The notes beneath the pieces were generated by a model. It saw only the letters and a list, made by a program, of their open reading frames with translations. It was not told the DNA's origin and made no database searches. The position numbers were made by a program, and so were the translations under genes. Below, in pieces: positions 1 to 64,000 of a stretch of DNA of 64,000 nt. The stretch comes from an uncultured Bdellovibrionales bacterium (GTDB lineage: Bacteria > Patescibacteriota > Minisyncoccia > Moranbacterales > UBA1568): positions 22,792 to 86,791 of the forward strand of contig CAYLJX010000001.1 of assembly GCA_964384235.1 (NCBI GenBank). The letters run 5' to 3'. Numbering within the stretch: the first letter of the stretch is position 1; every line of letters begins with the position of its first letter.

Positions 1-341
1 ATGAATCCGCTCTCATCAGCCTGATCGCACTGGTCGCTTCCCATGAATTCAAGTTCCCCGATCGGCTCAATACCGAAATGACGGAGAAGATCCAGGTAGT
101 TGTCATTCGACGGGTCTTCTTCGTCGGCGCTTGGTTGGAACGTGACCGCGTCTTTCTTGAAACGGGGCTCGAACGTCACGCCTCTTGTCATGTGGAGATA
201 TGCGCCGAGTCCGTTCAGAATGAATGCACGGTGGTGCCGATTGAGCAGGGTCGCGAAGTGCAGGTGTACTGACGCCGGGCCAGGTTCTTCGCCCCGACGC
301 GTCACGAGAAATACGTGACGTACAGCGGGCAGGGTAGACAT
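1..341 (-). CDS. hypothetical protein, N-terminal part only (gene runs off window start)
   Basis: Reverse-strand ATG at 341-339 opens a stop-free frame to position 1 (MSTLPAVRHVFLVTRRGEEPGP...). Not in the ORF track because it is truncated. No recognisable motif. Confidence 0.35.
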   Translation of the reverse strand, partial: MSTLPAVRHVFLVTRRGEEPGPASVHLHFATLLNRHHRAFILNGLGAYLHMTRGVTFEPRFKKDAVTFQPSADEEDPSNDNYLDLLRHFGIEPIGELEFMGSDQCDQADESGF

Positions 342-460
342 GGATCTCTCCTAAGTTGGGTTGACCGGGTTCTTGCTGTTTTGCTGTTAAAGGGCGATGC
401 CACTATAAATGGAAAAACCACTTTTGTCAATGGCGTCTGAAAGCTGTTTTTTCGACAACG

Positions 461-1348
461 ATGCTCTTCTTTGCTACCATAAGCCATAATCGTATGGATA
501 CTTTGCATTCGTCACCCTCTCCTCTTTGCTACGCGAACGGATCATATCTGTCGCGAGACGAGATCCGGCTTGATCCGTATGATCTCGGCTTTCTGCGCGG
601 GTATGTGATTTTTGATGTGATGCCGGTGGAGAACGGCAAGCCCTTCCTCTGGGAGCGGCACTTCAGGCGTCTGGAGGATTCGGCGCGGGCGCTCCATATG
701 GAACTTCCGGTCTCGGCAGAGGAATACCAGGAGATACTGACGAAGCTTGTCGGAGAGAATCCGTTCGAGGAAACTTCCCTTCGGACCGTTTTTTCCGGTG
801 GGCCGAGCGAGAACGGCTTCACGCCGACCCCGGGCAACGAGACCTTTCTCGTCCTGGTCGAGGCATTGCACTGTCCGAAAGCGGAAACGTACATGAACGG
901 GGTGAAGACTATCACGCTCCACTACGAGCGCCCCATCCCGCAGGTCAAGCTCGGCAATCACGCGCTCGCCATCCGTGACCTGCCGCGTCGCCAGGCCGAG
1001 GGCGCCTTTGAGACGATCTATGTGAACGGCGGTACGGTCTCGGAAGCCTCACAGAGCAATCTCTTCATCGTGAAGGACGACACGCTCATCACGACCTGGG
1101 ACAACGTGCTCTGGGGGATCACGCAGGGACTCGTCCTCGAGCTCGCCGAGGGTCTCGGGGTACGGACGGAAAAAAGAGCGATGACGACAGAGGAACTTTT
1201 TTCAGCTGATGAGGTCTTTATCACCGGTTCGAGCAAGCGCATCGTCCCGGTGGTTCAGATCGACGAGACCATCATCGGCGACGGCCACCCAGGCGAGACG
1301 ACCAAACACCTCATACAGGCGTTTGATGAATACGTGAAGGAATATTAA
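461..1348 (+). CDS. class IV PLP-dependent aminotransferase (branched-chain / D-amino acid aminotransferase or aminodeoxychorismate lyase family)
   Basis: 295-aa ORF. Segments such as LDPYDLGFLRGYVIFDVMPVENGKP and FITGSSKRIVPVVQID are typical of the IlvE/Dat/PabC fold. The real start may be the ATG at 494 (MDTLHS...). Confidence 0.7.
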   Translation: MLFFATISHNRMDTLHSSPSPLCYANGSYLSRDEIRLDPYDLGFLRGYVIFDVMPVENGKPFLWERHFRRLEDSARALHMELPVSAEEYQEILTKLVGENPFEETSLRTVFSGGPSENGFTPTPGNETFLVLVEALHCPKAETYMNGVKTITLHYERPIPQVKLGNHALAIRDLPRRQAEGAFETIYVNGGTVSEASQSNLFIVKDDTLITTWDNVLWGITQGLVLELAEGLGVRTEKRAMTTEELFSADEVFITGSSKRIVPVVQIDETIIGDGHPGETTKHLIQAFDEYVKEY

Positions 1349-1511
1349 AAATAACGGGTATTTACCGCGGGGCAAGCCCCGCTCCCGATCCCCACGCGGC
1401 AAGCCGCGGGGTATCGACCCGATTTTACCTGCGCTTCGCTCGGAAACGAGAGTACACTTTCGTTTCGCTCGCTACGCTTGGTAATGACGCCATGAAGGTA
1501 TCATTTTGCTT

Positions 1512-1601
1512 TGGCGGAGGCGGAAGGATTCGAACCTTCGAGACCGTTTCCGGCCTAACAGTTTTCAAGACTGTCTGTTTCAACCACTCACACACGCCTC
1601 C
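1512..1601 (-). tRNA. tRNA-Ser (anticodon TGA), class II with long variable arm, CCA encoded
   Basis: Reverse complement folds as acceptor GGAGGCG/CGCCTCC, anticodon stem ACAGT/ACTGT with loop CTTGAAA (TGA), long variable arm, T-arm GAAGG-TTCGAAT-CCTTC, then GCCA. Confidence 0.85.
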
Positions 1602-1770
1602 ATATTTATCAGCTATCGCTGATACAAAAAACTGATGTCCTCGTGCTTCCGGGGTTTCCATCGAAACCCGCCCAGTACTCGCTTGCTCGTACCGGGCCCA
1701 CTCACACACGCCTCCATTCACCCCATCCTAACAAGAGGTTTGTCATTTGTGAAGTGATGGAATATACTTT

Positions 1771-2364
1771 TTGAAAGGAGATTCTTCGTCTTTTTGTTTG
1801 CTTATGGAATTCAGGCCACGCTATCAGAACGCCTTTCGGGAACATCGTCCCGAGTCCGAGAATGAGTCTATGGGGCACGAGCACCACCTCAACCCCGCCT
1901 ACGGCGAGATCTTGCTCCACTGGCAGGAACCGGAGCACGACCCCCTGGAGCTCGGGCCCCGTTCCCGGGTTGGTGTAACTATCGCCCTCATCCTTATCGT
2001 CGCCTATGCCCTCTATACCGACAGCCCGCTCATGGCGATCACCTTCATCCTGATCGGGGTCATTGGGTACCTCTCGCTTCATCACGAGCCAAGAGTCCTC
2101 GACTATTTCGTCACCTCCAAGGGAATCGTGGCCGGCGACCAGTTCTATGAGTACGACAGCCTGCAGTCATTCTGGATCTATACCGAACCGCCGCTCGAGA
2201 ACGTCTTGAGCCTGCAGACGGACGGTATGCTCGTCCCGTACGTCCATATCCCCGTCATGACCGTCAATATCCATACCCTGGCCGACACGCTCTCACAGTT
2301 CATGTCGGAAGAGCGGCACGAGCCGGGACTGGTTGACACATTGGAGAGATTGCTGCATATTTAA
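1771..2364 (+). CDS. hypothetical membrane protein
   Basis: 197-aa ORF with two hydrophobic helices (VGVTIALILIVAYALY, ITFILIGVIGYLSL). Possible later start at MEFRPRY. No family assignable by eye. Confidence 0.45.
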   Translation: MKGDSSSFCLLMEFRPRYQNAFREHRPESENESMGHEHHLNPAYGEILLHWQEPEHDPLELGPRSRVGVTIALILIVAYALYTDSPLMAITFILIGVIGYLSLHHEPRVLDYFVTSKGIVAGDQFYEYDSLQSFWIYTEPPLENVLSLQTDGMLVPYVHIPVMTVNIHTLADTLSQFMSEERHEPGLVDTLERLLHI

Positions 2365-2421
2365 TACTGCTCTTCGCTTCCAGAAAACCGCATAGTGAAG
2401 AGCTTTGTTTTTGTGATACAA

Positions 2422-2494
2422 GCGCCCGTAGCTCAGTGGATAGAGCGTCTGGTTGCGGTCCAGAAGGTCGTAGGTTCGATTCCTGCCGGGCGCA
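2422..2494 (+). tRNA. tRNA-Arg, anticodon read as GCG (unusual)
   Basis: GCGCCCGTAGCTCAGTGGATAGAGCG-TCTGG-TTGCGGT-CCAGA-AGGTC-GTAGGTTCGATTCCTGC-CGGGCGC-A. Clean cloverleaf, resembles the bacterial tRNA-Arg(ACG) body, but position 34 is G. No CCA encoded. Confidence 0.7.
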
Positions 2495-2509
2495 CATCGA
2501 TCATCTCTT

Positions 2510-2581
2510 GTCCTCGTCGTATAACGGATAAGACACCTCCCTCCGAAGGAGGAAACGTAGGTTCGACTCCTACCGAGGACA
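2510..2581 (+). tRNA. tRNA-Arg (anticodon CCG)
   Basis: Acceptor GTCCTCG/CGAGGAC, anticodon stem CCTCC/GGAGG with loop CTCCGAA (CCG), T-arm GTAGG-TTCGACT-CCTAC. Sits 15 nt after the previous tRNA. Confidence 0.75.
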
Positions 2582-2620
2582 CAAACGAAGCGAGATATAC
2601 ACCGAGGGGAAAATGATCCT

Positions 2621-3892
2621 ATGCGGAAACTTTCCCGATATTGCTTTCTGGCGTTTCTTTTCCTGCTGCCGGTGCAGACGGTGTGGTTGTTGTCGGTGCC
2701 GATGGTTGGCGGTGAGGTATTCCAGTACGGGGTGATCGGACTGTACGAGACGGATCTCCTGCTTCTCGGGGCGGCAATGCTCGCGTTTTTGGAGAAGGGT
2801 AAGTGGAGAGAAATTTTTTGCAGAAGGGGAGCGACGGAAAGAATATTGTTCTTATTTTTTGCTTTCGCAGCGCTGTCGGTACTATGGGCGGATGATCGGT
2901 TGATCGCAGGGTTCTTCGTGTGGAAACTCGCACTCGCTACCTTAGCTTTCTTTCTCGCCCGTTCTCTTTCTCAATATGAAAGAAACCAAGCGGTCGTCGT
3001 CCTCCTGTCGGGAGCGGTGATCCAAAGCTTGCTTGCCTTGTGGCAGTTCCTTTCGCAGGGTACGTTTGCTTCGACGTTTCTTGGGATGAGCTTTTACGAC
3101 GCGTGGCAGCCGGGTGTGTCGGTGCTCAAGAACGAATTGGGGAGATGGCTTCGTGCCTACGGCAGTCTGCCGCACCCGAATATTCTCGGTGGATTTCTCG
3201 CAACGACGCTCGTTATCGGTATCGTGTATCGTGTATCAGGTATCAAGTATGAAGAGCGGATTCGGAAGATGTTTGTATCGATAGGGCTTGTTGTCATACT
3301 TTTTGGTCTTCTGCTCACGTTCTCGCGCTCGGCGTGGCTCGGGGCAGTGCTGGGTATAGCGGCGTTGTCTTTCTTCGTTTGGAGAAGCGGGGAGAAGAGG
3401 CTTCGGAAAAATCTTTTGGTACTTTTCGGCGTGCTCGGGGTCGCTTCGATAGCGTTTGTCTCCGTATTGCACGAGACCGTGTTTCCGCGGTTCGATCAGG
3501 CGACGATCGCCCGGGAAGGATCGGTGGTCGACCGGGCCGCGACTATGCGTGAAGGATGGACCGTCATACGGGAGCATCCGCTCATCGGTGTCGGTGTGGG
3601 CAATTATCCACAGGCGCTGCTTGACGCCTTTCCGGAGCGGCCGACGTGGAGTATCCAACCGATACACAAGGTGCCGCTTTTGATCTGGGCGGAGCTCGGC
3701 CTTGTCGGCGTGATACTATTTGTCGCCTTCATGGTTTCAACGGTCCGAAAGGACATCTCTGTCGTCGGGCTCTTGGCGCTTGTCCCCGCTCTCTTGCTCG
3801 ATCACTATCTCTGGACGTCGCATTTCGGACTTTTATTCCTTTTTGTCCTCTTGGGACTTGTGTCTCGTCGTGACGAGGAGAAGAGGGTATAA
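2621..3892 (+). CDS. O-antigen ligase (Wzy_C/WaaL) family membrane protein
   Basis: 423 aa, about 10-12 TM helices and a periplasmic loop with SRSAWLG...HNxxL-type signature (TFSRSAWLGAVLGIAALSFFVW; GVGVGNYPQAL). Confidence 0.6.
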   Translation: MRKLSRYCFLAFLFLLPVQTVWLLSVPMVGGEVFQYGVIGLYETDLLLLGAAMLAFLEKGKWREIFCRRGATERILFLFFAFAALSVLWADDRLIAGFFVWKLALATLAFFLARSLSQYERNQAVVVLLSGAVIQSLLALWQFLSQGTFASTFLGMSFYDAWQPGVSVLKNELGRWLRAYGSLPHPNILGGFLATTLVIGIVYRVSGIKYEERIRKMFVSIGLVVILFGLLLTFSRSAWLGAVLGIAALSFFVWRSGEKRLRKNLLVLFGVLGVASIAFVSVLHETVFPRFDQATIAREGSVVDRAATMREGWTVIREHPLIGVGVGNYPQALLDAFPERPTWSIQPIHKVPLLIWAELGLVGVILFVAFMVSTVRKDISVVGLLALVPALLLDHYLWTSHFGLLFLFVLLGLVSRRDEEKRV

Positions 3893-3913
3893 TGGAGAAG
3901 AAAAACAAACACA

Positions 3914-4852
3914 ATGGCGCATTACCTCTCCCACCGGGCGCATGACTCTTATATCAACGTGCTTCTCCTGGCGCTCGCACTCGGTTTTTTGTTTCCTTCA
4001 GTTTTTACACCACTCTCCGCTTACGCGTCGTTTCTCCTGCAGTCGATCTTTTTCCTGAGCAGTCTCAAGATCGACTTGCGAAGCGTTTCCACGGAGCTTC
4101 GTGATTGGAAAGCCGTGACGCTCGTCACGTTTTTCATGCTCCTTCTCTTACCGGCGGCGACTTACGTGCTGTTCCGACCGCTTTTTCCCGATCTCGCGCT
4201 CCCGTTTCTCCTGCTTGCCGCTATGCCGGCAGGGATGACGTCGCCGTTGTTTGCCGAGATGCTCAGGGGCAATGTGTCGCTCGCACTGGTTCTCACGGTG
4301 TTTACGTCGCTCTTCGCACCGTTCACGATTCCCTTCGTGGTGACGGTGTTCGGAGGCGAGACGGTGACGCTCGATACGTTGTCCATGTTCTCGACACTCT
4401 TCAGCGTCATCTTCCTGCCGTTCGTCTTGGCACAGGGGGTGCGGATTTTCGTCGGTCAGGAGCGGATCGGCAAGGCGAAGAAGGGTCTCGCGGTTTCTTC
4501 TGTAGTGCTGGTCTGTCTCCTCCTTGCTTCGATCACGGCCAAGTACAGCGACTCGATGATCGGGAGGTTCCATGCGGATGCCATAGTACAGCTTCTTGGA
4601 ATGTTCTTTTTCTTCGCGTTGGTGCACGTCGCGGCGTACCTGCTCGTCTGGTGGCGAAACGTCCGGGACCGGCTGACCGTCACGCTCTGCATCGTCTACA
4701 TGAACTTCACGCTTGCGATCTTCATCGCACAGGAGTTTTTCCCCGATCCGGATGTCGTGTTTTTCACTATGCTCTCCATCATCCCGTGGAATATCGGCAT
4801 CATCCTCTTCCGTTCGGTGAGCGAGCGATGGCTGAGAAAAGGGGAGGTTTGA
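3914..4852 (+). CDS. bile acid:sodium symporter (BASS/SBF) family transporter
   Basis: 312-aa polytopic membrane protein. AAMPAGMTSPLFAEMLRGNVSLALVLTVFTSL matches the BASS core motif (xPGGxxSN...GNxxLS). Confidence 0.5.
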   Translation: MAHYLSHRAHDSYINVLLLALALGFLFPSVFTPLSAYASFLLQSIFFLSSLKIDLRSVSTELRDWKAVTLVTFFMLLLLPAATYVLFRPLFPDLALPFLLLAAMPAGMTSPLFAEMLRGNVSLALVLTVFTSLFAPFTIPFVVTVFGGETVTLDTLSMFSTLFSVIFLPFVLAQGVRIFVGQERIGKAKKGLAVSSVVLVCLLLASITAKYSDSMIGRFHADAIVQLLGMFFFFALVHVAAYLLVWWRNVRDRLTVTLCIVYMNFTLAIFIAQEFFPDPDVVFFTMLSIIPWNIGIILFRSVSERWLRKGEV

Positions 4853-4906
4853 GTTTTTCAGGGAAGAGATGTAGAATGATGGACTGTTCTCTTTCGTATT
4901 TTTCCT

Positions 4907-5833
4907 ATGGCCAAAGCACTCAGCATCAAAGATCTCCGGAAAACCTACCAGAACGGCGTGCACGCCCTCAAGGGGGTGAGTCTCGATGTGGAGCAGGGTG
5001 ATTTCTATGCGCTCCTCGGTCCCAATGGAGCGGGCAAGAGCACCCTCATCAATATCATCGTGGGTCTCGTCAACAAGACCGGGGGCATGGTGGAAATAGC
5101 GGGCCTCTCTATCGATGACGACTACCAGAAGGCCAAGATGCATGTCGGCATCGTTCCGCAGGAATTCAACTTCGGTATCTTCGACAAGGTGCTTGACATC
5201 GTGCTCGACCAAGCGGGGTACTATGGCATCCCGCGAAGAGAGGCATTGCCCCGGGCCAACGAACTCCTCCGACAGCTCGGACTCTACGACAAGCGAAACG
5301 ACCAGTCACGGATGCTCTCCGGCGGTATGAAGCGCCGCCTCATGATCGCGCGGGCCCTGGTACACCGGCCCAGGCTCCTCATCCTCGACGAACCGACAGC
5401 GGGCGTGGATATTGAACTTCGCCGCGGCATGTGGGACTTTCTCACCGAGCTCAACAGGCAGGGGACGACCATCATCCTCACGACGCACTACCTGGAGGAA
5501 GCCGAGCAGCTCTGCAAGCACATCTCCATCATCAACCAGGGCGAGATCGTCGCGCAGGGTGAGATCAAGAAACTTCTCTCGGAGATGGACGAGGAGACGT
5601 TCGTGTTTCATCTCGCGGCCGCCGTCCCGGAAGAGGCGCTCCCGCCACTCGCACCGTTTTCACCGGTCGTCACGGACCATCAGTTGGAACTCACCATCTC
5701 GCGTGAACACGACATCAACGCGGCTTTCGAGAAGCTTAATGCCCTCGGAATCCGGGCCCTCTCGATGCGCAACAAGACCAACCGTCTGGAAGAATTTTTT
5801 GTCCAGAAGATCAAAGAAAGCAAAAGCGTATGA
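4907..5833 (+). CDS. ABC transporter ATP-binding protein
   Basis: Walker A GPNGAGKST, ABC signature LSGGMKRR, Walker B LLILDEPT, H-loop. Confidence 0.9.
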   Translation: MAKALSIKDLRKTYQNGVHALKGVSLDVEQGDFYALLGPNGAGKSTLINIIVGLVNKTGGMVEIAGLSIDDDYQKAKMHVGIVPQEFNFGIFDKVLDIVLDQAGYYGIPRREALPRANELLRQLGLYDKRNDQSRMLSGGMKRRLMIARALVHRPRLLILDEPTAGVDIELRRGMWDFLTELNRQGTTIILTTHYLEEAEQLCKHISIINQGEIVAQGEIKKLLSEMDEETFVFHLAAAVPEEALPPLAPFSPVVTDHQLELTISREHDINAAFEKLNALGIRALSMRNKTNRLEEFFVQKIKESKSV

Positions 5834-6603
5834 ATTTTGAACAGATGTGGGCTGCCTATATGACGATCGTACGGAAGGAATTCTTCCGCCTGTTCCGCGT
5901 GTGGATACAAACCCTTCTGCCGCCGGTGGTCACGACGGTGCTCTACTTCCTCGTCTTCGGCAAGTTCATCGGGTCGCAGGTGGCGCCGGTGGGCGGCGTG
6001 CCGTACATAGACTTCATCGTTCCGGGAGTCATCATGATCTCGGTCATCACCCAGTCGTTCATGCACTCGGCCTTCGGATACTATCTGGCCAAGTTCCAGC
6101 GGAACCTTGAGGAGATCCTTGTTTCCCCGACGCCGTACTCGGTGATGATCCTCGGGTATGTGACGGGCGGAGTGCTCCGCGGCCTCGTCACGGGCCTCCT
6201 TTTGCTTGTCGTCTCGCTCTTCTTCGTGCCGCTTGCCATCTCGCATGTCGTGCACCTCTTTCTCTTTATCTTCCTCTCCTCGGTGCTCTTCTCGCTTGCC
6301 GGTCTCATCAACGCCATCTTCGCCGGGGACTTCGATACCATCTCGATCTTCCCGACGTTCATCCTGACGCCGCTCACGTACCTTGCCGGGACGTTCTATT
6401 CCCTCTCGATGCTTCCGAAGTTCTGGAGCGATCTCTCGCTCTGGAACCCTATCCTCTACATGATCAATGGATTCCGGTACGGCCTCATCGGTGTCACGGA
6501 TGTGAATATCGGGACGGCCTATGGGATCCTTATCGCCTTCATCGCCGTGCTTGCCGGCACGGTCTGGTATCTCTTCTACACCGGCCGCGGCGTCCGAACG
6601 TAA
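5830..6603 (+). CDS. ABC-2 type transporter permease
   Basis: 257 aa with 6 TM helices. Start overlaps the upstream ATPase stop by 4 nt (coupled). ABC-2 permease topology. Confidence 0.8.
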   Translation: MNFEQMWAAYMTIVRKEFFRLFRVWIQTLLPPVVTTVLYFLVFGKFIGSQVAPVGGVPYIDFIVPGVIMISVITQSFMHSAFGYYLAKFQRNLEEILVSPTPYSVMILGYVTGGVLRGLVTGLLLLVVSLFFVPLAISHVVHLFLFIFLSSVLFSLAGLINAIFAGDFDTISIFPTFILTPLTYLAGTFYSLSMLPKFWSDLSLWNPILYMINGFRYGLIGVTDVNIGTAYGILIAFIAVLAGTVWYLFYTGRGVRT

Positions 6604-6698
6604 GGGGTGTATCTTGTATCCGGTATTTAGTATTTTGGTATCCAAAAATGATTCAAGGCAGCGGACGCGTATGCGTTGCTGCCTTGCAACCGAAAACT

Positions 6699-6989
6699 TC
6701 AGACAATCCTGATGACGAGCTCGCTTCCGTTAAGAGGAAACTCAGTCATGCTGTTTGAGAAGAGAATGACGGCACAATACCTGGGTTCACCATCCTCCCC
6801 AGCCAACGCAGGCATCTTTTGGAAAAGCGTCGGGAGCGTATTCCCCCCGAGATGTTCGACGAGAATGAACTTCTCCCCGATAGCAACGCGATGAGATTGC
6901 TCCACTATTCCATCTTGTATCGATAATTGCATGACAGTCTCCATGAGAAGCCGCTGAACGGCAAGGTTGAAGTAGTTTGGAACGAACAA
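6699..6989 (-). CDS. hypothetical small protein (doubtful)
   Basis: 96-aa ORF in a lower-GC gap between the ABC permease and msrA. Translation is protein-like (AIGEKFILVEHLGGNTLPTLF) but has no motif. Could be a gene fragment. Confidence 0.25.
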   Translation of the reverse strand: MFVPNYFNLAVQRLLMETVMQLSIQDGIVEQSHRVAIGEKFILVEHLGGNTLPTLFQKMPALAGEDGEPRYCAVILFSNSMTEFPLNGSELVIRIV

Positions 6990-7013
6990 TGAAACATACT
7001 AGCATAAAATCTT

Positions 7014-7532
7014 ATGGGTGTCAATGGTATGATGTGTAATCTAGGCTTTTCAGAAAAACTTCAAAAAGCTACTTTCGCAGCGGGGTGCTTCTGGGGTGTG
7101 GAAAGCGTCTTTCGGAAAGTGGAAGGCGTCATGGATGTGACGGTCGGCTATACGGGCGGGTATATGGAAGATCCCACGTATGAAGATGTCTGTACCGATA
7201 CGACGGGTCATGCCGAGGCGGTAGAGGTGACGTACGATCCGGACCAGGTGGGTTATGAGCGACTCCTCGAAGTTTTCTGGATGAATCATAATCCGACCAC
7301 ACCCAATCGTCAGGGATCGGATATCGGGACGCAGTATCGCTCCGTTATTTTCTATCACGACGAGGAGCAGAAAAGGCTTGCGGAAGCCTCGAAATACGAA
7401 CTGGATCAGTCCGGGAAATGGCCCCGGCCGATCGTGACGGAGATCATCCCGGCAGGGGAGTTTTACCCTGCGGAGGAGTACCACCAGCGGTATTTTGAGA
7501 AACAGGGTATCGAACCGACCTGCCACCTGTAA
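7014..7532 (+). CDS. msrA: peptide-methionine (S)-S-oxide reductase MsrA
   Basis: [12 protein letters not shown] catalytic motif and a downstream YHQxYxxK-like motif. 172 aa. Start may be 7029 or 7032. Confidence 0.9.
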
Positions 7533-7684
7533 AAACTTGCATTTTAAGGGGTTTTGTGCTACTTTGATGGTGATGTAAGTTTTTCTCTCTGGAGTTCCGC
7601 TGACAAGAAGGGTTGCCAAACTCGAATCGGTCATGCACCACGAGGTGAAGGTCGCCTTACAGGTAATCAAGAAACAGGTTCGAT

Positions 7685-8005
7685 ATGGCAACAAAATTGT
7701 ACGTCGGTGGCGTGTCTTACAACACGACCGAAGAGGGTCTCCAGGCCGCGTTCGCCCAGGCGGGTAACGTCGTGTCCGCGAAGATCATCATGGACAAGAT
7801 GACCGGTCGTTCCCGTGGTTTCGGATTCGTCGAGATGGCCACCGATGAGGAGGCTCAGAAGGCTATCGCCATGTGGCATGGCAAGGAACTCGACGGTCGG
7901 ACGCTCACGGTCAATGAGGCTCGCCCGCTCGAAGAGCGCGCTCCTCGTACCGGCGGCTACCGCGGCAACGATTTCGGCGGCAACCAGGGCGGCAACCGCT
8001 GGTAA
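7685..8005 (+). CDS. RNA-binding protein, RRM domain with Gly-rich C-terminal tail
   Basis: RNP2 LYVGGVSY and RNP1 RGFGFVEM motifs, followed by GGYRGNDFGGNQGGNRW. Confidence 0.85.
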   Translation: MATKLYVGGVSYNTTEEGLQAAFAQAGNVVSAKIIMDKMTGRSRGFGFVEMATDEEAQKAIAMWHGKELDGRTLTVNEARPLEERAPRTGGYRGNDFGGNQGGNRW

Positions 8006-8021
8006 GCTCCGAAACGAAAAC

Positions 8022-8060
8022 ACCTCGACTTTTGTCGGGGTGTTTTTGTTTTGGATTTGA
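8022..8060 (+). terminator. intrinsic terminator after the RRM gene
   Basis: ACACCTCGAC-tttt-GTCGGGGTGT hairpin followed by TTTTGTTTT. Confidence 0.5.
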
Positions 8061-8233
8061 CAGAAATGAAAAAGAGCTCCTCCTCGAGGTGTATAATGAA
8101 ACAAAGGAAAGAACGGGAAAAATGGGACAGTAGGTACTTTGACAACCTCGGTTGAGCCTGGTATTCGTAAGCGCTCAAGGTCGATCCGAAAAGTTTTTCG
8201 CATCCATTAATTTTTTTGCTTTTCATACGTTTT

Positions 8234-8602
8234 ATGGAAAAAAGTATCGTGACCATTCTCGGTATCGTTTTCTTGGCTATCGGAGTGTTGGGGTTTTTCA
8301 GTTCGCCGTACCTTCTCGGATTTTTCGAGGTCGATACGATGCATAACATCGTCCACCTCCTCTCCGGTGTGGTGGCGCTTGCGGCTGTCGGGATGGGTCT
8401 CGGGGCGGTACGCACCTATGCCAAGGTTTTCGGCGTGGTATATGGCGTGGTGGCGCTCGTCGGATTCTTCATGCCGGGCGACATGATTCTCGGACTCTTC
8501 GCGGCCAACACGGCTGATGACGTGCTGCACCTCGTCCTGGCCGTGGTATTCCTCTACGTCGGTTTCGGACCATCTTCGGAGTCCATGGAACCGGCAGTGT
8601 AA
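8234..8602 (+). CDS. DUF4383-like small membrane protein
   Basis: Four TM helices (ILGIVFLAIGVLGF; LLSGVVALAAV; VVYGVVALVGFF; HLVLAVVFLYVGF). An alternative start exists at 8216. Confidence 0.55.
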   Translation: MEKSIVTILGIVFLAIGVLGFFSSPYLLGFFEVDTMHNIVHLLSGVVALAAVGMGLGAVRTYAKVFGVVYGVVALVGFFMPGDMILGLFAANTADDVLHLVLAVVFLYVGFGPSSESMEPAV

Positions 8603-8611
8603 GTTTCTTCC

Positions 8612-8650
8612 AAAAAATCCCGCCCCTTGAGGGGAGCGGGATTTTTTTTC
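8612..8650. terminator. bidirectional intrinsic terminator between convergent genes
   Basis: CCCGCCCC-ttga-GGGGAGCGGG hairpin flanked by an A-run on the left and a T-run on the right, so it is functional for both strands. Confidence 0.7.
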
Positions 8651-8665
8651 TTTGCTTGTCCGGAT

Positions 8666-9361
8666 CTAGTAATTCACGAAGTACTGGATGTCAGCCTTGG
8701 TTCTGAGTTCTTCCACCCACTGGCCCGCCTCCTGGTTGAATTTCTGCTGTTTGAGGCCTTCCTTGGTCTGGTTGAAGAGGTCTTCCGAGCTCATCCCTTC
8801 TGTCGGGGGAGCTTTCCGGGTGCTCAGGAACTGGTTGACTTCCTCGTCGGTGACTTGAGTCTTTTCAGCAAGAAGCTTCTCCAGCTGCTTGCGGATCATG
8901 ATCTGCTCGCGCACGTCCTTTTCGGTGAGTCCCTGCTCCTTGAGCATGTCGGTGAACGTCACGCCTCCCTGCTTGGCGACCTGCTCCTCGATCTTCTTGA
9001 TCTCCGCGTCGATCTCTTCCTTGTTTACCGAGATACCTTTCGCTTTGGCTTCATCGGCGATGAGTTTCTTGGTGATGATCTCGTCGAGGGCCGATTTGCC
9101 CGAGCGCTTCTCGAGTTCCTTCACGACCGTGAGTCGGCTGACCGGGGAGCCGTTCACCGTGGCCGCGATGAAGACGGACCGGAACTGATAGAGGGTCGCG
9201 AGAATGATGAGGACAATGAGAATGAGACCGGCAGCTGTTGTGGCACGTTTGCTCGGTTTGAATTTCCTTTTGGGAGACGGAGTCGTTTCGGAAGGGGTGC
9301 TTTCCGTCTTTGTCTCCTCTTTTGTCGCTTCCTGGGAAGCCTGGTGTTCCATGTGTTCCAT
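8666..9361 (-). CDS. SurA N-terminal domain-like periplasmic chaperone / PPIase-like protein
   Basis: N-terminal TM anchor followed by a charged helical region with SurA_N-like segments (ATVNGSPVSRLTVVKELE...). No clear parvulin motif seen. Confidence 0.55.
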   Translation of the reverse strand: MEHMEHQASQEATKEETKTESTPSETTPSPKRKFKPSKRATTAAGLILIVLIILATLYQFRSVFIAATVNGSPVSRLTVVKELEKRSGKSALDEIITKKLIADEAKAKGISVNKEEIDAEIKKIEEQVAKQGGVTFTDMLKEQGLTEKDVREQIMIRKQLEKLLAEKTQVTDEEVNQFLSTRKAPPTEGMSSEDLFNQTKEGLKQQKFNQEAGQWVEELRTKADIQYFVNY

Positions 9362-9433
9362 ACTGGAATTTCAAGAATTATGCTGGTTATCGGTATGGTA
9401 AGTGTACCACGAATGCCGAAACGGAGCCATTCT

Positions 9434-9790
9434 TTACCCCAGGAACCGGTCGGCGTAGTCCTTGATTTTCACAAGCACCGGGAGCATATGCCGGCCCTTT
9501 TCGGAGAGAGAATAGCTCACGGAAACCTTGTCGACGGTCTCCTCCCGGCGCTCGATAAGATGAAGCGCTTCGAGTTTTTTGAGCCGTTTGGCGAGGGTGG
9601 TGGGGTTCATGTTACCGACCGCGCGCTGAAGCTCGCAGTAGCGTTTCCCGCCCTCCGAGAGGGAGTGGATGATGAAAAGGGTCTGGGCATCGCCGAAAAT
9701 GGCGAGAGCCTCCTCGAAGCGGCCGAGGCGCTCCTGGCACTGTGAGGAATCGCAGGTATCCGACTGGTTTTTTTGGGCTTGACGAGGCAT
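9434..9790 (-). CDS. HxlR-family transcriptional regulator
   Basis: CDSSQCQERLGRFEEALAIFGDAQTLFIIHSL..GGKRYCELQRAV...TLAKRLKKLEALHLIER is a typical HxlR winged-HTH. Confidence 0.8.
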   Translation of the reverse strand: MPRQAQKNQSDTCDSSQCQERLGRFEEALAIFGDAQTLFIIHSLSEGGKRYCELQRAVGNMNPTTLAKRLKKLEALHLIERREETVDKVSVSYSLSEKGRHMLPVLVKIKDYADRFLG

Positions 9791-9797
9791 GTCTTTT

Positions 9798-9836
9798 TAT
9801 ACTATAAAAAATATAGTACTATATTTAGTATAGTAT
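9798..9836. promoter_or_regulatory. putative HxlR operator in divergent promoter region
   Basis: Two 7-5-7 inverted repeats, TACTATA-aaaaa-TATAGTA (9800-9818) and TACTATA-tttag-TATAGTA (9817-9835), lie between the HxlR regulator and nitroreductase starts. Confidence 0.4.
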
Positions 9837-9873
9837 CTAGGGGAATAATCAATATAATACAAGTATACAGCAT

Positions 9874-10509
9874 ATGCAAGAAAATATCGTCATGGCGCTC
9901 CGGTGGCGCTACGCGGTCAATGGATTCGATCCGTCGAAGAAGGTAAGCGAAGCGGATCTCGAGACCATTCTCGAGAGCGGTCGGCTCGCGCCGAGCAGTC
10001 TGGGACTCGAGCCGTGGAAGTTCATTGTGGTGGAAAACCCCGAGCTTCGTGGGAAAATCAGGGGAGCGAGTTATGATCAGGCCAAGGTGAGCGAGGCCTC
10101 GCACCTCGTCGTCATTGCGAGGCGGACCGATGTGCGCGAGAATATCGCCCGTGAACGCCTGGAACGCACCGCCGAAATCCAGAAGCAGGACATAAGCGAG
10201 CTCGGCGGCCTCAAACAGATGGTCGAGGGAAGTATCGCCATGCGTGACGACGCGACGCTCGACGCCTGGACCTCGCGCCAGGCCTATATACCCCTCGGCA
10301 TGATGGTGGAGACGGCCTCGCTTCTCGGTATCGATTCGGCGCCGATGGAAGGGTTCGACCCGAATGCGGTTGACGAGGTCCTCGGTCTCACGGAAAAACA
10401 CCTCGCGGCGACGGCTCTGCTCGCTCTCGGGTACCGTGGCAGTGATCCGTCGGCCGATCGCCCCAAGGTCCGCCGCGCCTTCACCGACGTCGTCGAATTC
10501 GCGAAATGA
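9874..10509 (+). CDS. NAD(P)H nitroreductase family oxidoreductase
   Basis: 211 aa. RWRYAVNGFDPSKKV...LAPSSLGLEPWKFIVV is a classic nitroreductase N-terminus. Divergent from the HxlR regulator. Confidence 0.85.
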   Translation: MQENIVMALRWRYAVNGFDPSKKVSEADLETILESGRLAPSSLGLEPWKFIVVENPELRGKIRGASYDQAKVSEASHLVVIARRTDVRENIARERLERTAEIQKQDISELGGLKQMVEGSIAMRDDATLDAWTSRQAYIPLGMMVETASLLGIDSAPMEGFDPNAVDEVLGLTEKHLAATALLALGYRGSDPSADRPKVRRAFTDVVEFAK

Positions 10510-10620
10510 GAAAGGGTGGAAAAGGGATTAAGGGGATTTCTGAGAAAGGGTACCTGTAAGGCGCCCTTTCTTGATTTTAGGCTGGAAAGTTGGTAGGGTT
10601 GATAGGTATCGAAATATCTT

Positions 10621-10709
10621 GGAGAGGTGCCTGAGCGGCTGAAAGGGGCACACTGCTAATGTGTTAACCGGGTAAAACCGGTTCGAGGGTTCGAATCCCT
10701 CCCTCTCCG
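10621..10709 (+). tRNA. tRNA-Ser (anticodon GCT), class II
   Basis: Acceptor GGAGAGG/CCTCTCC, anticodon loop CTGCTAA, long variable arm, T-arm GAGGG-TTCGAAT-CCCTC. The AT-rich island begins directly downstream. Confidence 0.85.
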
Positions 10710-10756
10710 CATCAAGCTTGTTTTATCGAGGGTGACCCGAGAGCCTCAAAACGAGC

Positions 10757-10787
10757 AAAAGAAAACCGCCTTTATTCGGCGGTTTTC
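10757..10787. terminator. bidirectional terminator hairpin
   Basis: AAAACCGCC-tttattc-GGCGGTTTT with T/A runs on both sides. Confidence 0.5.
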
Positions 10788-10802
10788 GTTTGTCTTAACT
10801 TT

Positions 10803-11348
10803 CTACTTTACCCAGCAATCTTTGAGCATCGGTGAACCGATAGTTGCGCTGTTTCCTGTCCCAATCAGGGTGACTGTTTGATCTTTTTTCATAGCAAGCG
10901 CCTTATCCCGCTCACTCTCCTTCATGTAACACTGAGATCCATTGAAGTCATACTCTCCATCAGAAAGTTTCACGATAATTTCGTCATCGAAAGTACCATT
11001 AGTGACCCCAGTAATTTTCCCAGTAATTTCAATTAACTTTCCCTTGTATTTAGAATCTGCGGCTACTTCATTCTCTTTGTACTCCTTTGCCAGGACGGCA
11101 CTAGTTACCGTCACATCAGGTATCGACTTTTCTGGGGCTACAGTTTGTGTATCTGCAGTCTTGTTTTCTTCTGCTGGAGCTCCTGCTATGTCATCAGAGA
11201 CTTTTTGTTTTGTATCTTCTACAGCACTATTACCAATGGCGTAGAGGATAGCAATGATTGCGATGGTGACGACCCACCATTTCTTGTACCACGCTTTCTT
11301 TTCTGGGACATTTTGAGCCTGTCCCGAAGGCTGAAGCTGTTGCTCCAT
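10803..11348 (-). CDS. hypothetical membrane-anchored protein (island)
   Basis: 181 aa with N-terminal TM (WWVVTIAIIAILYAI) and a Lys/Glu-rich extracellular part. No motif. Confidence 0.5.
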   Translation of the reverse strand: MEQQLQPSGQAQNVPEKKAWYKKWWVVTIAIIAILYAIGNSAVEDTKQKVSDDIAGAPAEENKTADTQTVAPEKSIPDVTVTSAVLAKEYKENEVAADSKYKGKLIEITGKITGVTNGTFDDEIIVKLSDGEYDFNGSQCYMKESERDKALAMKKDQTVTLIGTGNSATIGSPMLKDCWVK

Positions 11349-11584
11349 ATTATTGTTGCTAAGGAATTATTAAATTTGAGAATCCAGTTCTGAGAACACA
11401 AAAGGCCCTACGAACCGGTGGCAATCCTTTCGGACTGTCTCGGCGCTCTTTCGAACGTCGACCTTAGCAACAAGTACCGGCCATAGGGCCGTTTCTGTTG
11501 CTAAGGGTTTTATTGCGCCATGCCCGTATTGCTACGAGTTTAGGCATTATTGTACCTCAATTATAGCTTTTTAAGGGACGAAAA

Positions 11585-12940
11585 TCAACTTTCCGATTTT
11601 ATGGTGGTTTCATACTTCCTGAGGGTTAATTTCTTATCCTTTCCCAATACCAATCGGCTTTTGAGACTCGCCAGGAGCTCTCTTTTCTCGATCATCCGAC
11701 CTTCTCGTAGGATGTACTTGGCGTATGTCCGGATATCGAACTCTTGCTTCTTCTCCATCTCCGCTTCCTGGCCATGCATCCGGAGCACGGTGTGCTGGAA
11801 TTTGTTGTAGCGCTCGACTTCGTCCTCGAACTGACGCTTCAGCCCGATCTCGTTGATATCGATCACGTCGATCATCTTCGCCATCTGATCGATCAACTCT
11901 TCTTCTCGGAGATATCCCAGCTTGCAAGAGAGATCTCGTGATCGAGTGCAACCATAGTAGATGTATGTTGCCGTGTCTCCGCTTTTCAGTTTCTTGTACT
12001 TTTCATCGGCGGTGATGCCAGATCCGCAGAGTCCGCAAGTAATGAGCTTGGTAAAGGCAAACTCCTTGTTGTCCCGAGTGATCCGGTCTCGCTTCAGTTG
12101 TTCCTGAGTGAGGTCAAAGAGTTCTTTCGTGATAATCGGTTCATGTTTGCCCTCGTACCACTTGCCACTCTCTCTCGGAAACTCAAATGGGCCGTAGTAA
12201 AAAGAAGTTTGGAGAATGCGGTATATATTACTGAGGGAAAGATTCTTGTTGCCTTTGGACTTAAAGTTAAGGTCGAATTTGAGCCAATGGTAGAGTTTCC
12301 GTCCACTCCAGCGCTCGTAGGCGACTTTCTCAAACATCTTACGAACAATCGGACCGCGTTCCGGATCAATAATTACCTGCCCCTTTCGATCAGGAGAAGT
12401 AACATTTAAGTACCCTGTTGGAGCGCAGGTTGGCCACATGCCCATCTCGCAGCGCATCCTGAGTCCTCGCTTCACATTCACGCCTCGATTGTCATTTTCA
12501 AGCTTGGCTTGGGAACCGAGAATCATGAGGAGAAACTTCTCATTGGGTGAATTAGTGAAACACTGTCCGTAAGTACGGATCTCCATGAGAAGTTTTTCAT
12601 CCATGAGATCGACGAGTGAACCAAGGTCACCTGCATTGCGACTCAATCGATCAGGAGCCCAGGTGAGAATCCCGTTGAATCTTCCTTTCCGAATGTCTTC
12701 GATAAGTTCGTTGTACACCGGGCGTCCGCCTGAGGTTTTAGCCGAGTGACTTTCTCTCCGAATCTCAACTATTTCCAATCCATCCCGCTCGGCAATTTGA
12801 AGCATCTCTTTGACCTGCGAATCGATCGAAAGCACCTGACGTTCTTCGGACTCGGTGCTCTTCCGAGCATAGAGGCAATACCGAGTTTTGGTCGGTACTT
12901 GGGTCTCTGTGACCGCTTGATTGGTTGGGCTGGTATTCAT
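11585..12940 (-). CDS. large serine recombinase (resolvase/integrase family)
   Basis: N-terminal resolvase catalytic domain (YARKSTESEERQ with catalytic Ser; LDRLSRN), recombinase domain and C-terminal zinc ribbon (CGLCGS...YYGC). Confidence 0.85.
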   Translation of the reverse strand: MNTSPTNQAVTETQVPTKTRYCLYARKSTESEERQVLSIDSQVKEMLQIAERDGLEIVEIRRESHSAKTSGGRPVYNELIEDIRKGRFNGILTWAPDRLSRNAGDLGSLVDLMDEKLLMEIRTYGQCFTNSPNEKFLLMILGSQAKLENDNRGVNVKRGLRMRCEMGMWPTCAPTGYLNVTSPDRKGQVIIDPERGPIVRKMFEKVAYERWSGRKLYHWLKFDLNFKSKGNKNLSLSNIYRILQTSFYYGPFEFPRESGKWYEGKHEPIITKELFDLTQEQLKRDRITRDNKEFAFTKLITCGLCGSGITADEKYKKLKSGDTATYIYYGCTRSRDLSCKLGYLREEELIDQMAKMIDVIDINEIGLKRQFEDEVERYNKFQHTVLRMHGQEAEMEKKQEFDIRTYAKYILREGRMIEKRELLASLKSRLVLGKDKKLTLRKYETTIKSES

Positions 12941-13024
12941 AGGATCAAGCCAATGAATGACGCAGACCCGAATCCTTGTCTAGACCCTCTCAAAAACCCC
13001 TCAAAGCCTTGTTAAAACCCTCTC

Positions 13025-14464
13025 CTAGAACCAGACGATCTCTTGCCTCCCATGATCCGCCTCGATAATTTTCAGAAGCAAAATAGCGAAAGCATCGGCT
13101 AAATCATCGTGCTTTTCTACCCCAAAACCCACCAACTGCCGGATCAAGTCCTCAGCCCCTTCTTTTGGGAAAAGCACTTTACCGGATTCAATGAGGGGAG
13201 TTGTTAAGGCCAGCCGGGCTCGCTTGTCCTGTCCATGAACCTTCACACCCTGAACAAAGGGTAATCCTCCACGCTGAAGCTCCTCAATGAGCACTCTTTG
13301 GTAAGCGACGTCCTCGACGTAGATATGCGGATAGTCATTATGAACGGTAGTCAAAGCCTTCGCTCTAATGAGAGTTTTGGTTTCGTAAAAGCTTAATCGT
13401 TTATTGACCGGATGAGGCTGAATGTAGATGCGGAGGTCTGGGCCATAGCCGTAAATATGAGCGGTCACCATCGCGGTGCAGTCTGCCGTGTTATTGGAAG
13501 AAATAGCGAGGTCAATACCAATAGCCGAGTAGCGAAATTCACCTTCATTCCACCCAGGAGGGCGATCATAGTAACGGATCTTCTCTGGGAAAATAAGCTG
13601 ACCTTCACTCGGGACAATCTTTAGGAGAAATTCTCTTTGCCAGGCGATATCGTTGCCTACTTTCCGCTCTTCTCGAATCAAATCTTCTTTTGCTGAATAT
13701 TTCCCGGGCCACAGGCATACTCCATCTTTATCAATGAGCGGATACTCCTTAAACACTCCATCAACTTTTCCGTTCTCAATATCTTGCTTCAGTCGCATAA
13801 GAAGAGAATCCTCATGGAGAAGATTTCCGACAAGTACCAGTCGAGTGTTCTGGTCTCCGGCTGGAATGACTTCGCTCGTAAGCCACTGGTAGGTTTTATC
13901 CCGGCTTTCTTTGGTTCGAGTCGAATCCATGTCTTCGAGATCGTCTCCAATAATAAGACTCGGCCGGTACTGATTATGTCGCAGTCCTCGAATACTTTGC
14001 TCACGCGAGGCAATACTGATCCGAGCATTGAGCTTGGTGAAAACAAGAGTAGCCGTACCCCATTCATCCGAATCTTCCTGAAACGGTCCAAGGTCATTCT
14101 TCAAAAGCTCATTGCTTTCAAGCTCTCGCTTAATGTTTACCATGTGCTGTTTGGCCTGGGTCCTCGTCTGGCAGAGAATCAGGATAAACTTATGGGCTTG
14201 TTTTCCAAGAATCGCCCAGAGCGTATACGAGAGCGTAATAATCGTTGACTTGGCCGAGCCACGGAAAGAAACAACGAGCAGGAATTTAATACCCTCGTCT
14301 TCGGTCAAAGCAAAAATATCTTTCTGGAACTCTGCCGTCTCATACTTCACGTAGTGGGCAAAGTAGAAATGGAAGAAGAGTAGATGGTTTTGTCTGACGA
14401 TTTCTCTTCGAACCTCTCGGTCACGAAGCATGTGCTGGAAAACTTTTTGAGAAAGGACGGACAT
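13025..14464 (-). CDS. phage terminase large subunit (TerL)
   Basis: ATPase Walker A VVSFRGSAKST and Walker B LIIGDDLEDM, plus a C-terminal RNaseH-like nuclease with acidic residues (IGIDLA, VEDVAYQ, HDDLADA). Confidence 0.85.
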   Translation of the reverse strand: MSVLSQKVFQHMLRDREVRREIVRQNHLLFFHFYFAHYVKYETAEFQKDIFALTEDEGIKFLLVVSFRGSAKSTIITLSYTLWAILGKQAHKFILILCQTRTQAKQHMVNIKRELESNELLKNDLGPFQEDSDEWGTATLVFTKLNARISIASREQSIRGLRHNQYRPSLIIGDDLEDMDSTRTKESRDKTYQWLTSEVIPAGDQNTRLVLVGNLLHEDSLLMRLKQDIENGKVDGVFKEYPLIDKDGVCLWPGKYSAKEDLIREERKVGNDIAWQREFLLKIVPSEGQLIFPEKIRYYDRPPGWNEGEFRYSAIGIDLAISSNNTADCTAMVTAHIYGYGPDLRIYIQPHPVNKRLSFYETKTLIRAKALTTVHNDYPHIYVEDVAYQRVLIEELQRGGLPFVQGVKVHGQDKRARLALTTPLIESGKVLFPKEGAEDLIRQLVGFGVEKHDDLADAFAILLLKIIEADHGRQEIVWF

Positions 14465-14466
14465 AG

Positions 14467-14856
14467 CTATTTTCCCCCTTTCTTATTCAGTCCAGCGAGC
14501 TTCAAAGCCTGCGTTACAACCGCTTTCTGTTCTCTACTCAGTTCTTTATTTTGGTCTGGCACCGTTGTTACCTCAATACGATCGCGAAATTTCTGGTGTC
14601 GGTGCCGCAGCCAGAAACTAATCGCCGGATAGTTCCTGTCACGAATGAGAGAGATGAGTTGAGACTCGCCCATATCGTTAATGAGAGCTTCACCTTCGAT
14701 CAGAGCCTCTTCCATCGCGTGGCGGAACTTCGAACTTTCTTTCCGCCAGCGATAGACCGTCGCTCGGGCAACCCCGGCTTTCTCGCAGGCGATCTGGATA
14801 ATGGGAATCTTTCTCAAATGATCGAGAAAGATTTGTTTCGTGCGGTTTGCTTTCAT
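14467..14856 (-). CDS. terminase small subunit-like HTH DNA-binding protein
   Basis: 129 aa immediately upstream of TerL with a 4-nt overlap to the MTase. HTH segment IACEKAGVARATVYRWRK. Confidence 0.5.
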   Translation of the reverse strand: MKANRTKQIFLDHLRKIPIIQIACEKAGVARATVYRWRKESSKFRHAMEEALIEGEALINDMGESQLISLIRDRNYPAISFWLRHRHQKFRDRIEVTTVPDQNKELSREQKAVVTQALKLAGLNKKGGK

Positions 14857-16238
14857 ACGCGTACTGCTTTCTTACCAGTCAGTTTTTCCCAGCGTTTCCG
14901 GATCACCTCGGCGTAGATAGGTGACTTTTCCATGAGGTAACAACGCCGCTTCATCTTTTCGCAGGCCATGAGGGTAGAACCGCTTCCACCGAAGGGTTCA
15001 ACAACGAGATCGCCCCGCCGGGTGAGAACCTTGAGGTAAGGAATGAGGATTTCCAATGGCTTGGTGCCGAAGATAATCCCTTGCCCCGAACTCTTCTTGT
15101 CAGCGGCTTTGTACTCGATGAAGTCGGTCGGACAAATCTTCTTCCCTTTCTCATACGATTCCCAGTGCGGCTTTCCACCAATGGCGTAGAGCGCAGTCTC
15201 ATACTCGTTCTGGAGCGGCTCTTCTTCGGGATCAATGTTATACGGCACTTCGCCTCCGCTACCGACCATGGCGATATCGTGCTTGTTGAAGAATTTGTAC
15301 TTGGCCGAGAATCCCTGGACTCGATTCGGGAGATGCCACACGATCATATTCTTCACCCGCCAATACTTCTCCATCTCGTCCCAGATGGTCCGAATATTCT
15401 TCCAGTTTTCGTACACAATGATGGAGAAGTCATCAGAAGCTACTTTCGAAATATTACCCATCCACTTTTCGGTGAAGTCGTCCGGCAAGGCATCAGTTTC
15501 GAGATAGCGACGGTTACGTTTCGCACCAAAGCCTTCAGTCGCCTCGCCGTTCTTTTTCTTGCCCCTGAGATAATCGAGGATGTAGGGCGGATCAGTGAAA
15601 CACATACTAGCCTTCTCATTGCCCATGAGCTTCCACATATCGGCTTCAACCGTTGAGTCACCACACATGAGCTTCGAATCTCCAAGCATCCAGACATCGC
15701 CTTTCTTAATTTCAATATTTTGGATATTGAGGCTCTTGAGTTCTTTCTCGAGGTCAAACATTTCGGGTGTATCTTCCATGGCAAAAATCTCATCGAGGTC
15801 TTCGCTCGAAAATCCGACATCGGCCAAGAACTCTTCACCGAAACTTTTGAGGAGGTCCCAATCGAACTCACCGACATTCTTGTTCAGGCGAATGTTGAGT
15901 TCTTTCTCCTTCGCGATATCTGGGATGGAGAGGTAGACCACGGGCATCTCCTTAATTCCAAGCTTCTTGGCCATGGCAAGACGGAAGTGGCCACCGATGA
16001 CAATGTTCATGCGCTCCGGTGCGCTGTTCACTACCAAGGGATCGATCATCCCAAAGCGCCGGAGACTCTCTTGGAGTTCTTCCTCTGCTTCTTTGCTCCA
16101 TTTCCTCGGGTTATATTCCGATGCCTTCAGCGCTGAGGCATCAACGTACTCGACCTGCAACCGACTGTCTTCATGCTTTGTCATATGTATGACCCTTAAT
16201 GAATTAGGGCAGGAGGCTTTCGCAAACAAAAAACCCAC
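14853..16238 (-). CDS. ParB-like nuclease domain fused to DNA methyltransferase (N6-adenine/N4-cytosine, beta class)
   Basis: N-terminal ParB motif (VIGGHFRLAMAKKLG). MTase motif IV DPPY (MCFTDPPY) and a C-terminal motif I FGGSGST. Typical phage orphan MTase architecture. Confidence 0.85.
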   Translation of the reverse strand: MGFLFAKASCPNSLRVIHMTKHEDSRLQVEYVDASALKASEYNPRKWSKEAEEELQESLRRFGMIDPLVVNSAPERMNIVIGGHFRLAMAKKLGIKEMPVVYLSIPDIAKEKELNIRLNKNVGEFDWDLLKSFGEEFLADVGFSSEDLDEIFAMEDTPEMFDLEKELKSLNIQNIEIKKGDVWMLGDSKLMCGDSTVEADMWKLMGNEKASMCFTDPPYILDYLRGKKKNGEATEGFGAKRNRRYLETDALPDDFTEKWMGNISKVASDDFSIIVYENWKNIRTIWDEMEKYWRVKNMIVWHLPNRVQGFSAKYKFFNKHDIAMVGSGGEVPYNIDPEEEPLQNEYETALYAIGGKPHWESYEKGKKICPTDFIEYKAADKKSSGQGIIFGTKPLEILIPYLKVLTRRGDLVVEPFGGSGSTLMACEKMKRRCYLMEKSPIYAEVIRKRWEKLTGKKAVRV

Positions 16239-16473
16239 TCTGCGTGAAACACAAAAAAACGAACTGCTTCATTTTTTTATGTCTCCTACAGAATGGGCAT
16301 GATTGAGAGCGGACGCTCTCTTTGGCGAAGAGGCTTCAATCCTTCGCGCTTATCGGCCAAGCCGAGATACATACTCTTTCGAGTGGGAAACTAGATTGTT
16401 TAAGTTTGCTAGTTCAAAGTATATTCTCTCTTGAAAAATCGTCAAGCTGGTCAAAAAGACCAGTATCTGATTC

Positions 16474-16502
16474 TTTACTTACACTGAAAAGCATTGTATA
16501 AT
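16474..16502 (+). promoter_or_regulatory. putative sigma70-type promoter for the island plus-strand operon
   Basis: TTTACT, a 17-nt spacer, then TATAAT (16497-16502) 14 nt upstream of the ATG at 16516. Small inverted repeats (CTGGTC-aaaaa-GACCAG at 16447-16463) lie just upstream. Confidence 0.35.
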
Positions 16503-16515
16503 AGCCGGAAAGCGT

Positions 16516-17307
16516 ATGGATTTTACCCCTTTGATAAACCATTGGAATGGTATCTCCGTGGAACAACGGAGCATTTTGTTGTTCGGCGGACTGATCTCGC
16601 TTGTCACTTTATTCATCGGCTTTATTTTTCGAGAACTTATATGGAAAGCCATTATATGGGTCTTTAGAAAGCTCTTTCATCCAAAGAAGCAATCCGCTGA
16701 ACCAATGAGCACTACTGAGGAAGCAATCTTTGCTTCTGAGGCTGTCGGTTTATCAGAAATCGGTACGCATATCATTGGCTCACGAGTAAATGGAGGTGTT
16801 CAACCGGTTTCAATTCAGATAGTGGGAGCAAATAGTGGACCAATTAATATTTCTCAACCGTTAAACCCAGATCCTAGGGCCACTTTACCGCCGACTAACC
16901 CGGAAACTTCATTGGCAACCCCTGAGGATGCCCTTTCTATTCCACCCAGAAGGAACATTACCGTAGAACTGGAAGAAAAATCTCTTTCAATATGTGGCGA
17001 CATCGAAAGGTATTTCCCAGGAAATGGTGACAGTATCCGAACTGAATATATCGCAGCTCAGAGAGCCAAGACTGACGGAAAAATGGCAATGGCAGCTGGA
17101 AAATATACCAAGATCTTTAATAATATTCTTCGACTTCTCGGAAGTTCACCTCACTGTTCTACTCAAGAACTCAAAGATCTTTTGTCCGAACTAGGCGGTA
17201 ATATTCAAGTCATGGATGAATCATTGAAAATGGGTCACTTAGAGCAGTCAGAGCTCGATAGCTGCGAACTTCATATCATGCGCATTTTCACCAAGTTCCC
17301 CGTATGA
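16516..17307 (+). CDS. hypothetical membrane-anchored protein (island operon gene 1)
   Basis: 263 aa with one N-terminal TM (LLFGGLISLVTLFIGFIF). Stop overlaps the next gene start (ATGA). Confidence 0.5.
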   Translation: MDFTPLINHWNGISVEQRSILLFGGLISLVTLFIGFIFRELIWKAIIWVFRKLFHPKKQSAEPMSTTEEAIFASEAVGLSEIGTHIIGSRVNGGVQPVSIQIVGANSGPINISQPLNPDPRATLPPTNPETSLATPEDALSIPPRRNITVELEEKSLSICGDIERYFPGNGDSIRTEYIAAQRAKTDGKMAMAAGKYTKIFNNILRLLGSSPHCSTQELKDLLSELGGNIQVMDESLKMGHLEQSELDSCELHIMRIFTKFPV

Positions 17308-20300
17308 ATAAAATCAACGTATATAAAAAAATTGATGAAGTAGTGAAAGCTGGTCCTTCTCATACCAAAAGGGAGGAACTTTTACTTTTGACAAGCGAAG
17401 AGGATTCTCGAAACTATTTTTATTCTGGAGCAGGTGAAATGTGGCTTTCATGGCTTTGGGAAAATCATTTTCTTGATCCGATAAAGGAAAAAGTCAACGA
17501 TCAAAACATTCCCACTAACCAACTTCCAGAGTTATTTTATCTTTCCCGAATTAGCGAAAAAGCTCCGGAAGTAGTTGCAAAGATTCTATTAGACATACCC
17601 GTCTCATCAAACTCTAATCAGATGGTAGTTGCTCAGTTCTTCAGAATAATAAGTGAGATGCCCGCAAAAGAACTACCTCCGCTGATTCAGAAGATGTCTC
17701 AGGAGAACTGGCTCCCTGTCATTAGTAGATATGGTCATATCGGATTTGACTTCGAGCGGATGTTTAGAGTTTTGGTAGAAGTAAGCGATTGGGAAAGCGT
17801 CCTTTCTCTTAGCCAGATGCTGTTGTTGGTAAAGGAGAAGCCGTCCAATGATGACTCATCATCGTGGGCTGACAACCCATTCTACTGTACCGATCTTGAA
17901 TACTCCGGCGTGTTTAATATTTTGTGCAACATTGAAGATGCTCACCTTGAACAATCTCTCGCTCTAGTGTCAGAAACCATGGGCAGCGTAGTGCACTATA
18001 ACGCAGACAAAAGGGAGCCGAGAGAGGCCTTCAAGGTTGGTGACGGATTTGCGTTTTATGAGATAGACTTTTTCACTCTCGAAACGAGTCAAAAAAGACA
18101 CACTTCTTATCGGGACGACGTTCGAAACTTAGCGGCAACTCTCAAGAAACTCTGTCAAAGAGTCTTTGAAAAAAATAAGGAAAACGAAAAAGAAGTTCGC
18201 CGGATATATAGTCAATACATTGAAACATTACCTGATAGTCAGGCAATGTGGCGGTTTCGTCTTTTCGTTCGAAGTCTGAATTCGGAGATTTTTCATCAAG
18301 AAATCAAAGACGCTATTTTCAGAATTGGAAAAGTGGCACGACCACATGACCTCACATCGCCAGAATACAAACGGCTTCTTCAACAGAACCTCAAGATCTT
18401 TTCTGAAAAAGAGAAACAAGATTACAAAAGTACTATTTTCAAGCTCATAGAAGATGAAAATGAGGGTCTTTCAAAATATGATGCTTACAGTATCTGCTCA
18501 TCGATTTTTGAGTGGCTTACTGACGAAGAAAAAGGGATTGCTGCAAACTATTCGAAACATGAGTTGGATCCTACCTATGTTCCGGAAACCACGATCCACT
18601 CACCGAAAGGTGGGACGGTAAGGAGTCTCTCTCCTATCTCTGATAATGAACTTCAAAAATCAGTAAGCGAAATAGCAAAGAGTCTTCGTAATGAGTGGGC
18701 TCCACAAAACCTGGGAAGAAAGGATGATTATAAAGAGGATTCTATAGACGAGTACGGCCCAGAAGGACTTGCTAACAAAATCAAAGAGAAGATTTCCGAA
18801 AGGCTGCAAGAATTTATTGATCATGCCCAAGAGTTCTTTGAGCCAGGTACTCTTGATGAGCATTACACCTATACATTTATAGGCGGTGTTCGTGATGCGT
18901 TTGGTGCTGGGAAGTTTGAATCTACCACCAATTGGGATGGGTTAATGAAGCTTTTTTCATTGATTGTTAACCAAGGTCGTTTACAAAATGGGAAATGGAG
19001 ACGAGAGGAATTCCTTGAATCTCTTGCTGGATGGACGGCTACTTATAGCGTTCTCGCAGAACTTATCAACGAGCTTGTTAAAGTCCGTAAAGACAAGACT
19101 CGGTCTTTTGACTTCACGAATAACAGAGATCAAGTTCTGGAAGTGATAAGGTATCTTCTTGCTCATCCAGATCCTACTGTAGAAAGTGAGGTATGCACCC
19201 CTAAAATTAAAAATGCCTCTGATACAGAGGATGAGGTGAAGTATGATTGCTCTGATCCTTTTACTCATGCCATTAACTCAGTGCGAGGTAAGGCATTTGA
19301 GGCTCTGATTAACTTTATGTACCGTGATGGCGAGAAACTCTCGAAAGAAAATACTGTATTAATCAGTGACGACGTAAAGAAGGTATACGAGGAACTTCTG
19401 GAACATGAAGATACGCGCGCAGTGAGATTTCTTTTTGGCCACTACCTTCCATCTGTGTATTTTCGTGATAAAGCATGGGCCGACAAGGTTGTTATCCCAA
19501 GGCTTTTTGACTTTGAAAACAACAAGGATCTATCCTTGGCTTCCTGGGAAGGATACCTGGCAAATAATGTATATCGCGATCTCTTCCTAAGGCTTGAGTT
19601 GTATTACCTCAAGAATATTCAATTGAAGCGAGAGGAATACACTCCTCGTGAGTATTTCAAGAATCTCGATGAGGGTATGGCGACCCATATAGCAATAGCC
19701 TTTATGCATTTTCCTGAAATTGCCCTTGAGTCAAATGTATTCAAGACCTTTTGGAAAGAGAAGAATGTAAAACGACAAAGCGAATTCATTTCATTTGTCG
19801 GTCGTTATGCTATATCTCGTGATAATGCAGCAGAGTGGATAAAGACAAATGGAGTGGATAAAGACAAGGTTGAGGCCTTCTGGGATTGGCTTTTATCGAA
19901 CACTGAAATTGACCAAAAAGTTTTTGAAGCGTTTGGATTCTGGATGGACGCAGAATGGAAAGTTTTTGATCCAAGTTGGCAAGCTGAGTATGCAAGAAGA
20001 ACTCTTGAAAAAACTCGGGGTGTTATCGATTGGGACTATAATCTCCAACAGTCACTCCCTGTATTTGTCAAAGTAGCTCCACAAGACACTCTGGCGATAC
20101 TGAGGCTATACTTACTTGATTATCTTTCTCAGAAAATGGAGCATCAGGGTTACTTCCACTTGGATGACGAGATTACCGAGGTATTTGAAGCGCTCTATAA
20201 TAATCCTGATACAAAACAAGGTGTCTATGATCTTATAGACGCTTTACTTCCTCGTGGGAATGGCGCTTTTTGGAAATTAAAAGACGTACTGAAAGATTAA
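17304..20300 (+). CDS. large hypothetical protein, 998 aa, predominantly alpha-helical (island operon gene 2)
   Basis: Long uninterrupted ORF with consistent AT-rich codon usage. No catalytic motif recognisable. Helical-repeat-like composition. Confidence 0.55.
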   Translation: MNKINVYKKIDEVVKAGPSHTKREELLLLTSEEDSRNYFYSGAGEMWLSWLWENHFLDPIKEKVNDQNIPTNQLPELFYLSRISEKAPEVVAKILLDIPVSSNSNQMVVAQFFRIISEMPAKELPPLIQKMSQENWLPVISRYGHIGFDFERMFRVLVEVSDWESVLSLSQMLLLVKEKPSNDDSSSWADNPFYCTDLEYSGVFNILCNIEDAHLEQSLALVSETMGSVVHYNADKREPREAFKVGDGFAFYEIDFFTLETSQKRHTSYRDDVRNLAATLKKLCQRVFEKNKENEKEVRRIYSQYIETLPDSQAMWRFRLFVRSLNSEIFHQEIKDAIFRIGKVARPHDLTSPEYKRLLQQNLKIFSEKEKQDYKSTIFKLIEDENEGLSKYDAYSICSSIFEWLTDEEKGIAANYSKHELDPTYVPETTIHSPKGGTVRSLSPISDNELQKSVSEIAKSLRNEWAPQNLGRKDDYKEDSIDEYGPEGLANKIKEKISERLQEFIDHAQEFFEPGTLDEHYTYTFIGGVRDAFGAGKFESTTNWDGLMKLFSLIVNQGRLQNGKWRREEFLESLAGWTATYSVLAELINELVKVRKDKTRSFDFTNNRDQVLEVIRYLLAHPDPTVESEVCTPKIKNASDTEDEVKYDCSDPFTHAINSVRGKAFEALINFMYRDGEKLSKENTVLISDDVKKVYEELLEHEDTRAVRFLFGHYLPSVYFRDKAWADKVVIPRLFDFENNKDLSLASWEGYLANNVYRDLFLRLELYYLKNIQLKREEYTPREYFKNLDEGMATHIAIAFMHFPEIALESNVFKTFWKEKNVKRQSEFISFVGRYAISRDNAAEWIKTNGVDKDKVEAFWDWLLSNTEIDQKVFEAFGFWMDAEWKVFDPSWQAEYARRTLEKTRGVIDWDYNLQQSLPVFVKVAPQDTLAILRLYLLDYLSQKMEHQGYFHLDDEITEVFEALYNNPDTKQGVYDLIDALLPRGNGAFWKLKDVLKD

Positions 20301-20306
20301 ATTCGT

Positions 20307-21350
20307 ATGGGATTTGAAAGCACAGAAGAGTATAAGAAAATCTTTAAATTTAGCAATAATAAGAGTTTACGACTTCTTACACGAGAAAGTAGTACTATTG
20401 AATTTAAAGTTTCTTTCAACTGGAGGTCGAAGGATGAGTACGCGAAGAGTGTTGCTGCTTTTGCAAATAAACAAGGAGGTTTCCTCATCTTTGGGGTCAA
20501 GGATAAACCAAGGGAGTTAGTTGGCCTTCAATCAGATAAATTCGAGGAGATAGATGAGGCAGTAATTTCTGAATATTTAAATAGCTTGTTTTCTCCTGAG
20601 ATAGAGTTTGAAAAGTTTGTAGTGAAGGTTCGAGATAAGGATGTAGGGGTAATAAAAGTCCATTCTGTAGGTCAGAAGCCTGTCGTAGCAACAAAGAATG
20701 ATGGTTCTGTAAGAGAGGGTGAAATCTATTATCGGTACAATGCAAAAAAGGAGAAAATAAAGTTTCCTGAACTTAGAGAGTTACTGGACAAGATTCGAGA
20801 AGAAGAGCGCAAGGAATGGATGTCTCTGTTTTCAAGAATCTCTAGCATAGGGCCAGAGAATGCAGCGCTTCTAGATATGGCCAGTGGCAGAATAGAGGGG
20901 AAGACAGGTACATTGGTTATAGATAGAAAATTAATTTCTAAACTGAAATTTATTCAGGAAGGAAGGTTTCACGAGACTGGATCTCCTACGCTTAAACTGG
21001 TTGGCGAAGTAAGGCCTATCACAGTAGTGAAATCTAGAAGATCCTCAGCTGGTGGTAAGTTAAAGATTACCAACGATCCATCCGCTCCAGAAGTTAGAGT
21101 TAAAGAAGAGGACTTGTTAAATGAATATTCCCTAGATTACAAAGCTCTTACAAAAGAGCTTGTAAAAAGGTACCAGGATTTCAAACCAAATAAAAAATAC
21201 CACGAGGTCCGTAAATTTCTAATGAAGAAGGAAGGGAACTCATTTACTCGGACACTAAATCCAAAAAATGCTAAGAGTGTAAAGCAGGACTTTTATAGCC
21301 CTAGGATAATTAAGGCGTTCGGTAAGTTTTACAAAAAGAAAACGAGTTAG
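20307..21350 (+). CDS. AlbA_2 (Schlafen-like putative DNA/RNA-binding) domain protein
   Basis: N-terminal region IEFKVSFNWRS...AKSVAAFANKQGGFLIFGVKDKPRELVGL matches the PF04326 AlbA_2 signature (EFK...AFAN..GG.lxxGV.D). Confidence 0.6.
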   Translation: MGFESTEEYKKIFKFSNNKSLRLLTRESSTIEFKVSFNWRSKDEYAKSVAAFANKQGGFLIFGVKDKPRELVGLQSDKFEEIDEAVISEYLNSLFSPEIEFEKFVVKVRDKDVGVIKVHSVGQKPVVATKNDGSVREGEIYYRYNAKKEKIKFPELRELLDKIREEERKEWMSLFSRISSIGPENAALLDMASGRIEGKTGTLVIDRKLISKLKFIQEGRFHETGSPTLKLVGEVRPITVVKSRRSSAGGKLKITNDPSAPEVRVKEEDLLNEYSLDYKALTKELVKRYQDFKPNKKYHEVRKFLMKKEGNSFTRTLNPKNAKSVKQDFYSPRIIKAFGKFYKKKTS

Positions 21351-21353
21351 TTT

Positions 21354-22424
21354 GTGATTTCTTCATATAAATATCTCAAAGACTATACATACTACTCTGA
21401 CCTCTATGATCGCTTCACCATAGAGGAGTGCCAGCGTTGGGAAGACAAGGAATATCCTGTACCACCTGAAGAATCCGACAAGGAAGCAAAACTGAGAAAA
21501 GTAAAAGAAGAATTCCTTCAAAAAGTGGTTACTCCTCTCGGACTCTACTTTCTCACTGCTGACCGCGCTGCAAAGAAACCTGAAACCATTCAGGAATGGA
21601 TGAGGCGAGACCAAGAAAAGGACGAGCGAGTCACCAACGCTGAAGAACCGAGAAGTATCCGCTGTCTGGGGTGCAGTGCGTTTTTGACAAACTGCATCTC
21701 GCGAGATCTCATGGATAATCACCAAGGACGAGAAGAGGTCCTTTTTATGTTTGAATGTGGCCAGTGTCACAAACGCCGAGCCTTTTGGGAAGATGGCAGA
21801 GAGTGGGAATACAAACCGAAGTGTATAAAGTGCCAGTCAGAAGTGGCGTCGGAAACGACTAAAAAAGATGCTCTCCTTACCACTCGATACACCTGCTCCC
21901 ATTGTGGTCATGTGGAGATAGATACTATGGATCTCAGTAAGAAAGAAGAGGAAAAGATTGATCCTAATTTTGAGGCTAACCGGAAGAAATACTGTATCTC
22001 AGAGCTCGAAGGACAGCGGATTATCCGTGAATCGGAAGAGATGAAGGAGTTTGTTGATAAATGGAAAGAGAGGGATAAGAACAAAGACCTTTATGATGCC
22101 ATAGGAAAGATACAGAAGCTCACCATTGTTGAGCTCCAAGCTCTCCTTGACCCACTTCTTGAAAAAGCTAGCTATACCAAACTCGAGTTCGAGAAGCCCG
22201 TTCTGGAGAAAGATGTTATCCTCGAATTCGGGCTCCAAGATGCCAAATCTGGCCGAGGAGACTATGATAGCCGTCATGATCTTCAAAAGCTCTTCAAAGA
22301 GGCTCTAAGCCCTACAAATTGGCGCCTGATGAGCGATGGAGTCACTTATCGTCTTGGATTCCTCCAAGGGCGCCTAAAGGGCGTAGAAGGCGAGGAAAAG
22401 TTCAAAGAGCTCCTCGAATCCTAA
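21354..22424 (+). CDS. zinc-ribbon protein, hypothetical
   Basis: Four CxxC pairs (CLGC, CGQC, CIKC, CSHC) forming two predicted zinc ribbons. Otherwise charged and helical. Confidence 0.5.
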   Translation: MISSYKYLKDYTYYSDLYDRFTIEECQRWEDKEYPVPPEESDKEAKLRKVKEEFLQKVVTPLGLYFLTADRAAKKPETIQEWMRRDQEKDERVTNAEEPRSIRCLGCSAFLTNCISRDLMDNHQGREEVLFMFECGQCHKRRAFWEDGREWEYKPKCIKCQSEVASETTKKDALLTTRYTCSHCGHVEIDTMDLSKKEEEKIDPNFEANRKKYCISELEGQRIIRESEEMKEFVDKWKERDKNKDLYDAIGKIQKLTIVELQALLDPLLEKASYTKLEFEKPVLEKDVILEFGLQDAKSGRGDYDSRHDLQKLFKEALSPTNWRLMSDGVTYRLGFLQGRLKGVEGEEKFKELLES

Positions 22425-22497
22425 CAAAAGAAAAAAGGTCTTGGTAAATAAGGTTTTACAGGAGACAATACAACTAGTTCTTCTGGGAGTCTTATCG

Positions 22498-22526
22498 TGG
22501 ACAAAACGTGTTTTTTGATGTATAAT
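22498..22526 (+). promoter_or_regulatory. putative internal promoter
   Basis: TGGACA, a 17-nt spacer, then TATAAT (22521-22526) in the 142-nt gap before the kinase gene. Confidence 0.4.
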
Positions 22527-22566
22527 TCACTCAATTTTTAACTCCGATAAAGGTAATCAAAAGAAG

Positions 22567-23178
22567 ATGTCATTCGAAAGCTACAAGCAAGATTCTCGGG
22601 ATATGCATCTCAACCCTGCCGAAGGTAGGGAGTATGCGGAGGCGCTAGAATCATTATTGGAAAAATACAAGGATAAGAGAGTGCTTGTACTTGCGCCACC
22701 AAGTGTTGGGAAGAGTACCATTCTTCAGCATATTAAGGAGGGCGTTGATTTGGATGTGGTGTTTGATGATATGCCAGAAGAATTTAAAAGACATGTGCTG
22801 CACCACGAACACCCGTTTATGTTTATTGATGGTGATAAGAAAACGGTAAAATACACTGAAAAAGAATTTGATCCAATGAGTGATGAGCATCAGGACCACC
22901 TAAAAAAGACAACGGAATCATTGACAGAATATACTCAGAACAAGGTAAATATTGAAGCAGGGCATCCCGCTTTCGGGAGTACACTCATAGATGCGGATGT
23001 CGTTATTTATCTTAAGATTTCTGACGAGGAGCTCAAGAAAAGAATTGAGGCACGGAATACCAAGACTTATCGACTTGCTCAGCTCGAAAGGGTAAAAGCG
23101 ATAAAGAAAAACCTTGAAGCTGATTTGGAGAGATTGAGATCGGAAGGAAAGATTGTCGAGGAGCTGGCAATCTCATAA
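22567..23178 (+). CDS. P-loop NTPase / nucleotide or polynucleotide kinase-like protein
   Basis: Walker A LAPPSVGKST and Walker B-like VVFDD. 203 aa. Confidence 0.6.
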   Translation: MSFESYKQDSRDMHLNPAEGREYAEALESLLEKYKDKRVLVLAPPSVGKSTILQHIKEGVDLDVVFDDMPEEFKRHVLHHEHPFMFIDGDKKTVKYTEKEFDPMSDEHQDHLKKTTESLTEYTQNKVNIEAGHPAFGSTLIDADVVIYLKISDEELKKRIEARNTKTYRLAQLERVKAIKKNLEADLERLRSEGKIVEELAIS

Positions 23179-23201
23179 ATTACCTAAAACAACGTAAACA
23201 T

Positions 23202-23744
23202 ATGAAAATGCAGAAGAAGATAGTCTTTTTGGATGGCGACGGGACGCTCTGGTATCCCAAAGCGACGAAGCGTACGCAAAAACCTCACTGGATTTACCAT
23301 GATCCAGCAACGAAAGATAACTACCTTGAACATCTGGAGTTGACACCTCGGACCAAGGAAACCCTCGAAGCTCTACGAGAAAAGGGAGTCTACCTCGTAG
23401 TGCTTTCAGCCAACCCTTACGCTGAAGAAATAGCTATCAAAGAGATTAAAGAACGACTCGAACACTTTGGACTCAGTAGTTTGTTCTATGCACACAGATC
23501 TTCGAGTGGAGATGATCCAAATGGTAAAGCAACCATTATGGTGGAAATTCTCTCTTCTCTAGGTCTCCGTAAAGAGGACGCGCTGATGGTTGGAGATAGC
23601 TACTTCTATGACTATCTTGCAGCCAAGAATGTTGGTATAGATGCTCTGTTTATTGAAAATGGCGTTTCAAAAATGCCAGAGGAAATCCCTCAGGATTTGC
23701 AGTCAATCAAAGAGGTCCACGAATTGCTTGATATATTGGCCTGA
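23202..23744 (+). CDS. HAD-superfamily phosphatase
   Basis: Motif I FLDGDGTLW (DxDxT), motif II S (VVLSANP), motif III K, and motif IV GDSYFYD. Confidence 0.7.
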   Translation: MKMQKKIVFLDGDGTLWYPKATKRTQKPHWIYHDPATKDNYLEHLELTPRTKETLEALREKGVYLVVLSANPYAEEIAIKEIKERLEHFGLSSLFYAHRSSSGDDPNGKATIMVEILSSLGLRKEDALMVGDSYFYDYLAAKNVGIDALFIENGVSKMPEEIPQDLQSIKEVHELLDILA

Positions 23745-23751
23745 GGTTTCT

Positions 23752-26700
23752 ATGAATGCAGATACCGCAAGAGAAAAGCTCTTAGAATTTAACCAGAAGG
23801 GCGATGCCAGTATACTGGTTGGCTTGCTGGGTATTGCTGAGCATGATGTCGAAAGTGCCATACGTTTTATTAATGCACATGCTGACAAGAATCAGCTAGA
23901 GACATTAGTATTTCAACCACTGAAGGTCAATGAAAAGCATCTCGTATTTGTTGATCCATCGCTTGAGATCAAGGCGGTTAGTACGGATATTGTTCATCTG
24001 AAAAAGACGCTGGAGCAGATTAAGATGTATGATAATGAGAATCCTGTAAGTGTAACTTCCAGTGTTGACTTGAGATGCTTACTCCTCTCGTTAGCAAAGT
24101 CAGAACTCAAATCTTATGATGTTTTTACGAATTTCAATACCGATAACTTAGGTAAAGCCACTCTAAGAAAGTGCCTCGAAGATGAAAAGAACTGGATTAA
24201 AGAAAGAGTTCAAATTCAAAAAGAGCTCATAAATCGCAGCTATAGAAGCGCGGTAGCCTTGGCACGAAAAGTAGCGCGATCCAAAAAGCTCGGGAGAGGT
24301 ATTTACTGCGTGAGAGGGTCTGTGGCTTCAGGAAAGTCTTCATTTATTGAAGGTATCCTTCGCCAGAATATACGGGTATTTGAGAACTCTGGTGGAGTTT
24401 TAAATACTGACGCTCTGAAAAGACAGCTCCTAGTCAATACCCTAAATGTGACTGGTCACGCGCTTTCCGGGTATCTCTTTCACGAGGAAGCTTCAGTCAT
24501 CAGTGAAAAAGTCCTCAAGCTAATTAAAAAATCAACCTCTGGCTACGTAGTTGATAGGAGAATGCAAGATGCTACTGACCTTGATGAATTATTAGTAGAT
24601 GCTGCCGAGAGAAAATTGCCAGTTACCATCTTTGACCTGAAAGTAGATTTCATAACATCAGCTCTGCGTGTTCTTGAGAGAACAGGCGTATATCCAAGCG
24701 ATCCTACGCCAGACTTTTTAGCCTTGTACAAAAGCTATAGAACCATAGAGGAAGGTCGCCTATCCTTCTTAGAAAAATCACTTCGTGCAAAGTCCGTAAA
24801 AAATTACTCTGTTGTTCGAGTGAATAGTAATGGGCATCCGGTCATTGTTAATCTCAAGAAGGACTATAGGGTTAATAAGAAGAGTACGGAACAGGAGTCG
24901 GAAGTGCGATATATAGCAAGTGCTGATAGTTTGCGCGATACAGTGCTCTCTAATGGAAAAACACTCCAGCATACCCTTGATGAGCACTCATACAAGAACT
25001 ACAACATGCGCTATTCTCGGCAAGAGTATTTGGATAGTCTTTTGCATAATATCGAAAAGACTAGCAGAACATTTGCTGGTGAGTTAAATGTCTCTGCATC
25101 AAAAGATAAGTCTCGGCTAGTCAATTTGTTCATGCCGAAGAACGATCTGGCTGATACAACAAGGAATAATATCACTCAAGCATTTGATTTTGTATATGAG
25201 AATAAAAACCTGCCTCTGATATCACCGCAGGTACTCCGAGATTTTATTGATCAAATAGCAAGGATTGTTAATCAAGGGATCGTAAGCGACGAGAATCTGA
25301 TTCTTCGGAGTGGGAGTAATTCCCATAAGTATTTTTATGTAGATACTCGATACATAGAAAGGTTCTATCAATCATTCGTGAATCAGTTTTTCGAAAAGCT
25401 CAATGATCCGGTGATTACATCAGTGGATCTTGCTGCATGGGTTGAATGGAATATCGACTTCTGCGGACATATTTTTGTCGACGGCTGTGGCAGAATAGCC
25501 AAGGTTGTAAGCGCCTGGTTGTTAATGAGAGATAATAGCGACTTACCAGATTATAGTATTGGTCAGGATGGGTTTGAAACAGTCCGAGAATCCTATCGAA
25601 GAAGGTTTGCTCTGAAAGCTAGAGTTCGTCTTCAAATACCAGCTGATACAAAGAGTTATCGTAGCTTTTTGGCCTACTATAGGAGATTGTTCAACCCTAA
25701 GGAAACCTATAAAGTTCTTGCTTCAGGAGGTTTAATATACAATTCATCAGGGCAATTTTTGATACTCCAGACCAGTAAAGGTAAAGATTATGGAAAATGG
25801 GTCGTACCAGGTGGTAAACTTGGCGTTCAAGAGACTCCTGTCGCAGCTTTTGTTCGTGAGGTTTTCGAAGAAACGGGACTGAAGATTGATCACATCATGC
25901 TGATGGGAGTACGAGACTATACGGCAAAAAGTGGTAACCACTATCATTTTTACGACTATACCTCCACTGTTGTAGAAGAGAAAGAAATCAGGATCAATGA
26001 GGAATCACTTTCCTTCAAGTGGATTACGAAGGACCAGATACCAAATTATAAATTTACAGACTCTATTGCTAACTTTGTCAATAAGTACTTTGCATTGGAA
26101 CGCTTGGATATCTATAGCAAGGTAGTTACGGTTCCTGATAAGAACTTTGATTCCCCATACCTAGATGATCACACGATGACTGTTTCATTGGAAAAGTATG
26201 TTCAATCCAAACTACCAGTAGAGCTGATAACGACTAAAGTTAAGACAATAGATAGGGTAGAAGTCCACGGTATATATCCAGATCTTAAGGTTTTAAATGA
26301 TCTTAACCTTGGATTTAATATCCTGGAGGTAATTCACTTCAGTAAACAAAAAAGTGACAACAGCAACAGTTTGAGGCCGATGTTCTTATTAGCTGAAAAA
26401 GACTCTAAGAAACTCCTTGTTTGCTGTGTAACCCCGGGCCGGGATTTATTGATCCACTACGCTTCTATGTTGAAGTATTATTTCAGAAACTCATCAACTC
26501 CTGTATTGGCTTATGCTTATCCGTTCGCCGAAAAGAAAATCGATAAATGGACTGGGTTGGATAACAAGATGATTATAAAAAACGATATCGTTATCCTTGG
26601 TTACAGTACTTTCTTTAGGAATCAGTTTGAGAAAGACCCTGATTTTTCCGTACTCAGCACCTATCAGAACAAGTATTACTCTGCTACGAGATTTATTGCT

Positions 26701-27285
26701 AAAAATGGCAAGATAGTAAATTGTCTTGAAGCAAACTATGGACATTGGGGTGACATAAGTGACTTTTTGGCGCAGAAGATATGTCAGTTACATGCATCAG
26801 AAATTCTACACATAGGTAAGGTTGGTACTTTGAAGTCTCCGAGCGAAGTGTATAAGCGAATCTATATACCGAAATCTTTCGTCATAGGAAGAAGGAATGA
26901 GATTATGAGTATTGGCTCCAGAATCAGTAACTCGATGGAGTACATAAAGGAACATTCTTCCTTGGCACACGTTTCAGTATCTACAACAATGGAAGAAACA
27001 TTTGCTCAACGGAAAAACTTATCTCAAAAAAAGGTCGACACTATAGATATTGAATCTTCAAAGATTGCCCGTGCGGTTGCCCTATACAACTTAGCAAATA
27101 AGGCAAAAGTGAAGTTTGGAGCAATACACTTCTCTTCTGATTATTTGAAAAAGCCAGATGAGGTCGGTAATGGTGCAGATTTGGATTTGGCAACCAATAG
27201 AGAGGAATTGGAATACAGAAAGAAAAGTATCCTGATTGAAATTTCGTCTGTTATAAAAAAACATCTTCTAAAGACAAGTTCTTAG
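23752..27285 (+). CDS. 1177-aa multidomain protein: P-loop (zeta-toxin/AAA-like) kinase, Fic/Fido motif, Nudix hydrolase, nucleoside phosphorylase (PNP_UDP_1)-like
   Basis: Start taken at ATG 23752 (MNADTAR); the tracked ORF start at 23641 would overlap the HAD gene. Walker A GSVASGKSS (res 189-197). Fido motif HIFVDGCGR (res 573-581). Nudix box GGKLGVQETPVAAFVREVFEETGL (res 686-709). C-terminal VSVSTTMEETF...DIESSKIARAVALYNLANKAKVKFGAIHFSSDY resembles the DeoD/MTAN active-site region. Confidence 0.75.
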   Translation: MNADTAREKLLEFNQKGDASILVGLLGIAEHDVESAIRFINAHADKNQLETLVFQPLKVNEKHLVFVDPSLEIKAVSTDIVHLKKTLEQIKMYDNENPVSVTSSVDLRCLLLSLAKSELKSYDVFTNFNTDNLGKATLRKCLEDEKNWIKERVQIQKELINRSYRSAVALARKVARSKKLGRGIYCVRGSVASGKSSFIEGILRQNIRVFENSGGVLNTDALKRQLLVNTLNVTGHALSGYLFHEEASVISEKVLKLIKKSTSGYVVDRRMQDATDLDELLVDAAERKLPVTIFDLKVDFITSALRVLERTGVYPSDPTPDFLALYKSYRTIEEGRLSFLEKSLRAKSVKNYSVVRVNSNGHPVIVNLKKDYRVNKKSTEQESEVRYIASADSLRDTVLSNGKTLQHTLDEHSYKNYNMRYSRQEYLDSLLHNIEKTSRTFAGELNVSASKDKSRLVNLFMPKNDLADTTRNNITQAFDFVYENKNLPLISPQVLRDFIDQIARIVNQGIVSDENLILRSGSNSHKYFYVDTRYIERFYQSFVNQFFEKLNDPVITSVDLAAWVEWNIDFCGHIFVDGCGRIAKVVSAWLLMRDNSDLPDYSIGQDGFETVRESYRRRFALKARVRLQIPADTKSYRSFLAYYRRLFNPKETYKVLASGGLIYNSSGQFLILQTSKGKDYGKWVVPGGKLGVQETPVAAFVREVFEETGLKIDHIMLMGVRDYTAKSGNHYHFYDYTSTVVEEKEIRINEESLSFKWITKDQIPNYKFTDSIANFVNKYFALERLDIYSKVVTVPDKNFDSPYLDDHTMTVSLEKYVQSKLPVELITTKVKTIDRVEVHGIYPDLKVLNDLNLGFNILEVIHFSKQKSDNSNSLRPMFLLAEKDSKKLLVCCVTPGRDLLIHYASMLKYYFRNSSTPVLAYAYPFAEKKIDKWTGLDNKMIIKNDIVILGYSTFFRNQFEKDPDFSVLSTYQNKYYSATRFIAKNGKIVNCLEANYGHWGDISDFLAQKICQLHASEILHIGKVGTLKSPSEVYKRIYIPKSFVIGRRNEIMSIGSRISNSMEYIKEHSSLAHVSVSTTMEETFAQRKNLSQKKVDTIDIESSKIARAVALYNLANKAKVKFGAIHFSSDYLKKPDEVGNGADLDLATNREELEYRKKSILIEISSVIKKHLLKTSS

Positions 27286-27308
27286 TGGTTTTCTACGACT
27301 TCTGTATT

Positions 27309-27369
27309 TTGAGACAGAATATTGTCTCAATCTGGTAAAATGAGACAGGGGTTGTCTTGTGTCTCATTT
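27309..27369. repeat. cluster of perfect palindromes with TGAGACA/TGTCTCA core (candidate recombinase or operator site)
   Basis: TTGAGACA-gaatat-TGTCTCAA (27309-27330) and AAATGAGACA-ggggttgtcttg-TGTCTCATTT (27338-27369). Additional TGTCT(T) copies follow. Confidence 0.5.
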
Positions 27370-27492
27370 GTCTTGTTTTATCCCTGAAACCGCGACCCGA
27401 CCTCTTTAATTCACTCGTTGGCCAAGACTCTCAAGAAATCCCTCAACGGCTTGATTTCTCAAAGTTCTAGACCGATGACGCCCGCACTGAAA

Positions 27493-27533
27493 CTCAAAAG
27501 GATACTCGTCCGAGTATCCTTTTGAGTTTTTTT
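27493..27533 (+). terminator. strong intrinsic terminator
   Basis: 16-bp perfect stem CTCAAAAGGATACTCG / CGAGTATCCTTTTGAG followed by TTTTTTT. Confidence 0.7.
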
Positions 27534-27779
27534 GATGAAGGGAGGGATGAGAAGGGTACTTCAGAAAAGCAAACTGCTTTGCTTTTCTGAAGACCCAGGC
27601 TCTGGAGGAGAAGCGGAGGCTCTGCCGAAGCGACGGAGGAAGAGGAATCCCTCCCTTCCCGCCGTAACAAAAATCTCCAGGCTTTATGGCCTGGAGATTT
27701 TTGTTGTATAGTGGGGGTAGAGGAGCTAACTATTTGGCTTCCGTAGGGATGAGAAAAACGGAGTTACAAAAGAATAACT

Positions 27780-28115
27780 ATGGCGACGATAGACGATTTT
27801 CAAAAACTGGATATAAGGGTCGGAAAGATCGTCGAGGCTGATGATTTTCCTGAGGCCAAAAAACCTGCTTACAAACTCAAAATTGATTTCGGTTCCGAAG
27901 TCGGCATAAAAAGCTCATCGGTACAGATTGTCGCACTGTATTCAAAAGACGAACTCATCGGAAAATTAGTTCTGGGAGTAGTCAATTTTCCGCCAAGAAA
28001 AATCGGACCTTTCGAGTCGGAAGTTTTGACTCTCGGAGTACCAGATGAAGACGGCAAGGTTATTTTGATAACTCCCGATAAAGCCGAGCCGATTATCGGT
28101 GGGAAATTATTTTAG
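27780..28115 (+). CDS. csaA: tRNA-binding protein CsaA family
   Basis: DIRVGKIVEAEDFPEAKKPAYKLKIDFG, a classic CsaA/Trbp111 OB-fold. 111 aa. Confidence 0.85.
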   Translation: MATIDDFQKLDIRVGKIVEADDFPEAKKPAYKLKIDFGSEVGIKSSSVQIVALYSKDELIGKLVLGVVNFPPRKIGPFESEVLTLGVPDEDGKVILITPDKAEPIIGGKLF

Positions 28116-28280
28116 GAGGAGCGAAGCGACGCACTTAATCCCTCTCTTTCCGTACAATGAAACTTCCTAATCCTGATATTGAAATATGACAAGAGTGGCG
28201 AGGTATCCGAACGATCACGGACAATATCGAAAATACAAGGATGAATGGATGAATGATCTCAAGTCGCGAATCAACAGAGT

Positions 28281-28724
28281 ATGAATGACCTGAAAAAAGG
28301 TATAGATTATATCGGGACGTGTGTCGTCTTCTTCTGCCATGACGGGGAAGGAAACTTCGTGATGGCCAAGCGTGGCAGGAATGCCCGAAACGAGCACGGT
28401 CGGTGGGATATCGGCGGAGGCAGTATCGAGTTCGGCGACACGGCCGAAGAGACGCTTCGCAAGGAAATCCGGGAGGAATACGGTACCGATGTCCTGGATT
28501 TCGAATTCTTGGGCTATCGTGACGTACTTCTTGAATCCGGCGGACAACCGACGCACTGGCTTGCCCTGGATTTCAAGGTGCATGTCGATCCTGAAAAAGT
28601 GAAAAACGGTGAACCGCACATCTTCGACGATATCGGGTGGTTCACGTTTGACACGATTCCGGAGCAGGCTCATTCGCAGCTTCCGAAATTTCTTGATTTG
28701 TATCGGGAGAGACTCGGCGTTTGA
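28281..28724 (+). CDS. Nudix hydrolase
   Basis: Nudix box GGGSIEFGDTAEETLRKEIREEYG. Confidence 0.85.
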   Translation: MNDLKKGIDYIGTCVVFFCHDGEGNFVMAKRGRNARNEHGRWDIGGGSIEFGDTAEETLRKEIREEYGTDVLDFEFLGYRDVLLESGGQPTHWLALDFKVHVDPEKVKNGEPHIFDDIGWFTFDTIPEQAHSQLPKFLDLYRERLGV

Positions 28725-28754
28725 ATAGTATGCGTTCTGGAGGCCGGACGATGG

Positions 28755-29573
28755 CTATTCTTCCCTGAATTCCACGGGGATCCAGGCCTGTTGCCAGGAG
28801 AAGAGGACGAAGTATTTCTTCGCCTCGTCTTCCTTGTGATAGAACACGCTCATGGGGTCGAAGAAGGTCACTTTCTTCTGTTCCCCGTGCAGTCCGGAGA
28901 CGGTCTCGATGTCGAGAACGTAGTACTTGCGGTGGTCGGTGACATGCTTCTCGAGTTCCGTCCGGGCGAGCTCGGCGAGGTGCTTCCGTTCTGCGACGTT
29001 CTTTTCCGTGTCGATGAAGAGCGTCATCACATAATCTTCTTTTCTGATCTCTTGCATCGTGACCGGATAGGGGAAGAGGTCTGCGGCGTATATGATAGAG
29101 TCGCCGATGCGGAGGATGTTTCCGCTTCCGGGGCGGGCGTCTTTTTCCGAGGGGATGCGGTAGAATGTCCGGTTGCCGCCCTGGATATGGAGTTCCTCCT
29201 GAACGGTCTGTCCTGGGAGTATCGCCTCGACGGTGACAGTTGCCCAGCCGGCGATCTCACAGAGGACTCCGATGGGACAACGGGTGTCCCTCGTCACGTC
29301 GATGAATCGGATCGCAAAGCCAGGTATTCCGGATACTTCTTTCGTCTCGCCGTATCCGATCCGCACCCGCTGTGCGCGGACGTATTCCGGGTTGGTGTTG
29401 ATGATTTTTTCTTCTGATGGCATAGTACGAGGAGAGGATGTTATCGGAGTATCCTGACGGTCGTCGGAGGTCGGAGTCTGCGGTGGAGCCGGCGGTCGGC
29501 CGGTCCGGTATGATGCGTATGCCAGTATGCCTGTGACGGACAGAACCGCGATGACGAGAGCGAGTTTCTTCAT
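28755..29573 (-). CDS. hypothetical secreted/membrane-anchored protein
   Basis: 272 aa with N-terminal signal anchor MKKLALVIAVLSVTGILAYA followed by a Pro/Thr-rich linker. Confidence 0.5.
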   Translation of the reverse strand: MKKLALVIAVLSVTGILAYASYRTGRPPAPPQTPTSDDRQDTPITSSPRTMPSEEKIINTNPEYVRAQRVRIGYGETKEVSGIPGFAIRFIDVTRDTRCPIGVLCEIAGWATVTVEAILPGQTVQEELHIQGGNRTFYRIPSEKDARPGSGNILRIGDSIIYAADLFPYPVTMQEIRKEDYVMTLFIDTEKNVAERKHLAELARTELEKHVTDHRKYYVLDIETVSGLHGEQKKVTFFDPMSVFYHKEDEAKKYFVLFSWQQAWIPVEFREE

Positions 29574-29597
29574 GGATACAAGTATATCACTTTTCGT

Positions 29598-29798
29598 GTG
29601 AAAAAAACTATCGAAATTTTTTTAACGATTCTTTGTCTCGCGGTCCAGGTGTTCGGGCTGGTGTATCTCCTGAACGGTTCCGCGGAGATGTTTCCGACGG
29701 AGGAACGGCAGGAGGCGGTGCGGATCACGGCGATACTCCTCATCGTTTTTCCGCTCTTCGTCGAACTCTTCCTGTGGCGGCGGATGAAAACGGATTAG
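29598..29798 (+). CDS. small hypothetical membrane protein
   Basis: 66 aa with two hydrophobic helices. Weak support. Confidence 0.3.
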   Translation: MKKTIEIFLTILCLAVQVFGLVYLLNGSAEMFPTEERQEAVRITAILLIVFPLFVELFLWRRMKTD

Positions 29799-29813
29799 AA
29801 TATATCTCGCCCT

Positions 29814-31160
29814 ATGAATCCCGATCACGATCTCACGTCGAAACCGATACCGGAACTCATCAGGCAGGTTTCCCTGCCGGTGGTGGTGGGATTTTTCTTC
29901 AACACCATGTTCAACGTGGTGGACACCTACTACGGCGGGCAGGTCTCCACGCAGGCGCTCGCCGCGCTGTCGTTCTCGTTCCCGGTGTTCTTCCTCGTCA
30001 TCATCTTCGACGCCGGGATGTCGACCGGTATCACGGCCATCATCGCCAACCTGCTCGGTGCCAGGAAGACCGATCTCATGCATCATTACGCCGCCCAGTC
30101 GGTGTCCTTTGCGCTCGTCTTGTCGTTTCTTCTGACGCTTTCAGGCCTGGCTTTTTCTCCGGCCCTGTTCCGCTGGCTGGGAGCCGATGAGGGGACACTC
30201 GCGCTCTCGCTCCAGTACATGGACGTGATCTTCTACGGGTCGGTGCTCTTTATGCTCCTCAGTGTCTTCAATGCGTTCCTGCAGGCGGCCGGGGATACCC
30301 GGACCTACCGGAATTTCCTTGTCGCGGGATTTTTCCTCAACGTCATCCTGGATCCCTGGTTCCTCTACGGCGGATTCGGCCTGCCCGCGCTCGGTTTCCG
30401 CGGTATTGCCCTTGCGACCATTCTCATCCAGCTTGTCGGGGCCATCTACCTCTACCGGCGGGTGGCACAGGTCGACTTCATCGCGCGGGTGTCCCTTCGT
30501 GACTTCGTGCCGGACATCCGCATCTTCGGGGAAATCATCCGACAGGCGCTGCCGGCCGGTCTCAATCTGGCGACCATCGGTATCGGAGTCTTCATCATCA
30601 CGTCCTTTGTCGGACGGTTCGGGGAGGACGCGGTGGCGGCCTACGGTATCGCGACACGTATCGAGCAGATCGCGCTTCTGCCGACTATCGGTCTCACTAT
30701 AGCCTGTCTCACGCTCGCCGGTCAGAACAACGGCGCGAAAAAATTTGACCGCGTGCGGGAGGCGTTTCATTTGTGTCTCAAATACGGCCTCGTCGTCATG
30801 GCGGTCGGCGGCATCCTCACCTTTATTTTCTCCAGACCGCTGATGGCATTTTTCACGGAAAACAGCGCGGTGGCGGCCGTGGGAAGCCACTATCTGCGTA
30901 TCGCGGCTCTCATCTTCCTCGCGTATGCGGTCCTGTTTGTCGCGGTCTCGCTCCTGCAGGGGATGAAGCGTCCGCTCTATCCGGTATTCATCGGTCTCTA
31001 TCGTCAGATCGCGGCACCGCTCGTCGTGTTCCCGCTGCTTTCGACGGTGTTCGGATGGGGAATCGATGGTATTTGGTTGGGGATTTTCGGAGTGACGTGG
31101 TCGGCAGCGGTCGTCACGTACGGTTATGCCCGATATGTCCTGAGGACGGCGGAGCGTTAG
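29814..31160 (+). CDS. MATE family efflux transporter
   Basis: 448 aa with 12 TM helices and a MATE N-terminus (PELIRQVSLPVVVGFFFNTMFNVVDTYYGGQVSTQALAAL). Confidence 0.9.
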   Translation: MNPDHDLTSKPIPELIRQVSLPVVVGFFFNTMFNVVDTYYGGQVSTQALAALSFSFPVFFLVIIFDAGMSTGITAIIANLLGARKTDLMHHYAAQSVSFALVLSFLLTLSGLAFSPALFRWLGADEGTLALSLQYMDVIFYGSVLFMLLSVFNAFLQAAGDTRTYRNFLVAGFFLNVILDPWFLYGGFGLPALGFRGIALATILIQLVGAIYLYRRVAQVDFIARVSLRDFVPDIRIFGEIIRQALPAGLNLATIGIGVFIITSFVGRFGEDAVAAYGIATRIEQIALLPTIGLTIACLTLAGQNNGAKKFDRVREAFHLCLKYGLVVMAVGGILTFIFSRPLMAFFTENSAVAAVGSHYLRIAALIFLAYAVLFVAVSLLQGMKRPLYPVFIGLYRQIAAPLVVFPLLSTVFGWGIDGIWLGIFGVTWSAAVVTYGYARYVLRTAER

Positions 31161-31885
31161 CGGGCGAGGACGACGCCGAAGACGGACACGGCGCCGGCAT
31201 CTTTGAGCACCGTGGCGCATTCCTCGAGCGTCGTACTGGTGGTGACGACATCGTCGACGAGCCAGAAGGATTTTCCTCGGATATCGGAAGCATCTTTTTT
31301 CGAAAGAGCGAAGGCGCCTTTGAGATTCTTGAGGCGTTCTTCTTTGGATTCGGTCTTCATCTGGGGCATCGTGTAGCGGGTGCGAAGCAGAAGTGTTTCC
31401 ACCGGAAGGATACGATCAGGAAGGATCGAAGCGCCGAGTTTCCGAGCGAGGAGTTCGGACTGATTGAAGCCGCGGAAACGCAGGCGCCGCGGGTGGAGTG
31501 GGACCGGGACGAGGGCGTCAGGTAGCGGCAGGTCGCTTTGTCGGACGGCCTCTGTGAGCAGGTCTCCCAACGGTTCGGAGAGCGCTTCCACGAAGCGGTA
31601 CTTGTAGGTGTGGATGGCGCGCGAGAGGAGCGGGACGGAATAGCGCGAGGCGACGAAAATGCCGTCAAGCGACGTGTCTCCCTGGCAGGAGAAACAGGTT
31701 TCTCCGGAGGGCGTGACGCGTTTCCGGCAGACCGGACACTGCTGTTCTGTGCGCAAAGGAATCCTGCGGAGGCAGCTGTCACACAGCCACGTTCCTTCCT
31801 TGTCGCAACCGAGACACCTGATGGGAAAGAAAAAATCGAGAAGGTTTTTTCCGGCAGTGTGGAGCAGGGTTGAATCTAGGCGCAC
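31157..31885 (-). CDS. comF: ComF family protein (phosphoribosyltransferase-like, competence)
   Basis: N-terminal zinc finger CxxC...CxxC (CLGCD...CPVCRK...CFSC) and a C-terminal PRTase motif LVDDVVTTSTTL. Confidence 0.85.
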   Translation of the reverse strand: MRLDSTLLHTAGKNLLDFFFPIRCLGCDKEGTWLCDSCLRRIPLRTEQQCPVCRKRVTPSGETCFSCQGDTSLDGIFVASRYSVPLLSRAIHTYKYRFVEALSEPLGDLLTEAVRQSDLPLPDALVPVPLHPRRLRFRGFNQSELLARKLGASILPDRILPVETLLLRTRYTMPQMKTESKEERLKNLKGAFALSKKDASDIRGKSFWLVDDVVTTSTTLEECATVLKDAGAVSVFGVVLAR

Positions 31886-34356
31886 ACGATCGTGTTATTT
31901 CGGACGGAAAGGCGAAGCGTTTTCTTCGGTTTTTTGATGAGCGTTTCGGCGACGGCGCGTTCGACCATGTCCTGGATGTTCTTGCGGACCAGGCGGGCGC
32001 CCTGCTCCGGGGCGAAGCTTTTCTCCGCGAGGAAGGTGATGACGGATTTCGGGGCGGTGAGCATGACGTCTTTTTCTTTGAGGCGCTTCTTGAGGCGGTC
32101 GAGTTCGAGCGAAACGATGGCGGCGATATCCTTTTTCTCGAGGGCGTTCATGACGAGAACATGGTCGAGGCGGGCAAGGAGTTCCGGACGGAGCTCTTTC
32201 TTGAGTTCCTCGAGGACCTGGCGCTTGATGGCCTCGAAGTCGTCCTTGAGGTCGGCGGAATGGAGGTGCTTGCCGAAGCCGATGCGGGCGGTCTGGGTGA
32301 AGGCGGCGGTACCGATGTTCGAGGTGAGGATGATGAGCGTGTTCTTGAAGCTCACTTTTCTTCCTTCGGCATCGGTCAATACGCCTTCGTCCAGTATCTG
32401 AAGGAGGATATTGAAGACGTCCGGATGGGCCTTTTCGATCTCGTCGAAAAGGATGACCGCGTGGGGGCGCCGACGGACCTTTTCGGTGAGTTTGCCGCCT
32501 TCGCCGTAGCCGATGTAGCCGGCCGGGGCACCGATGATCTGGGCGACGGAGTGACGTTCCATGAACTCGCTCATGTCGAGACGAATGAGAGCGTTCTTGT
32601 CGCCGAAATATTCCTCGGCTAGGATCTTGGCGGCAAGCGTTTTGCCGACGCCGGTCGGACCGAGGAGGAGAAAGGAACCCAAGGGCCGGTCCGGATCGCC
32701 GATGTTGCTCAGGGAGCGGAGCAGGGTCCGTTCGAGTGTCTGGGCGGCCTCTCCTTGTCCGATGAGGCGCTTGCCAAGGGCGAGACGCAGGCGGGAGAGT
32801 TTTTCGGAAGGTTGTTCCTTGGAGAGTTTGGCGAAGGGGATGCCGGTCATCTGGGAGACGGTGCGGAGGATGTCGCTTGTGGTGACGACGGGACGTTCCT
32901 CGTTGTCTTTCTTTCCGGACTTTTCCTTGAAGGCCTCGATTTTTTTGGCCAAGGCCCGTTCCTGGAGGTGCCATGTGGCGGCTTCGTCGTAACGTTCGTT
33001 CTGGATGAGAGAACGTTTCATGTCGAGGGCCTGGCGTTTTTCCGCTTCCCACTTGAAGAGGGTGCGGGAGGAGCGGTCCTGATGGAGACGCTGTTTGGCG
33101 AGAGCGCAGGCTTCGTCGATGATGTCGAGGGCCTTGTCCGGGAGGAAGCGGTCGGGGAGGTAGCGGATGCCGAGATCCACGGCCTGATCGGCACTTTCTT
33201 TCGGGAGAGTGACGATATGGAAACGTTCGTAGTCTTCCTTGAGATGTCCGAGCATCGTCTTCGTTTCTTCCGGTGTCGGTTCGCTCACGAGGATGGATTG
33301 GAAGCGGCGTTCCAAGGCGGCATCTTTCTCGAGATGACGTTTGTATTCGGAGAGGGTGGTGGCGCCGATCACCTGGATATCGCCGCGGGAGAGGGCGGGC
33401 TTGAGGATGTTGGCCGCGTCGAGACCGCCGGAGGTGTTGCCGGCGCCGACGATGGTATGGAGCTCGTCTATGAAAAGGATGACATCGGGGTTGACCGAGG
33501 CTTCCTTGATGATTTCCTTGAGGCGGGCCTCGAATTCGCCACGGAAGTTGGTACCGGCGACGACCAGGGTGAGGTCGAGAGAAAGGATGCGCTTGCCGAA
33601 GAAGGCCGCAGGCACGTCACCCTCCGCGATACGCCTCGCGAGAGCGGAGACGAGCGCGGTCTTGCCGACGCCGGGCTCACCGATGAGGAGGGGATTGTTC
33701 TTGTTTTTGCGGGCGAGGATCTGCATCAGGCGATCCAGCTCGTGTTCGCGGCCGACGAGGACCTCGGAGCGCCGTCTGGCATCCTCGCCCATGTCGATGG
33801 TGTACTGGTCGAGGGAGGGGCTGATCTGTTTCCCGGGAGCCTTCTGTTTCGTCGCGGGATGATTGTCCGAGAAATCGAACATTTTTGCCATGTGAGGGAA
33901 GTGATCGAAGTGTATGTGGGTATCGAGGACCGAATCGATCTTGGCCTCGTCGATCTTGAGCGTGAGGAAGATGTTGTCGATGGCTTCGGTCTCGGTCTCT
34001 ACCAGGGAATAGACGAGGTGTTCCGTCCCGACATAGGGGTAGTGGAACTCGCTCGCGATGGCATAGGCGCGCCGCAGGACGCCTTTGAGATCGGGTGAAA
34101 GCGGGAGGGGAGTCGCGGTCAGGCCTCTTTTCGCTCCCACTTTCTTTTTCAGGCAGAGCTTGGCGAGGCTTTCTTTTTCGAAACCCATGTTTTCGAGGAG
34201 CATGCTCCCGAGGCTGCCCTGCTCGAGAAGAATGGCAAGGAGAAGGTGTTCCGGTTCGATGGTCGGGTGCTTGGTATAGCGGGCGATATCCCGGGCTTCC
34301 TTGAAGCTGTGGCGGGCGTGGAGGGTCAGTTTCTGGTTGAACGCTGTTTCGAGCAT
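31876..34356 (-). CDS. clpC: ATP-dependent Clp protease ATP-binding subunit ClpC (Clp/Hsp100 AAA+)
   Basis: Clp_N repeats and two AAA+ modules (GEPGVGKT...; GPTGVGKT...). 826 aa. Confidence 0.9.
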   Translation of the reverse strand: MLETAFNQKLTLHARHSFKEARDIARYTKHPTIEPEHLLLAILLEQGSLGSMLLENMGFEKESLAKLCLKKKVGAKRGLTATPLPLSPDLKGVLRRAYAIASEFHYPYVGTEHLVYSLVETETEAIDNIFLTLKIDEAKIDSVLDTHIHFDHFPHMAKMFDFSDNHPATKQKAPGKQISPSLDQYTIDMGEDARRRSEVLVGREHELDRLMQILARKNKNNPLLIGEPGVGKTALVSALARRIAEGDVPAAFFGKRILSLDLTLVVAGTNFRGEFEARLKEIIKEASVNPDVILFIDELHTIVGAGNTSGGLDAANILKPALSRGDIQVIGATTLSEYKRHLEKDAALERRFQSILVSEPTPEETKTMLGHLKEDYERFHIVTLPKESADQAVDLGIRYLPDRFLPDKALDIIDEACALAKQRLHQDRSSRTLFKWEAEKRQALDMKRSLIQNERYDEAATWHLQERALAKKIEAFKEKSGKKDNEERPVVTTSDILRTVSQMTGIPFAKLSKEQPSEKLSRLRLALGKRLIGQGEAAQTLERTLLRSLSNIGDPDRPLGSFLLLGPTGVGKTLAAKILAEEYFGDKNALIRLDMSEFMERHSVAQIIGAPAGYIGYGEGGKLTEKVRRRPHAVILFDEIEKAHPDVFNILLQILDEGVLTDAEGRKVSFKNTLIILTSNIGTAAFTQTARIGFGKHLHSADLKDDFEAIKRQVLEELKKELRPELLARLDHVLVMNALEKKDIAAIVSLELDRLKKRLKEKDVMLTAPKSVITFLAEKSFAPEQGARLVRKNIQDMVERAVAETLIKKPKKTLRLSVRNNTIVCA

Positions 34357-34552
34357 ATCCCTCTTCTATCTATAGTATAAGGCATACTCCATTGTATTTT
34401 TTTCCGGCCGCGATGTCAATGCGCAAAGACGAGAAGTTATGAGTCTTGAGACCAGAGGTTACGAAACCGGATTTTCCAGACTCCAGACTCATACGCTCCT
34501 TGCCTAAGATTGACAATGGCGTTGGAGGAGGCGTGAAGTTATGATATAGTAA

Positions 34553-35662
34553 ATGCATCATACCTTCGGATACAAACACACAAACATGCTTTTTCGTTTT
34601 GGAAAATCTTATTTTCTCGGTGTCGATTTCGGCACGTCTTCCATCAAGGCGGTGGAACTCACCGTCGAGGGTGGTCGACCGATGCTCTCCAACTACGGAC
34701 AGGTGAGTCTGGAGATCCTGGAAAAGGGTATCCGCGAAGGGCGGACCTATGACGATGAGATCACTCTGCACTTGCGGGCGCTGCTTCAGAAGTTCCATCC
34801 GAAGGGGAACACGGTTTCCGTCGCCATGCCGGCCTTCATCGGACTCATTTCGCTCGTCGAGCTTCCGAAGATGGAAGAGCGTGAGCTCAAGGAGGCTATC
34901 CAGTTTGAGGCGCACAAGTATATCCCGACACCGCTTGACGAGGTGGCCTTGAGCTGGGAGGTCGTCGGGACGACCGGCACGGATGACCTGAAAGGAGGGG
35001 CGTCCGGACAAAAGATGGAAGTACTCCTCGTCGCGGCGCTCAACAAGGAAGTGGGCCGGTATGAGAAGTATGTCCAGGAGACCGGGTTGAAGATGGACCT
35101 TCTGGAACTGGAAACGTTTTCGTTGGTCCGTTCCCTGGTGGACAAGACACTGGGATTGGTGCTCATCATCGATATCGGGGCGCGCGCGACCAACCTGGTG
35201 CTCGCCGAGGATGGTATGGTCAAGGTGAGCCGCAATCTGGACGTCGGTGGTCGGGATATCACGCGTACCCTGATGGAGGGACTGAGTATCACCCAGGATC
35301 GCGCGGAGACTCTCAAGAAGAGCGGCAAGGATTTCCTCAATACCCCGGAATCGGCGCTGGTTTTCCCGGTGCTCCAGATGGTGGCGAGCGAGGGAAAGCG
35401 GATCCTGGAGGCGTACGGTGTGAAACACCCGGGAGTCGTCTGTGATACCGTCATCCTTTCCGGAGGAACAGCCCAGTTTACCGGACTCACTGAATACTTT
35501 TCGAAGATCTTTTCGCTCCCGGTCCGTGTCGGTGAGCCCTGGAAGCGCGTTTCCTACGGCGAGGAGCTGCAGCCCATGATCGATCGTCTGGGGACGTCCT
35601 TTTCGGTGGCATTAGGACTGGCGCTTTCCGGAGCCGAAGCGGGACTGAAAAAGAAGAAATGA
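34553..35662 (+). CDS. pilM: type IV pilus assembly protein PilM
   Basis: Actin-like fold N-terminus (LGVDFGTSSIKAVEL). First gene of a pilMNO-pilB set. Confidence 0.85.
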   Translation: MHHTFGYKHTNMLFRFGKSYFLGVDFGTSSIKAVELTVEGGRPMLSNYGQVSLEILEKGIREGRTYDDEITLHLRALLQKFHPKGNTVSVAMPAFIGLISLVELPKMEERELKEAIQFEAHKYIPTPLDEVALSWEVVGTTGTDDLKGGASGQKMEVLLVAALNKEVGRYEKYVQETGLKMDLLELETFSLVRSLVDKTLGLVLIIDIGARATNLVLAEDGMVKVSRNLDVGGRDITRTLMEGLSITQDRAETLKKSGKDFLNTPESALVFPVLQMVASEGKRILEAYGVKHPGVVCDTVILSGGTAQFTGLTEYFSKIFSLPVRVGEPWKRVSYGEELQPMIDRLGTSFSVALGLALSGAEAGLKKKK

Positions 35663-35715
35663 AGACCCGCAGAAAATCATCCGAAACAAACCCTTAAAAC
35701 ATAAAAAACAAAAAG

Positions 35716-36282
35716 ATGGCCGGTATCAATCTCTCACAATCAGCGCAGGGGCGGGACTTCGAGCGGGGAGAAATGTTCGATCAGGGGGCTCTGTGGAGTC
35801 TCGTGATATTTTTGCTCGTATTGGCAACGTGGGGAGGGCTTTCTTTCTACACGGGGACGTTGGAAAAGAAAATCGCCGATCTGGACGCCTCGCTCGTGGA
35901 GAACAATGAACGTCTCCGTGGTCCGGAAGCGTCGCGGGTGGCGGATTTCGATACGCGCCTCGCGCTTCTCGATAAGAACATGGGTCTCGGGGTCGAACCG
36001 GCGGAACTGTTCTCACAGCTGGAGAAGCTCACGGTTCCTTCCGTGACCCTTACCAAGTATGAATACAGCCGGGGTGAAAAGAGACTCAGCATCATAGGCT
36101 CTACGGACAATTTCAAGTATCTGGCACAGCAGATCACCAGTCTCAAGTCGGAAGATCCGTTTACGGATATCAGGGTCGAATCCGTGGGCCGGACGAAAGA
36201 GGGGAGGATCGTATTCACTCTCCAGGCCGATTTGACCGAGGCGGCTTTGCCTCAGCAGAGCCCTGCCGGAGTGATCCAATAA
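35716..36282 (+). CDS. pilN: PilN-like pilus assembly protein
   Basis: Single N-terminal TM followed by a coiled-coil. Positioned after pilM. Confidence 0.55.
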   Translation: MAGINLSQSAQGRDFERGEMFDQGALWSLVIFLLVLATWGGLSFYTGTLEKKIADLDASLVENNERLRGPEASRVADFDTRLALLDKNMGLGVEPAELFSQLEKLTVPSVTLTKYEYSRGEKRLSIIGSTDNFKYLAQQITSLKSEDPFTDIRVESVGRTKEGRIVFTLQADLTEAALPQQSPAGVIQ

Positions 36283-36303
36283 TTTCTTGTACAGTCTTCA
36301 CGT

Positions 36304-37107
36304 ATGCGGTTAAAAATACTCATCGTTCCCTTTTTCGTCATCATGACGCTCATCATCGGCATCGGCTATGTCCAGCCGGAGTTCGCCTTGATGCAGGAGA
36401 GGCAGGCGCAACTTGCCGACAAGGAAATCCAGGTGTCCAAGCTGGAGACGACGCTCTCGAACATCCGAAGCATGAATGACACGCTGGATGCCAAGCCGGA
36501 TTCCGAACGGTTCGTCATGAACGCCTTGCCAGCGTCCCTCGATCAGGAGAAGACCATCGACATGCTGAACTTTCTCGCGACTCAGTCAGGGCTCCTCATG
36601 ACGGATCTCGTCGTGGCGGAGGTGTCGGACACGGCCCAGCTGAACGTTCTGCCGGAATCGTCCTATCAGGTGCCGTATCTGAGCGGTGCCGGTTCCCAGG
36701 CACTCATTCCTACCGATATCACGGTACCTCTCCTGCCATCGACCGCCGAGGCCTACACCGTCAGGGCTCAGGTCAGGGGTTCGTACGAGAATATCAAGAC
36801 GTTTCTCAGTCAGGCGGCCCATTCCAACCGTTCGTATCGGATCCGTCTCCTGGAAGTGAGCGCTGACACGCAGGCCGCGGTCGATCCCGTTACCGGGCTT
36901 CCTCTCCAGGTGGGGACGCTCGCCGGATCGTTCGAGGCGTACTTCGACTATCTCCCCAAGACATCTGTCCGCTCGGCTCTCGATATGCCGGTGTTCCAGA
37001 AAGGACAACTGGACTTCTCTCCCGCATCCAGGATGCTCGAGAGGATGCAGGGAACCGTACCCGAACTCGAGAAACCGGTCGCCGGAAAAGCCAACCCCTT
37101 TCAGTGA
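36304..37107 (+). CDS. pilO: PilO-like pilus assembly protein
   Basis: N-terminal TM and coiled-coil. Positional inference only. Confidence 0.45.
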   Translation: MRLKILIVPFFVIMTLIIGIGYVQPEFALMQERQAQLADKEIQVSKLETTLSNIRSMNDTLDAKPDSERFVMNALPASLDQEKTIDMLNFLATQSGLLMTDLVVAEVSDTAQLNVLPESSYQVPYLSGAGSQALIPTDITVPLLPSTAEAYTVRAQVRGSYENIKTFLSQAAHSNRSYRIRLLEVSADTQAAVDPVTGLPLQVGTLAGSFEAYFDYLPKTSVRSALDMPVFQKGQLDFSPASRMLERMQGTVPELEKPVAGKANPFQ

Positions 37108-37137
37108 TAGTGGTATAAGTTTTTTGGAAAGAGCGTT

Positions 37138-38811
37138 ATGGCAGAAACAGACCGAGGGACGGCTTCCGACGGACAGTCGCCAGGCGAGGTGGATGTGACT
37201 GATCGTGCGACCGCACTCAACATCCCTCTTTTGAGCGAGGTTCCCCGCGAACTCGACAAAACCGTTCTCTCGGTCATCCCCGAGGAATCGGCGAGGAAGT
37301 ACCGGATGGTCGCCTTCAAGAAAGAAGGGGAGACGCTTCATGTTGCCATGGTGGATCCCCAGGACTTCGAGGCGCTCAATGTCCTACGGTTCCTGGCTGA
37401 GAAGGAACGTCTAGGTATCGAGGTCTATCTGACGACCGAAAAGGTGTTCTCCGATGTCGCCAAGAATTACACCGGAACGGACCAGGCCCTCAAGGATGCG
37501 ATCCTCTCCCTGAAGAAGGAGGAGAACATCACGCTGGAAATCAAGGAGGAAAAGAAGGCGCAGGGCAAAGACGCGGAGATATTTCAGGACGCACCGATCG
37601 CCAAGTTGGTGGAGGTCATTGTCAAGCATGCCATGGACGGCCGGGCGAGCGATATCCATATCGAGCCGGTGGAGGGGAGTTACCGGGTGCGGTTCCGTAT
37701 CGACGGACTGCTCCGCTCGCAGCTCGTCTTTCCGATAGAGGTCGGCCGGGCGGTCATCTCGCGTATCAAGATCCTCTCCAATCTCAAGATCGATGAGAAG
37801 CGCAAACCTCAGGACGGCCGCTTCCGTTTCGAGGGGGAGGACGAAGCTGTCGACCTGCGCGTCTCCAGTCTGCCGGTGATCGATGGTGAGAAGATCGTGA
37901 TGCGCGTCCTGGACAAGAGTCACAACGTGAGCGATCTGGAGAAGCTCGGACTGTGGGGGAGGAACCGGTCGGTGCTGGAGCGACGGATCCGCGAACCGTT
38001 CGGTATCATCCTCATCACCGGACCGACCGGCTCGGGTAAGTCCACCACGCTTTACGCGTTCCTGCAGATCCTCAACCAGGAAGAGCGCAACATCATCACG
38101 CTCGAGGACCCGGTCGAGTACTATGTCGAGGGTATCAATCAGAGTCAGATCAAGCCGGAGATCGGATATACCTTCGCGAGCGGACTGCGCTCCATCCTGC
38201 GCCAGGACCCCAATGTCATCATGGTCGGTGAGATCCGTGACAGCGAGACGGCGGAGCTTGCCATCCATGCGGCGCTCACCGGACACCTCGTCCTCTCGAC
38301 TTTGCATACCAATGATGCCATCGGCGCGGTGCCGCGTCTCATCGATATGGGGATCGAACCGTTTCTCCTGGCTTCGTCACTGCAGGTGATGGCGGCGCAA
38401 CGTCTGGTACGGCGTATCTGCGACCAGTGCAAGGAGCCTCTGGAACTCTCGTCCGTGCAGCGTTCCCGGCTTCAGGAGTTCTTCAAGAGTATTCCTGAGG
38501 AAGAAGTCCGCGCTTATGATCTCGATCCAAAGCGGGAACTCGTCTTTTACCACGGCAAGGGATGCGACGAGTGTGGCAATACCGGATACAAGGGACGGAT
38601 CGCAGTCTACGAAGTGTTGGAAGTCGATGAGGGAGTGCACGAGATCATCGCCGACAAGAACGGGAACGAAGTGGAACTCCGTAAGGCCGCCGACAATCAG
38701 AAGATGCTTTCCATGAAACAGGATGGCTTGCTCAAGGTGCTCAAAGGTATCACGACGCTCGCGGAAATGGAACGCGTGACGGAAGGGAAGATCCTTGTCG
38801 ATGAGGAGTGA
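37138..38811 (+). CDS. pilB: type IV pilus assembly ATPase PilB (GspE family)
   Basis: GSPII_E N-domain, Walker A GPTGSGKST, Asp box, His box, and a tetracysteine motif (CDQC...CDEC). Confidence 0.9.
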   Translation: MAETDRGTASDGQSPGEVDVTDRATALNIPLLSEVPRELDKTVLSVIPEESARKYRMVAFKKEGETLHVAMVDPQDFEALNVLRFLAEKERLGIEVYLTTEKVFSDVAKNYTGTDQALKDAILSLKKEENITLEIKEEKKAQGKDAEIFQDAPIAKLVEVIVKHAMDGRASDIHIEPVEGSYRVRFRIDGLLRSQLVFPIEVGRAVISRIKILSNLKIDEKRKPQDGRFRFEGEDEAVDLRVSSLPVIDGEKIVMRVLDKSHNVSDLEKLGLWGRNRSVLERRIREPFGIILITGPTGSGKSTTLYAFLQILNQEERNIITLEDPVEYYVEGINQSQIKPEIGYTFASGLRSILRQDPNVIMVGEIRDSETAELAIHAALTGHLVLSTLHTNDAIGAVPRLIDMGIEPFLLASSLQVMAAQRLVRRICDQCKEPLELSSVQRSRLQEFFKSIPEEEVRAYDLDPKRELVFYHGKGCDECGNTGYKGRIAVYEVLEVDEGVHEIIADKNGNEVELRKAADNQKMLSMKQDGLLKVLKGITTLAEMERVTEGKILVDEE

Positions 38812-39001
38812 ATGATGAATGAGGAGATAGGAATAACGAATAAGGAATAGCGAATGATGAAAATAGGAGGAAGAGAATTTTTTTGATATACTTTCAGTAA
38901 AGACAACCCATGAATGAGTGGAGAATTCCGAGGAAGAAACAAGCCTGAGAGAATCCTTGCATCATAATTCATCATTCATATCTCATCATTCATAATTCCA
39001 A
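38810..39001. repeat. inverted pair of heptanucleotide-periodic arrays (GAATNNN x about 10 on the left, ATTCATN x about 6 on the right)
   Basis: Left array GAATGAT GAATGAG GAGATAG GAATAAC GAATAAG GAATAGC GAATGAT GAAAATA... (38810-38879). Right array CATCATA ATTCATC ATTCATA TCTCATC ATTCATA (38960-38994), the reverse complement of the left unit. They are separated by about 80 nt in the pilB-pilT intergenic gap. Confidence 0.6.
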
Positions 39002-39005
39002 ACCG

Positions 39006-40088
39006 ATGGAAGCTCTGCACGCGGAACAACGTCTGAAGAATCTCCTGCTCCTGGTCGGGCAGCAGGGGGCGTCCGATCTCCATCTGGTGGTCGGCCGGTA
39101 TCCGATGCTCCGTATCGACGGCAAACTTCATCCGATCACGCAGGAGCAGGTGCTCACGCCGGCCGATACCAAGGCGCTTTCCGATGTGCTCCTGACCGAT
39201 GAGAAGAAGCAGGAACTCCTCTCCTCCGGTCAGACGGACTTCTCCTACAATTTTGAGGATCGGGTACGCTTCCGTACCAACGTCTTTTTCCAGAAAGGGT
39301 ATGTGAGCGTGACGATGCGTTTCGTCATGGACCGCCTGCGTACTCTCGACGAGCTTAATATCCCCAACTCCCTCTACACCTTCGCGAACTATTCCCAGGG
39401 GCTGGTGCTGGTGACCGGGCCGGTCGGTCACGGCAAGTCGACCACCTTGGCCGCCATCATCGACTACATCAATCACAACCAGGAGAAGCATATCGTTACC
39501 ATCGAGGACCCGATCGAGTTCGTCTACAATCAGGACCGCTGCATCATCAACCAGCGTGAGATCGGCCGTGATGCCAAGAACTTTCCCGACGCGCTCCGCG
39601 CCGTCTTCCGCGAGGACGTGAACGTCGTGCTCCTCGGTGAGCTCCGCGACCTCGAGACCATCAGTACGGCCATGACAGCGGCCGAGACGGGACACCTCAT
39701 CTTCGCGACCTTGCATACCAACGACTCCGCCCAAACCATCGACCGCATCATCGACGTCTTTCCGGCCCATCAGCAGAACCAGGTGCGCTCCCAGCTTGCG
39801 AGCGTCATCCTCGGGGTCATCTCGCAGCGCCTCCTGCCGCAGACCGGCGGAGGCCGCATTCCGGCGACGGAAATCATGTTCAAGAACCATGCGGTGGAAA
39901 ACCTGATCCGCGAGAACAAGGTCCATCAGCTCGACTCCGTCATCGAGACGAGCCTCAAGGATGGTATGATCTCACTGGATCGGGCGCTTGCCGACCTGGT
40001 CCGTCGCGGACTGGTCTCGGTCAATGACGCGTTCACCTTCGCCAAGAATCAGGAGTATCTTCAGATGCTTATCGGTAAAGGTGACTGA
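39006..40088 (+). CDS. pilT: twitching motility ATPase PilT
   Basis: Walker A GPVGHGKST and PilT signature AHLIFATLHTN. 360 aa. Confidence 0.9.
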   Translation: MEALHAEQRLKNLLLLVGQQGASDLHLVVGRYPMLRIDGKLHPITQEQVLTPADTKALSDVLLTDEKKQELLSSGQTDFSYNFEDRVRFRTNVFFQKGYVSVTMRFVMDRLRTLDELNIPNSLYTFANYSQGLVLVTGPVGHGKSTTLAAIIDYINHNQEKHIVTIEDPIEFVYNQDRCIINQREIGRDAKNFPDALRAVFREDVNVVLLGELRDLETISTAMTAAETGHLIFATLHTNDSAQTIDRIIDVFPAHQQNQVRSQLASVILGVISQRLLPQTGGGRIPATEIMFKNHAVENLIRENKVHQLDSVIETSLKDGMISLDRALADLVRRGLVSVNDAFTFAKNQEYLQMLIGKGD

Positions 40089-40129
40089 CCTCTGTAGAAA
40101 AAAAACGAGAAAAACAAACAACCGATGTT

Positions 40130-41338
40130 ATGAAATTCCTTTTCAAGGCGAAAAATGAGGCCGGACATGTCCGGGAAGGACTGGTCGAGGCGATCAGTAA
40201 GGAAGCGGCCAGTCAGATCCTCCAGAAGAACGGTCTGGTTCCGATTTCCGTCCGGGAAGAACAGAAGTCGCTCACCTTGGTGAAGTCGATTTCCAAGTTC
40301 TGGGAGGGGGTCAGCCAGAAGGAGCAGATGGTGTTCTTCCGACAGCTTGCCACACTCATCGAGGCGCGTGTCCCGATCGTCTCGTCGCTTGACACGATCG
40401 GAGAGCAGTCCGAAAACCACTATCTGCGGCTCATCGTCAAGGAAATGAGCGACGATATCGGCGATGGTATGCCGTTTTCCGACGCGTTGGAAAAGCACCC
40501 GGACGTCTTCTCTCCGCTCACCATCAACATGATCCGGGCGGGTGAGGTCTCGGGAAGTCTCCAGAAGTCCATCACGTTCGTCGCGGACAACATCGAGAAG
40601 AACTACCAGCTCACCGCCAAGATCAAGGGCGCCCTGTACTATCCGACCTTCGTCCTCTTGGTCGCGTTCATCATCGGGTTCCTGGTCGTGACGTTCATTC
40701 TTCCCAAGATCACGATCCTCATCAAGGATCTCAATGTTCCGGTCCCGTGGTATACATCGGTGCTCATCGCCACCGGGGACTTTATGAATGCCTACTGGTG
40801 GGCGGTACTCATGATGCTTTTCGCCGGAGCGACCGGTTTCGCCTACTATATCCGCACCGAATCAGGCAAGCGCGAATTCGAAGAAGTCGTCCTCAAGATC
40901 CCGGTCATCGGGACGCTCGCTCAGAACGTCTATATCACGCGTTTCTCGGAGAATCTCTCCGCGCTCCTCAATGGCGGTATCCCGGTGGTGCGTGCCCTCA
41001 TCATCGTGAGCGAGGTGATCGGCAACCAGGTCTTCAAGCGGATCGTGCTCAAGGCGGCGGAAGAGGTGAAGGCCGGCGGAACCATGAGCACGGTGCTCAT
41101 CCGCTACCGCGAGATGCCGCCCATCGTCTCACAGATGATCCGTATCGGCGAGGAGACCGGGACGCTCTCCCGGGTACTTAAGAGCGTCGGGGTGTTCTAC
41201 AATCAGGAAGTGGACAACATGACCAAGAACCTCACGGCTCTCATCGAACCGATCCTCATCGTCGCGCTCGGTATCGGTGTGGGTATCCTGGTGGTGGGTG
41301 TGCTCATGCCGATTTACAATATCGCCGGACAGTTGTAG
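40130..41338 (+). CDS. pilC: type IV pilus platform protein PilC (GspF family)
   Basis: 402 aa with two T2SSF repeats and 3+ TM helices. Confidence 0.9.
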   Translation: MKFLFKAKNEAGHVREGLVEAISKEAASQILQKNGLVPISVREEQKSLTLVKSISKFWEGVSQKEQMVFFRQLATLIEARVPIVSSLDTIGEQSENHYLRLIVKEMSDDIGDGMPFSDALEKHPDVFSPLTINMIRAGEVSGSLQKSITFVADNIEKNYQLTAKIKGALYYPTFVLLVAFIIGFLVVTFILPKITILIKDLNVPVPWYTSVLIATGDFMNAYWWAVLMMLFAGATGFAYYIRTESGKREFEEVVLKIPVIGTLAQNVYITRFSENLSALLNGGIPVVRALIIVSEVIGNQVFKRIVLKAAEEVKAGGTMSTVLIRYREMPPIVSQMIRIGEETGTLSRVLKSVGVFYNQEVDNMTKNLTALIEPILIVALGIGVGILVVGVLMPIYNIAGQL

Positions 41339-41412
41339 AATAAGAATGAGGTTCGGATGAATTTCTCGAACTCGTAAAAAATAAAAATCAAAAATAGAAA
41401 GGTGGTGAGAAT

Positions 41413-41772
41413 ATGAAAAAAACATTGAAAGGCTTTACCCTTATCGAGCTCCTCATCGTCATCGCGATCATCGGTATTCTCGCCTCGATCGTGCTCGTGA
41501 GTCTCTCCAACGCCCGGACGAAGGCGCAGGTCGCATCGTTCAAGTCGGAGACGTCCGGATCGGTTGCCGGACTTCTGTCCCAGTGTGACTCGGGAAACAT
41601 CACGCTTCCCAACAATACCAATACGACGACCTGGGCTTCGGTTGACGCCGAAGACTGCGGTGCTGCCGGATCAGGCACGTTCGAGATAACCGCAAGTCCG
41701 GTGAACACGGCTATCAACTGCACGGCGAACGTCACGAACACAGGTGTTCTCTATAGCGGTGGCGGCTGTTAG
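41413..41772 (+). CDS. pilA: type IV major pilin (prepilin N-terminal methylation domain)
   Basis: MKKTLKG|[20 protein letters not shown] class III signal, with a C-terminal disulfide pair. Confidence 0.85.
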
Positions 41773-41813
41773 TATCGACGGATCGTCTAAAAGTTAAAGA
41801 AGAGGGTATAATT

Positions 41814-42173
41814 ATGAAAAAAGTACAGAAGGGTTTCACCCTTATCGAGCTCCTCATCGTCATCGCGATCATCGGTATTCTCGCCTCGATCGTGCTCGTG
41901 AGTCTCTCCAACGCCCGGACGAAGGCGCAGGTCGCATCGTTCAAGTCGGAGACATCAGGTGCGGTAGCAGGACTTCTCCTGCAGTGTGACTCGGGAAACA
42001 TCACGCTTCCTGCGGACACCAATACCACGAACTACCCGACGACTGCGACGCAGAGCTGCGGCGCTTCGGGAAGCGGCACGTTCAACTTTACCGCTACACC
42101 GGTGAACACGGCTGTCAACTGCACGGCGACCGTGACGAATACTGGGGCGACCTACGTCGGAGGCGGTTGCTAA
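41814..42173 (+). CDS. type IV pilin paralog (tandem duplicate)
   Basis: Same leader and first about 45 residues as 41413..41772, encoded by identical DNA over about 130 nt. Divergent C-terminal half. Confidence 0.85.
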
Positions 42174-42191
42174 AGCGCCATCAGGTTTAAA

Positions 42192-42224
42192 AAAACAAAG
42201 CAATTACATTGCTTTGTTTTTTTG
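42192..42224 (+). terminator. intrinsic terminator after the pilin pair
   Basis: AACAAAGCAA-ttacat-TTGCTTTGTT followed by TTTTT. Confidence 0.5.
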
Positions 42225-42288
42225 TCGGTGATATCCTTTCTTAAGGAGATATTCCTTTTATGATGGGAAAAACGGTATTTTCTCTGCT

Positions 42289-43953
42289 ATGAAAAAAAAG
42301 TCATTGCTGGTGATCGAAAGAATCCGGGAGACCTTCGAAAGGAACCTTCCTCTCAGGGTGGCGGGCGTTTTTATCCTGTATTTCCTGTTGTTTTCTTTTT
42401 ATTTTTTCCTCGGGACGTTCACTTCCACGGATGATCAGTTCTTCAATATCCGATTCTCCGCCATGATCCGTGAAGAGGGCTTTTCCGTTCTTCGGGAATT
42501 CGACTGGTTCGCCTTCATGTCCCCATCCCCGTGGATCTCCAATCTGTTGTTTTACGTTTTCCTTATCCCGTTCACCGCGGTTTCCCCGTTGGAGATCGGC
42601 ATCAAGCTATACGGAGTCATGGCGATCGCGGGTACGTTCGGCATGCTCTATTACTTTTTTTCGACCGTCCGTACCCGGTATCCGTTCCTGTATACCCTGC
42701 TTGCTTCCGCGCTGTTTCTTTCCGCGGCCCTTTTCTGGCGCCTCTTGAACGCGAGAGCCTTCGTCCTGGCGCCGGCGTTTCTTCTTTTGGAACTGGTTTT
42801 CCTCTTGAGGGGTCGTTATGTGGCGGCCGGAACTGTTTCTTTCCTGTACTTCTTTTGGCATACGGGGACATTCTTTTTTCCGCTGATCGTAGCTTTCGCT
42901 CATTTCCTTTTCTTGTCCCGAGAACGCGGAAAACCTCACTATGAGAGTCTCGCGGCGCCGATACTCGGGATGTTAGGAGCGTTGGGGACGGGCATCCTGC
43001 TCATCCCTGGATTTTTTTCGGCTCTTGTACAGGGTGTCGCGACGGTAGTAAAGATCGTTTTTTCAACGGGCATCGCGAGCCGCGTCAGTATCGATGAAGG
43101 TGTCGAGGTGTACCCTACCAACATATTCGATCTTTACCGGGATACTCCGATTCTCATGGTGATCCTGGTCGTCTGTTTCGTTTTTTGGATATCGGCCTTT
43201 CTGCGGAAGGCTCGGCAAGGGGAAACGGAAGCGTCGTCCCTTGATACCGTTCCGGGTGGGACGCTTTTTCTCTTGAGCAGTCTTTTTCTCCTGGGATCGT
43301 TCGTAACGAAGCGCATGCTTGATTTTTTTGCCGTGTTTTCCGTTGTGTTCACGGTCTATTCGCTGAGCGTTCTTTCCGAACGGTTCCGATGGAAGTCACG
43401 ACCGCTCTTCGTGGGGCTTGTATTCGCCGGCCTCATAGGGCTCTCCACGCACCTTCTGCTGCTTGCGGACAGTATCGGTTCCCAAAGACAGCATACCCGT
43501 ATTCAGGGGGCGGCCGAATGGCTGTCCGGACATACGGACAAAGGCGAGATCGTCTTCAATCCGACGATAAACTTTTTCCCGACCTTCTTCTTTTTCAACA
43601 AAGGCCATAACCGGGTCATCGTGGGCGCCGAGCCGAGGGGTCTGTATGAGTTCGATCAGAAAAGATATTGGTTATGGTATAACTTTTCCAATAAGGGGAT
43701 AGTCTGTGATGACGAACGGTGTCCCGAAGAGCTGGCGGAAGCCGACAGTACTCTCCGAACCGATCCTGACAGGTGGTACGCAGAAACAGGGGAGAGGGCA
43801 TCTCGGATGATACGGGAGGATTTTTCTTCGCGCTATGTCATCGTGTCGAAGGATTTCGAGCGCTTGAGCGACGTTCTGGAAAATTCAGGCAGTTTCGAGA
43901 AGGTGTATGAGGATTCCGTTCCGGTTTTCTACTCCGTGTATAGGGTGAAGTGA
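42289..43953 (+). CDS. polytopic membrane protein, possibly ArnT/PMT-like glycosyltransferase (family 39/83)
   Basis: 554 aa, at least 12 TM helices and a large C-terminal soluble domain. Located between pilin genes. Confidence 0.4.
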   Translation: MKKKSLLVIERIRETFERNLPLRVAGVFILYFLLFSFYFFLGTFTSTDDQFFNIRFSAMIREEGFSVLREFDWFAFMSPSPWISNLLFYVFLIPFTAVSPLEIGIKLYGVMAIAGTFGMLYYFFSTVRTRYPFLYTLLASALFLSAALFWRLLNARAFVLAPAFLLLELVFLLRGRYVAAGTVSFLYFFWHTGTFFFPLIVAFAHFLFLSRERGKPHYESLAAPILGMLGALGTGILLIPGFFSALVQGVATVVKIVFSTGIASRVSIDEGVEVYPTNIFDLYRDTPILMVILVVCFVFWISAFLRKARQGETEASSLDTVPGGTLFLLSSLFLLGSFVTKRMLDFFAVFSVVFTVYSLSVLSERFRWKSRPLFVGLVFAGLIGLSTHLLLLADSIGSQRQHTRIQGAAEWLSGHTDKGEIVFNPTINFFPTFFFFNKGHNRVIVGAEPRGLYEFDQKRYWLWYNFSNKGIVCDDERCPEELAEADSTLRTDPDRWYAETGERASRMIREDFSSRYVIVSKDFERLSDVLENSGSFEKVYEDSVPVFYSVYRVK

Positions 43954-44024
43954 TGAGATGTTCACTCGAATTGTTTTCTGGTACACTGAGAACAGTTTTC
44001 TGATCTTTCTGTAAAAATAAAAAT

Positions 44025-44477
44025 ATGCATAAAAAAACAAAAAGACTCTTTTCAAAGAGTGATCTCGGTTTCACCCTCATCGAGCTCCTCATCGTCATCG
44101 CGATTATCGGTATTCTCGCGTCCGTCGTGCTCGTGAGTCTTTCCGTTTCCCGGACCAAGGCCCAGTTATCCGCTTTCAAGGGAGAGGTCGCCGGAGCGGC
44201 TGCCGGATTTACGCTTGCCTGTGAAAACAGTTTCGCCGCCCTGCAGACGGCCATAGTGGCTGCTAATACGGCGAGCAAAAACGTGGAGTATGTGAACGTC
44301 AACCCTGGAAACGGGACGACTCCCAGAACGGCGAGCTGTGGCACTGCCGGATCCGTACGGTTCAATATCACGGCGAACACGAGTGCTGATTCTTTGAACG
44401 CTCTCTGTGAATCCTCTACTGATCCCACTACCTCTGTCACGGAGAGCGGTGCATGGTTTTTGCCGACTTGCCGCTAA
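44025..44477 (+). CDS. type IV pilin (third paralog)
   Basis: ...SDLG|[25 protein letters not shown] prepilin signal. Confidence 0.8.
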   Translation: MHKKTKRLFSKSDLGFTLIELLIVIAIIGILASVVLVSLSVSRTKAQLSAFKGEVAGAAAGFTLACENSFAALQTAIVAANTASKNVEYVNVNPGNGTTPRTASCGTAGSVRFNITANTSADSLNALCESSTDPTTSVTESGAWFLPTCR

Positions 44478-44501
44478 TTTCTCCGTCACACTGCTTTTTG
44501 T

Positions 44502-45293
44502 ATGCTCCTGATCACCTTCTTTATCTTCGGGCTCATCGTCGGGAGCTTTCTCAATGTCGTGATCATACGGTTGGAAACCGCTGAGACGCTTCTGGGACGG
44601 TCCTTTTGTCGTCACTGCAAGAGGCAGATCGCCTGGTATGACAACATCCCGCTCCTGTCCTTCGTGCTCCTTCGCGGGGAGTGTCGAGGTTGCGAGACCA
44701 AGATTTCGTGGCAGTATCCGATCGTAGAGTTCCTGACGGGTGTCACGTTTCTCCTCATCGCTTCCCTATTCATCGTTCCTGGGTCGCTTGCGAGCTACTA
44801 CGAGACGGTCTGGCTTATCGGTCTCGTCTCGGCGCTCATCGTGATCGGCGCATATGACTTCCGTACCATGGAGATACCGGTGAGCGCCCTGTATTTCGCG
44901 GCGCTCTGGACCGGATGGTGGCTCGTCGTGCTCGAGGGGGACCTCGTCTGGATGGATTTCTTCGCCTCGCGTCTGGGGGAAGGTTTTATCGGGGCGGTGC
45001 TCATCGGCGGACTCTTCTTCGCGCTCGTGTTCTTTTCCAAGGAAACCTGGATGGGGTGGGGTGACGTGTGGCTCGGAGCCGTCGCCGGATTGGTGGTCGG
45101 ATGGAAGCTCGCTCTGCCCTTTTTGACCTTGTCTTTCGGTGCCGGCGCGCTCTTCGGTCTCTTGCTTCTTCTCAAGCACAAGAAACATCTCAAGAGCCCC
45201 ATCCCGTTCGGGCCATTCCTTTGTCTCGGGACAATTGGTATACTGATACTGGAAAAAACAATACCGAATTTTCATGCGTACTTCCTTTTCTAG
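44502..45293 (+). CDS. pilD: prepilin peptidase PilD (A24 family)
   Basis: N-terminal CxxC...CxxC zinc motif (CRHCKR...CRGCE) and a TM core. Confidence 0.9.
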   Translation: MLLITFFIFGLIVGSFLNVVIIRLETAETLLGRSFCRHCKRQIAWYDNIPLLSFVLLRGECRGCETKISWQYPIVEFLTGVTFLLIASLFIVPGSLASYYETVWLIGLVSALIVIGAYDFRTMEIPVSALYFAALWTGWWLVVLEGDLVWMDFFASRLGEGFIGAVLIGGLFFALVFFSKETWMGWGDVWLGAVAGLVVGWKLALPFLTLSFGAGALFGLLLLLKHKKHLKSPIPFGPFLCLGTIGILILEKTIPNFHAYFLF

Positions 45294-45810
45294 ATGCCGG
45301 GCTATTCGGAGGGATCCCGCGGGCATGACTCTCATCGAGCTCTTGGTCGCCATGGCGATCGTCGTCATCGGGGCGAGCATCATGATCGTGTCTCTGTCCG
45401 GAGCCCGTACCACACGGGCATTGGAGGGGGCCACACTCCAGATTTCATCCGCTATCCGCGAGGCACAAAACAACGCGCTCACCGGCAAGTTCAGCACGTC
45501 GTCCAATACCGTGTGCCGGCACCGCGTGTGGATCGTCGAGGGCGAGAGCGTCGTACATACTTCTATCGTGTCCGGATCCGGCTGTGCCACGGAGACTGCT
45601 CGGCAGTACGACTTATCAAACGGCGTGAAGGCTGCCAACTCGCAGGCGCTTTTCTTCACGCTTCCGCACGCCCGTGTTTTCGATGGTTCCGGCACCGAGC
45701 TTACGAGCGGTCGGATCGACCTGCAGATTTCCAAGGAATCCCTCACATACCACGTCTGTGTCTATCCCGGCGGTCGGGTGGAGGAGGCGGGAGCGGCGGG
45801 GTGTCCATAG
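45274..45810 (+). CDS. minor pilin / pseudopilin (prepilin-type N-terminal domain)
   Basis: ...RRDPAG|MTLIELLVAMAIVVIGASIM. A long leader overlaps the pilD end. The alternative start at 45325 would leave no leader. Confidence 0.65.
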   Translation: MRTSFSRCRAIRRDPAGMTLIELLVAMAIVVIGASIMIVSLSGARTTRALEGATLQISSAIREAQNNALTGKFSTSSNTVCRHRVWIVEGESVVHTSIVSGSGCATETARQYDLSNGVKAANSQALFFTLPHARVFDGSGTELTSGRIDLQISKESLTYHVCVYPGGRVEEAGAAGCP

Positions 45811-45816
45811 TCCGAT

Positions 45817-46395
45817 ATGATCTCAAAACAGACAAAAAAACAACAACCGGGACTGAAGGGCTTTTCAATCGGAGAGACGCTTCTCTCTATCACGATATTG
45901 ACGGTCGGGATCCTCGCGACCATGCAGCTTCTGGTGGGCAACATGCGGGATGCTCAGCTCAGTCGCGATATCGTCATCGCTTCCGGACTGGTCCAGGAGG
46001 GTATCGAACTGGTGCGCAATGTCCGTGACAACGATTTCGCTGACGGAGGGGACGGATTCACGTTCGCTCGGACAGGATTCATGGCCGGTTGGAGTCATTG
46101 CCGTATCCAGTACGACGACACGCGGGTCACCTGTCTTCCTGTCAGGGCCTCCGACAATCAGTACGAGCTGGGATTCGATGGAAACGGATTCTATCGTCAC
46201 AACGGCGGTACGGATACCAAATTCAAGCGCTACATCTATATCAATCAACAGACACCGGCGGCGGGACCGTATGCTGACGTCATAAGCTTTGTCTATTGGG
46301 GAACATTCACTCCACCGAGCGACGGGACAGTAGGGAACTGCACTCTCGTCAACCGCTGTATCTTTTCCCGTGACCGTCTGACAAGTTGGAAATGA
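45817..46395 (+). CDS. pseudopilin
   Basis: ...PGLKG|FSIGETLLSITILTVGILA signal. Confidence 0.65.
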   Translation: MISKQTKKQQPGLKGFSIGETLLSITILTVGILATMQLLVGNMRDAQLSRDIVIASGLVQEGIELVRNVRDNDFADGGDGFTFARTGFMAGWSHCRIQYDDTRVTCLPVRASDNQYELGFDGNGFYRHNGGTDTKFKRYIYINQQTPAAGPYADVISFVYWGTFTPPSDGTVGNCTLVNRCIFSRDRLTSWK

Positions 46396-46979
46396 TCTAT
46401 CTCGCTATGCGATCGAAGAATACAAAAAAAGGGTTCACTCTCATCGAAGTCGTTGTTACCATGGCCATTTTCGGTATCATGATGGTGGCTCTTTCCGGTA
46501 TCTTCGTTTCCTTGTTCTCGGCCTACAAGGATTCCAAGGCCCTGACGCGCGATATCGAGACGGCGGAACATGCGCTCAATATCATGGGGAAAGAATTGCG
46601 GACCAGCACGATCGTCTGTGCCAACGGTTCCACCTGTCCGGTCACGGCTCCGCAGAACGCTACGGATGTGATTTTTTTCGACCAATCGCAGAGCCGTTGT
46701 CTGCGCTACCGTATCGCCGGGAATGCCCTGGTCAAGGGTGTGAGCGGCGTGACGACGCTTGCGAGCTGCACATCAGGGACGACGTTCAGCTCGGAGGAAC
46801 TTACCACGGGCTCTGTCACTGGGAACTTTTATCTCGTCTCGTCCGGATCCGGTGCCTCATCGCAGGTGGGAAGGTTCACGGCTACGTTGGAAATCAGTCG
46901 TAACGCGACTTCGACCATGAAGGAACGGGTGCAGACGTCCGTCTCGCTCCGTGATTACAGCCGGTCGATCCTCCCGTGA
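46386..46979 (+). CDS. pseudopilin
   Basis: ...KNTKKG|FTLIEVVVTMAIFGIMM signal. Confidence 0.65.
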   Translation: MEMIYLAMRSKNTKKGFTLIEVVVTMAIFGIMMVALSGIFVSLFSAYKDSKALTRDIETAEHALNIMGKELRTSTIVCANGSTCPVTAPQNATDVIFFDQSQSRCLRYRIAGNALVKGVSGVTTLASCTSGTTFSSEELTTGSVTGNFYLVSSGSGASSQVGRFTATLEISRNATSTMKERVQTSVSLRDYSRSILP

Positions 46980-47039
46980 GGAATTGTGAATTTCGCAGTA
47001 TATGGTATTCTTTAAGGAGAAGGTAAAATCATATTTTCT

Positions 47040-47681
47040 ATGAAAAACAAAAAAGCCTCGGTCCTGGTCTATTCGCTCATCATTCTCTCCATCGCGCTCA
47101 TTTCGGCGCTCTCCATCAGTGCGGTGACCTTGAGTAATCGCAAGAGCTCGCTCTCTACCTCCAAGTCGACGCAGTCGTTCCAGATCGCCGATACCGGAGT
47201 GGAACTCGTTCTCCGGGAAATCTACAAGGGGAGCCATACGGATCTCGAAAGCCTCGCGAGCGCGATCAGCGCGAATTGTGATAATGGAGTCATAACGGGA
47301 ACGTATGGAGGCAATACGTACCGGGTGACCTTTCTCAATGCGGCCGGCACGCAGCTCAGTAATTGTGGTGCGGCGACCTGGCGCGACGAGGTGGCAAGCA
47401 TCAAGTCCGAAGGGATCGCTGGCAACACCTCGCGCGTCATCGAGACCGCCATCGCCGCGGCGGGGGGGAGCGGAATAGCAGGTGGGTGCACGGTGTGTTA
47501 TAACAATTGCAGCAGTTATTCCGTTCCCTTTGGAAATATTGACGGTCGCTGGGGAGTCGGTTGTAAAACGAGTGGTGTCAGTTCGGCAGGGAACTGTTCA
47601 GGAGCAAATGATACGGGATACTCATGCGGCATAGCGTCGAGAACATCGGATTTGAATTTCTGTATGTGTGTTTCGAACTGA
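47040..47681 (+). CDS. pilus-associated hypothetical protein (PilX-like?)
   Basis: N-terminal hydrophobic segment (VLVYSLIILSIALISALSISAV) and a Cys-rich C-terminal part. Last gene of the pilin set. Confidence 0.45.
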   Translation: MKNKKASVLVYSLIILSIALISALSISAVTLSNRKSSLSTSKSTQSFQIADTGVELVLREIYKGSHTDLESLASAISANCDNGVITGTYGGNTYRVTFLNAAGTQLSNCGAATWRDEVASIKSEGIAGNTSRVIETAIAAAGGSGIAGGCTVCYNNCSSYSVPFGNIDGRWGVGCKTSGVSSAGNCSGANDTGYSCGIASRTSDLNFCMCVSN

Positions 47682-47703
47682 TATTTTTTCGATAAGGTCT
47701 TTG

Positions 47704-49882
<2,179 letters not shown>

Positions 49883-49885
49883 AGT

Positions 49886-50173
49886 ATGTTGAGTGAAGAC
49901 GAAGTGAAACATATCGCCCTCCTGGCCCGTGTCGGGCTCAAGGACGAGGAAATCCCGAAGTATCAGAAAGATCTGTCGGCGGTTTTGGATTTCTTCGAGG
50001 AACTGAAACGTCTGCCTACGGACGATGTCGAGCCGATCGGCCATATTACCGGAATGACAGGTGTTGGCCGGACCGACCGTCACGAAGAGTTCAACCCGGG
50101 AGGCAAGGAGACTTTGAAAAAGAATTTTCCGGACAGTAAGGATGGGTTTCTCAAGGTAAAGTCTGTGTTTTGA
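49886..50173 (+). CDS. gatC: Asp/Glu-tRNA amidotransferase subunit C
   Basis: 95 aa. VKHIALLARVGLKDEE...LDFFEEL is classic GatC. Confidence 0.9.
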   Translation: MLSEDEVKHIALLARVGLKDEEIPKYQKDLSAVLDFFEELKRLPTDDVEPIGHITGMTGVGRTDRHEEFNPGGKETLKKNFPDSKDGFLKVKSVF

Positions 50174-51666
50174 CTTTTTGTGAAAATGAAAAACAATTGT
50201 ACTTTTCTATGATAAGAGGGCTGCACGACAAATTACTGAACGGAGAAACGACTGCGGTCGCGTTGACGGAACGGTATCTCCAGGCTATCGGGGAGAAGGA
50301 TCCGGATCTTCTCGCGTATCTCACCGTTACCAAGGAGTCCGCTCTGGAGCAGGCCTCGTTCGTCGACGAGCAGCTGAAGCGCGGCGAGCCGATCGATCTG
50401 CTTGCGGGCATCCCGGGCGCCATCAAGGACAATATCTGTGTCGCTGGCGTGCGTGCGACGGCTTCTTCCAAGATCCTCGACAACTACATCGCTCCGTATG
50501 ATGCGACGGTCATCGAGAGACTGAAGTCCGTCGGCGGGGTCTTCCTGGGCAAGACCAACATGGACGAGTTCGCCATGGGATCGTCCACGGAATCGAGCGC
50601 TTATCAGAAGACGAAAAATCCCATCGACACCGATCGTGTTCCGGGCGGATCGTCTGGCGGTTCGGCCGTGGCTGTGGCGGGGGATATGGCGGTGTGGTCC
50701 CTGGGATCGGATACGGGCGGTTCCATCCGTCAGCCTGCATCCTTTTGCGGCGTGGTGGGACTCAAGCCCACCTATGGACGGGTATCGCGTTACGGTCTCA
50801 TGGCCATGGCATCGAGTCTCGATCAGATCGGTCCCTTCGGCAAGAGTGTCGAGGACGTCGCAATCGTCTTTTCCCGGATCAGCGGTCCTGATCCCTCTGA
50901 TGTGACCACCGCTTCGGGAGGTATCGGGAAACCGTTCGAGGAATATCTCACCGGCGAGGTGGCCGGTTTGACGGTCGGTGTCCCGGAGGAATATTTTTCC
51001 AAGGATCTCGACGAACGGGTGAGGACGCTGGCCGAGGCCGCTCTGGATCGTTTCAAGTCTCTCGGTATGACCGTGAAGCCGATCAAACTCCCGCACAGCT
51101 CCTACGCGCTCCCGGTCTACTATATCCTCATGCCGTCGGAAGTGAGTTCCAACCTGGCGCGCTTCGATGGGATCAAGTACGGGCTTTCGGTGAATGACCA
51201 GCAGGATTCCGCAAAAGGAACGAGCGGTCTTCTGGAGACCTATCTCGACACGCGGCGCATCGGTTTCGGTCCGGAGGTCAAGCGCCGCATCATGCTCGGT
51301 ACCTATGCGCTTTCCTCGGGCTACTACGATGCCTATTATCGCAAGGCGCAGAAGGTGCGTGCGCTCATCCGGAAAGATTTCGAGGAAGCGTTCAAGGAGG
51401 TCGATCTCATTTTCTCGCCGACGACACCCGAGGCCGCTTTCCGTTTCGGGGCCAAGACCGACGATCCGCTCAGGATGTACCTCTCCGACATCTATACCGT
51501 GACAGCCAACCTCGCCGGTGTGCCCGCGATCTCCTTTCCGATGGGAACGATCGAAGAGGAAGGGAAACGATTGCCGGTCGGAGGGCAGCTCATGGGTAAG
51601 TGGTTTGATGAGGAGACGATGTTGTGCGCGGCGGACGCACTTGAAAAGAGCATCGGAAAACAGTGA
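50170..51666 (+). CDS. gatA: Asp/Glu-tRNA amidotransferase subunit A (amidase)
   Basis: Amidase signature GGSSGGSAVAVA with Ser-cisSer-Lys triad context. Confidence 0.95.
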   Translation: MTFCENEKQLYFSMIRGLHDKLLNGETTAVALTERYLQAIGEKDPDLLAYLTVTKESALEQASFVDEQLKRGEPIDLLAGIPGAIKDNICVAGVRATASSKILDNYIAPYDATVIERLKSVGGVFLGKTNMDEFAMGSSTESSAYQKTKNPIDTDRVPGGSSGGSAVAVAGDMAVWSLGSDTGGSIRQPASFCGVVGLKPTYGRVSRYGLMAMASSLDQIGPFGKSVEDVAIVFSRISGPDPSDVTTASGGIGKPFEEYLTGEVAGLTVGVPEEYFSKDLDERVRTLAEAALDRFKSLGMTVKPIKLPHSSYALPVYYILMPSEVSSNLARFDGIKYGLSVNDQQDSAKGTSGLLETYLDTRRIGFGPEVKRRIMLGTYALSSGYYDAYYRKAQKVRALIRKDFEEAFKEVDLIFSPTTPEAAFRFGAKTDDPLRMYLSDIYTVTANLAGVPAISFPMGTIEEEGKRLPVGGQLMGKWFDEETMLCAADALEKSIGKQ

Positions 51667-51673
51667 TACAAAA

Positions 51674-52204
51674 ATGGAAATCGATTTTCTCAATCTCGTT
51701 TTCGGGGGAGGGCAGGACGTGGCGGAGTTTTTCTCCTCGTCGTTCCTGGTCGCAGCGCTCAAGTTCTTTTTCTTCGTCTATGTCGCGGTGCTCTTTGTCG
51801 ATATCGTGCTCCTCTTGATATTGCGGGGTCTCGGGATGGATCTCAAGAAGGTCCTCTATGGTACGGAGCGGCCGATCATCAGTCGGACGTCCTCGATCAA
51901 TCGCTGGGAAAAGATCCTCTCGCGCCTGGAAAGTCACAACGCTTCCCAGTACAAGGTGGCCGTCCTGGAGGCGGATGCCTGGGCGGAGGAACTCCTCGGC
52001 GGTATCGGATACAAGGGTGCGACGATGTCGGAACGCTTGGAGCAGGTCCGGGCCGGCCAGCTCGAGACCAAGGATATCCTCGCGGAGGCGCATGCCGTGC
52101 GCAATCGCATCGTCCATCAAAAAGATTTCGTTCTTTCCCGCGAGGAGGCGGAACGAAGTCTTATGGAATACAAGAAGTTTTTCGACGAATTGGAGCTGTT
52201 TTAA
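51674..52204 (+). CDS. hypothetical small membrane protein
   Basis: ATG at 51674 (MEIDFLN...); the tracked ORF start at 51518 would overlap gatA. N-terminal TM (LKFFFFVYVAVLFVDIVLLLIL). Confidence 0.45.
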   Translation: MEIDFLNLVFGGGQDVAEFFSSSFLVAALKFFFFVYVAVLFVDIVLLLILRGLGMDLKKVLYGTERPIISRTSSINRWEKILSRLESHNASQYKVAVLEADAWAEELLGGIGYKGATMSERLEQVRAGQLETKDILAEAHAVRNRIVHQKDFVLSREEAERSLMEYKKFFDELELF

Positions 52205-52243
52205 CCGGTTGACAGGTGGACGTATTTCTGATACGCTGATTCT

Positions 52244-52267
52244 ACAAAGCCCTCGGGGCTTTTTTTA
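52244..52267 (+). terminator. intrinsic terminator
   Basis: AAAGCCC-tcg-GGGCTTT followed by TTTT. Confidence 0.45.
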
Positions 52268-52291
52268 GACCAAGAAATACAGACGGAAAAT

Positions 52292-52480
52292 ATGAACAGC
52301 GTGCTGACATTTTTGCGTGAGGCCAAAGTCGAGCTCCTGCGTGTTAATTGGCCCTCCCGCAAGCAGATTACGCAGTATACGGTCCTCGTCATCGTGATCA
52401 GTCTGGCGACGGCTTTGTTTCTCGGAGGACTGGATTATCTGTTCAGCTTTCTCGTCGAGCGGTATCTGCTCGTGTACTAA
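52292..52480 (+). CDS. secE: preprotein translocase subunit SecE
   Basis: 62 aa with a single TM. Immediately upstream of nusG (conserved synteny). Confidence 0.8.
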   Translation: MNSVLTFLREAKVELLRVNWPSRKQITQYTVLVIVISLATALFLGGLDYLFSFLVERYLLVY

Positions 52481-52508
52481 ACGTAACTCATTTTCTTACT
52501 CATTATTT

Positions 52509-53054
52509 ATGGCCAAGCAGACCCAACACCACGGACGCGCCTGGTACGTGCTCCACACCTATTCCGGTTACGAGGACAACGTCTCGCGCAACCTCAAGCA
52601 GCGTATCGAGTCGATGGATATGCAGGATCATATCTTCGACGTGCTCGTTCCCAAGGAGAAGAAGATCAAGATCAAGGGCGGCAAGCGCGTGGTGGTGGAG
52701 GAGCGCATCTATCCCGGCTATGTCCTCGTGGATATGGTCGTGACGGACGCCTCCTGGTACGTGGTGCGCAACACTCCGAACGTCACCGGCTTCATCGGCC
52801 TTGGTACCACGCCGACCCCGATCGATCCCAAGGAGATCGAGACGCTCAAGAAGCGCATGGGTGTGGCTGAGCCGAAGTACAAGATCGACGTGCGTGTGAA
52901 TGACGCGATCAAGATCGTCGACGGACCCTTCAAGAATTTCGATGGCAAGATCCAGGAAGTGGACGAGGAGAAAGGCAAGATCAAGGTGCTCGTGTCCATT
53001 TTCGGTCGCGAGACTCCCGTAGAGTTGGACTTTTTGCAGGTGAAAAAAGTATAA
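52509..53054 (+). CDS. nusG: transcription termination/antitermination factor NusG
   Basis: NGN domain (WYVLHTYSGYE) and a C-terminal KOW domain. Confidence 0.9.
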   Translation: MAKQTQHHGRAWYVLHTYSGYEDNVSRNLKQRIESMDMQDHIFDVLVPKEKKIKIKGGKRVVVEERIYPGYVLVDMVVTDASWYVVRNTPNVTGFIGLGTTPTPIDPKEIETLKKRMGVAEPKYKIDVRVNDAIKIVDGPFKNFDGKIQEVDEEKGKIKVLVSIFGRETPVELDFLQVKKV

Positions 53055-53117
53055 GGTATTTAACGAACAAGCGGGTGGCGTTTATCGCAGCTTCTCATCC
53101 CGCTTCAAGAAACGTTT

Positions 53118-53543
53118 ATGGCGAAGGCAATCAAGACCGTTATCAAATTGCAGATTCCGGCGGGAAAGGCCAATCCGGCCCCTCCGGTCGGTCCGGCTCT
53201 CGGTCAGCACGGTCTCAACATCCAGGACTTCTGCACGAAGTTCAACGAGGCGAGCAAGGACCGCATGGGGGACATCGTCCCGGCGGAAATCACTGTCTAC
53301 GAGGACCGTACGTTCACGTTCGTCCTTAAGACTTCTCCGGCCTCCGACCTTCTCAAGAAGGCGGCCGGCATCGCCAAGGCCGCAGCCAATCCGCTCAAGG
53401 ACAAGGCCGGTCAGGTGACCAAGGCACAGGTGCGCGAGATCGCCGAGAAGAAGATGGCCGACCTCAACGCCAACGACGTGGACGCCGCGATGAAGATCAT
53501 CGAAGGCTCCGCCCGCTCGATGGGGATAAAGGTGACTAAATAA
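53118..53543 (+). CDS. rplK: 50S ribosomal protein L11
   Basis: [23 protein letters not shown] is the L11 signature. Confidence 0.95.
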
Positions 53544-53653
53544 AGCGTAGCGTATTCAGTCATCCCGGGCTCGACCCGGGATCCAGTCAGATTTATTCAT
53601 TAATTTGTGGGACTCTGAGCATAGTCGAAGAGGTTTGTACCACGAACAACCAT

Positions 53654-54343
53654 ATGAAGCACGGAAAGAACTACCGCAACGTAGCGGAGAAGCTTACGGA
53701 GGAAAAGGAATATACCCCTGAGGAGGCGTTCGCTTTCCTCAAGGAGAACAAGGCCGCCAAGTTCGACGAGTCGGTCGAGGTGCACGTCCGCCTCGGCATC
53801 AACGCCAAGAAGACCGACGAGATGGTGCGTGCCACAGTGGCGTTGCCGCACGGGACCGGCCGTTCCAAGAAGGTCGCTGTCGTGACAAGCACCAAGGAAA
53901 AGGAAGCGACTGACGCCAAGGCGGATCTCGTCGGCGGACAGGAGCTCATCGACGACATCAAGAACGGCAAGACGGTACCGGGTGTGGCTTTCGACGTCCT
54001 TCTCGCGACGCCGGAGATGATGCCCAAGCTCGCGGTCGTCGCCAAAGTCCTCGGACCCAAGGGTATGATGCCCTCGCCCAAGACCGAGACCGTGACGGTC
54101 AAGATCACCGAGGCGGTCGAGATGCTCAAGCTCGGAAAGAAGGTCAGCTTCAAGAATGACGACTCGGGAAACGTCCATCAGGTCATCGGCAAGCTCTCTT
54201 TCGCTCCTGAAGCGCTTCTTGAGAACTACCGCGTCTTCCGCGAGACTCTCGACAAATCCAAGCCGGAGGCCATGAAGGGCAAGCTCATCCGCTCCATCAC
54301 GGTCTGCACCACGATGGGCCCCAGCCTCATGGTCAAAATCTAG
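53654..54343 (+). CDS. rplA: 50S ribosomal protein L1
   Basis: 229 aa with the L1 fold motifs (FDESVEVHVRLGI...). Confidence 0.95.
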   Translation: MKHGKNYRNVAEKLTEEKEYTPEEAFAFLKENKAAKFDESVEVHVRLGINAKKTDEMVRATVALPHGTGRSKKVAVVTSTKEKEATDAKADLVGGQELIDDIKNGKTVPGVAFDVLLATPEMMPKLAVVAKVLGPKGMMPSPKTETVTVKITEAVEMLKLGKKVSFKNDDSGNVHQVIGKLSFAPEALLENYRVFRETLDKSKPEAMKGKLIRSITVCTTMGPSLMVKI

Positions 54344-54354
54344 TCAAAAACATC

Positions 54355-54384
54355 AAAAAAGCCCCTTTGACGGGGCTTTTTTTG
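54355..54384 (+). terminator. intrinsic terminator after rplA
   Basis: AAAAGCCCC-tttgac-GGGGCTTTT followed by TTT. Confidence 0.7.
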
Positions 54385-54405
54385 TAGCGTAAAATGGAAT
54401 GTATG

Positions 54406-55086
54406 AACCACATAGAAATAGAAGTGAAGAGTCTTTTGGGAACGCAGGAGGCGGCGGATGTCCTCAAGGGAAAAATTCTTGCCGAGCCATACCAGGCTGT
54501 CTTGAAAGGCAGGAACGCCCAGCTCAATCACTACTTCGTCGGGGATACGGAGAAGCTTTTCGAGGTACTTGGTTCTCGTTTCGACGAGGAGAAGCGAAAG
54601 AAACTTGAACACATCCTCAAGGAAGGAAAGAATCATTCCATCCGGACACGTTCCTATCAGGACGGTTCACCGGTACTCCTGGTCGTGAAGGCGTCCATCG
54701 GGGACGATACGAGCGCCAATGGTGTCTCGCGGATCGAATTCGAAGAGCGGGTGGGGGGTCTCGATATCGCCGCGCTCGATCAGTTGCTCCTCGACGCGGG
54801 ACTTTCCTATCAGGCCAAGTGGTCGCGCGAGCGGGAAGAATACGCGCTTGCCGATGGGACGGTCGTCTGTCTCGACAAGAACGCCGGCTACGGTTACCTC
54901 GCGGAGTTCGAACGGATCGCCGAGGACGCGGCGGAGATAGCTTCGGTGCAGGAGAGCATCAGGGAACTGATGAACGGACTCGGTGTCGAAGAGCTCCCGC
55001 AGGACCGGCTCGAGCGGATGTTCGTCCACTACAACGCCCACTGGCCGGAGTATTATGGGACAGAGAAAATATTCGTCGTTGAGTAA
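54406..55086 (+). CDS. CYTH-domain protein (class IV adenylyl cyclase / triphosphatase family)
   Basis: Starts MNHIEIEVKSLL, matching the CYTH EiExKf opening, with downstream acidic clusters. Confidence 0.55.
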   Translation, partial: NHIEIEVKSLLGTQEAADVLKGKILAEPYQAVLKGRNAQLNHYFVGDTEKLFEVLGSRFDEEKRKKLEHILKEGKNHSIRTRSYQDGSPVLLVVKASIGDDTSANGVSRIEFEERVGGLDIAALDQLLLDAGLSYQAKWSREREEYALADGTVVCLDKNAGYGYLAEFERIAEDAAEIASVQESIRELMNGLGVEELPQDRLERMFVHYNAHWPEYYGTEKIFVVE

Positions 55087-55132
55087 CTTTTCTTTTTATC
55101 GGATTTTTCTACTGCCTACTGCCTAATGTCTA

Positions 55133-55759
55133 TTGACTTTTCACCCTATGTTTTTGTCTGATCACGATATCAAGCGGGCTGTCAAAGATGGATTGATTAC
55201 GATAAAAGGATTCGACGAGACTCGTCTCAATCCGGCGAGCTATGACGTCTGTCTCGGCAACAAGTTCATCATCACCGACCCGCACTCTATTGAGGCCATC
55301 GATCCTTCGAAAAAGGTTTTCCCCAAGACACGGGAAGTGGAGATCGCCGACGGGGAGATGTTCGTCCTTCATCCCGGTGCGATGGTCCTTGGAACGCTCA
55401 AGGACTACGTCGGGTCCGACGAGTACCTTATCCAGATTTCCGGGAAGAGCTCGCTCGCCCGTGTCGGGCTCGTCGTGCACAACACGGCCGGTATCATCAA
55501 TCCCGGACACTATCTCCACATCACCCTCGAACTCGCCAACTTCAACATCGTGCCGATCATCCTGCGTCCCGGGATGAAGATCGCCCAACTCACGTTTTCC
55601 CGGCTCTCCTCTCCGGTGGAGCGCAACTACACGCAGGTCGGCCGCTACAACGGCGACAACTGGAAGAAGAACTTCGCTTCCGAAAAGGAACAAAAGAAGG
55701 AACAGAAAAAGAAGCAGCAAGTAAAAAAGAAGAAGGCTGTCGTGAAAAAGAGGAAGTAG
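55133..55759 (+). CDS. dcd: dCTP deaminase with Lys/Glu-rich C-terminal extension
   Basis: LNPASYDVCLGNKFII...GLVVHNTAGIINPGH core. About 30-aa KKEQKKKQQVKKKK tail. Confidence 0.85.
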   Translation: MTFHPMFLSDHDIKRAVKDGLITIKGFDETRLNPASYDVCLGNKFIITDPHSIEAIDPSKKVFPKTREVEIADGEMFVLHPGAMVLGTLKDYVGSDEYLIQISGKSSLARVGLVVHNTAGIINPGHYLHITLELANFNIVPIILRPGMKIAQLTFSRLSSPVERNYTQVGRYNGDNWKKNFASEKEQKKEQKKKQQVKKKKAVVKKRK

Positions 55760-55849
55760 AGAAATATTTCTTGTCTTCATCGAACTCGTTAACGCGCCTG
55801 CCTGCCGGTAGGCAGGTTAACCTGTTAATCGACTAACACACTCATTCAT

Positions 55850-56884
55850 ATGGACAAGCGTCATCCGGAGTATCAGTACCTCGATTTGTTGCAGGATATT
55901 CTTGAGAACGGTTCGGACAAGGAAGTCTTCTTTACGCCCGAGGTGCGCAAGCAGTACGAGGAACGGGGATTGCAGCCACCCTTCATCCGTTCGGTGTTCG
56001 GACGATCGATGCGATTCGATCTCTCACAGGGGTTTCCTTTGCTTACGACGAAGAAGGTCTTCATCCGTGGTATCATCGTAGAGCTCCTGTGGTTTCTCAA
56101 GGGCGATACGAACATCAAGTTCCTCGTCGACAACGATGTGCACATCTGGGACGAGTGGGCCTGGAAACGTTACAACAAGCTTTGCGGTGCGAAAGGGTTG
56201 CCGGAAATGGCACAGGACGAATTCATCGCGAAGCTCAAGGAAGAACCGGTTGAGAGCGCTTTCGTGAAGGAGTGGGGAGACCTCATCATGGTCTACGGTC
56301 GGATGTGGCGGCGCTGGCCCGCGAGCGACGGCCGGGAAATCGACCAGCTTGCCTGGGTGATCGACGGTCTCAAGGAGCAGCCTTTCCGCAAATCCTACGT
56401 CGTCTCGGCCTGGAACCCGGATTTCATCTATGCCATGGCTTCCAAGGGGAATGCCAACGAGGTGCCGCCGTTCTGTCATACGACGTTCCAGTTTCAGGTG
56501 ACTGAGGGGAAGAAACTCAATCTCGCGCTTTTCCAGCGGAGCGCCGATTCCCTTCTTGGGGTACCCTTCAACATTGCCTCCTACGCGCTTCTTCTTAAGA
56601 TGGTGGCGCAGGTGACCGGTCTAGAAGAAGGGGAATTCGTTCACTTTTTCGGTGATGCGCACATCTATTCCAATCATTTCGACCAGGTGAAGGAACAGAT
56701 TTCCCGCGAGCCGCGACCGTTCCCCACGATGAAGCTCAACCCTGAGGTGAAAAACATCGACGACTTCACATACGAAGACTTTACCCTGGAAGGCTACGAC
56801 CCGCATCCGGCCATCAAGGCTGAGATCGCCAACATCGGTGGTTTCAACGTCAAGGACCCGAAACAGTTCACGCTCAAGAAGTAA
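55850..56884 (+). CDS. thyA: thymidylate synthase ThyA (long form)
   Basis: [15 protein letters not shown] motif and a PCH-containing active-site region ([10 protein letters not shown]). Confidence 0.9.
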
Positions 56885-56888
56885 TATT

Positions 56889-57368
56889 ATGCGCATTTCC
56901 ATGATCGCGGCGGTGGCGAGGAAGAACCGTGCCATCGGCAAGGACAATCACCTTCTCTGGCACATCCCGGAGGATTTCAAGCACTTCAAGGACACGACGT
57001 CCGGCCACGCCATTATCATGGGGGAGAATACCTTCCACTCCATCGGCAAACCGCTTCCCAATCGCACCAATATCGTCCTCTCGCAGACGGACGGGTTCGC
57101 GCCCGAGGGAGTGGTGGTGGTCCGTTCCATCGACGAGGCACTTGAGGCAGCCAAAGAGTTCGAAGCGGAAGAAGTCTTCGTCTGCGGCGGTGCGAGCGTG
57201 TACAAGCAGTTTCTTCCGATGGTCGACCGCTTGTACCTCACGCTCGTCGAAGGCGACTTCGAAGCGGACACGTTTTTCCCGGACTACGGCGAGTTTACGA
57301 AGACGGTGAGCGAGACGAAGGGCGGGAACGATGAACATGATTTCAGTTTCGTGGTATTGGAGAAGTAA
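56889..57368 (+). CDS. folA: dihydrofolate reductase
   Basis: MRISMIAAVARNRAIGKDNHLLWHIPEDFKHFKDTT. ATG at 56889 rather than the tracked 56838. Confidence 0.9.
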   Translation: MRISMIAAVARKNRAIGKDNHLLWHIPEDFKHFKDTTSGHAIIMGENTFHSIGKPLPNRTNIVLSQTDGFAPEGVVVVRSIDEALEAAKEFEAEEVFVCGGASVYKQFLPMVDRLYLTLVEGDFEADTFFPDYGEFTKTVSETKGGNDEHDFSFVVLEK

Positions 57369-57389
57369 TGGAGTAATGTTGTAATTGAT

Positions 57390-57935
57390 ATGCAAAAAAT
57401 AGTTGCGGTACTAGGGATGCCGGGAAGTGGAAAGTCGGAGGCGATCGAATACCTCGTGAAGAAATACGGGTGGCCGAAGATTTATTTTGCCCAGCCGACA
57501 TTCGATGAGATGGAGCGGCGCGGACTGGAGCGCAATCAGGCGAATGAGCGACTTGTGCGGGAAGACCTGCGCAACCTCCATGGCGATGATTATTATGCCC
57601 AGGAAGCAGTGAAGAAAGTCGAGGCAATGTCGGAAGCGCCGATTATTCTACTCGAAAGCTTTTACAGTGCGCCGGAGTACCGCGTTTTCAAGGAGCGTTT
57701 CGGTGATGCCTTTACGACTATCGCGATCCATGCCCGGCCAAGCGTCCGTCATACCCGTCTTGCTACGCGTCCCGAGCGGCCGCTCAATGCGACCGAATCC
57801 ATCGAACGCGATTGGGCGCAACTGAATCGGCTTACCCAAGGGACCCCGATCGCTCTTTCGGATTTCATGATCATCAACGAAGGTTCGAAAGAAGAGCTGC
57901 AGCAGAAGCTCGATGAGGTCATTTCGAAATTGTAG
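57390..57935 (+). CDS. P-loop nucleotide kinase family protein (possible dNMP kinase)
   Basis: Walker A GMPGSGKSE. Sits in the dcd-thyA-folA neighbourhood. Confidence 0.5.
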   Translation: MQKIVAVLGMPGSGKSEAIEYLVKKYGWPKIYFAQPTFDEMERRGLERNQANERLVREDLRNLHGDDYYAQEAVKKVEAMSEAPIILLESFYSAPEYRVFKERFGDAFTTIAIHARPSVRHTRLATRPERPLNATESIERDWAQLNRLTQGTPIALSDFMIINEGSKEELQQKLDEVISKL

Positions 57936-57941
57936 TGTCTT

Positions 57942-59411
57942 ATGAAATATTTTCCCGTCATCGGAATGGAAGTACATGCGGAACTCAAGACCAGTTCCAA
58001 GATGTTTTGTCGCTGCAAGAACGGTCTCGGTCTGGAGAAGGAACCGAATGTCCATATCTGCCCGGTCTGTACCGGCCAGCCGGGAACGCTTCCCGTCCCG
58101 AACCGAGAGGCCATCGAAGCCGTGCAGAAAGCGGGTCTCGCGCTCAACTGTGGGCTTCGCCTCAAGTCGAAATTCGACCGCAAGAACTATTTCTATCCCG
58201 ACCTTCCGAAGGGGTACCAGATTTCCCAGTACGATGAGCCGTTCTGCGAGAAAGGGACGATCGAGATTGAGGGAAGAACATTCCGTATCACCCGTATCCA
58301 CCTCGAGGAGGACACGGGCAAATCGATGCACCCGACTGATGCGAACTACACGCAAGTCGACTTTAATCGTGCCGGCGTGCCCTTGATGGAGCTCGTCACC
58401 GAGCCGGACTTCTCGACGGGTAAGGAGGCGCGGGCGTTCTGTCAGAAGCTCCAGCAGATCCTCCGCTATCTCGAAGTCTCCGACGCGGACATGGAGAAGG
58501 GGCAGATGCGCTGTGAGGTGAACATCTCCCTTTACAAGGAGGGCGAGGAGCGCCTCTCCGGAACCAAAGTCGAGATCAAGAACCTCAACTCGTTCAAGGT
58601 GGTGGAGCGCGCCATCGATTACGAGATCAAGCGCCAGACGGAAGCGCTGGAAAACGGTGAGAAGATCGTCCAGGAGACGCGGGGCTGGGACGAGAACCGG
58701 GGCGCGACGGTTTCCCAGCGCAAGAAGGAATCCGCTCACGACTACCGGTATTTCCCCGAGCCGGATATCCCGCCTTTCGAATTCGACGAGGCGTATGTGG
58801 AGGGACTTCGGCAGACGCTCCCAGAACTGCCCGATGCCAAGGCGAAGCGCTTCGTCTCGGAGTACGCCTTGCCGGAAGCCGACGCGGCGACACTGACCCT
58901 TGAGAAGGATTTCGCGGCGTATTTCGAATCAGTCGTGAGCGAGCTTTCGGAAAAAGTGAAATCAAAAGAAGTGAACGCGCCCTTGGAGCGTGTGGCGAAG
59001 CTTGCGGCCAACTATATGCTCACGGAACTTCGCAAGTATCTCACCGAAGAAGGGAAGACCGTGGCGGAACTTCCCATCACGCCGGAAAATTTCGCGGAAC
59101 TCATCGGGATCGTGGCCGACGGCAAGATCAACTCGAGTGCGGCGCAGACCGTGCTCGCGGAAATGTACCGGGGCGGTGACAACGATCCCACGCACATCAT
59201 CGAGCGGCTCGACCTCGGGCAGGTCTCCGATACGGGAGCTCTCGAAGGAATGGTCGATGCAGTCCTTGCCGCCAATGAGAAATCCGTCACTGATTACAAA
59301 GCCGGCAAGGAAAATGCCCTCAAGTACCTCATGGGCCAGGTGATGAAGGAAACGAAGGGAAAAGCCAACCCCCAAGTGGTGTCAGAAATACTCCGAAAGA
59401 AATTGAGCTAA
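57942..59411 (+). CDS. gatB: Asp/Glu-tRNA amidotransferase subunit B
   Basis: MKYFPVIGMEVHAELKTSSKMFC is a classic GatB start. 489 aa. Confidence 0.95.
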   Translation: MKYFPVIGMEVHAELKTSSKMFCRCKNGLGLEKEPNVHICPVCTGQPGTLPVPNREAIEAVQKAGLALNCGLRLKSKFDRKNYFYPDLPKGYQISQYDEPFCEKGTIEIEGRTFRITRIHLEEDTGKSMHPTDANYTQVDFNRAGVPLMELVTEPDFSTGKEARAFCQKLQQILRYLEVSDADMEKGQMRCEVNISLYKEGEERLSGTKVEIKNLNSFKVVERAIDYEIKRQTEALENGEKIVQETRGWDENRGATVSQRKKESAHDYRYFPEPDIPPFEFDEAYVEGLRQTLPELPDAKAKRFVSEYALPEADAATLTLEKDFAAYFESVVSELSEKVKSKEVNAPLERVAKLAANYMLTELRKYLTEEGKTVAELPITPENFAELIGIVADGKINSSAAQTVLAEMYRGGDNDPTHIIERLDLGQVSDTGALEGMVDAVLAANEKSVTDYKAGKENALKYLMGQVMKETKGKANPQVVSEILRKKLS

Positions 59412-60358
59412 AGGAGTTTTTCAGCTTTGTTTGGGTTTTCTATCCAGTGGATAGAAGCGCCTTGCTTTTCCCACCGTCTAAGCCACGTGAGCTGACGCTT
59501 GGCATAGTGCCAGATTTCGTGCAAGAGTTTTTCGATCATCTCTTCGCGGGAAATTTTCTTTTGAAGGAAGAACGCGACGTATCGGTATTCGAGGCCGAAG
59601 CTTTCCAATCGTTTCCAGCTCAAACCTTCTTTCCGCAACCGTTCCACCTCCTCGATCATGCCTTCCCTAAGCCTCTTTTCAAGGCGTGTTTTGATGTTTT
59701 TTTGTAATGCTTCTTTCGGAGGGTTGAGGCAGATGATGACGGTATTTTTGTATCTTGTATCTTGTTTCTTGTATCTTGTGCTCGGGATTTTTCCGAGTGT
59801 TTCGACAATTTCCAACGCTCGTATCAATCGTACTTTGTTGTGTTGATCTATCGAGGCGGCTCGTTCAGGATCTTTCTTCTCAAGCATTTCAAAAAGTTCC
59901 AAAGCGGAAAGCTTGTTGAGTTTTTTTCGAAGCACCGGATCAGGTTTGACTGTGGGGAAGACACTGCCTTCGATGAGGGTCTGCGCCCAGAAACCGGTCC
60001 CGCCGCAGATGATGACTGTTTTTCCGCGTTTGCGGATATCCTGGATCGCCTTCTTGGCATCACGGACGAAGTGCGTCACGTTGTATGTCCGTTTGGGTGA
60101 CGCAACATCGAGGAGATGATGACGGATGCTATCGGAATAGAATTCATTTTTGTATCTTGTATCTTGTATCTTGTATCTTGTGGCAGGGTCTCGTGTCACC
60201 TTGCCGCTACCGATATCCATTCCGTGATAGACTTGCCGGCTGTCGGCGGAGATGATCTCACCGTCGTATTTCTTTGCTAGGGCAATGGCTAAATCCGACT
60301 TGCCGGAAGCCGTCGGTCCAACAATGATTATTATTTTGTTTTGATCGAGCTCCTTCAT
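59408..60358 (-). CDS. miaA: tRNA dimethylallyltransferase MiaA, with two repeat-encoded insertions
   Basis: P-loop GPTASGKS and ISADSRQVY. Contains TRYKIQDTRYKN and TRYKKQDTRYKN insertions encoded by TATCTTG heptamer arrays. Confidence 0.9.
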   Translation of the reverse strand: MKELDQNKIIIIVGPTASGKSDLAIALAKKYDGEIISADSRQVYHGMDIGSGKVTRDPATRYKIQDTRYKNEFYSDSIRHHLLDVASPKRTYNVTHFVRDAKKAIQDIRKRGKTVIICGGTGFWAQTLIEGSVFPTVKPDPVLRKKLNKLSALELFEMLEKKDPERAASIDQHNKVRLIRALEIVETLGKIPSTRYKKQDTRYKNTVIICLNPPKEALQKNIKTRLEKRLREGMIEEVERLRKEGLSWKRLESFGLEYRYVAFFLQKKISREEMIEKLLHEIWHYAKRQLTWLRRWEKQGASIHWIENPNKAEKLL

Positions 60359-60464
60359 TTCTTGATATTAATCCGTTTCAGTCGACAATAGAGAAGTATA
60401 GTGGGACTCGTATAAAGTATCTAGGAAAAGGACCATTCAAATACTTAATACTCAATACAAGATA

Positions 60465-63400
60465 CTAGATACGGGTTCCCGTCACTCCTTCGAGGGCCTG
60501 TATCCGTTCGAGGTGTTCCGGGGCGAGGGCGACGGAGAAAGTGGTCTCGATGACGGAGCCCTGGATCTTGACCGCGACCTTGATCGGACCGGCGGGCACG
60601 GTCTTGAGGAAATGCGAGAGATCGTTTACGATCTTGGGATTCTTTTCCGGAGCGAGACTGATGAGGAGTTTTCCGGAAGAGGAAGGAATGGAGGTAGAAA
60701 GGGAAGCCGCCGCCGCTTCGTTCTGTTCACGGAGGACCTGATTCTTTTCCCGGGTCGCCTCGATGCGGGCGAACTGATGAAGCGTATCGGGGGAGACACG
60801 CTCCAGGCTCTCGGCGACGCACTTGAGCATGCCGTCCTTGTGCGAGACGCGGGCGTCGACGATGACGACCTCGTCCGGGATCCACGATCCGTCAGTCTGT
60901 TCGGCGGTGCGGCCGAAGACAAGGAGTTCGATGCGTCCGGTCATGTCTTCGAGCGAGACGAAGAACATGGTACTGCCGTTCTTGGTGAGGACCTTGCGGA
61001 CGGCCGTGATGACTCCGCCAATACGGACCCGCGCGCTGTCAGGTTTCTTCTCGAGGTCATGGATGGGGACGGCGGTCTTGCCGAAGTAGGCCTGGTATTC
61101 GCTCGCGGGGTGGTCGCTCACGTACAATCCAAGGAGTTCCTTTTCCCAGCCGAGGCGCGTCTTCTTGTCGGCGGGGACGGCGGGGGAGAGCTGGATCTTG
61201 CTCTCCGGCATGGCCATGCCTCCGAAGAGGCTCGCGTGGTGCGTGTCGGCGATGGTCTTGAGGTTCTTGGCGTGGCGGAGGATGTCGTCGAGGCTTTCGA
61301 GGAGCTGGTTGCGCTCGCCGAAGTCTTCCAGGGCGCCGACTTTGGCGAGGGATTCGAGGGAGCGCTTGTTGAGATCCTTGGTCTGGACGCGTTCGATGAA
61401 GTCCTCGAGGCTTTTGAATTTCCCGCTTTCCTTGCGAACCTTCACGATCTCTTCGGCGCAGACAGAGCCGACGTTTTTGATGGCGTTCAATCCGAAACGG
61501 ATGCGCTCTTTTCCATCGTCGCCAATAATGACAGCAAATTCCTCGAAGCTTTCGTTGACGTTCGGTGGCAGGACCTCGAGACCGATCTCCCGGGCCTCGT
61601 GCACTTCGATGGCGATACGGTCGGTGTCGTGCTGGTCGGAAGTAAGGAGGGCGGCCATGAACTCGGCAGGATAATGCGCCTTGAGGTAGGCGGTCTGGTA
61701 GCCGATGAGGGCGTAGCAGGCGGCGTGGGAGCGGTTGAAACCGTAGCCGGCGAACGGTTCGATGAAGGCGAAGACCTGTTCGCCGATCTTTTTGCCGACA
61801 CCGGTTTTCACACAGCCCTCGATGAACTTTTCGCGCTGCTCGGCGACGAGTTCCTTGATTTTCTTGCCGACCGCTTTGCGGAGCACGTCCGCTTCACCCA
61901 GGGTGAAACCGGCCAAGTCACGGGCGATCTGCATGAGCTGTTCCTGATAGACGGCCACGCCGTAAGTGTTCTTGAGGATCGGTTCGAGCGTGGGGTGGAG
62001 GTACTCGACCTGCTTGGTGCCGTGCTTGCCGCCGATGAAGTCGGGAATGTATTCCATCGGACCCGGACGGTAGAGGGCGACCATGGCGATGATGTCCTCG
62101 AAGACGGTGGGTTTGAGTTGTTTCAAGTAGCGTTTCATGCCGCTCGATTCCAACTGGAAGACGCCGGTGGTGTGGGCATCCTGCAGGACCTTGAAGGCGG
62201 CCTCGTCGTCGAGGGGGAGGCGGCTCATGATGTCGGCGACGGTCGCGGTCTCGGCGTCCAACCCGAGTCTTTCCGTGAGCGGAGGAAGTTTCTTGAGGGC
62301 GCGCACGATGCGCAGGGTATTCTGGATGATGGTGAGGTTCTTGAGACCGAGGAAGTCCATCTTGAGGAGGCCGATTTTCTCAACGGCGTTGGCCTTGGTG
62401 CTGGCGGCGTACTGGGTGACGACGCCCTCACGGGATCCGGAGACGCGCTGCAAGGGCGTGTATTCAGTGACCGGGTCCTTGGTGATGACGACACCACAGG
62501 CGTGCATCGAGGCGTGGCGGGCCAGTCCTTCGATGGTCTGGGCCGCGTCGATGAGTTTCTTGGCGTCAGGATTCTTTTCGTAGTGCTGTTTGAATTCCGG
62601 GACTTCCTCGAGAGCCTTCTTGATCGAGGTGAACATCGGGATCATCTTGGCGGTCTGATCGCAGAGCGCCAAAGGGATGCCGAGCGCGCGGCCGACGTCG
62701 CGGATGGCGGCGCGGGCGGCCATCGTCCCGAAGGTGATGATCTGTGCGACGTGGTCGCTTCCGTATTTGCGTCGCACGTAGTCGAGCACCGCTTCGCGGC
62801 GATCGTCGGCGAAGTCCATATCGACATCGGGCATGGAGATACGTTCGGGATTGAGGAAGCGCTCGAAGAGGAGATCGTACTTGATCGGGTCGAGGTCGGT
62901 GATGCCGGTGAGATAGGCGACGAACGAGCCGGCGGCCGAACCGCGGCCCGGACCCACGATGACGCCGTTGTCCTTGGCCCAGTTGACGAAGTCCTGGACG
63001 ATCAAGAAGTATGAGGCGAAGCCGGTCTTTTCGATGACGGAGAGTTCGTAGTCGAGACGAGTATGCTGTTCGTCGGTGATGGTCTGTCCGGGGAAACGCT
63101 TGGCGAGGCCCTGTTCGCAGAGTTCACGGAGGTATCCGTCGGCTGTCTTGCCATCGGGCAGGGGGAAGGAGGGGAGGTGGTTCTCACCCATCTGGATCTT
63201 GACGTTACAGGCATCGGCGATTTTTTGGGTGTTTTCGATGGCTTCCGGGACGTCCTTGAAAATTTCCGCCATCTCTTCGGGGGAGCGAAGCGACAAGTCG
63301 AGGGCCTTCATGCTGAAACGCTCGGTATCGGTGACTTTCTTGTTGTCACGGATGCAGAGGAGAATATCCTGGACTTCCGCATCCTCTTTTTTGACATAGT

Positions 63401-64000
63401 GCACGTCGACCGCGGCGACGACCGGGATGCCGGTCTCACGGGAAAGCTGGATGAGGCCTTGGTTGGCGGCGACCTGGTTCTCGTTGTGGGTGTGCGGACC
63501 GAGCTCAAGATAAAAGTTCCCTTCGCCGAAGATGTCTTGGTATTCGAGAGCGACGTCCTTGGCGCGCTCGTAGTTGCCGTAGATCATCTCGGACGGCACC
63601 TCGCCCTGCATCGATCCGGAGAGCGCGATGAGGCCGTCGCGGTATTGCCGGAGGAGCGCCTTGTCCGCGCGGGCCTTGTAGTAGAAGCCTTCGAGCTGCG
63701 CGATCGAGATGATCTTCATGAGATTCTTGTAACCGGTCTCGTCTTTGGCGAGAAGGACGAGCTGGTGGCGCCGGCGGTCTTCGGTGGTATTGTTCTTGCT
63801 CCTCAGGTCCTTGGAAACGAAGATTTCGGCCCCGATGATGGCCTTGATCCCGTAGTCCTTGGCCTTGGAATAGAACTCGACCGCGCCGTACATGGCGGAG
63901 GTGTCGGTGATGGCAAGCGCGGTCATGCCGAGTTCCTGAGCGCGCTTCAAGAGGTCCTCCGGCTTGCCGAGGGCGGTGAGGAGCGAGTAGTGCGAGTGGA
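60465..64000 (-). CDS. dnaE: DNA polymerase III alpha subunit DnaE (5' end beyond window)
   Basis: The frame continues upstream of the tracked TTG at 63950 as ...HSHYSLLDGLTALGKPEDLLKRAQELGMTALAITD (PHP domain), so the gene is truncated by the window edge. Confidence 0.9.
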   Translation of the reverse strand, partial: HSHYSLLTALGKPEDLLKRAQELGMTALAITDTSAMYGAVEFYSKAKDYGIKAIIGAEIFVSKDLRSKNNTTEDRRRHQLVLLAKDETGYKNLMKIISIAQLEGFYYKARADKALLRQYRDGLIALSGSMQGEVPSEMIYGNYERAKDVALEYQDIFGEGNFYLELGPHTHNENQVAANQGLIQLSRETGIPVVAAVDVHYVKKEDAEVQDILLCIRDNKKVTDTERFSMKALDLSLRSPEEMAEIFKDVPEAIENTQKIADACNVKIQMGENHLPSFPLPDGKTADGYLRELCEQGLAKRFPGQTITDEQHTRLDYELSVIEKTGFASYFLIVQDFVNWAKDNGVIVGPGRGSAAGSFVAYLTGITDLDPIKYDLLFERFLNPERISMPDVDMDFADDRREAVLDYVRRKYGSDHVAQIITFGTMAARAAIRDVGRALGIPLALCDQTAKMIPMFTSIKKALEEVPEFKQHYEKNPDAKKLIDAAQTIEGLARHASMHACGVVITKDPVTEYTPLQRVSGSREGVVTQYAASTKANAVEKIGLLKMDFLGLKNLTIIQNTLRIVRALKKLPPLTERLGLDAETATVADIMSRLPLDDEAAFKVLQDAHTTGVFQLESSGMKRYLKQLKPTVFEDIIAMVALYRPGPMEYIPDFIGGKHGTKQVEYLHPTLEPILKNTYGVAVYQEQLMQIARDLAGFTLGEADVLRKAVGKKIKELVAEQREKFIEGCVKTGVGKKIGEQVFAFIEPFAGYGFNRSHAACYALIGYQTAYLKAHYPAEFMAALLTSDQHDTDRIAIEVHEAREIGLEVLPPNVNESFEEFAVIIGDDGKERIRFGLNAIKNVGSVCAEEIVKVRKESGKFKSLEDFIERVQTKDLNKRSLESLAKVGALEDFGERNQLLESLDDILRHAKNLKTIADTHHASLFGGMAMPESKIQLSPAVPADKKTRLGWEKELLGLYVSDHPASEYQAYFGKTAVPIHDLEKKPDSARVRIGGVITAVRKVLTKNGSTMFFVSLEDMTGRIELLVFGRTAEQTDGSWIPDEVVIVDARVSHKDGMLKCVAESLERVSPDTLHQFARIEATREKNQVLREQNEAAAASLSTSIPSSSGKLLISLAPEKNPKIVNDLSHFLKTVPAGPIKVAVKIQGSVIETTFSVALAPEHLERIQALEGVTGTRI

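Follow-up and report, generated by a model that had tools for sequence, protein, structure and literature searches.

A tRNA-Ser(GCT) island with a complete terminase and no virion genes: a candidate satellite-like defence island in Patescibacteria

The 64-kb stretch of DNA analysed here (the window) contains a mobile, foreign, integrative island of 16.8 kb at tRNA-Ser(GCT), from 10711 to ~27485, in an ultra-small CPR (Patescibacteria) host. As originally predicted, it carries a recombinase, a terminase and a DNA methyltransferase (MTase) but no virion genes. We read it as a helper-dependent, satellite-like integrative defence island with its own complete terminase, and put the probability of this reading at roughly 0.55. 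The original prediction proposed either a PICI-like phage satellite or a decayed prophage. The satellite part is the best-supported reading, as the backbone occurs without structural genes in more than 100 loci and the motifs of the terminase large subunit (TerL) are intact. Membership of the PICIs does not hold, given the serine integrase, the full TerL and the lack of a detected replication or master-repressor module.

The tRNA-Ser(GCT) gene (10621..10710, plus strand; ARAGORN, Rfam tRNA 55.5 bits) is the integration target, and its 3' end forms the left junction (attL). In an empty-site allele (L128), the sequence matches the left flank at 100% identity up to base 10710, departs from it at 10711 and rejoins sequence homologous to the window from ~27486 on. 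Metagenome ERZ23499410 contains both this allele and the occupied one (L134/L138), which confirms the empty site that the original prediction had proposed to look for. The tRNA 3' end is also a break point in three Logan assemblies. The alignment of L128 with the window places the probable right junction (attR) at 27478..27490, with an uncertainty of ~27450–27545; it reads ...CGCCCGC before the break and ACTGAAAC after it, and CCGC is common to attR and the tRNA end. A right boundary at ~27485 thus fits better than the 27656 given originally, which is ~170 nt too far right. An 18-nt repeat resembling the tRNA end (27645–27662, 16/18) scores 13.0, marginally above chance (shuffled sequences reach at most 12.5), and falls in host sequence beyond the insertion. 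The left end of the element (10711..10750, ~40 nt, ATCAAGC...GAGAGCC) is not found in the empty-site allele and is probably a recombinase-binding arm. It is kept beside the tRNA in two other loci that have the recombinase (L011 and L012), and a third (L010) has two copies of it around a 554-bp remnant.

The composition of the island is that of foreign DNA. GC content in 1-kb windows is 0.51–0.60 outside the island region, 0.46–0.49 at 11–16 kb and 0.38–0.43 at 16–28 kb, and goes back up at 28–29 kb. The sharp drop described earlier just past the tRNA (from ~0.55 to 0.38–0.49) is therefore present on computation, and the tetranucleotide likeness to the host collapses with it: host windows correlate with the remainder of the window at r = 0.87–0.95, those inside the island at 0.03–0.65.

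The minus-strand half encodes four backbone genes, whose original identifications are borne out by Pfam and PHROGs. The large serine recombinase (LSR, the integrase; 11585..12940) has the Pfam domains Resolvase, Recombinase and Zn_ribbon_recom, matches phrog_95 (integrase, 6e-63) and contains the catalytic-serine motif YARKST. Its module shares 93% amino acid identity with that at the same tRNA in L012, compared with ~44–70% for the flanking host proteins. TerL (13025..14464), whose identification as a terminase was put forward for checking, is intact and matches phrog_38 (E 1.6e-74). Its Walker A (FRGSAKST), Walker B (GDDLED) and nuclease residues (D318, E384, D453/D454/D457) are invariant among 27 family members of ~58% identity. 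Upstream lie a TerS-like HTH protein (14467..14856; phrog_4044 9.6e-11 and phrog_309 5.9e-8, both terminase small subunit) and a fusion of ParB_N and N6/N4 MTase domains (14853..16184; PF01555 1.8e-20, PF02195 4.5e-10, phrog_498 6e-81), which has 443 aa from the called ATG start, with the longest ORF extending to 16238. The 4-nt start/stop overlaps once ascribed to this operon exist between the MTase and TerS genes and between the first two cargo genes only; TerS and TerL are separated by 2 nt and TerL and LSR by 84 nt. The divergent intergenic region (16185..16515) has promoter-like sites, as consensus matches only, for the backbone operon (minus strand, 16445–16418) and the cargo operon (plus strand, 16474–16502). 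In agreement with the original prediction, none of the 12 genes belongs to a capsid, portal or tail family in Pfam or PHROGs, nor can any of them be recognised as an excisionase (RDF), a repressor or part of a replication module.

The search of other contigs that had been suggested recovered the same backbone with varying cargo. The co-oriented, colinear order MTase-TerS-TerL-(0–7 kb cassette)-LSR recurs, with the first three genes and a downstream LSR in ~25 IMG/VR contigs. Among 80 metagenome loci, TerS is upstream of TerL in all 69 with enough sequence and the MTase is upstream in 54/57, while an LSR on the same strand is found in 23 of the 30 loci whose sequence extends 7 kb or more downstream of TerL. 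A portal was detected in 0/80 with the one portal query used. The architecture is also seen in four chromosomal contexts (L123–L125, L221) and in contigs from genomes labelled Patescibacteria. TerL has at least 3546 relatives, and among the top 120 (55–65% identity) those with a named source are all Patescibacteria or 'unclassified bacterium'. The MTase is often present in two copies. As a tRNA lies beside the LSR in only 5 of ~50 family loci, most relatives have no defined element ends.

The MTase-TerS-TerL block derives from phages. In L111–L114, a TerL homologue at 38–41% identity is followed by a portal (phrog_2662, 1.8e-105), and two of these portal-bearing relatives (L111, L112) also have the ParB-MTase, TerS and TerL arrangement; the closest TerL of a cultured phage is ~27% identical. 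The first three genes of a temperate Caudoviricetes packaging module (ParB-MTase, TerS, TerL, portal) thus match the backbone, but in the family the cassette slot and LSR take the place of the portal and of every morphogenesis gene beyond it. This origin, together with the low GC and tRNA site typical of prophages, would suit a prophage that lost its portal-to-lysis region and kept packaging and integration genes by chance. We rejected this reading as very improbable: TerL followed by LSR without structural genes is found in more than 100 independent loci at 45–65% TerL identity, and identical decay arising independently each time is implausible. The catalytic motifs are invariant, and pairwise identities of TerL and LSR co-vary (Mantel r 0.57, p 0.001, 54 loci). 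Such a conserved and constrained architecture speaks against a one-off deletion.

An intact, conserved terminase without linked structural genes, on elements that are chromosomal in many CPR genomes, could also belong to a GTA-like or split system, in which it fills particles whose structural genes lie elsewhere in the same chromosome and no external helper is needed. This is improbable. Presence of the island varies within a population, its composition is foreign, it is exchanged horizontally between species and it is linked to an integrase, all of which fits a selfish element and not a host-controlled GTA. Moreover, the scans run on the window, with annotation covering the island plus its flanks, found no capsid cluster.

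Between the LSR and the tRNA, the original gene list had left out a protein gene and a structured RNA. The gene (10803..11348, minus strand) encodes a membrane-anchored OB-fold protein (tRNA_anti-like, PF12869 2e-19) with an N-terminal TM segment visible in the translation. It matches phrog_8545 ('superinfection exclusion Sie-like', 6e-26) and is putatively involved in superinfection exclusion. A bidirectional terminator-like hairpin (10761..10787) separates it from the tRNA. Its 5' leader, directly 3' of the LSR, is a full-length LOOT RNA (Rfam RF03000; 11420..11546, minus strand; 63.9 bits, above the gathering score of 46.4), with a promoter-like site nearby at 11588–11560. L011 and L012 have LOOT at the equivalent position, and there are 25 further matches (E<1e-5) across 83 family loci. 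This orphan Rfam RNA is a recurrent part of MTase-TerS-TerL-LSR elements, adjoining the LSR. At the same tRNA, L011 and L012 also have the LSR-LOOT-Sie module but lack the terminase block, which means that a terminase is not necessary for an LSR island to exist.

The plus-strand half was originally described as cargo of unknown function; most of its genes can be assigned probable defence or toxin roles, predicted from sequence. The first gene (16516..17307) encodes a 263-aa membrane protein with a visible TM segment and no match in Pfam, PHROGs, PADLOC or NCBIfam. The second (17304..20300) encodes a 998-aa protein from a small family (22 homologues), whose source-named matches are all CPR. Its AF2 model is all-alpha (pLDDT 85.8), with Avs4 (8dgf_A) as the best PDB fold match at TMq 0.37 and generic HEAT repeats as the remaining matches; the model suggests that it is probably an Avs4-sensor-like alpha-solenoid. 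A Schlafen/AlbA_2-domain protein follows (20307..21350; PF04326 5.6e-24; PADLOC candidates PDC-S19, 5.6e-28, and PDC-S50), and then a 356-aa protein without a family (21354..22424), which has a homologue at 37% identity in another family element (L109) and further matches in three more (L154, L185, L195). The last three genes encode a P-loop nucleotide-kinase-like protein (22567..23178; AAA_18 1.3e-7, weak dNK and adenylate-kinase matches), a HAD-family phosphatase (23202..23744; PF00702 1.2e-13, HAD_2, NCBIfam HAD and nucleotidase models) and a 1177-aa AvrRxo1/zeta-toxin-like kinase-NUDIX fusion (23752..27285; NCBIfam XopAJ/AvrRxo1 8.3e-31, PF00293 2e-16). In the latter, the kinase spans residues ~136–380 and the NUDIX domain ~656–780, with other regions unassigned to any family; PDB matches are AvrRxo1 (4z8q, 6e-8) and NUDIX structures.

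As CPR phage proteins are poorly annotated and several cargo proteins have no family, the cargo might hide capsid proteins too divergent to recognise, which would make the island a complete, very small temperate virus. We find this hardly credible. Only the four backbone genes are conserved across the family, whereas capsid genes would be too, and the unassigned proteins of this island (the membrane protein, the alpha-solenoid and the 356-aa protein) are not capsid-like. The cargo of the family is hypervariable: when 149 ORFs outside the backbone were sorted by Pfam family, ResIII, N6_Mtase, Eco57I, AAA_15, AAA_21, RVT_1/bAvd and Peptidase_S24 predominated, and no structural family was among those with at least two members. 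Family cargo appears to be mostly defence (R-M, Abi, Shedu and DGRs).

This cargo also bears on an unlikely, though possible, alternative, namely an integrative defence island that is not spread by transduction. Mobility or site-specific capture would then come from the LSR, and MTase-TerS-TerL would be a domesticated phage module serving the host. It could be a decoy terminase, competing for the procapsids or DNA of phages that enter the cell or mis-cleaving them, or a methylation-gated, ATP-dependent restriction-like nuclease with TerS for specificity, TerL as translocase-nuclease and the MTase for self-protection. Consistent with this, neighbouring genes are overwhelmingly defence genes, the MTase almost always accompanies TerS-TerL (54/57 loci, and by start/stop overlap in this island), this element has no recognised replication or excision-control genes, three loci have tandem TerL paralogues (L121, L122, L221), and the LSR islands L011 and L012 move or persist without a terminase. 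However, ParB-MTase, TerS and TerL form an ordinary phage packaging arrangement, seen in portal-bearing relatives, and the co-transcription and co-divergence of TerL with the LSR fit a transfer function. The ATPase and nuclease activities of TerL normally depend on procapsid and portal, which also counts against this alternative, and we know of no precedent for a domesticated MTase-TerS-TerL defence module.

The island is neither a PICI, a cfPICI nor a PLE. Like PICIs and SaPIs, it is a site-specific island (~10–17 kb in those elements) without virion or lysis genes and with TerS and accessory or defence cargo. However, their integrase is of the tyrosine type, and they have a primase/rep module and a master repressor accompanied by a divergent regulatory module but no TerL, whereas this copy has a serine-type integrase, a full TerL and no detected replication module or repressor. 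cfPICIs reportedly bring a TerS and a TerL of their own, so that they package only themselves, but also have capsid, portal, protease, connectors and a tyrosine integrase, none of which is present here. In the literature consulted, no reference satellites other than PLEs have a serine recombinase. By features, not by sequence relationship, PLEs are likewise ~18-kb integrative satellites with a large serine recombinase, their own TerS and no capsid genes, and they protect the host population. This island has a full TerL and an MTase, whereas a PLE lacks TerL and uses the terminase motor of ICP1 instead. PLEs also have their own replication initiator and nucleases and are restricted to Vibrio and ICP1, whereas the island has no recognisable replication gene and is found in CPR hosts. 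Marine VEIMEs (module 3) and Tycheposons are environmental integrative elements that carry R-M or Abi genes as cargo and in some cases TerS; some have serine recombinases and some lie at tRNA genes (PMC9618062). TerS homologues and 'motor-like ATPases' were reported there, with large terminase subunits taken as presumed helper-phage functions, and the description, which concerns marine hosts, does not include a colinear MTase-TerS-TerL-LSR backbone.

Under the satellite-like reading, we infer a cycle that depends on a helper phage; neither such a phage nor an excised circle (attP) nor an encapsidated copy of the island was observed. Induction would lead to expression of the backbone operon, which in many relatives is probably controlled by a divergent S24/LexA-type repressor; homologues of the S24 repressor are present in 16 of the 80 loci, as well as in L091, L097, L110 and L125. 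The LSR would excise and circularise the island, TerS would recognise its DNA, and TerL would dock on procapsids of a helper phage, either co-infecting or resident, and package the island, with the methylase marking the DNA. In a new cell, the LSR would integrate the island at its target. The cargo may meanwhile protect the host through the Sie-like surface protein, the Schlafen-like protein, the alpha-solenoid and the kinase, phosphatase and AvrRxo1-like kinase-NUDIX set, which probably attacks NAD or nucleotides. Procapsid diversion should interfere with the helper as well. Islands with this backbone apparently constitute a large, so far undescribed element family. As the backbone recurs without virion genes and with differing anti-phage genes, this looks like a family of phage-hitchhiking defence islands in CPR bacteria.

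The compositional break predicted at the tRNA-Ser(GCT) gene was borne out by GC content in 1-kb windows and by tetranucleotide correlation. GC content is 0.51–0.60 on either side of the island, 0.46–0.49 over 11–16 kb and 0.38–0.43 over 16–28 kb, and is back at the host level by 28–29 kb. In tetranucleotide composition, host segments correlate with the remainder of the window at 0.87–0.95, against approximately 0.57 for 10711–16238 and 0.10 for 16239–27485. Exact-protein look-ups recovered the island at 98.9–100% identity in metagenome assemblies from approximately eight sequencing runs. Three left-flank Logan contigs end at 10712–10714 and element contigs begin at 10684/10685, showing that the assembly graph branches at the 3' end of the tRNA (position 10710), the integration site. 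The empty tRNA-Ser(GCT) site that had been suggested as a check exists as an allele of the same species: an ENA scaffold from ERZ23499410 (L128), found in the same sample as the occupied allele (L134/L138). This scaffold is 100% identical to window positions 9227–10710 and diverges directly after the tRNA, where it continues with a 56-nt terminator-like spacer and then with sequence 87.6% identical to 27545–27633. Alignment of the spacer with 27486–27544 suggests that the right junction lies at ...CCCGC/ACTG, around position 27485. The empty and occupied alleles thus delimit an insertion of approximately 10711–27485 (16.8 kb), for which a natural population is polymorphic.

The original prediction had probably drawn the right end at a tRNA-end-like 18-mer (27645–27662). 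This match is barely above chance and lies outside the insertion as set by the empty allele, and we rejected it as an attachment site. The conserved 40-nt sequence that follows the tRNA has no second copy within the window, and no tRNA-proximal repeat was significant in three relatives (L091, L094 and L098). Apparent gene differences in the right flank between metagenomes proved to be gene-calling artefacts on DNA that is more than 99.8% identical. On the host side of the junction, a 126-nt plus-strand segment (27537–27662) has an unusually strong fold (-62.4 kcal/mol, z -5), with a perfect 15-bp hairpin and a closing stem whose 3' arm resembles the tRNA-Ser 3' end (16/18). The segment is also present in the empty-site allele (87.6% identical), and Rfam yielded only a sub-threshold RtT match (E 0.83). 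A third, weaker tRNA-end-like copy (28136–28153) follows a low-GC gene for a CsaA-like tRNA-binding protein (27780–28115). These copies may be older integration scars or an unannotated RNA.

Family matches recovered all members of the module predicted on the minus strand: a large serine recombinase (LSR; 11585–12940; Resolvase, Recombinase and Zn_ribbon_recom), TerL (13025–14464; phrog_38, 1.6e-74), a TerS-like HTH protein (14467–14856) and a ParB_N–N6/N4 methyltransferase (MTase; 14853–16184). The 4-nt overlaps described for this module hold for the MTase and TerS genes and for no other backbone pair, the only other overlap being between the first two cargo genes. The same strand also carries a membrane-anchored OB-fold Sie-like protein (10803–11348) and a full-length LOOT RNA (Rfam RF03000; 11420–11546; 63.9 bits against a gathering threshold of 46.4, model positions 1–121), and seven cargo genes occupy the plus strand (16516–27285). 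In agreement with the original prediction, Pfam, PHROGs, PADLOC and NCBIfam identified no capsid, portal or tail gene, nor any lysis family. The LSR combines the catalytic, recombinase and zinc-ribbon domains of a phage-type integrase with site-specific insertion: its nucleophile serine lies in a YARKST motif, and comparison with the empty allele places the insertion right at the end of the tRNA. TerL has the Walker A (FRGSAKST) and Walker B (GDDLED) motifs and the RNase-H-like nuclease acidic residues (D318, E384 and D453/D454/D457) of a terminase, all of them invariant in 27 family TerLs. A PDB sequence search returned no matches for TerL or for the 998-aa cargo protein.

The island is thus a polymorphic, site-specific insertion with an intact LSR and terminase, a conserved operon-like backbone, defence-rich cargo and no virion genes. 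We favour, with a probability of roughly 0.55, a satellite-like life cycle. The island would be induced and excised by the LSR, TerS and TerL would package it into the procapsids of a helper phage, and the LSR would integrate it in a new CPR cell; interference with the helper phage would be a side effect.

Related species also have insertions at this integration site. When genomes were scanned with the nitroreductase encoded in the flank, CPR MAGs were identified at no more than 70% identity, labelled Peregrinibacteria, Moraniibacteriota and others. In one relative (L012), tRNA-Ser(GCT) is followed by the Sie-like gene, LOOT and an LSR that is 93% identical at the amino acid level, and then by a type I restriction-modification (R-M) system with a TIR protein rather than a terminase. 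In a second (L011), a TPR-NERD protein comes after the same Sie-like/LOOT/LSR module, whose LSR is 66% identical. As the host flanking proteins are only 44–70% identical, against 93% for the LSR, the LSR module has passed from one species to another. A third relative (L010) is without an LSR and contains the left-terminal sequence of approximately 40 nt (CCGCATCAAGC...GAGAGCC) twice (12953–12990 and 13507–13549), flanking a 554-bp segment with a 114-aa ORF directly after tRNA-Ser(GCT). This segment looks like a remnant or a miniature derivative at the same hotspot; with this remnant, and with downstream genes that are not syntenic with the window, the locus was rejected as a clean empty site. 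tRNA-Ser(GCT) is a repeatedly used integration hotspot.

The backbone of the island defines a widespread family. Scanning IMG/VR with TerL and LSR identified approximately 25 contigs with colinear ParB/MTase (one or two copies), TerS and TerL genes, and with the LSR downstream on the same strand as TerL. ORF clustering across these loci showed that only the four backbone genes are conserved, all other clusters having at most five members. Searching proteins with TerL yielded at least 3546 relatives, of which the best 120 are 55–65% identical and lie on contigs of up to 494 kb; among these 120, every match with a named source is from Patescibacteria or an unclassified bacterium. Chromosomal loci (L123–L125 and L221) have the same backbone, with R-M, NucS, AbiEii, Shedu (SduA_C), type III R-M and SocA as cargo. 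In 80 further metagenome loci, TerS was present in 69/69 and the MTase in 54/57, a same-strand LSR in 23 of the 30 with at least 7 kb downstream, and a portal, sought with one query, in none (0/80). The gap between TerL and LSR is below 400 nt in 16 loci, 0.8–1.6 kb in 11 and 2–7 kb in 11. With their colinear backbone, same-strand LSR, hypervariable cargo and lack of virion genes, the window genes at 11585–16184 belong to this family. A tRNA lies beside the LSR in only 5 of approximately 50 relatives, and we therefore rejected tRNA genes as the general target of the family.

The near-obligate coupling of the MTase to the terminase also fits the main rival explanation, in which the MTase–TerS–TerL trio would be a domesticated defence module; the sister islands without terminase (L011 and L012) point in the same direction. 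We consider this domestication clearly less likely than the satellite-like reading. A further possibility is that the trio, carried on LSR islands throughout the CPR, would fill no capsid and would be a domesticated terminase that translocates and cuts DNA, gated by methylation and driven by ATP, with LOOT as a dedicated regulator of the platform. Such an enzyme could provide restriction-like or anti-packaging immunity, or could process DNA independently of capsids so that it can pass between CPR cells that are naturally competent; we think this quite improbable.

The satellite-like reading that we favour involves both packaging and integration genes, and these share a history in the family. 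Pairwise identities of TerL and LSR co-vary across 54 loci (Mantel r 0.57, p 0.001), which indicates that both genes travelled together. The nearest TerL of a cultured phage is approximately 27% identical. More distant TerLs (L111–L114, 38–41% identity) are followed by a portal/head-morphogenesis gene (phrog_2662 at 1.8e-105), and in one of these loci (L111) TerL is preceded by an MTase gene and by a TerS candidate (cluster c51). This gene order traces the block to a packaging module of the ordinary phage type, and comparison of the loci indicates that in the family the portal and everything downstream of it have been replaced. Thus, unlike in a prophage, the family TerL precedes the LSR or a cassette, a portal being found only behind the more distant TerLs, and the window contains neither capsid, portal and tail genes nor remnants of them, as would be found in an intact or decayed caudoviricete prophage. 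Readings of the island as a decayed prophage, a GTA-like element or a cryptic virus are unlikely. In three loci (L121, L122 and L221), a single TerS gene is followed by two TerL paralogues in tandem, both intact and diverged from each other. One 39-kb IMG/VR contig (L098/L101) carries two different backbones approximately 28 kb apart, together with distant LSR-like genes, which shows that several family members are possible in one genome.

Among known satellites, the island is in gene content likest PLE, with which it shares a large serine recombinase and its own TerS, and cfPICI, with which it shares its own TerS and TerL. It nevertheless lacks defining features of PICI, cfPICI and PLE. Unlike PICI/SaPI elements, which have a tyrosine integrase at one end, its sole recombinase is of the large serine type. 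It has no master repressor or divergent module (stl-str, alpA): HTH repressor, AlpA and S24 families are absent from the 12 island genes, whereas many relatives carry an S24 repressor gene that diverges from the backbone operon. The PICI/SaPI replication module (primase/helicase-rep, ori) is likewise missing, with no primase, helicase or rep family in the island by Pfam, PHROGs, PADLOC or NCBIfam. The island does resemble PICI/SaPI in having a candidate packaging-redirection gene (terS, ppi or rpp in those elements), here the TerS-like protein, without virion or lysis genes. The capsid, portal, protease and connector genes of cfPICI are absent from the window. The island has no replication gene, whereas PLE has replication and nuclease genes of its own. 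Its host flanks and its relatives belong to CPR/Patescibacteria, whereas PLE has Vibrio cholerae as host and ICP1 as helper.

The cargo of the window island starts with a 263-aa membrane protein (16516–17307) and a 998-aa alpha-solenoid (17304–20300; AF2 pLDDT 85.8). The latter has a family of 22 members, all of CPR origin wherever a source is named; the Avs4 sensor is the closest fold (TM 0.37), and the remaining fold matches are generic. They are accompanied by a Schlafen/AlbA_2 protein (PDC-S19), a 356-aa protein of no known family whose homologues occur elsewhere among the family's islands, a P-loop kinase and a HAD phosphatase (both within 22567–23744), and, downstream of these two, a 1177-aa AvrRxo1/XopAJ zeta-toxin-like kinase–NUDIX fusion (23752–27285, plus strand) with no recognisable cognate antitoxin. 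AvrRxo1 is a NAD 3'-kinase toxin, and the fusion may act in abortive infection on nucleotides or NAD. PADLOC matched the cargo only to candidate systems (PDC) and generic MTases, and to no named system. The closest named complete genome ('Ca. Moraniibacteriota', CP064975.1, 1.2 Mb) encodes a homologue of the 998-aa protein (52% identical) outside terminase elements, among HxlR, SurA_N, RRM and MatE genes that resemble the window flanks; the protein thus also occurs as stand-alone chromosomal cargo. The gene upstream of this homologue is unrelated to the 263-aa protein, and we discarded the idea that the two form a fixed pair.

Across the family, a Pfam census of 149 non-backbone ORFs was headed by ResIII (8), N6_Mtase (6) and N6_N4_Mtase (5), followed by AAA_15, Eco57I, RVT_1 and AAA_21 (4 each) and Peptidase_S24 (3), with MmeI, type I R and S subunits, OLD-TOPRIM, PLD and bAvd at lower ranks; no structural family had two or more members. 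Reverse transcriptases (RTs) of the DGR type were found in five IMG/VR loci (L091, L093, L098, L106 and L107) and six metagenome loci (L150, L156, L158, L166, L183 and L198), mostly in the cassette slot between TerL and LSR, and in two of the IMG/VR loci together with the accessory protein bAvd. CPR DGRs are treated in the literature as 'cellular'; their presence within family elements shows that at least some are carried by a mobile backbone.

LOOT, an orphan Rfam family listed as an sRNA, recurs beside the LSR in these elements. It scores above the Rfam threshold in the window and seven relatives (L011, L012, L093, L096, L097, L107 and L119), and searching 83 loci with a covariance model of these eight copies identified 25 more (E<1e-5). 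Most of the copies are encoded on the other strand from the backbone, 190–270 nt upstream of the LSR start; the remainder, including the window copy, are directly downstream of the LSR. An ORF starts 48–92 nt downstream of most copies and 8–17 nt downstream of five. This ORF is variable, usually encoding a small membrane-anchored or Sie-like protein and sometimes an unrelated one, e.g., DUF262-like. With its position beside the LSR and an ORF close downstream, LOOT looks like the leader of a cassette slot, which suggests a cis-acting leader rather than a free-standing sRNA. Beyond mention of its covariation, our literature search found no published function for LOOT; its genomic context now makes its function testable.

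CPR/Patescibacteria account for a large part of bacterial diversity, yet very little is known of the phages and mobile elements that they host. We found no description of the MTase–TerS–TerL–LSR backbone or of capsid-less, TerL-encoding CPR satellites in a literature search of incomplete coverage, such that an earlier description is possible. The backbone is an easy marker with which to mine new CPR defence systems, and the family LSRs are a source of tRNA-targeting and other site-specific integrases. If the satellite-like reading is true, a whole terminase holoenzyme and a serine integrase without capsid genes would be a new satellite design, intermediate between PLE (TerS only) and cfPICI (terminase and capsid). 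The four-gene backbone would then be a widespread CPR vehicle for R-M, abortive-infection, Shedu-like and DGR cassettes, and would imply a matching set of helper phages in CPR.

Follow-up and report, generated by a model that had tools for sequence, protein, structure and literature searches.

The window, by which we mean the whole 64,000-nucleotide stretch of DNA that was analyzed, carries seven co-directional open reading frames (g1 to g7) on the plus strand between positions 16516 and 27285. As the original prediction stated, they diverge from a set of minus-strand genes coding for the large and small terminase subunits (TerL and TerS) and for a fusion of a ParB domain with a DNA methyltransferase (ParB-MTase). 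The features of this part of the window are as follows.

10621..10710, plus strand: tRNA-Ser(GCT), found by ARAGORN and Rfam, on the left side of the island
11420..11546, minus strand: LOOT RNA motif (RF03000), cmscan score 63.9 bits (gathering score 46.4)
11585..12940, minus strand: large serine recombinase, the predicted element integrase (Pfam Resolvase, Recombinase and Zn_ribbon_recom)
13025..14464, minus strand: TerL (PHROG 38 at 1.6e-74; NCBIfam)
14467..14856, minus strand: TerS-like protein (PHROG 4044/309)
14853..16238, minus strand: ParB_N-N6/N4 DNA methyltransferase fusion, predicted backbone gene (Pfam; PHROG 498 at 6e-81)
16474..16502, plus strand: promoter-like site TTTACT-17-TATAAT upstream of g1, 10/12 in a consensus scan (consensus match only)
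16516..17307, plus strand: g1, 263 aa, N-terminal transmembrane helix
17304..20300, plus strand: g2, 998 aa, all-alpha HEAT/ARM-like solenoid
20307..21350, plus strand: g3, AlbA_2/Schlafen-like (Pfam, 5.6e-24)
21354..22424, plus strand: g4, 356 aa, double zinc ribbon with four CxxC pairs
22498..22526, plus strand: cassette promoter-like site TGGACA-17-TATAAT, 11/12, the top promoter-like site of the region
22567..23178, plus strand: g5, 203 aa, P-loop kinase (Pfam AAA_18), adenylate/nucleoside-kinase-like
23202..23744, plus strand: g6, 180 aa, HAD phosphatase (Pfam and NCBIfam) with motif I DGDGT
23752..27285, plus strand: g7, 1177 aa, four enzyme domains
27286..27486, plus strand: conserved non-coding 3' stretch that ends the cassette (blastn matches to L001-L004 and L013 stop at 27486)

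From g1 to g7, the genes are separated in turn by a 4-nt overlap and by gaps of 6, 3, 142, 23 and 7 nt. The overlap and the 142-nt gap had been reported correctly, two gaps given as 7 and 4 nt proved to be 6 and 3 nt, and the 23-nt gap had gone unmentioned. The promoter claimed for the 142-nt gap is located at 22498-22526; its position is kept in four related cassettes, and L001/L023, L004 and L022 share the TGGACA-17-TATAAT site. The GC content of the seven-gene region is 0.40-0.43 (~0.41) compared with 0.53-0.60 (~0.55) in the flanks, and the region is a low-GC compositional island.

The described nature of the gene products was borne out. The N-terminal hydrophobic helix of g1 agrees with a membrane-anchored protein, the AlphaFold model of g2 (pLDDT 83.7) is an all-alpha solenoid, g3 matches Schlafens in the PDB in addition to its Pfam hit, the four CxxC pairs of g4 are invariant, g5 and g6 are recognized by Pfam, and the four domains of g7 are an AvrRxo1/zeta-type kinase, a Fic-like domain, a Nudix hydrolase and a PNP-fold (NP-I) module. 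As was also proposed, the genes are cargo of a mobile element, do not belong to the usual phage genes for replication or structure, and form a combination that matches no described system, PADLOC giving partial single-domain matches only.

The serine recombinase, TerL, TerS and ParB-MTase genes beside tRNA-Ser appear to make up the backbone of this element. The LOOT motif lies directly 3' of the recombinase gene, whose product falls into a 90%-identity cluster of 32 members, one of them a protein of a Candidatus Moraniibacteriota MAG; the island sits in a Moraniibacteriota-like genome of the candidate phyla radiation (CPR). In the sister elements L010, L011 and L018, TerL is 51-56% and the TerS-like protein 46-63% identical to that of the window, and the ParB-MTase fusion is 76% identical in L011. 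Homologues of the tRNA-Ser gene lie near related islands or cassettes elsewhere (blastn matches in L004/L013, L006, L009 and L014). We rejected the reading as a complete prophage because portal, capsid and tail genes are missing from the stretch that runs from the recombinase to the host genes. No megablast match to the island was obtained in any complete E. coli genome or in the INPHARED phages, collections that are uninformative for this sequence of CPR origin.

The g4 family comprises more than 420 clusters, mostly from Patescibacteria, and in L010 and L011 the g4 relatives are found in the equivalent position, behind the TerL-TerS-MTase genes and a set of variable genes. Judged by this arrangement, g4 is a conserved backbone gene of a CPR element family and closes a variable slot; it has no Pfam relatives, and a PDB profile search gave chance-level matches only. 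The contents of the slot between the MTase and g4 differ between sister elements, with genes for Shedu SduA, a Type IIG restriction-modification (RM) enzyme, a DrmD-like helicase and an SspH-like ATPase, and consist of g1-g2 and g3 in the window. Because CPR bacteria are hard to culture, the slot may offer a sequence-based route to new CPR defence genes.

No relatives of g1 were found in any locus compared. It stands where g2-type solenoids have their small partner, and blastp against the upstream open reading frames and fusion proteins did not relate it to the EWKEHC.SLRE partner family. We therefore rejected the view of g1-g2 as an orthologous copy of the solenoid-partner pair, since g1 has no homology to the partner and only g2 is orthologous. 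As g1 has no relatives, position and the 4-nt overlap are the sole grounds for pairing it with g2. Foldseek searches with the g2 model retrieved karyopherins, CAND1 and the Avs4 sensor; no enzymatic domain was detected, and g2 is likely a binding or sensor scaffold. Its family consists of 23 clusters. Relatives in five other lineages each have their own small partner, paired or fused, never occur with g5-g7, and adjoin RM genes in L007, L008 and L018 (Type I, Type III and Type IIG RM). A pair of 156- and 816-aa proteins in the same slot of L011 was considered as an analogue of g1-g2 and dismissed, as it has no sequence similarity to them and no Pfam or PADLOC matches.

The PDB matches of g3 are to Schlafen 8, 5, 14 and 11, and its C-terminal ~100 aa resemble PDC-S19 (PADLOC, 5.6e-28); no g3 relatives were present in the other loci compared. 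Searches of g1, g2 and g4 against PADLOC-DB v2 gave no matches. In g1-g2 the solenoid may serve as a sensor and the membrane protein as its effector, and g3 may be a Schlafen-type nuclease, each being an independent candidate for a defence gene. Given the slot contents of the sister elements and the RM genes beside g2 relatives, the earlier argument from association with defence genes is a reasonable one for g1-g3, but it is weak for g5-g7, whose neighbors are mostly housekeeping genes rather than defence islands.

The seven genes had been taken to form a single operon coding for one anti-phage defence, anti-defence or toxin system. Their common direction and close packing suit that view, as does the 142-nt gap between g4 and g5, where a sequence scan detected no terminator-like site, so that read-through from g4 into g5 is possible. 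In addition, short remnants of the g4 3' end are found in L006, L001-3 and L023, and since the remnant adjoins the g5-g7 cassette in L001-3 and L023, g4 and the cassette travelled together at least once. However, a gene-neighborhood comparison with ~30 related loci retrieved the complete g1-g7 combination in none of them, the very outcome named in the original prediction as speaking against it, and the modules each recur alone. More than one module per locus was seen only for g2 and g4 in L006 and L009, where different intervening genes separate the two, and for the g4 remnants by the cassette. The g4 family occurs with very different neighbors, and the cassette carries its own conserved promoter-like site, one of two in the region; the 142-nt gap marks where two modules meet. 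We consider it highly improbable that the genes constitute one system transcribed as a single operon. By sequence comparison, they instead fall into four separate modules: g1-g2, g3, g4 and g5-g6-g7. The split guards against a mis-designed experiment in which the seven genes are cloned as a single "system".

The g5-g6-g7 cassette was found in ~14 further distinct lineages from at least four phyla, with all three genes together in each and g1-g3 in none; the cassette-bearing MAGs include Bdellovibrionales, Gammaproteobacteria, Moraniibacteriota and Saccharibacteria. The family is rare (26 clusters among 5.8 billion, with ~5 representatives at 50% identity), and there were no relatives among the 2.9 million viral contigs of IMG/VR. 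As determined by blastn, homology of the cassette DNA spans 22498-27486, its start at 22498-22511 including the promoter-like site, and the GC content of the cassette is below that of the flanks in several hosts. In every cassette locus g5 (47-82% identical) is directly upstream of g6-g7. The most conserved gene is g6 (66-91% identical), whose product belongs to the HAD proteins by motif I (FLDGDGTLW) and by matches to PF00702 (52.3 bits) and PF13419 (48.1 bits). HAD and g7 are fused into one 1355-aa open reading frame in L016, and in L020 g7 is split at residue ~785, the NP-I module being encoded by a separate gene; this fusion and this fission suggest that the cassette genes are functionally linked. 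The neighbors include dnaG-rpoD, ruvA/ruvB and a P-type ATPase gene. Mobile-element settings were found in the window, L005 and L012, with L005, which has a TraG-like gene and a relaxase, being the only clearly conjugative locus. Judged by their distribution, g5-g7 are a cassette of three genes that moves horizontally as an autonomous unit and brings its own promoter. The cassette fits no described system: PADLOC-DB v2 produced weak generic kinase, HAD and Nudix matches only, no known defence or toxin-antitoxin model covers it, and literature searches yielded nothing relevant on the AvrRxo1-Fic-Nudix-PNP architecture, on AvrRxo1 in phage defence or on the LOOT motif.

The largest cassette product, g7, is divided as follows.

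23752..24156, plus strand: N-terminal domain (aa 1-135), the most variable portion of g7
24157..24903, plus strand: AvrRxo1/zeta-toxin-type kinase domain (aa 136-384; NCBIfam XopAJ/AvrRxo1, 8.3e-31)
24904..25716, plus strand: Fic-like domain (aa 385-655) with an invariant HxFxDGCGRxxK motif
25717..26103, plus strand: Nudix hydrolase domain (aa 656-784; Pfam 2e-16; PDB) with an intact Nudix box
26104..27285, plus strand: C-terminal NP-I fold module (aa 785-1177), of the PNP, uridine phosphorylase, MTA or AMP nucleosidase type

Mean column identity is 0.62 in the N-terminal domain versus 0.75-0.82 in the enzyme domains, and the catalytic motifs of the kinase, Fic-like and Nudix domains are invariant (for the kinase motifs, in 23 family members). 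The kinase domain matches PDB entry 4z8q at 1.2e-8, with the Walker A GK[ST], D..K and Arg positions aligned; the paired g7 and AvrRxo1 motifs are GSVASGKSS/GNTATGKTR, NTDALK/NPDVFK and VLER/VLQR. The catalytic residues of AvrRxo1 are K166, T167, D193, K196 and R287 (PMC4938570), and the Walker A Lys/Thr, the Asp, the Lys and the Arg are all kept in g7. The domain scores 107.4 bits with the XopAJ/AvrRxo1 model, below the curated NCBIfam cut-off of 300, and is best described as a homologous domain rather than a member of the XopAJ/AvrRxo1 family in the curated sense. Judged by the size and position of open reading frames, there is no conserved small Arc1-sized frame in the cassette loci that could code for an Arc1/epsilon-type antitoxin.

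The Fic-like motif HxFxDGCGRxxK agrees with HxFx(D/E)GNGRxxR at seven of the nine specified positions, with Cys replacing Asn and Lys replacing Arg. The PDB profile matches of this domain are weak (E 0.4-1.7), yet all are to Fic proteins and aligned on the active site; Pfam Fic (PF02661) is sub-threshold in 8 of 12 family members (best E = 0.013) and does not match g7 of the window. The Nudix domain (PF00293) scores 60.6 bits against a cut-off of 21.1 and is a Nudix family member; the Nudix box GX5EX7REVxEETGL is invariant, and GGKLGVQETPVAAFVREVFEETGL is kept throughout the g7 family. The C-terminal module has the alpha/beta fold of NP-I proteins, in a structure model that is of low confidence over residues 240-366; no Pfam PNP_UDP_1 match was obtained in nine members (E <= 5) and no PDB sequence match was found, so that catalytic residues are not assignable from sequence. 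In P0241 the module is joined to a DUF4062 TIR-like NADase (preprint 10.64898/2026.05.01.722283). Giant proteins of 1600-2600 aa likewise end in the kinase-Fic block; these carriers were considered as RHS, LXG or MuF polymorphic toxins, and Pfam and PDB searches found the zeta/AvrRxo1 domain only.

We propose, with moderate confidence, that the cassette is an NAD/adenylate-directed module of the toxin-antidote or abortive-infection type. In it, g7 would be a multi-enzyme protein attacking NAD or adenine nucleotides, substrates suggested by distant homology. AvrRxo1 is reported to make 3'-NADP, and the AvrRxo1-type kinase of g7 would phosphorylate NAD or a related nucleotide; the Nudix domain would break a pyrophosphate bond and the NP-I domain an N-glycosidic bond, in the fashion of AMP/ATP nucleosidases. 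The atypical Fic domain may modify a protein target or regulate the enzyme, and the variable N-terminal domain may be a sensor or regulator. The g6 phosphatase and the g5 kinase would reverse or buffer the g7 reactions, the trio thereby behaving as a toxin-antidote, addiction or abortive-infection-type module. We infer a toxin or nucleotide-conflict role of g5-g7 solely from domain content; AvrRxo1 itself is the toxin of a toxin-antitoxin pair (PMC4938570). Overall, with a probability of about 0.55, we read the block as mosaic cargo of a ~17-kb integrative element near tRNA-Ser, in which g5-g7 are an NAD/adenine-nucleotide multi-enzyme module of the toxin-antidote, addiction or abortive type.

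A further-reaching version is possible at clearly less than even odds: the cassette would be a new self-contained NAD/adenine-nucleotide immune or addiction module, with g7 combining an AvrRxo1-type NAD kinase, a Cys-containing Fic domain, a Nudix domain and an NP-I nucleosidase, with HAD and the small kinase as enzymatic antidotes reversing a small-molecule product, and with movement among CPR, Bdellovibrionales and Proteobacteria; separately, the carrier would be the first described CPR satellite-like element with a defence hotspot. The conservation of HAD and its one fusion to g7 are unusual for an antitoxin and equally fit a metabolic pathway. One can imagine nucleotide/NAD salvage or house-cleaning in reduced-genome symbionts or predators (CPR, Bdellovibrionales), in which Nudix yields NMPs, HAD is a nucleotidase, NP-I a nucleoside phosphorylase, and the two kinases re-phosphorylate the products. 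The partner activities are all classic salvage enzymes, the neighbors are housekeeping genes, CPR and Bdellovibrionales MAGs are among the hosts, all catalytic motifs are under strong constraint, and the HAD-g7 fusion suggests substrate channelling. Nevertheless, we find such a role unlikely, since the family is very rare and patchy, its GC content is consistently under that of the host, and transfer has carried it from phylum to phylum; both Fic and AvrRxo1/zeta-type kinases are familiar as toxins or effectors rather than as salvage enzymes (PMC4938570), and the kinase-Fic block also terminates giant toxin-like proteins.

The last observation, together with the CPR and Bdellovibrionales hosts, also agrees with g7 being a delivered multi-domain effector, polymorphic-toxin- or polyvalent-like, that episymbionts, predators or mobile elements use against the NAD-based immunity or metabolism of another cell, with g5 and g6 for self-protection. 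Fic and Nudix are known secreted-effector domains. AvrRxo1 is another (PMC4938570), and L005 is conjugative. Delivery is nonetheless improbable: g7 has neither a signal peptide nor a recognized secretion or trafficking domain, no secretion-system genes are nearby, the cassette is absent from the viral contigs and clearly conjugative at one locus only, and the giant carriers have no recognizable RHS, LXG or MuF domains.

If the cassette is a toxin-antidote or abortive module, immunity by NAD/nucleotide depletion would gain an AvrRxo1-type kinase, an enzyme known until now as an effector of plant pathogens and as the toxin of toxin-antitoxin pairs, and the antidotes of the cassette would be metabolic enzymes, not binding proteins. 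Being compact (4.9 kb), equipped with a promoter and portable between phyla, the cassette lends itself to direct testing in E. coli. The carrier suggests that CPR/Patescibacteria genomes contain integrative elements with a defined defence slot (Shedu, RM, the new solenoid pair). The arrangement resembles P4-like satellites, PICIs and prophage hotspots (bioRxiv 10.1101/2021.01.21.427644), where backbone genes flank a variable slot that includes known defence genes. It differs from these in having a CPR bacterium as host and a backbone of serine recombinase, TerL, TerS, ParB-MTase and g4, and in the absence of capsid genes from the window. Within the slot, g3 resembles Schlafen/AlbA_2 proteins in its N-terminus, and matches PADLOC PDC-S19 by its C-terminal third only and PDC-S50 by its N-terminal third only, with no full-length match.

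The closest known relatives of the cassette are the AvrRxo1-Arc1 and zeta-epsilon (PezAT) modules, as the XopAJ/AvrRxo1 model and structures match the g7 kinase and the Walker A, Asp-Lys and Arg residues are kept; the avrRxo1 modules are, like the cassette, low-GC and horizontally acquired (PMC4938570). Unlike them, the cassette has no small Arc1/epsilon antitoxin gene, its partners being a P-loop kinase and a HAD phosphatase, and compared with AvrRxo1-Arc1 the kinase shares a 1177-aa protein with three further enzyme domains and scores 107 against 300 bits. With Fic/Doc toxins (AMPylators, Doc kinase), g7 shares an HxFxDG.GR loop correctly placed in a helical domain, but it has Cys for the conserved Asn and Lys for the last Arg, stays below the Pfam threshold and has no Phd-type antitoxin. 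The ATP nucleosidases of CBASS and Detocs are NP-I-fold effectors of anti-phage systems. In contrast to these and to AMP nucleosidase, g7 has no sequence match to PNP_UDP_1 or to PADLOC effectors, and the cassette has neither a signaling cyclase nor a two-component partner. Finally, polyvalent proteins (Iyer et al. 2017, PMC5512222) are, like g7, very large polypeptides of several conflict-type enzymatic domains. They are encoded on phages or conjugative elements and delivered with the DNA, whereas the cassette has no relatives on the viral contigs and most of its loci are chromosomal, set amid housekeeping genes; and instead of a combinatorial architecture, g7 keeps one domain order and the same two small partner genes.

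Seven plus-strand ORFs were recovered between positions 16516 and 27285, as expected from the original prediction, which had read them as one cargo operon and a candidate defence, anti-defence or toxin system. These genes (g1 to g7) and the element genes preceding them are as follows:

10621-10710, tRNA-Ser(GCT)
11420-11546, minus strand, LOOT RNA motif (Rfam RF03000; 63.9 bits), directly 3' of the serine recombinase gene
11585-12940, minus strand, large serine recombinase
13025-14464, minus strand, TerL (PHROG 38, 1.6e-74)
14467-14856, minus strand, TerS-like gene
14853-16238, minus strand, ParB_N-N6/N4 methyltransferase (MTase) fusion
16516-17307, plus strand, g1 (263 aa)
17304-20300, plus strand, g2 (998 aa)
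20307-21350, plus strand, g3 (347 aa)
21354-22424, plus strand, g4 (356 aa)
22567-23178, plus strand, g5 (203 aa)
23202-23744, plus strand, g6 (180 aa)
23752-27285, plus strand, g7 (1177 aa)

The start of g7 was set at the ATG at 23752, where all homologues and the database entry of the same protein begin (the longest ORF begins at 23641). Spacing is essentially as tight as predicted, with a 4-nt overlap followed by gaps of 6, 3, 142, 23 and 7 nt, and the anticipated TGGACA-17-TATAAT promoter is present upstream of g5 (22498-22526), where it is the top-scoring promoter-like match of the region (11/12). A second promoter-like site, TTTACT-17-TATAAT, is located upstream of g1 (16474-16502). GC content is 0.40-0.43 at 16-28 kb, as opposed to 0.53-0.60 in both flanks and 0.48 in the backbone at 12-16 kb. 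The individual products had also been read correctly: the membrane-anchored protein (g1) has a TM helix, the helical protein (g2) is modelled with confidence as an all-alpha solenoid (pLDDT 83.7), the AlbA_2/Schlafen-like protein (g3) matches AlbA_2 at 5.6e-24 and, at its N-terminus, Schlafen structures, the double zinc-ribbon protein (g4) has four CxxC pairs, all invariant, and the P-loop kinase (g5) and HAD phosphatase (g6) are an AAA_18 protein and a HAD protein with motif I DGDGT.

The grouping of these genes is a different matter. Judged from their relatives elsewhere, g1 to g7 are not one system but a modular set, since g5-g7 recur without g1-g3, g2 relatives never precede g3-g7, and g4 belongs to the element backbone. 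We surveyed every neighbourhood of the g5-g6-g7 cassette obtainable from assemblies, species-representative genomes and metagenome contigs (comparison loci, L numbers). Members of the g7 family are scarce (26 clusters at 90% identity and ~5 full-length representatives at 50%). In each neighbourhood, the g7 homologue (42-76% identity) is immediately preceded by homologues of g5 (47-82%) and g6 (66-91%). Strictly co-inherited, the trio is present in ~14 distinct lineages besides the window, in none of which g1, g2 or g3 was found, and has been transferred across phyla, its carriers including MAGs labelled Bdellovibrionales, Gammaproteobacteria, Moraniibacteriota and Saccharibacteria. DNA homology between cassettes starts at 22498-22511, i.e., at the cassette's own promoter, and ends at 27486 (window coordinates); the promoter hexamers are kept in L001/L023, L004 and L022. 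Cassette genes have both fused and split, in different lineages: HAD and g7 make up a single 1355-aa ORF in L016 (3128-7195), and in L020 (7001-10590) a break at residue ~785 divides g7 into genes of 790 and 406 aa, the nucleoside phosphorylase-like (NP-I) module thus being a separate 406-aa gene.

In several hosts, cassette GC is below that of the flanks. Most genes next to the cassette have housekeeping roles (those for pyruvate kinase and DXP synthase, dnaG-rpoD, ruvA and ruvB with the cassette between them, a P-type ATPase); the setting is conjugative in L005, and a serine recombinase is nearby in L012. A search of 2.9 million viral contigs gave no cassette relatives. At four loci (window 28281-28724, plus strand; L004 6420-6935; L021 5162-5770; L006 11721-12308) there is a further small Nudix gene 0.1-2 kb from the cassette or a g4 remnant; it may be functionally related, or it may be a host gene conserved where insertion is favoured. 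In a Moraniibacteriota MAG (L004/L013), the aminotransferase-ClpC hypervariable region that contains the cassette also has a diversity-generating retroelement (bAvd and RVT_1; 17994-19402), ~4.5 kb further downstream.

Within g7, an N-terminal part of ~135 aa without assignment is followed by an AvrRxo1/zeta-type kinase, a Fic-like domain, a Nudix domain and the NP-I module, so the original four-domain description was correct. The kinase matches NCBIfam XopAJ/AvrRxo1 (8.3e-31, under the 300-bit cut-off) and PDB 4z8q and keeps the AvrRxo1 catalytic residues listed in PMC4938570. In the Fic-like domain HxFxDGCGRxxK is invariant; its PDB profile matches, all weak, are without exception Fic proteins whose alignment centres on the active site, and Pfam Fic is matched below threshold in 8/12 family members. 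The Nudix domain is canonical. All four catalytic signatures are intact and invariant within the family, whose least conserved part is the N-terminal domain (mean column identity 0.62 vs 0.75-0.82).

Parts of g7 also occur elsewhere. The NP-I module belongs to a widespread family of stand-alone ~400-aa proteins and in many cases follows an alpha/alpha-toroid (squalene-cyclase/TED-like) domain in a fusion protein (P0229, P0231, P0227, P0236 and P0241), in the single case of P0241 behind DUF4062 plus toroid. In a 2026 preprint (10.64898/2026.05.01.722283), DUF4062 is reported to be the TIR-like NADase in an anti-phage system. The N-terminal-kinase-Fic block is also found at the very C-terminal end of large proteins (1632-2607 aa; P0220-P0222, P0338, P0289, P0350), with the P0222 kinase matching AvrRxo1 at 5e-41. 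No Pfam families were matched in their remaining N-terminal 1000-2000 aa, and these giant proteins may represent toxin carriers of a new class.

Another component of the island is g4, with no relatives found in Pfam or PDB and a family of >420 clusters, mostly from Patescibacteria. L010 and L011 share the window layout, with TerL, TerS and (ParB-)MTase on one strand and, on the other, variable genes, then g4, then variable cargo. The slot between MTase and g4 holds Shedu SduA in L010, a 156-aa and 816-aa pair with DUF2726 in L011, and, in L009, a g2 homologue in split form together with a DUF4365 nuclease and an FtsK ATPase resembling SspH/mad8; cargo after g4 comprises copper resistance (L011), HD and kinase genes (L010) or the g5-g7 cassette (window). 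Given the same layout with differing slot genes, g4 belongs to the backbone, and the interval from MTase to g4 is a defence-type hotspot. Across the family, slots contain Shedu, RM, DrmD-like and SspH-like genes as well as ones without known function. Remnants of the g4 3' end adjoin the cassette in L001-3 and L023, which shows that g4 and the cassette were formerly neighbours, and adjoin a g2 homologue in L006. They correspond to the last 70-280 nt (window 22354-22437 vs L001-3 8644-8724, L023 39-111 and L006 11411-11687), the rest of g4 being gone, and always end ~10 nt past the g4 stop codon; this could be a recombination or insertion junction.

Window g2, from a family of 23 clusters, structurally resembles generic HEAT/ARM proteins only, the top query-normalised TM-score (0.34) being that of the Avs4 sensor. 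In five other lineages the g2 relative always comes with a small partner, either encoded just upstream with a 4-nt overlap or joined to it in one protein. These partners have the common motif EWKEHC.SLRE / NPDW.AQ.AHSLR, and in none of the five do g3-g7 follow. These relatives adjoin Type III RM and Mrr (L007), Type I hsdRMS (L008) or an HKD-SNF2 helicase and Type IIG RM (L018). Window g1 occupies the partner's position but has its TM helix instead, no similarity to the EWKEHC.SLRE family being found. By association, g1-g2 is a candidate defence pair of solenoid sensor and membrane effector, and g3, whose C-terminal ~100 aa match PADLOC PDC-S19 (5.6e-28, partial coverage), a candidate Schlafen-type nuclease. 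In L011, an overlapping 156-aa and 816-aa gene pair (3754-6671) in the g1-g2 slot position, without sequence similarity to g1-g2, may be an analogous two-gene system.

The element itself (window 11585-22424) belongs to a CPR integrative family, also represented by L010, L011 and L018, with the order serine recombinase, TerL, TerS, (ParB-)N6/N4 MTase ... g4; it looks satellite-like, with no capsid, portal or tail genes around the island within the window. The LOOT RNA sits between the recombinase and a tRNA_anti-like OB-fold gene (10803-11348) and may be part of the element, e.g., in recombinase regulation or as an att region. Downstream of the island are a CsaA-like tRNA-binding gene, a Nudix gene and ClpC. 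On three grounds the host is a Moraniibacteriota-like CPR bacterium: the recombinase cluster at 90% identity includes a Candidatus Moraniibacteriota MAG protein, a complete Moraniibacteriota genome has a counterpart of the MatE-like gene (29814-31160) at 78% identity, and genes flanking the cassette in another Moraniibacteriota MAG are matched by ClpC at 69% and by an aminotransferase at 60%. Host GC is ~0.55 (1-10000 and 28000-64000), and the cassette flanks in L004/L013, from MAGs labelled Moraniibacteriota, have only ~0.46; despite this gap, host proteins are 60-78% identical to those of MAGs so labelled.

As to function, g7 would degrade or modify NAD or adenine nucleotides. AvrRxo1 is reported to phosphorylate NAD to 3'-NADP, and the g7 kinase may act likewise; the Nudix domain would cut a pyrophosphate bond, the NP-I module a glycosidic bond, and the Fic domain would modify a protein target or regulate the enzyme. 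The g6 phosphatase and g5 kinase could reverse or buffer these reactions. We give a probability of about 0.5 to the cassette being a toxin-antidote, addiction or abortive-infection-type unit. That the same enzymes make up a salvage or house-cleaning pathway seems unlikely, and that the cassette encodes a delivered effector is more doubtful still.

None of the PADLOC, Pfam, NCBIfam or PHROG models covers the cassette, g1, g2 or g4 as systems, and no g7-type domain architecture was found in the searchable literature. The superfamily of each g7 domain was already known; new are the way these domains are combined in g7, the two enzymes that constantly accompany it, and the distribution of the whole. 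The cassette appears akin to known nucleotide-centred conflict or toxin systems.

Follow-up and report, generated by a model that had tools for sequence, protein, structure and literature searches.

Positions 23752–27285 (including the stop codon) of the analysed window, a stretch of 64,000 nucleotides from the chromosome of a Moraniibacteriota bacterium, are translated without interruption into a multi-enzyme protein of 1177 amino acids, denoted BIG in the following, in which an AvrRxo1-type kinase, a Fic domain, a Nudix hydrolase and a nucleoside-phosphorylase-like domain follow one another. The cassette genes, their domains, the promoter-like site, the terminator and the candidate attR described below all lie on the forward strand. 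An alternative in-frame ATG upstream at 23641 would yield a protein of 1214 amino acids, whereas the start at 23752 matches the starts of the homologues as well as the gene calls. The 1177-residue protein occurs with identical sequence on contigs of four independent metagenome samples (L001–L004), and about 20 homologues with 42–90% identity exhibit unchanged length and module order; the ORF is therefore neither an assembly artefact nor the product of a frameshift. Thus, the four-module fusion proposed in a previous sequence-only reading is intact, and its Walker A motif, HIFVDGCGR motif, Nudix box and C-terminal segments had been located correctly. Beyond that reading, BIG is not a stand-alone fusion: together with the preceding genes of a P-loop kinase and a HAD phosphatase it makes up a strictly conserved cassette of three genes, of which it is the third and last. 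Furthermore, some genomes encode the Nudix and the C-terminal module in genes of their own, and these natural gene splits delimit the boundaries of both modules.

The three-gene cassette

The first gene of the cassette (22567–23178) encodes kin203, a P-loop kinase-like protein of 203 amino acids which matches Pfam AAA_18 (E 1.3e-7, 32.6 bits at a cut-off of 29.4) and, weakly, dNK and adenylate-kinase models. It harbors a Walker A motif (PPSVGKST), D61-x-D63 and an Arg-rich lid-like segment (alignment A7). The second gene (23202–23744), ending 7 nt before the start of BIG, encodes HAD180, a HAD-superfamily phosphatase of 180 amino acids with intact motifs (FLDGDGTLW, LSANP, K109 and GDSYFYD), which is found by Pfam Hydrolase (1.2e-13) and HAD_2 (1.9e-12) as well as by HAD-IIIA-like NCBIfam models below their cut-offs. 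With 81% mean column identity (alignment A8) and a mean pairwise identity of 0.72, HAD180 ranks with the best-conserved components. In the 142-nt gap 5′ of kin203 the best-scoring promoter-like site of the region, TGGACA-17-TATAAT (22498–22526), is marked by an 11/12 consensus match only. An intrinsic terminator with a perfect 19-bp stem followed by U7 (27489–27533) closes the unit; its predicted fold has −31.5 kcal/mol (z = −6.7), and none of 200 shuffled sequences is as stable. From the promoter-like site to the terminator, kin203, HAD180 and BIG are thus predicted to constitute one operon.

Pnkp-type end-healing enzymes combine a P-loop kinase with a DxDGT HAD 3′-phosphatase. The adjacent and co-conserved pair of kin203 and the HAD-IIIA-like DxDGT phosphatase HAD180 resembles this arrangement, as a lead only: both are separate genes whose sequences are not matched by PNK or PNK3P models, and neither a ligase nor a Hen1 partner accompanies them.

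Modules of BIG

The N-terminal 135 residues (23752–24156) are predicted to form an alpha/beta domain according to the secondary structure of the model, and match no family. They are the most variable part of BIG, with a mean pairwise identity of 0.48 compared to 0.62–0.73 in the other domains.

AvrRxo1 (XopAJ) and Arc1 form a zeta-like toxin-antitoxin pair, the toxin being a type III effector of Xanthomonas, Acidovorax and Burkholderia. The kinase domain of BIG (residues ~136–400, 24157–24951), previously assigned to the P-loop kinases in general, belongs to that superfamily and is most precisely predicted to be a zeta-toxin kinase of the AvrRxo1/XopAJ type. NF041405 is the best NCBIfam model (E 8.3e-31; 107 bits vs a family cut-off of 300), phmmer finds 4z8q (E 6e-8), and Foldseek finds 4z8u (E 7.8e-13, TM on target 0.66–0.73). 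The Walker A motif GSVASGKSS comprises residues 189–197 (24316–24342) and D220 is encoded at 24409–24411; K195, S196, D220, K223 and R310, all invariant in the family, align with K166, T167, D193, K196 and R287 of AvrRxo1 (PMC4938570). Kinase fold and five catalytic residues are thus common to both proteins. AvrRxo1 is bacteriostatic, part of a toxin-antitoxin pair, and a 3′-kinase of NAD and NAAD (PMC4938570, PMC5087710). As the identity between both kinases is just ~18% (17–18%) and the substrate-facing residues of AvrRxo1 differ even between close homologues (PMC4938570), NAD as substrate of BIG is an extrapolation. Like the low-GC, horizontally acquired avrRxo1 gene (PMC4938570), the three-gene cassette is of low GC content and horizontally acquired. 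In contrast to the AvrRxo1/Arc1 pair, it contains no Arc1-like small antitoxin gene, BIG being adjoined by the HAD phosphatase and the P-loop kinase instead; the BIG kinase is situated within a 1177-residue fusion, in every case joined to a Fic domain, and the carriers are CPR bacteria and Bdellovibrionales instead of plant pathogens.

The Fic/Doc (Fido) superfamily comprises the AMPylators FICD, VopS and IbpA as well as the kinase Doc. For the Fic domain of BIG (residues ~401–650, 24952–25701) the sequence-only reading holds, as for the other three modules, at the superfamily level: the Pfam search of BIG itself gives no Fic match, whereas a broadened profile (A9) searched against the PDB reaches FICD with E 8.8e-5, 14 of its 15 matches being Fic/Fido proteins, and the relatives P0028 and P0030 match Pfam Fic (5.5e-4 and 2.6e-3). 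Together, these remote-homology methods point to a real but divergent Fic domain. The region is all-helical in the model, with the motif located between the two helices of a Fic-like core. HIFVDGCGR spans residues 573–581 (25468–25494) within the invariant HxFxDGCGRxxK (H573 to K584, 25468–25503); His, Phe, Asp, Gly and Arg of the canonical HxFx(D/E)GNGRxxR are retained, while Asn is replaced by an invariant Cys (C579) and the second Arg (the first being R581) by Lys, except for P0028, which has Arg. Further differences are the lack of an inhibitory (S/T)xxxE(G/N) motif in BIG, as read by eye, and a conserved upstream TSRT-x-G...SAS-x-DK block found otherwise only in few relatives (P0028–P0030). 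The Fic domain of BIG is fused to a kinase, that of P0028 to an HD domain.

The assignment of the Nudix domain (residues ~651–785, 25702–26106) is solid and bears out the sequence-only reading, with a Pfam NUDIX match of E 1.9e-16 (60.7 bits, cut-off 21.1), many Nudix structures retrieved by Foldseek, and a separate 136-residue gene in locus L022. The Nudix box G688–L710 (25813–25881) conforms perfectly to GX5EX7REUXEEXGU. Together with the GKWxxPGGK lead-in it resembles MutT-like NTP pyrophosphohydrolases, MutT and PRK08999 being the best equivalog models; since BIG scores far below every equivalog cut-off (38 vs 148 bits), the assignment stops short of any substrate class. Unlike MutT-like enzymes, the domain resides within the BIG fusion or, in L022, in its own gene.

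The NP-I superfamily includes DeoD, Udp, MTAN and AMP nucleosidase as well as immune effectors, namely the ATP nucleosidases Detocs DtcC and CBASS Cap17. The C-terminal module of BIG, previously described as PNP-like, comprises a glyoxalase/VOC-like sub-domain of about 150 residues (~786–940, 26107–26571), suggested by weak structural matches, and an NP-I (PNP/UDP/MTAN)-like domain (~941–1177, 26572–27282). Structural matches lend the PNP-like assignment moderate support, and the confident half of the model displays the NP-I-like order beta1-alpha1-beta2-3-4-alpha2-beta5, whereas neither HMM-level similarity to NP-I nor a match to the PADLOC models of known PNP-type effectors was found. H1020, K1023, H1073, D1099-x-E1101 (27046–27054) and D1130 (27139–27141) are invariant, the candidate NP-I residues D1099, E1101 and D1130 throughout the cassette subfamily and entirely or nearly so in the wider family. 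VSVSTTMEETF, DIESSK and HFSSDY lie at residues ~1075–1131, and two C-terminal segments had been placed on the active-site strands of DeoD and MTAN; greedy hhalign alignments of the family profile agree qualitatively, superposing D1099-x-E1101 on the E-M-E ribose motif of E. coli DeoD, MtnN and Udp alike and pairing S1129-D1130 with the catalytic S-D in DeoD (D204) and MtnN (D197), with E-values of 0.04–0.2 that are not significant alone. In these alignments the position of MTAN Glu12 is occupied by Phe in the BIG subfamily. The module belongs to a separate, unnamed family with 367 representatives and, in contrast to the NP-I effectors of CBASS and Detocs, has neither CD-NTase nor Detocs signalling genes in the vicinity of its cassette.

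Distribution and mobility

In all 20 related loci fetched, from at least 10 unrelated neighbourhoods, kin203, HAD180 and BIG are collinear. Over 4.7 kb the cassettes of loci L005 and L015 are 82% identical at the nucleotide level while their flanks have nothing in common, and the cassette is poorer in GC than its flanks in 11 of 11 loci; the three genes thus move horizontally together, as a unit. A set of 5.8 billion proteins contains 26 clusters of the BIG family, and the genomes of 185,579 species contain six cassette loci, a rare and phylogenetically scattered distribution.

In the window the cassette lies in a low-GC island with a serine recombinase, a terminase-like gene, a ParB/methylase and a Schlafen/AlbA_2 gene; no gene of the island outside the cassette is linked to it across related loci. 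The recombinase and terminase-like genes adjoin tRNA-Ser(GCT), the 3′ end of which (10693–10710) recurs as an imperfect copy (16/18) at 27645–27662. Being short and imperfect, this attR is a candidate only; it may bound an integrated element of ~17 kb with the cassette as last cargo. This probable element with its terminase-like gene, and Nudix and phosphatase activities that could break down cyclic or linear nucleotide signals, would suit a counter-defence factor of phages or mobile elements that degrades immune signalling nucleotides, as once proposed, or restores depleted pools. However, 50,697 phage records hold no homologue except for a weak Nudix-only match and the IMG/VR viral contigs no relative, which disfavours this reading; most loci are ordinary chromosomal contexts devoid of phage genes, and we regard such a role as very improbable.

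Besides Bdellovibrionales and one Gammaproteobacteria MAG, the carriers are mostly CPR bacteria (Moraniibacteriota, Saccharibacteria and Gracilibacteria). CPR bacteria typically lack de novo nucleotide synthesis, and with every module acting on nucleotides, the cassette might form a salvage complex converting scavenged NAD, CoA or nucleotides into reusable bases, ribose phosphate and nucleoside monophosphates; housekeeping genes adjoin it in several loci (ruvA and ruvB on either side in L013, pyruvate kinase in L005). Such a function is improbable, given the extreme rarity even within CPR, the foreign composition in every host and the transfer as a whole between unrelated genomes; the ruvA/ruvB position suggests that the cassette was inserted there and has no functional tie to these genes, and neither AvrRxo1-type nor Fic domains are known to take part in salvage.

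All carrier groups named except for the Gammaproteobacteria lead host- or prey-dependent lifestyles, and Fic and Nudix domains are common among secreted effectors. Episymbiotic CPR bacteria or predatory Bdellovibrionales could accordingly deliver BIG to poison the NAD or nucleotide metabolism of a host or prey, HAD180 and kin203 providing the enzymatic immunity of the producer, as AvrRxo1 is both an injected effector and part of a toxin-antitoxin pair (PMC4938570). This is rather unlikely: BIG contains neither a signal peptide nor a secretion-associated marker domain, the loci show no linkage of secretion-system genes to the cassette, which occurs rarely in the carrier phyla, and the Gammaproteobacteria MAG does not fit.

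Putative function

Relatives of the C-terminal module occur in a Klebsiella plasmid operon, followed in this order by DMT transporter, NUDIX and DegT aminotransferase genes, have a DegT gene immediately 3′ in loci L023 and L024, and are fused to GFO/IDH/MocA oxidoreductases and to terpene-cyclase-like toroids. These neighbours and fusions of the wider family, tailoring and export genes among them, fit biosynthesis better than destruction. Nudix, DegT and GFO/IDH/MocA proteins constitute the enzyme set of 3′-amino-3′-deoxyadenosine (puromycin-type) pathways, which also act at the adenosine 3′ position. Six catalytic modules (two kinases, phosphatase, Fic, Nudix and NP-I-like) could make a modified nucleoside or nucleotide or tailor one, such as an antimetabolite, a chain terminator or a signal, instead of depleting a pool, with kin203 and HAD180 as pathway steps instead of antidotes; purifying selection on all modules is in line with this. 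We consider such an assembly line possible, yet not likely: no aminotransferase, oxidoreductase or exporter is ever present within the cassette itself, and as a sporadically distributed, mobile unit of low GC it behaves more as is typical of conflict genes.

All four nucleotide-acting modules of BIG are predicted to be catalytically intact: throughout the family, the five catalytic residues known from AvrRxo1, the His of the Fic motif and the Nudix box are invariant or almost so. In CBASS and Detocs, PNP-type and Nudix domains act as effectors that deplete nucleotides, and the nearest characterised relatives of two BIG modules, AvrRxo1 and Fic/Doc, are toxins or effectors, which by analogy would speak for a conflict gene and against an assembly line. 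Our preferred reading, held tentatively, is a self-contained mobile conflict module of toxin/antidote or abortive-infection type which attacks NAD or adenine nucleotides and carries its own enzymatic partners; the nucleotide- or NAD-degrading toxin put forward earlier is a proposal compatible with the evidence. Against the preferred reading, the combination of kinase, phosphatase and hydrolases could equally make a constructive pathway, a metabolic role is possible in hosts that are mostly CPR bacteria dependent on scavenged nucleotides, and the cassette contains no recognisable sensor or signalling partner and matches no PADLOC system model beyond the Nudix part.

In the conflict module, BIG would be the effector. 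Its kinase would phosphorylate the adenosine 3′-OH of NAD or a related ADP-containing metabolite, like AvrRxo1; the Nudix module would next cleave the pyrophosphate, and the NP-I-like module would strip the base from, or phosphorolyse, the resulting nucleotide, so that the modification would irreversibly drain an essential pool of adenine nucleotides or of a cofactor. The Fic domain, which invariably accompanies the kinase in the fusion, may in addition transfer a nucleotidyl or phosphoryl group to a target protein or nucleotide. HAD180, directly upstream and probably translationally coupled, would remove the phosphate added by the kinase and render the module harmless in unstressed cells, while kin203 would restore or regulate a nucleotide product, and the poorly conserved N-terminal 135 residues are a candidate sensing or regulatory part. 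BIG and its two partner genes are thus most likely a putative toxin or defence module of a design not described before.

Reading frame, kinase and Nudix modules of BIG

The segment 23752-27285 (+) translates without interruption into an ORF of 1177 aa, the multi-domain protein BIG; an in-frame ATG is also present upstream at 23641, and homologues and gene calls all begin at the 23752 position. In the translation the Walker A motif GSVASGKSS occupies residues 189-197 (24316-24342), the Fic-type motif HIFVDGCGR residues 573-581 (25468-25494) and a perfect Nudix box (GX5EX7REUXEEXGU) residues G688-L710, and the blocks VSVSTTMEETF, DIESSK and HFSSDY lie at residues ~1075-1131, all as located in the sequence-only reading of this DNA. 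Exactly the same protein occurs on contigs of four independent samples, and length and module order are unchanged in ~20 homologues of 42-90% identity; therefore an assembly artefact or a frameshift, the flaw that reading had named for its intact ORF, is excluded. The four active-site signatures are intact, the NP-I-like assignment itself being probable, and every module is either a member of a known superfamily or similar to one. BIG does not reach the curated thresholds of AvrRxo1, Fic and NP-I, and its public annotation is 'NUDIX hydrolase' only. No relevant description turned up in the literature, which was queried for this combination of domains, for polyvalent proteins and for the PADLOC name 'VakA'.

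The sole Pfam domain detected in BIG is NUDIX (PF00293, E 1.9e-16, 60.7 bits versus a cut-off of 21.1), with the box residues G688...E694...R702-E703-V-F-E706-E707-T-G-L. Nudix folds are also matched by the BIG model in Foldseek, so that the Nudix call made from the sequence stands. None of the substrate-specific equivalogs (MutT, NudC, ADPRase and others) reaches its own cut-off, the best NCBIfam equivalog being MutT with 38.1 bits versus 148.

Residues 136-380 match the XopAJ/AvrRxo1 zeta-toxin kinase family (NCBIfam NF041405, E 8.3e-31) with 107.4 bits versus a family cut-off of 300. The BIG kinase is thus a distant AvrRxo1 relative that by NCBI's criterion lies outside the family. AvrRxo1-ORF1 structures are likewise matched by phmmer (E 6e-8). 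An AlphaFold model of full-length BIG (pLDDT 75) gave a Foldseek list filled by kinase and Nudix structures, in which AvrRxo1-ORF1 (4z8u/v/t/q, E 7.8e-13 to 6e-12, TM on target 0.66-0.73) provides the four best matches, followed by many Nudix structures. K195, S196, D220, K223 and R310, invariant in 22 aligned sequences, align with AvrRxo1 K166, T167, D193, K196 and R287 (chain numbering plus 88), which Triplett et al. (PMC4938570) name as catalytic. The P-loop kinase of the sequence-only reading is thereby upheld and narrowed to the AvrRxo1 type by NCBIfam and Foldseek, although Pfam, the check proposed there, finds only NUDIX.

[quoted passage not shown] A role of the domain as RNA 3'-end kinase was considered and down-weighted because of this inactivity on UpA (PMC5087710). 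Whereas AvrRxo1 is partnered by the small antitoxin gene Arc1 (AvrRxo1-ORF2), BIG is in all loci preceded by genes for a HAD phosphatase and a P-loop kinase instead, and between 27285 and 27780 no ORF of at least 60 aa is available for an Arc1-like antitoxin.

The Cys-variant Fic domain and the C-terminal module

Compared with the strict Fic motif HxFx(D/E)(A/G)N(G/K)RxxR, BIG reads H-I-F-V-D-G-C-G-R-I-A-K, with the asparagine replaced by an invariant cysteine and the second arginine by lysine, the catalytic histidine, phenylalanine, aspartate, glycine and first arginine being kept. Pfam Fic (PF02661) matches neither BIG nor its isolated Fic-like region at E 10. A profile of residues 401-652 (A2) matches Fic structures in 11 of 11 PDB hits, with the motifs in register, although the E values are 0.24-1.4. 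A database search with the Fic-region profile retrieved three divergent relatives (P0028-P0030), all bearing the DGCGR variant. P0028, an HD-domain fusion matching this profile at E 8e-34, covers nearly the whole Pfam Fic model (E 5.5e-4, 21.2 bits, cut-off 24), and P0030 scores 19.0 bits against the same cut-off (E 2.6e-3). With the divergent relatives added (profile A9) the PDB matches reached significance: FICD at E 8.8e-5, C. elegans FIC-1 at 1.1e-3 and 3cuc at 2.9e-3, Fic/Fido proteins accounting for 14 of 15 matches. Therefore, by profile homology, residues ~401-652 are assigned to a divergent Fido domain with the motif asparagine replaced by an invariant cysteine. The predicted helix 557-571, loop and helix 581-593 of the BIG model are compatible with a Fic fold. 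The earlier call of a Fic domain with an Asn-to-Cys exchange is thus borne out by homology to PDB structures, but not by the strict motif or the Pfam Fic HMM.

P0028 is located on a 211-kb metagenome contig (L021, 8001-10441) and combines an HD phosphohydrolase domain with the Cys-variant Fic (HFFVDGCGRTAR); RAMP (type III CRISPR) genes and an SMC/AAA_23 ATPase are found within a few kb. The HD fusion suggests that the DGCGR Fic subfamily generally pairs with nucleotide phosphohydrolases. A 418-aa ORF next to P0028 was rejected as a relative of the C-terminal module of BIG (probability 0.2).

This C-terminal module, a VOC-like sub-domain followed by an NP-I-like domain, begins at residue 786, a start set by natural gene splits. 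In two loci (L013 and L014) it is a separate gene of 406 aa (58% identical), and in a third (L022) separate genes for Nudix (136 aa) and the C-terminal module (399 aa) follow a 670-aa kinase-Fic protein; in BIG numbering the natural module limits fall at residues ~650, 785 and 786. A profile of the module retrieved 367 relatives from among 1.84 billion representatives, 126 of them at E up to 1e-30. The relatives are mostly stand-alone proteins of ~400 aa, and no Pfam model exists for this family (module ~380 aa, 367 representative clusters).

The isolated C-terminal region matches no Pfam family at E 10, PNP_UDP_1 (PF01048) included, and NP-I chains are absent from PDB matches with both a 10- and a 57-sequence profile. 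Weak asparaginase matches of the 10-sequence profile were discarded, the 57-sequence profile finding nothing. Foldseek searches with the modelled module matched VOC proteins (E ~4e-3) and uridine phosphorylases (prob 0.95-0.98, E ~1e-2). Hhalign comparisons of the family profile with single NP-I sequences were non-significant in local and uninformative in global mode; a legible register came only from greedy alignment of the trimmed domain. In non-significant alignments to E. coli DeoD, MtnN and Udp (each E 0.04-0.2), D1099-x-E1101 is placed on E-M-E of the ribose-binding block and, for DeoD and MtnN (again E 0.04-0.2), S1129-D1130 on the catalytic S-D. ILHIGKVGTL of BIG aligns with IIRVGSCGA / IINTGSAGGL and HVSVSTTMEETF with FSADLFY / VSGDAF / ASSDTFY of NP-I enzymes; NYGHWG aligns with the SGIGKV loop of MtnN, and in the same non-significant MtnN alignment MTAN Glu12 lies opposite a phenylalanine of the cassette subfamily. 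The alignments have a common register over much of the domain, although the first strand is placed differently in DeoD than in MtnN and Udp. The domain is probably NP-I-like: the PNP assignment of the sequence-only reading draws moderate support from structure but finds no counterpart in Pfam or PDB-profile searches.

The VOC plus NP-I-like family (P0042-P0178 among the representatives) is large and unnamed and includes one Penicillium protein. Among 39 multi-domain members scanned, the longer ones being picked, 15 contain squalene-hopene-cyclase/prenyltransferase-like toroid domains; partner domains in others are GFO/IDH/MocA, DUF4062, NACHT or Nudix. On the Klebsiella pneumoniae plasmid NZ_CP055107.1 (L032, 6019-9505) a relative heads an operon with a DMT transporter, Nudix and DegT aminotransferase. 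A Klebsiella plasmid homologue (H8), labelled 'RHS repeat-associated core', was rejected as a polymorphic-toxin tip; its ORF, a fragment of 296 aa, directly follows an IS102 transposase gene and contains little besides the NP-I-like module. Gene contexts of the closest stand-alone relatives, P0180 and P0039, were uninformative. Operons with an aminotransferase, exporter and Nudix, as well as fusions to GFO/IDH/MocA or terpene-cyclase-like domains, speak for the cassette being a constructive tailoring pathway, which we consider unlikely.

The three-gene cassette and its genomic setting

Upstream of BIG and in the same direction lie genes for a 203-aa P-loop kinase (kin203, 22567-23178; AAA_18, Walker A PPSVGKST) and a 180-aa HAD phosphatase (HAD180, 23202-23744; Pfam Hydrolase, 52.3 bits versus a cut-off of 26.4). 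The HAD motifs I-IV (DxDGT, S/T, K, GDxxxD) are present as FLDGDGTLW, LSANP, K109 and GDSYFYD, all invariant. PDB searches with profiles of both proteins indicated no specific subfamily. A near-consensus promoter match (22498-22526) and a strong terminator (27489-27533, z = -6.7) frame the genes, 7 nt separate the HAD180 stop from the BIG start, and nothing in the cassette and its flanks exceeds any Rfam gathering score.

Gene order and short spacers are kept in 20 of 20 related loci fetched, which span at least 10 unrelated neighbourhoods, with BIG identity down to 42%; other genes of the low-GC island are never linked to the cassette across these loci. The best-conserved components include HAD180 (mean pairwise identity 0.72, minimum 0.60), and within BIG conservation is highest in Nudix (0.73) and NP-I-like (0.72) and lowest in the N-terminal 135 aa (0.48). 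The GC content of the cassette is lower than that of its flanks in 11 of 11 loci (40% versus 55% in the window), and two loci (L005 and L015) share 82% nucleotide identity confined to the exact 4.7-kb cassette. The three genes form an operon and are strictly co-inherited, the domain boundaries are natural ones and the cassette is mobile. In L013 (5751-16523 of a 947-kb contig) the cassette, whose C-terminal module is a gene of its own there, and several unknown ~190-aa ORFs separate ruvA from ruvB, as if inserted between these conserved neighbours. In L022, two HD_4 genes (RelA/SpoT-type small-alarmone-hydrolase-like; 179-715 and 5755-6399) lie 2-8 kb upstream of the fully split cassette; they may be coincidental or a further tie to 3'-phosphorylated nucleotide chemistry.

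BIG is rare, with 26 clusters among 5.8 billion proteins and 6 loci in genomes of 185,579 species. Carriers are Moraniibacteriota, to which (within Patescibacteria) GatB assigns the window, Saccharibacteria, Gracilibacteria, Bdellovibrionales and one Gammaproteobacteria MAG; with episymbiotic or predatory carriers, BIG could be an effector against host or prey, a reading we regard as quite unlikely. The cassette was not found in phage genomes and IMG/VR, and a function in phage counter-defence appears extremely improbable.

The low-GC stretch of the window that has the cassette as its final cargo comes after tRNA-Ser(GCT) (10621-10710), a large serine recombinase gene (11585-12940, minus), a terminase-large-subunit-like gene (13025-14464, minus) and a ParB-N/N6_N4 DNA methylase gene (14853-16238, minus), with a 129-aa ORF between the latter two. 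The tRNA 3' end is copied imperfectly (16/18) at 27645-27662, the two forming a candidate att pair, and more weakly at 28136-28153; 10621-16238 and 27645-27662 probably belong to an integrated mobile element. Megablast of the island against E. coli genomes gave zero matches. Between methylase and cassette (16516-22424) lie four co-directional low-GC genes of 263, 998, 347 and 356 aa, unlinked to the cassette in every other locus. The only match is that of the 347-aa protein (Schlafen/AlbA_2), whose C-terminus matches the PADLOC candidate PDC-S19 (E 5.6e-28), and the four genes could form a defence candidate of their own, so far uncharacterised. A perfect 16-nt direct repeat (GAGTGGATAAAGACAA; two copies 19 nt apart, 19833-19867) lies within the 998-aa ORF. 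Directly behind the cassette lie genes for a CsaA-type tRNA-binding protein (27780-28115) and for another Nudix protein, which is small and stand-alone (147 aa, 28281-28724). The two genes occupy the same place in the near-identical contigs L001-L004 and are absent from other cassette loci, and are thus probably host genes.

Possible function of the cassette

Architecture and linkage of the cassette are solid and unusual; its function is entirely what we infer. The compact mobile low-GC operon, tight spacing and toxin-type domains are circumstantial signs of a toxin-antitoxin or abortive-infection character, and the cassette would belong with nucleotide-targeting toxin or defence modules. PADLOC returned one match for BIG, PDC-S07 over the Nudix part, and no system. 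Detocs DtcC and CBASS Cap17-type effectors are accompanied by cognate signalling genes, whereas CD-NTase or two-component-like genes adjoin the cassette in none of the loci and BIG matches no such effector model.

Tentatively, and with somewhat less than even confidence, the cassette is read as a conflict module whose AvrRxo1-type kinase would mark the 3'-OH of NAD or of a related adenosine metabolite. The marked molecule would be degraded by the Nudix and NP-I-like modules, a further target would be modified by the Fic domain, and the HAD phosphatase, possibly with kin203, would reverse or buffer this chemistry in the carrier cell. A role of the cassette in nucleotide or cofactor salvage is very unlikely. 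A more far-reaching proposal, quite unlikely when taken as a whole, sees in the cassette an immune or addiction system of a new type, where enzymes both write the toxicity onto a small molecule and erase it again. Here the kinase would turn NAD or another adenosine cofactor into a 3'-phosphate, which a dedicated HAD 3'-phosphatase would undo continuously in healthy cells; once the balance is lost, Nudix and NP-I-like modules would destroy the marked molecule irreversibly and the Cys-variant Fic would modify a second target.

BIG exposes two uncharacterised sub-families that are easy to test, the invariant-Cys Fic domain and the VOC plus NP-I-like module. If it is a conflict module, the cassette would represent a new architecture among nucleotide- or NAD-targeting systems, with four sequential activities in one polypeptide and two small co-inherited enzymes, kin203 and HAD180, that could serve as catalytic antidotes. 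The AvrRxo1 product 3'-NADP, known so far only from a plant-pathogen effector, would then gain a role inside bacteria. To our knowledge, defence and host-interaction repertoires of CPR/Patescibacteria are poorly known, and the cassette is among the very few candidate conflict modules found mainly in this group; should the proposal of enzymatically erased toxicity hold, it would be the first described CPR defence-type system based on 3'-NADP chemistry, its antitoxin being an enzyme rather than a binding protein.
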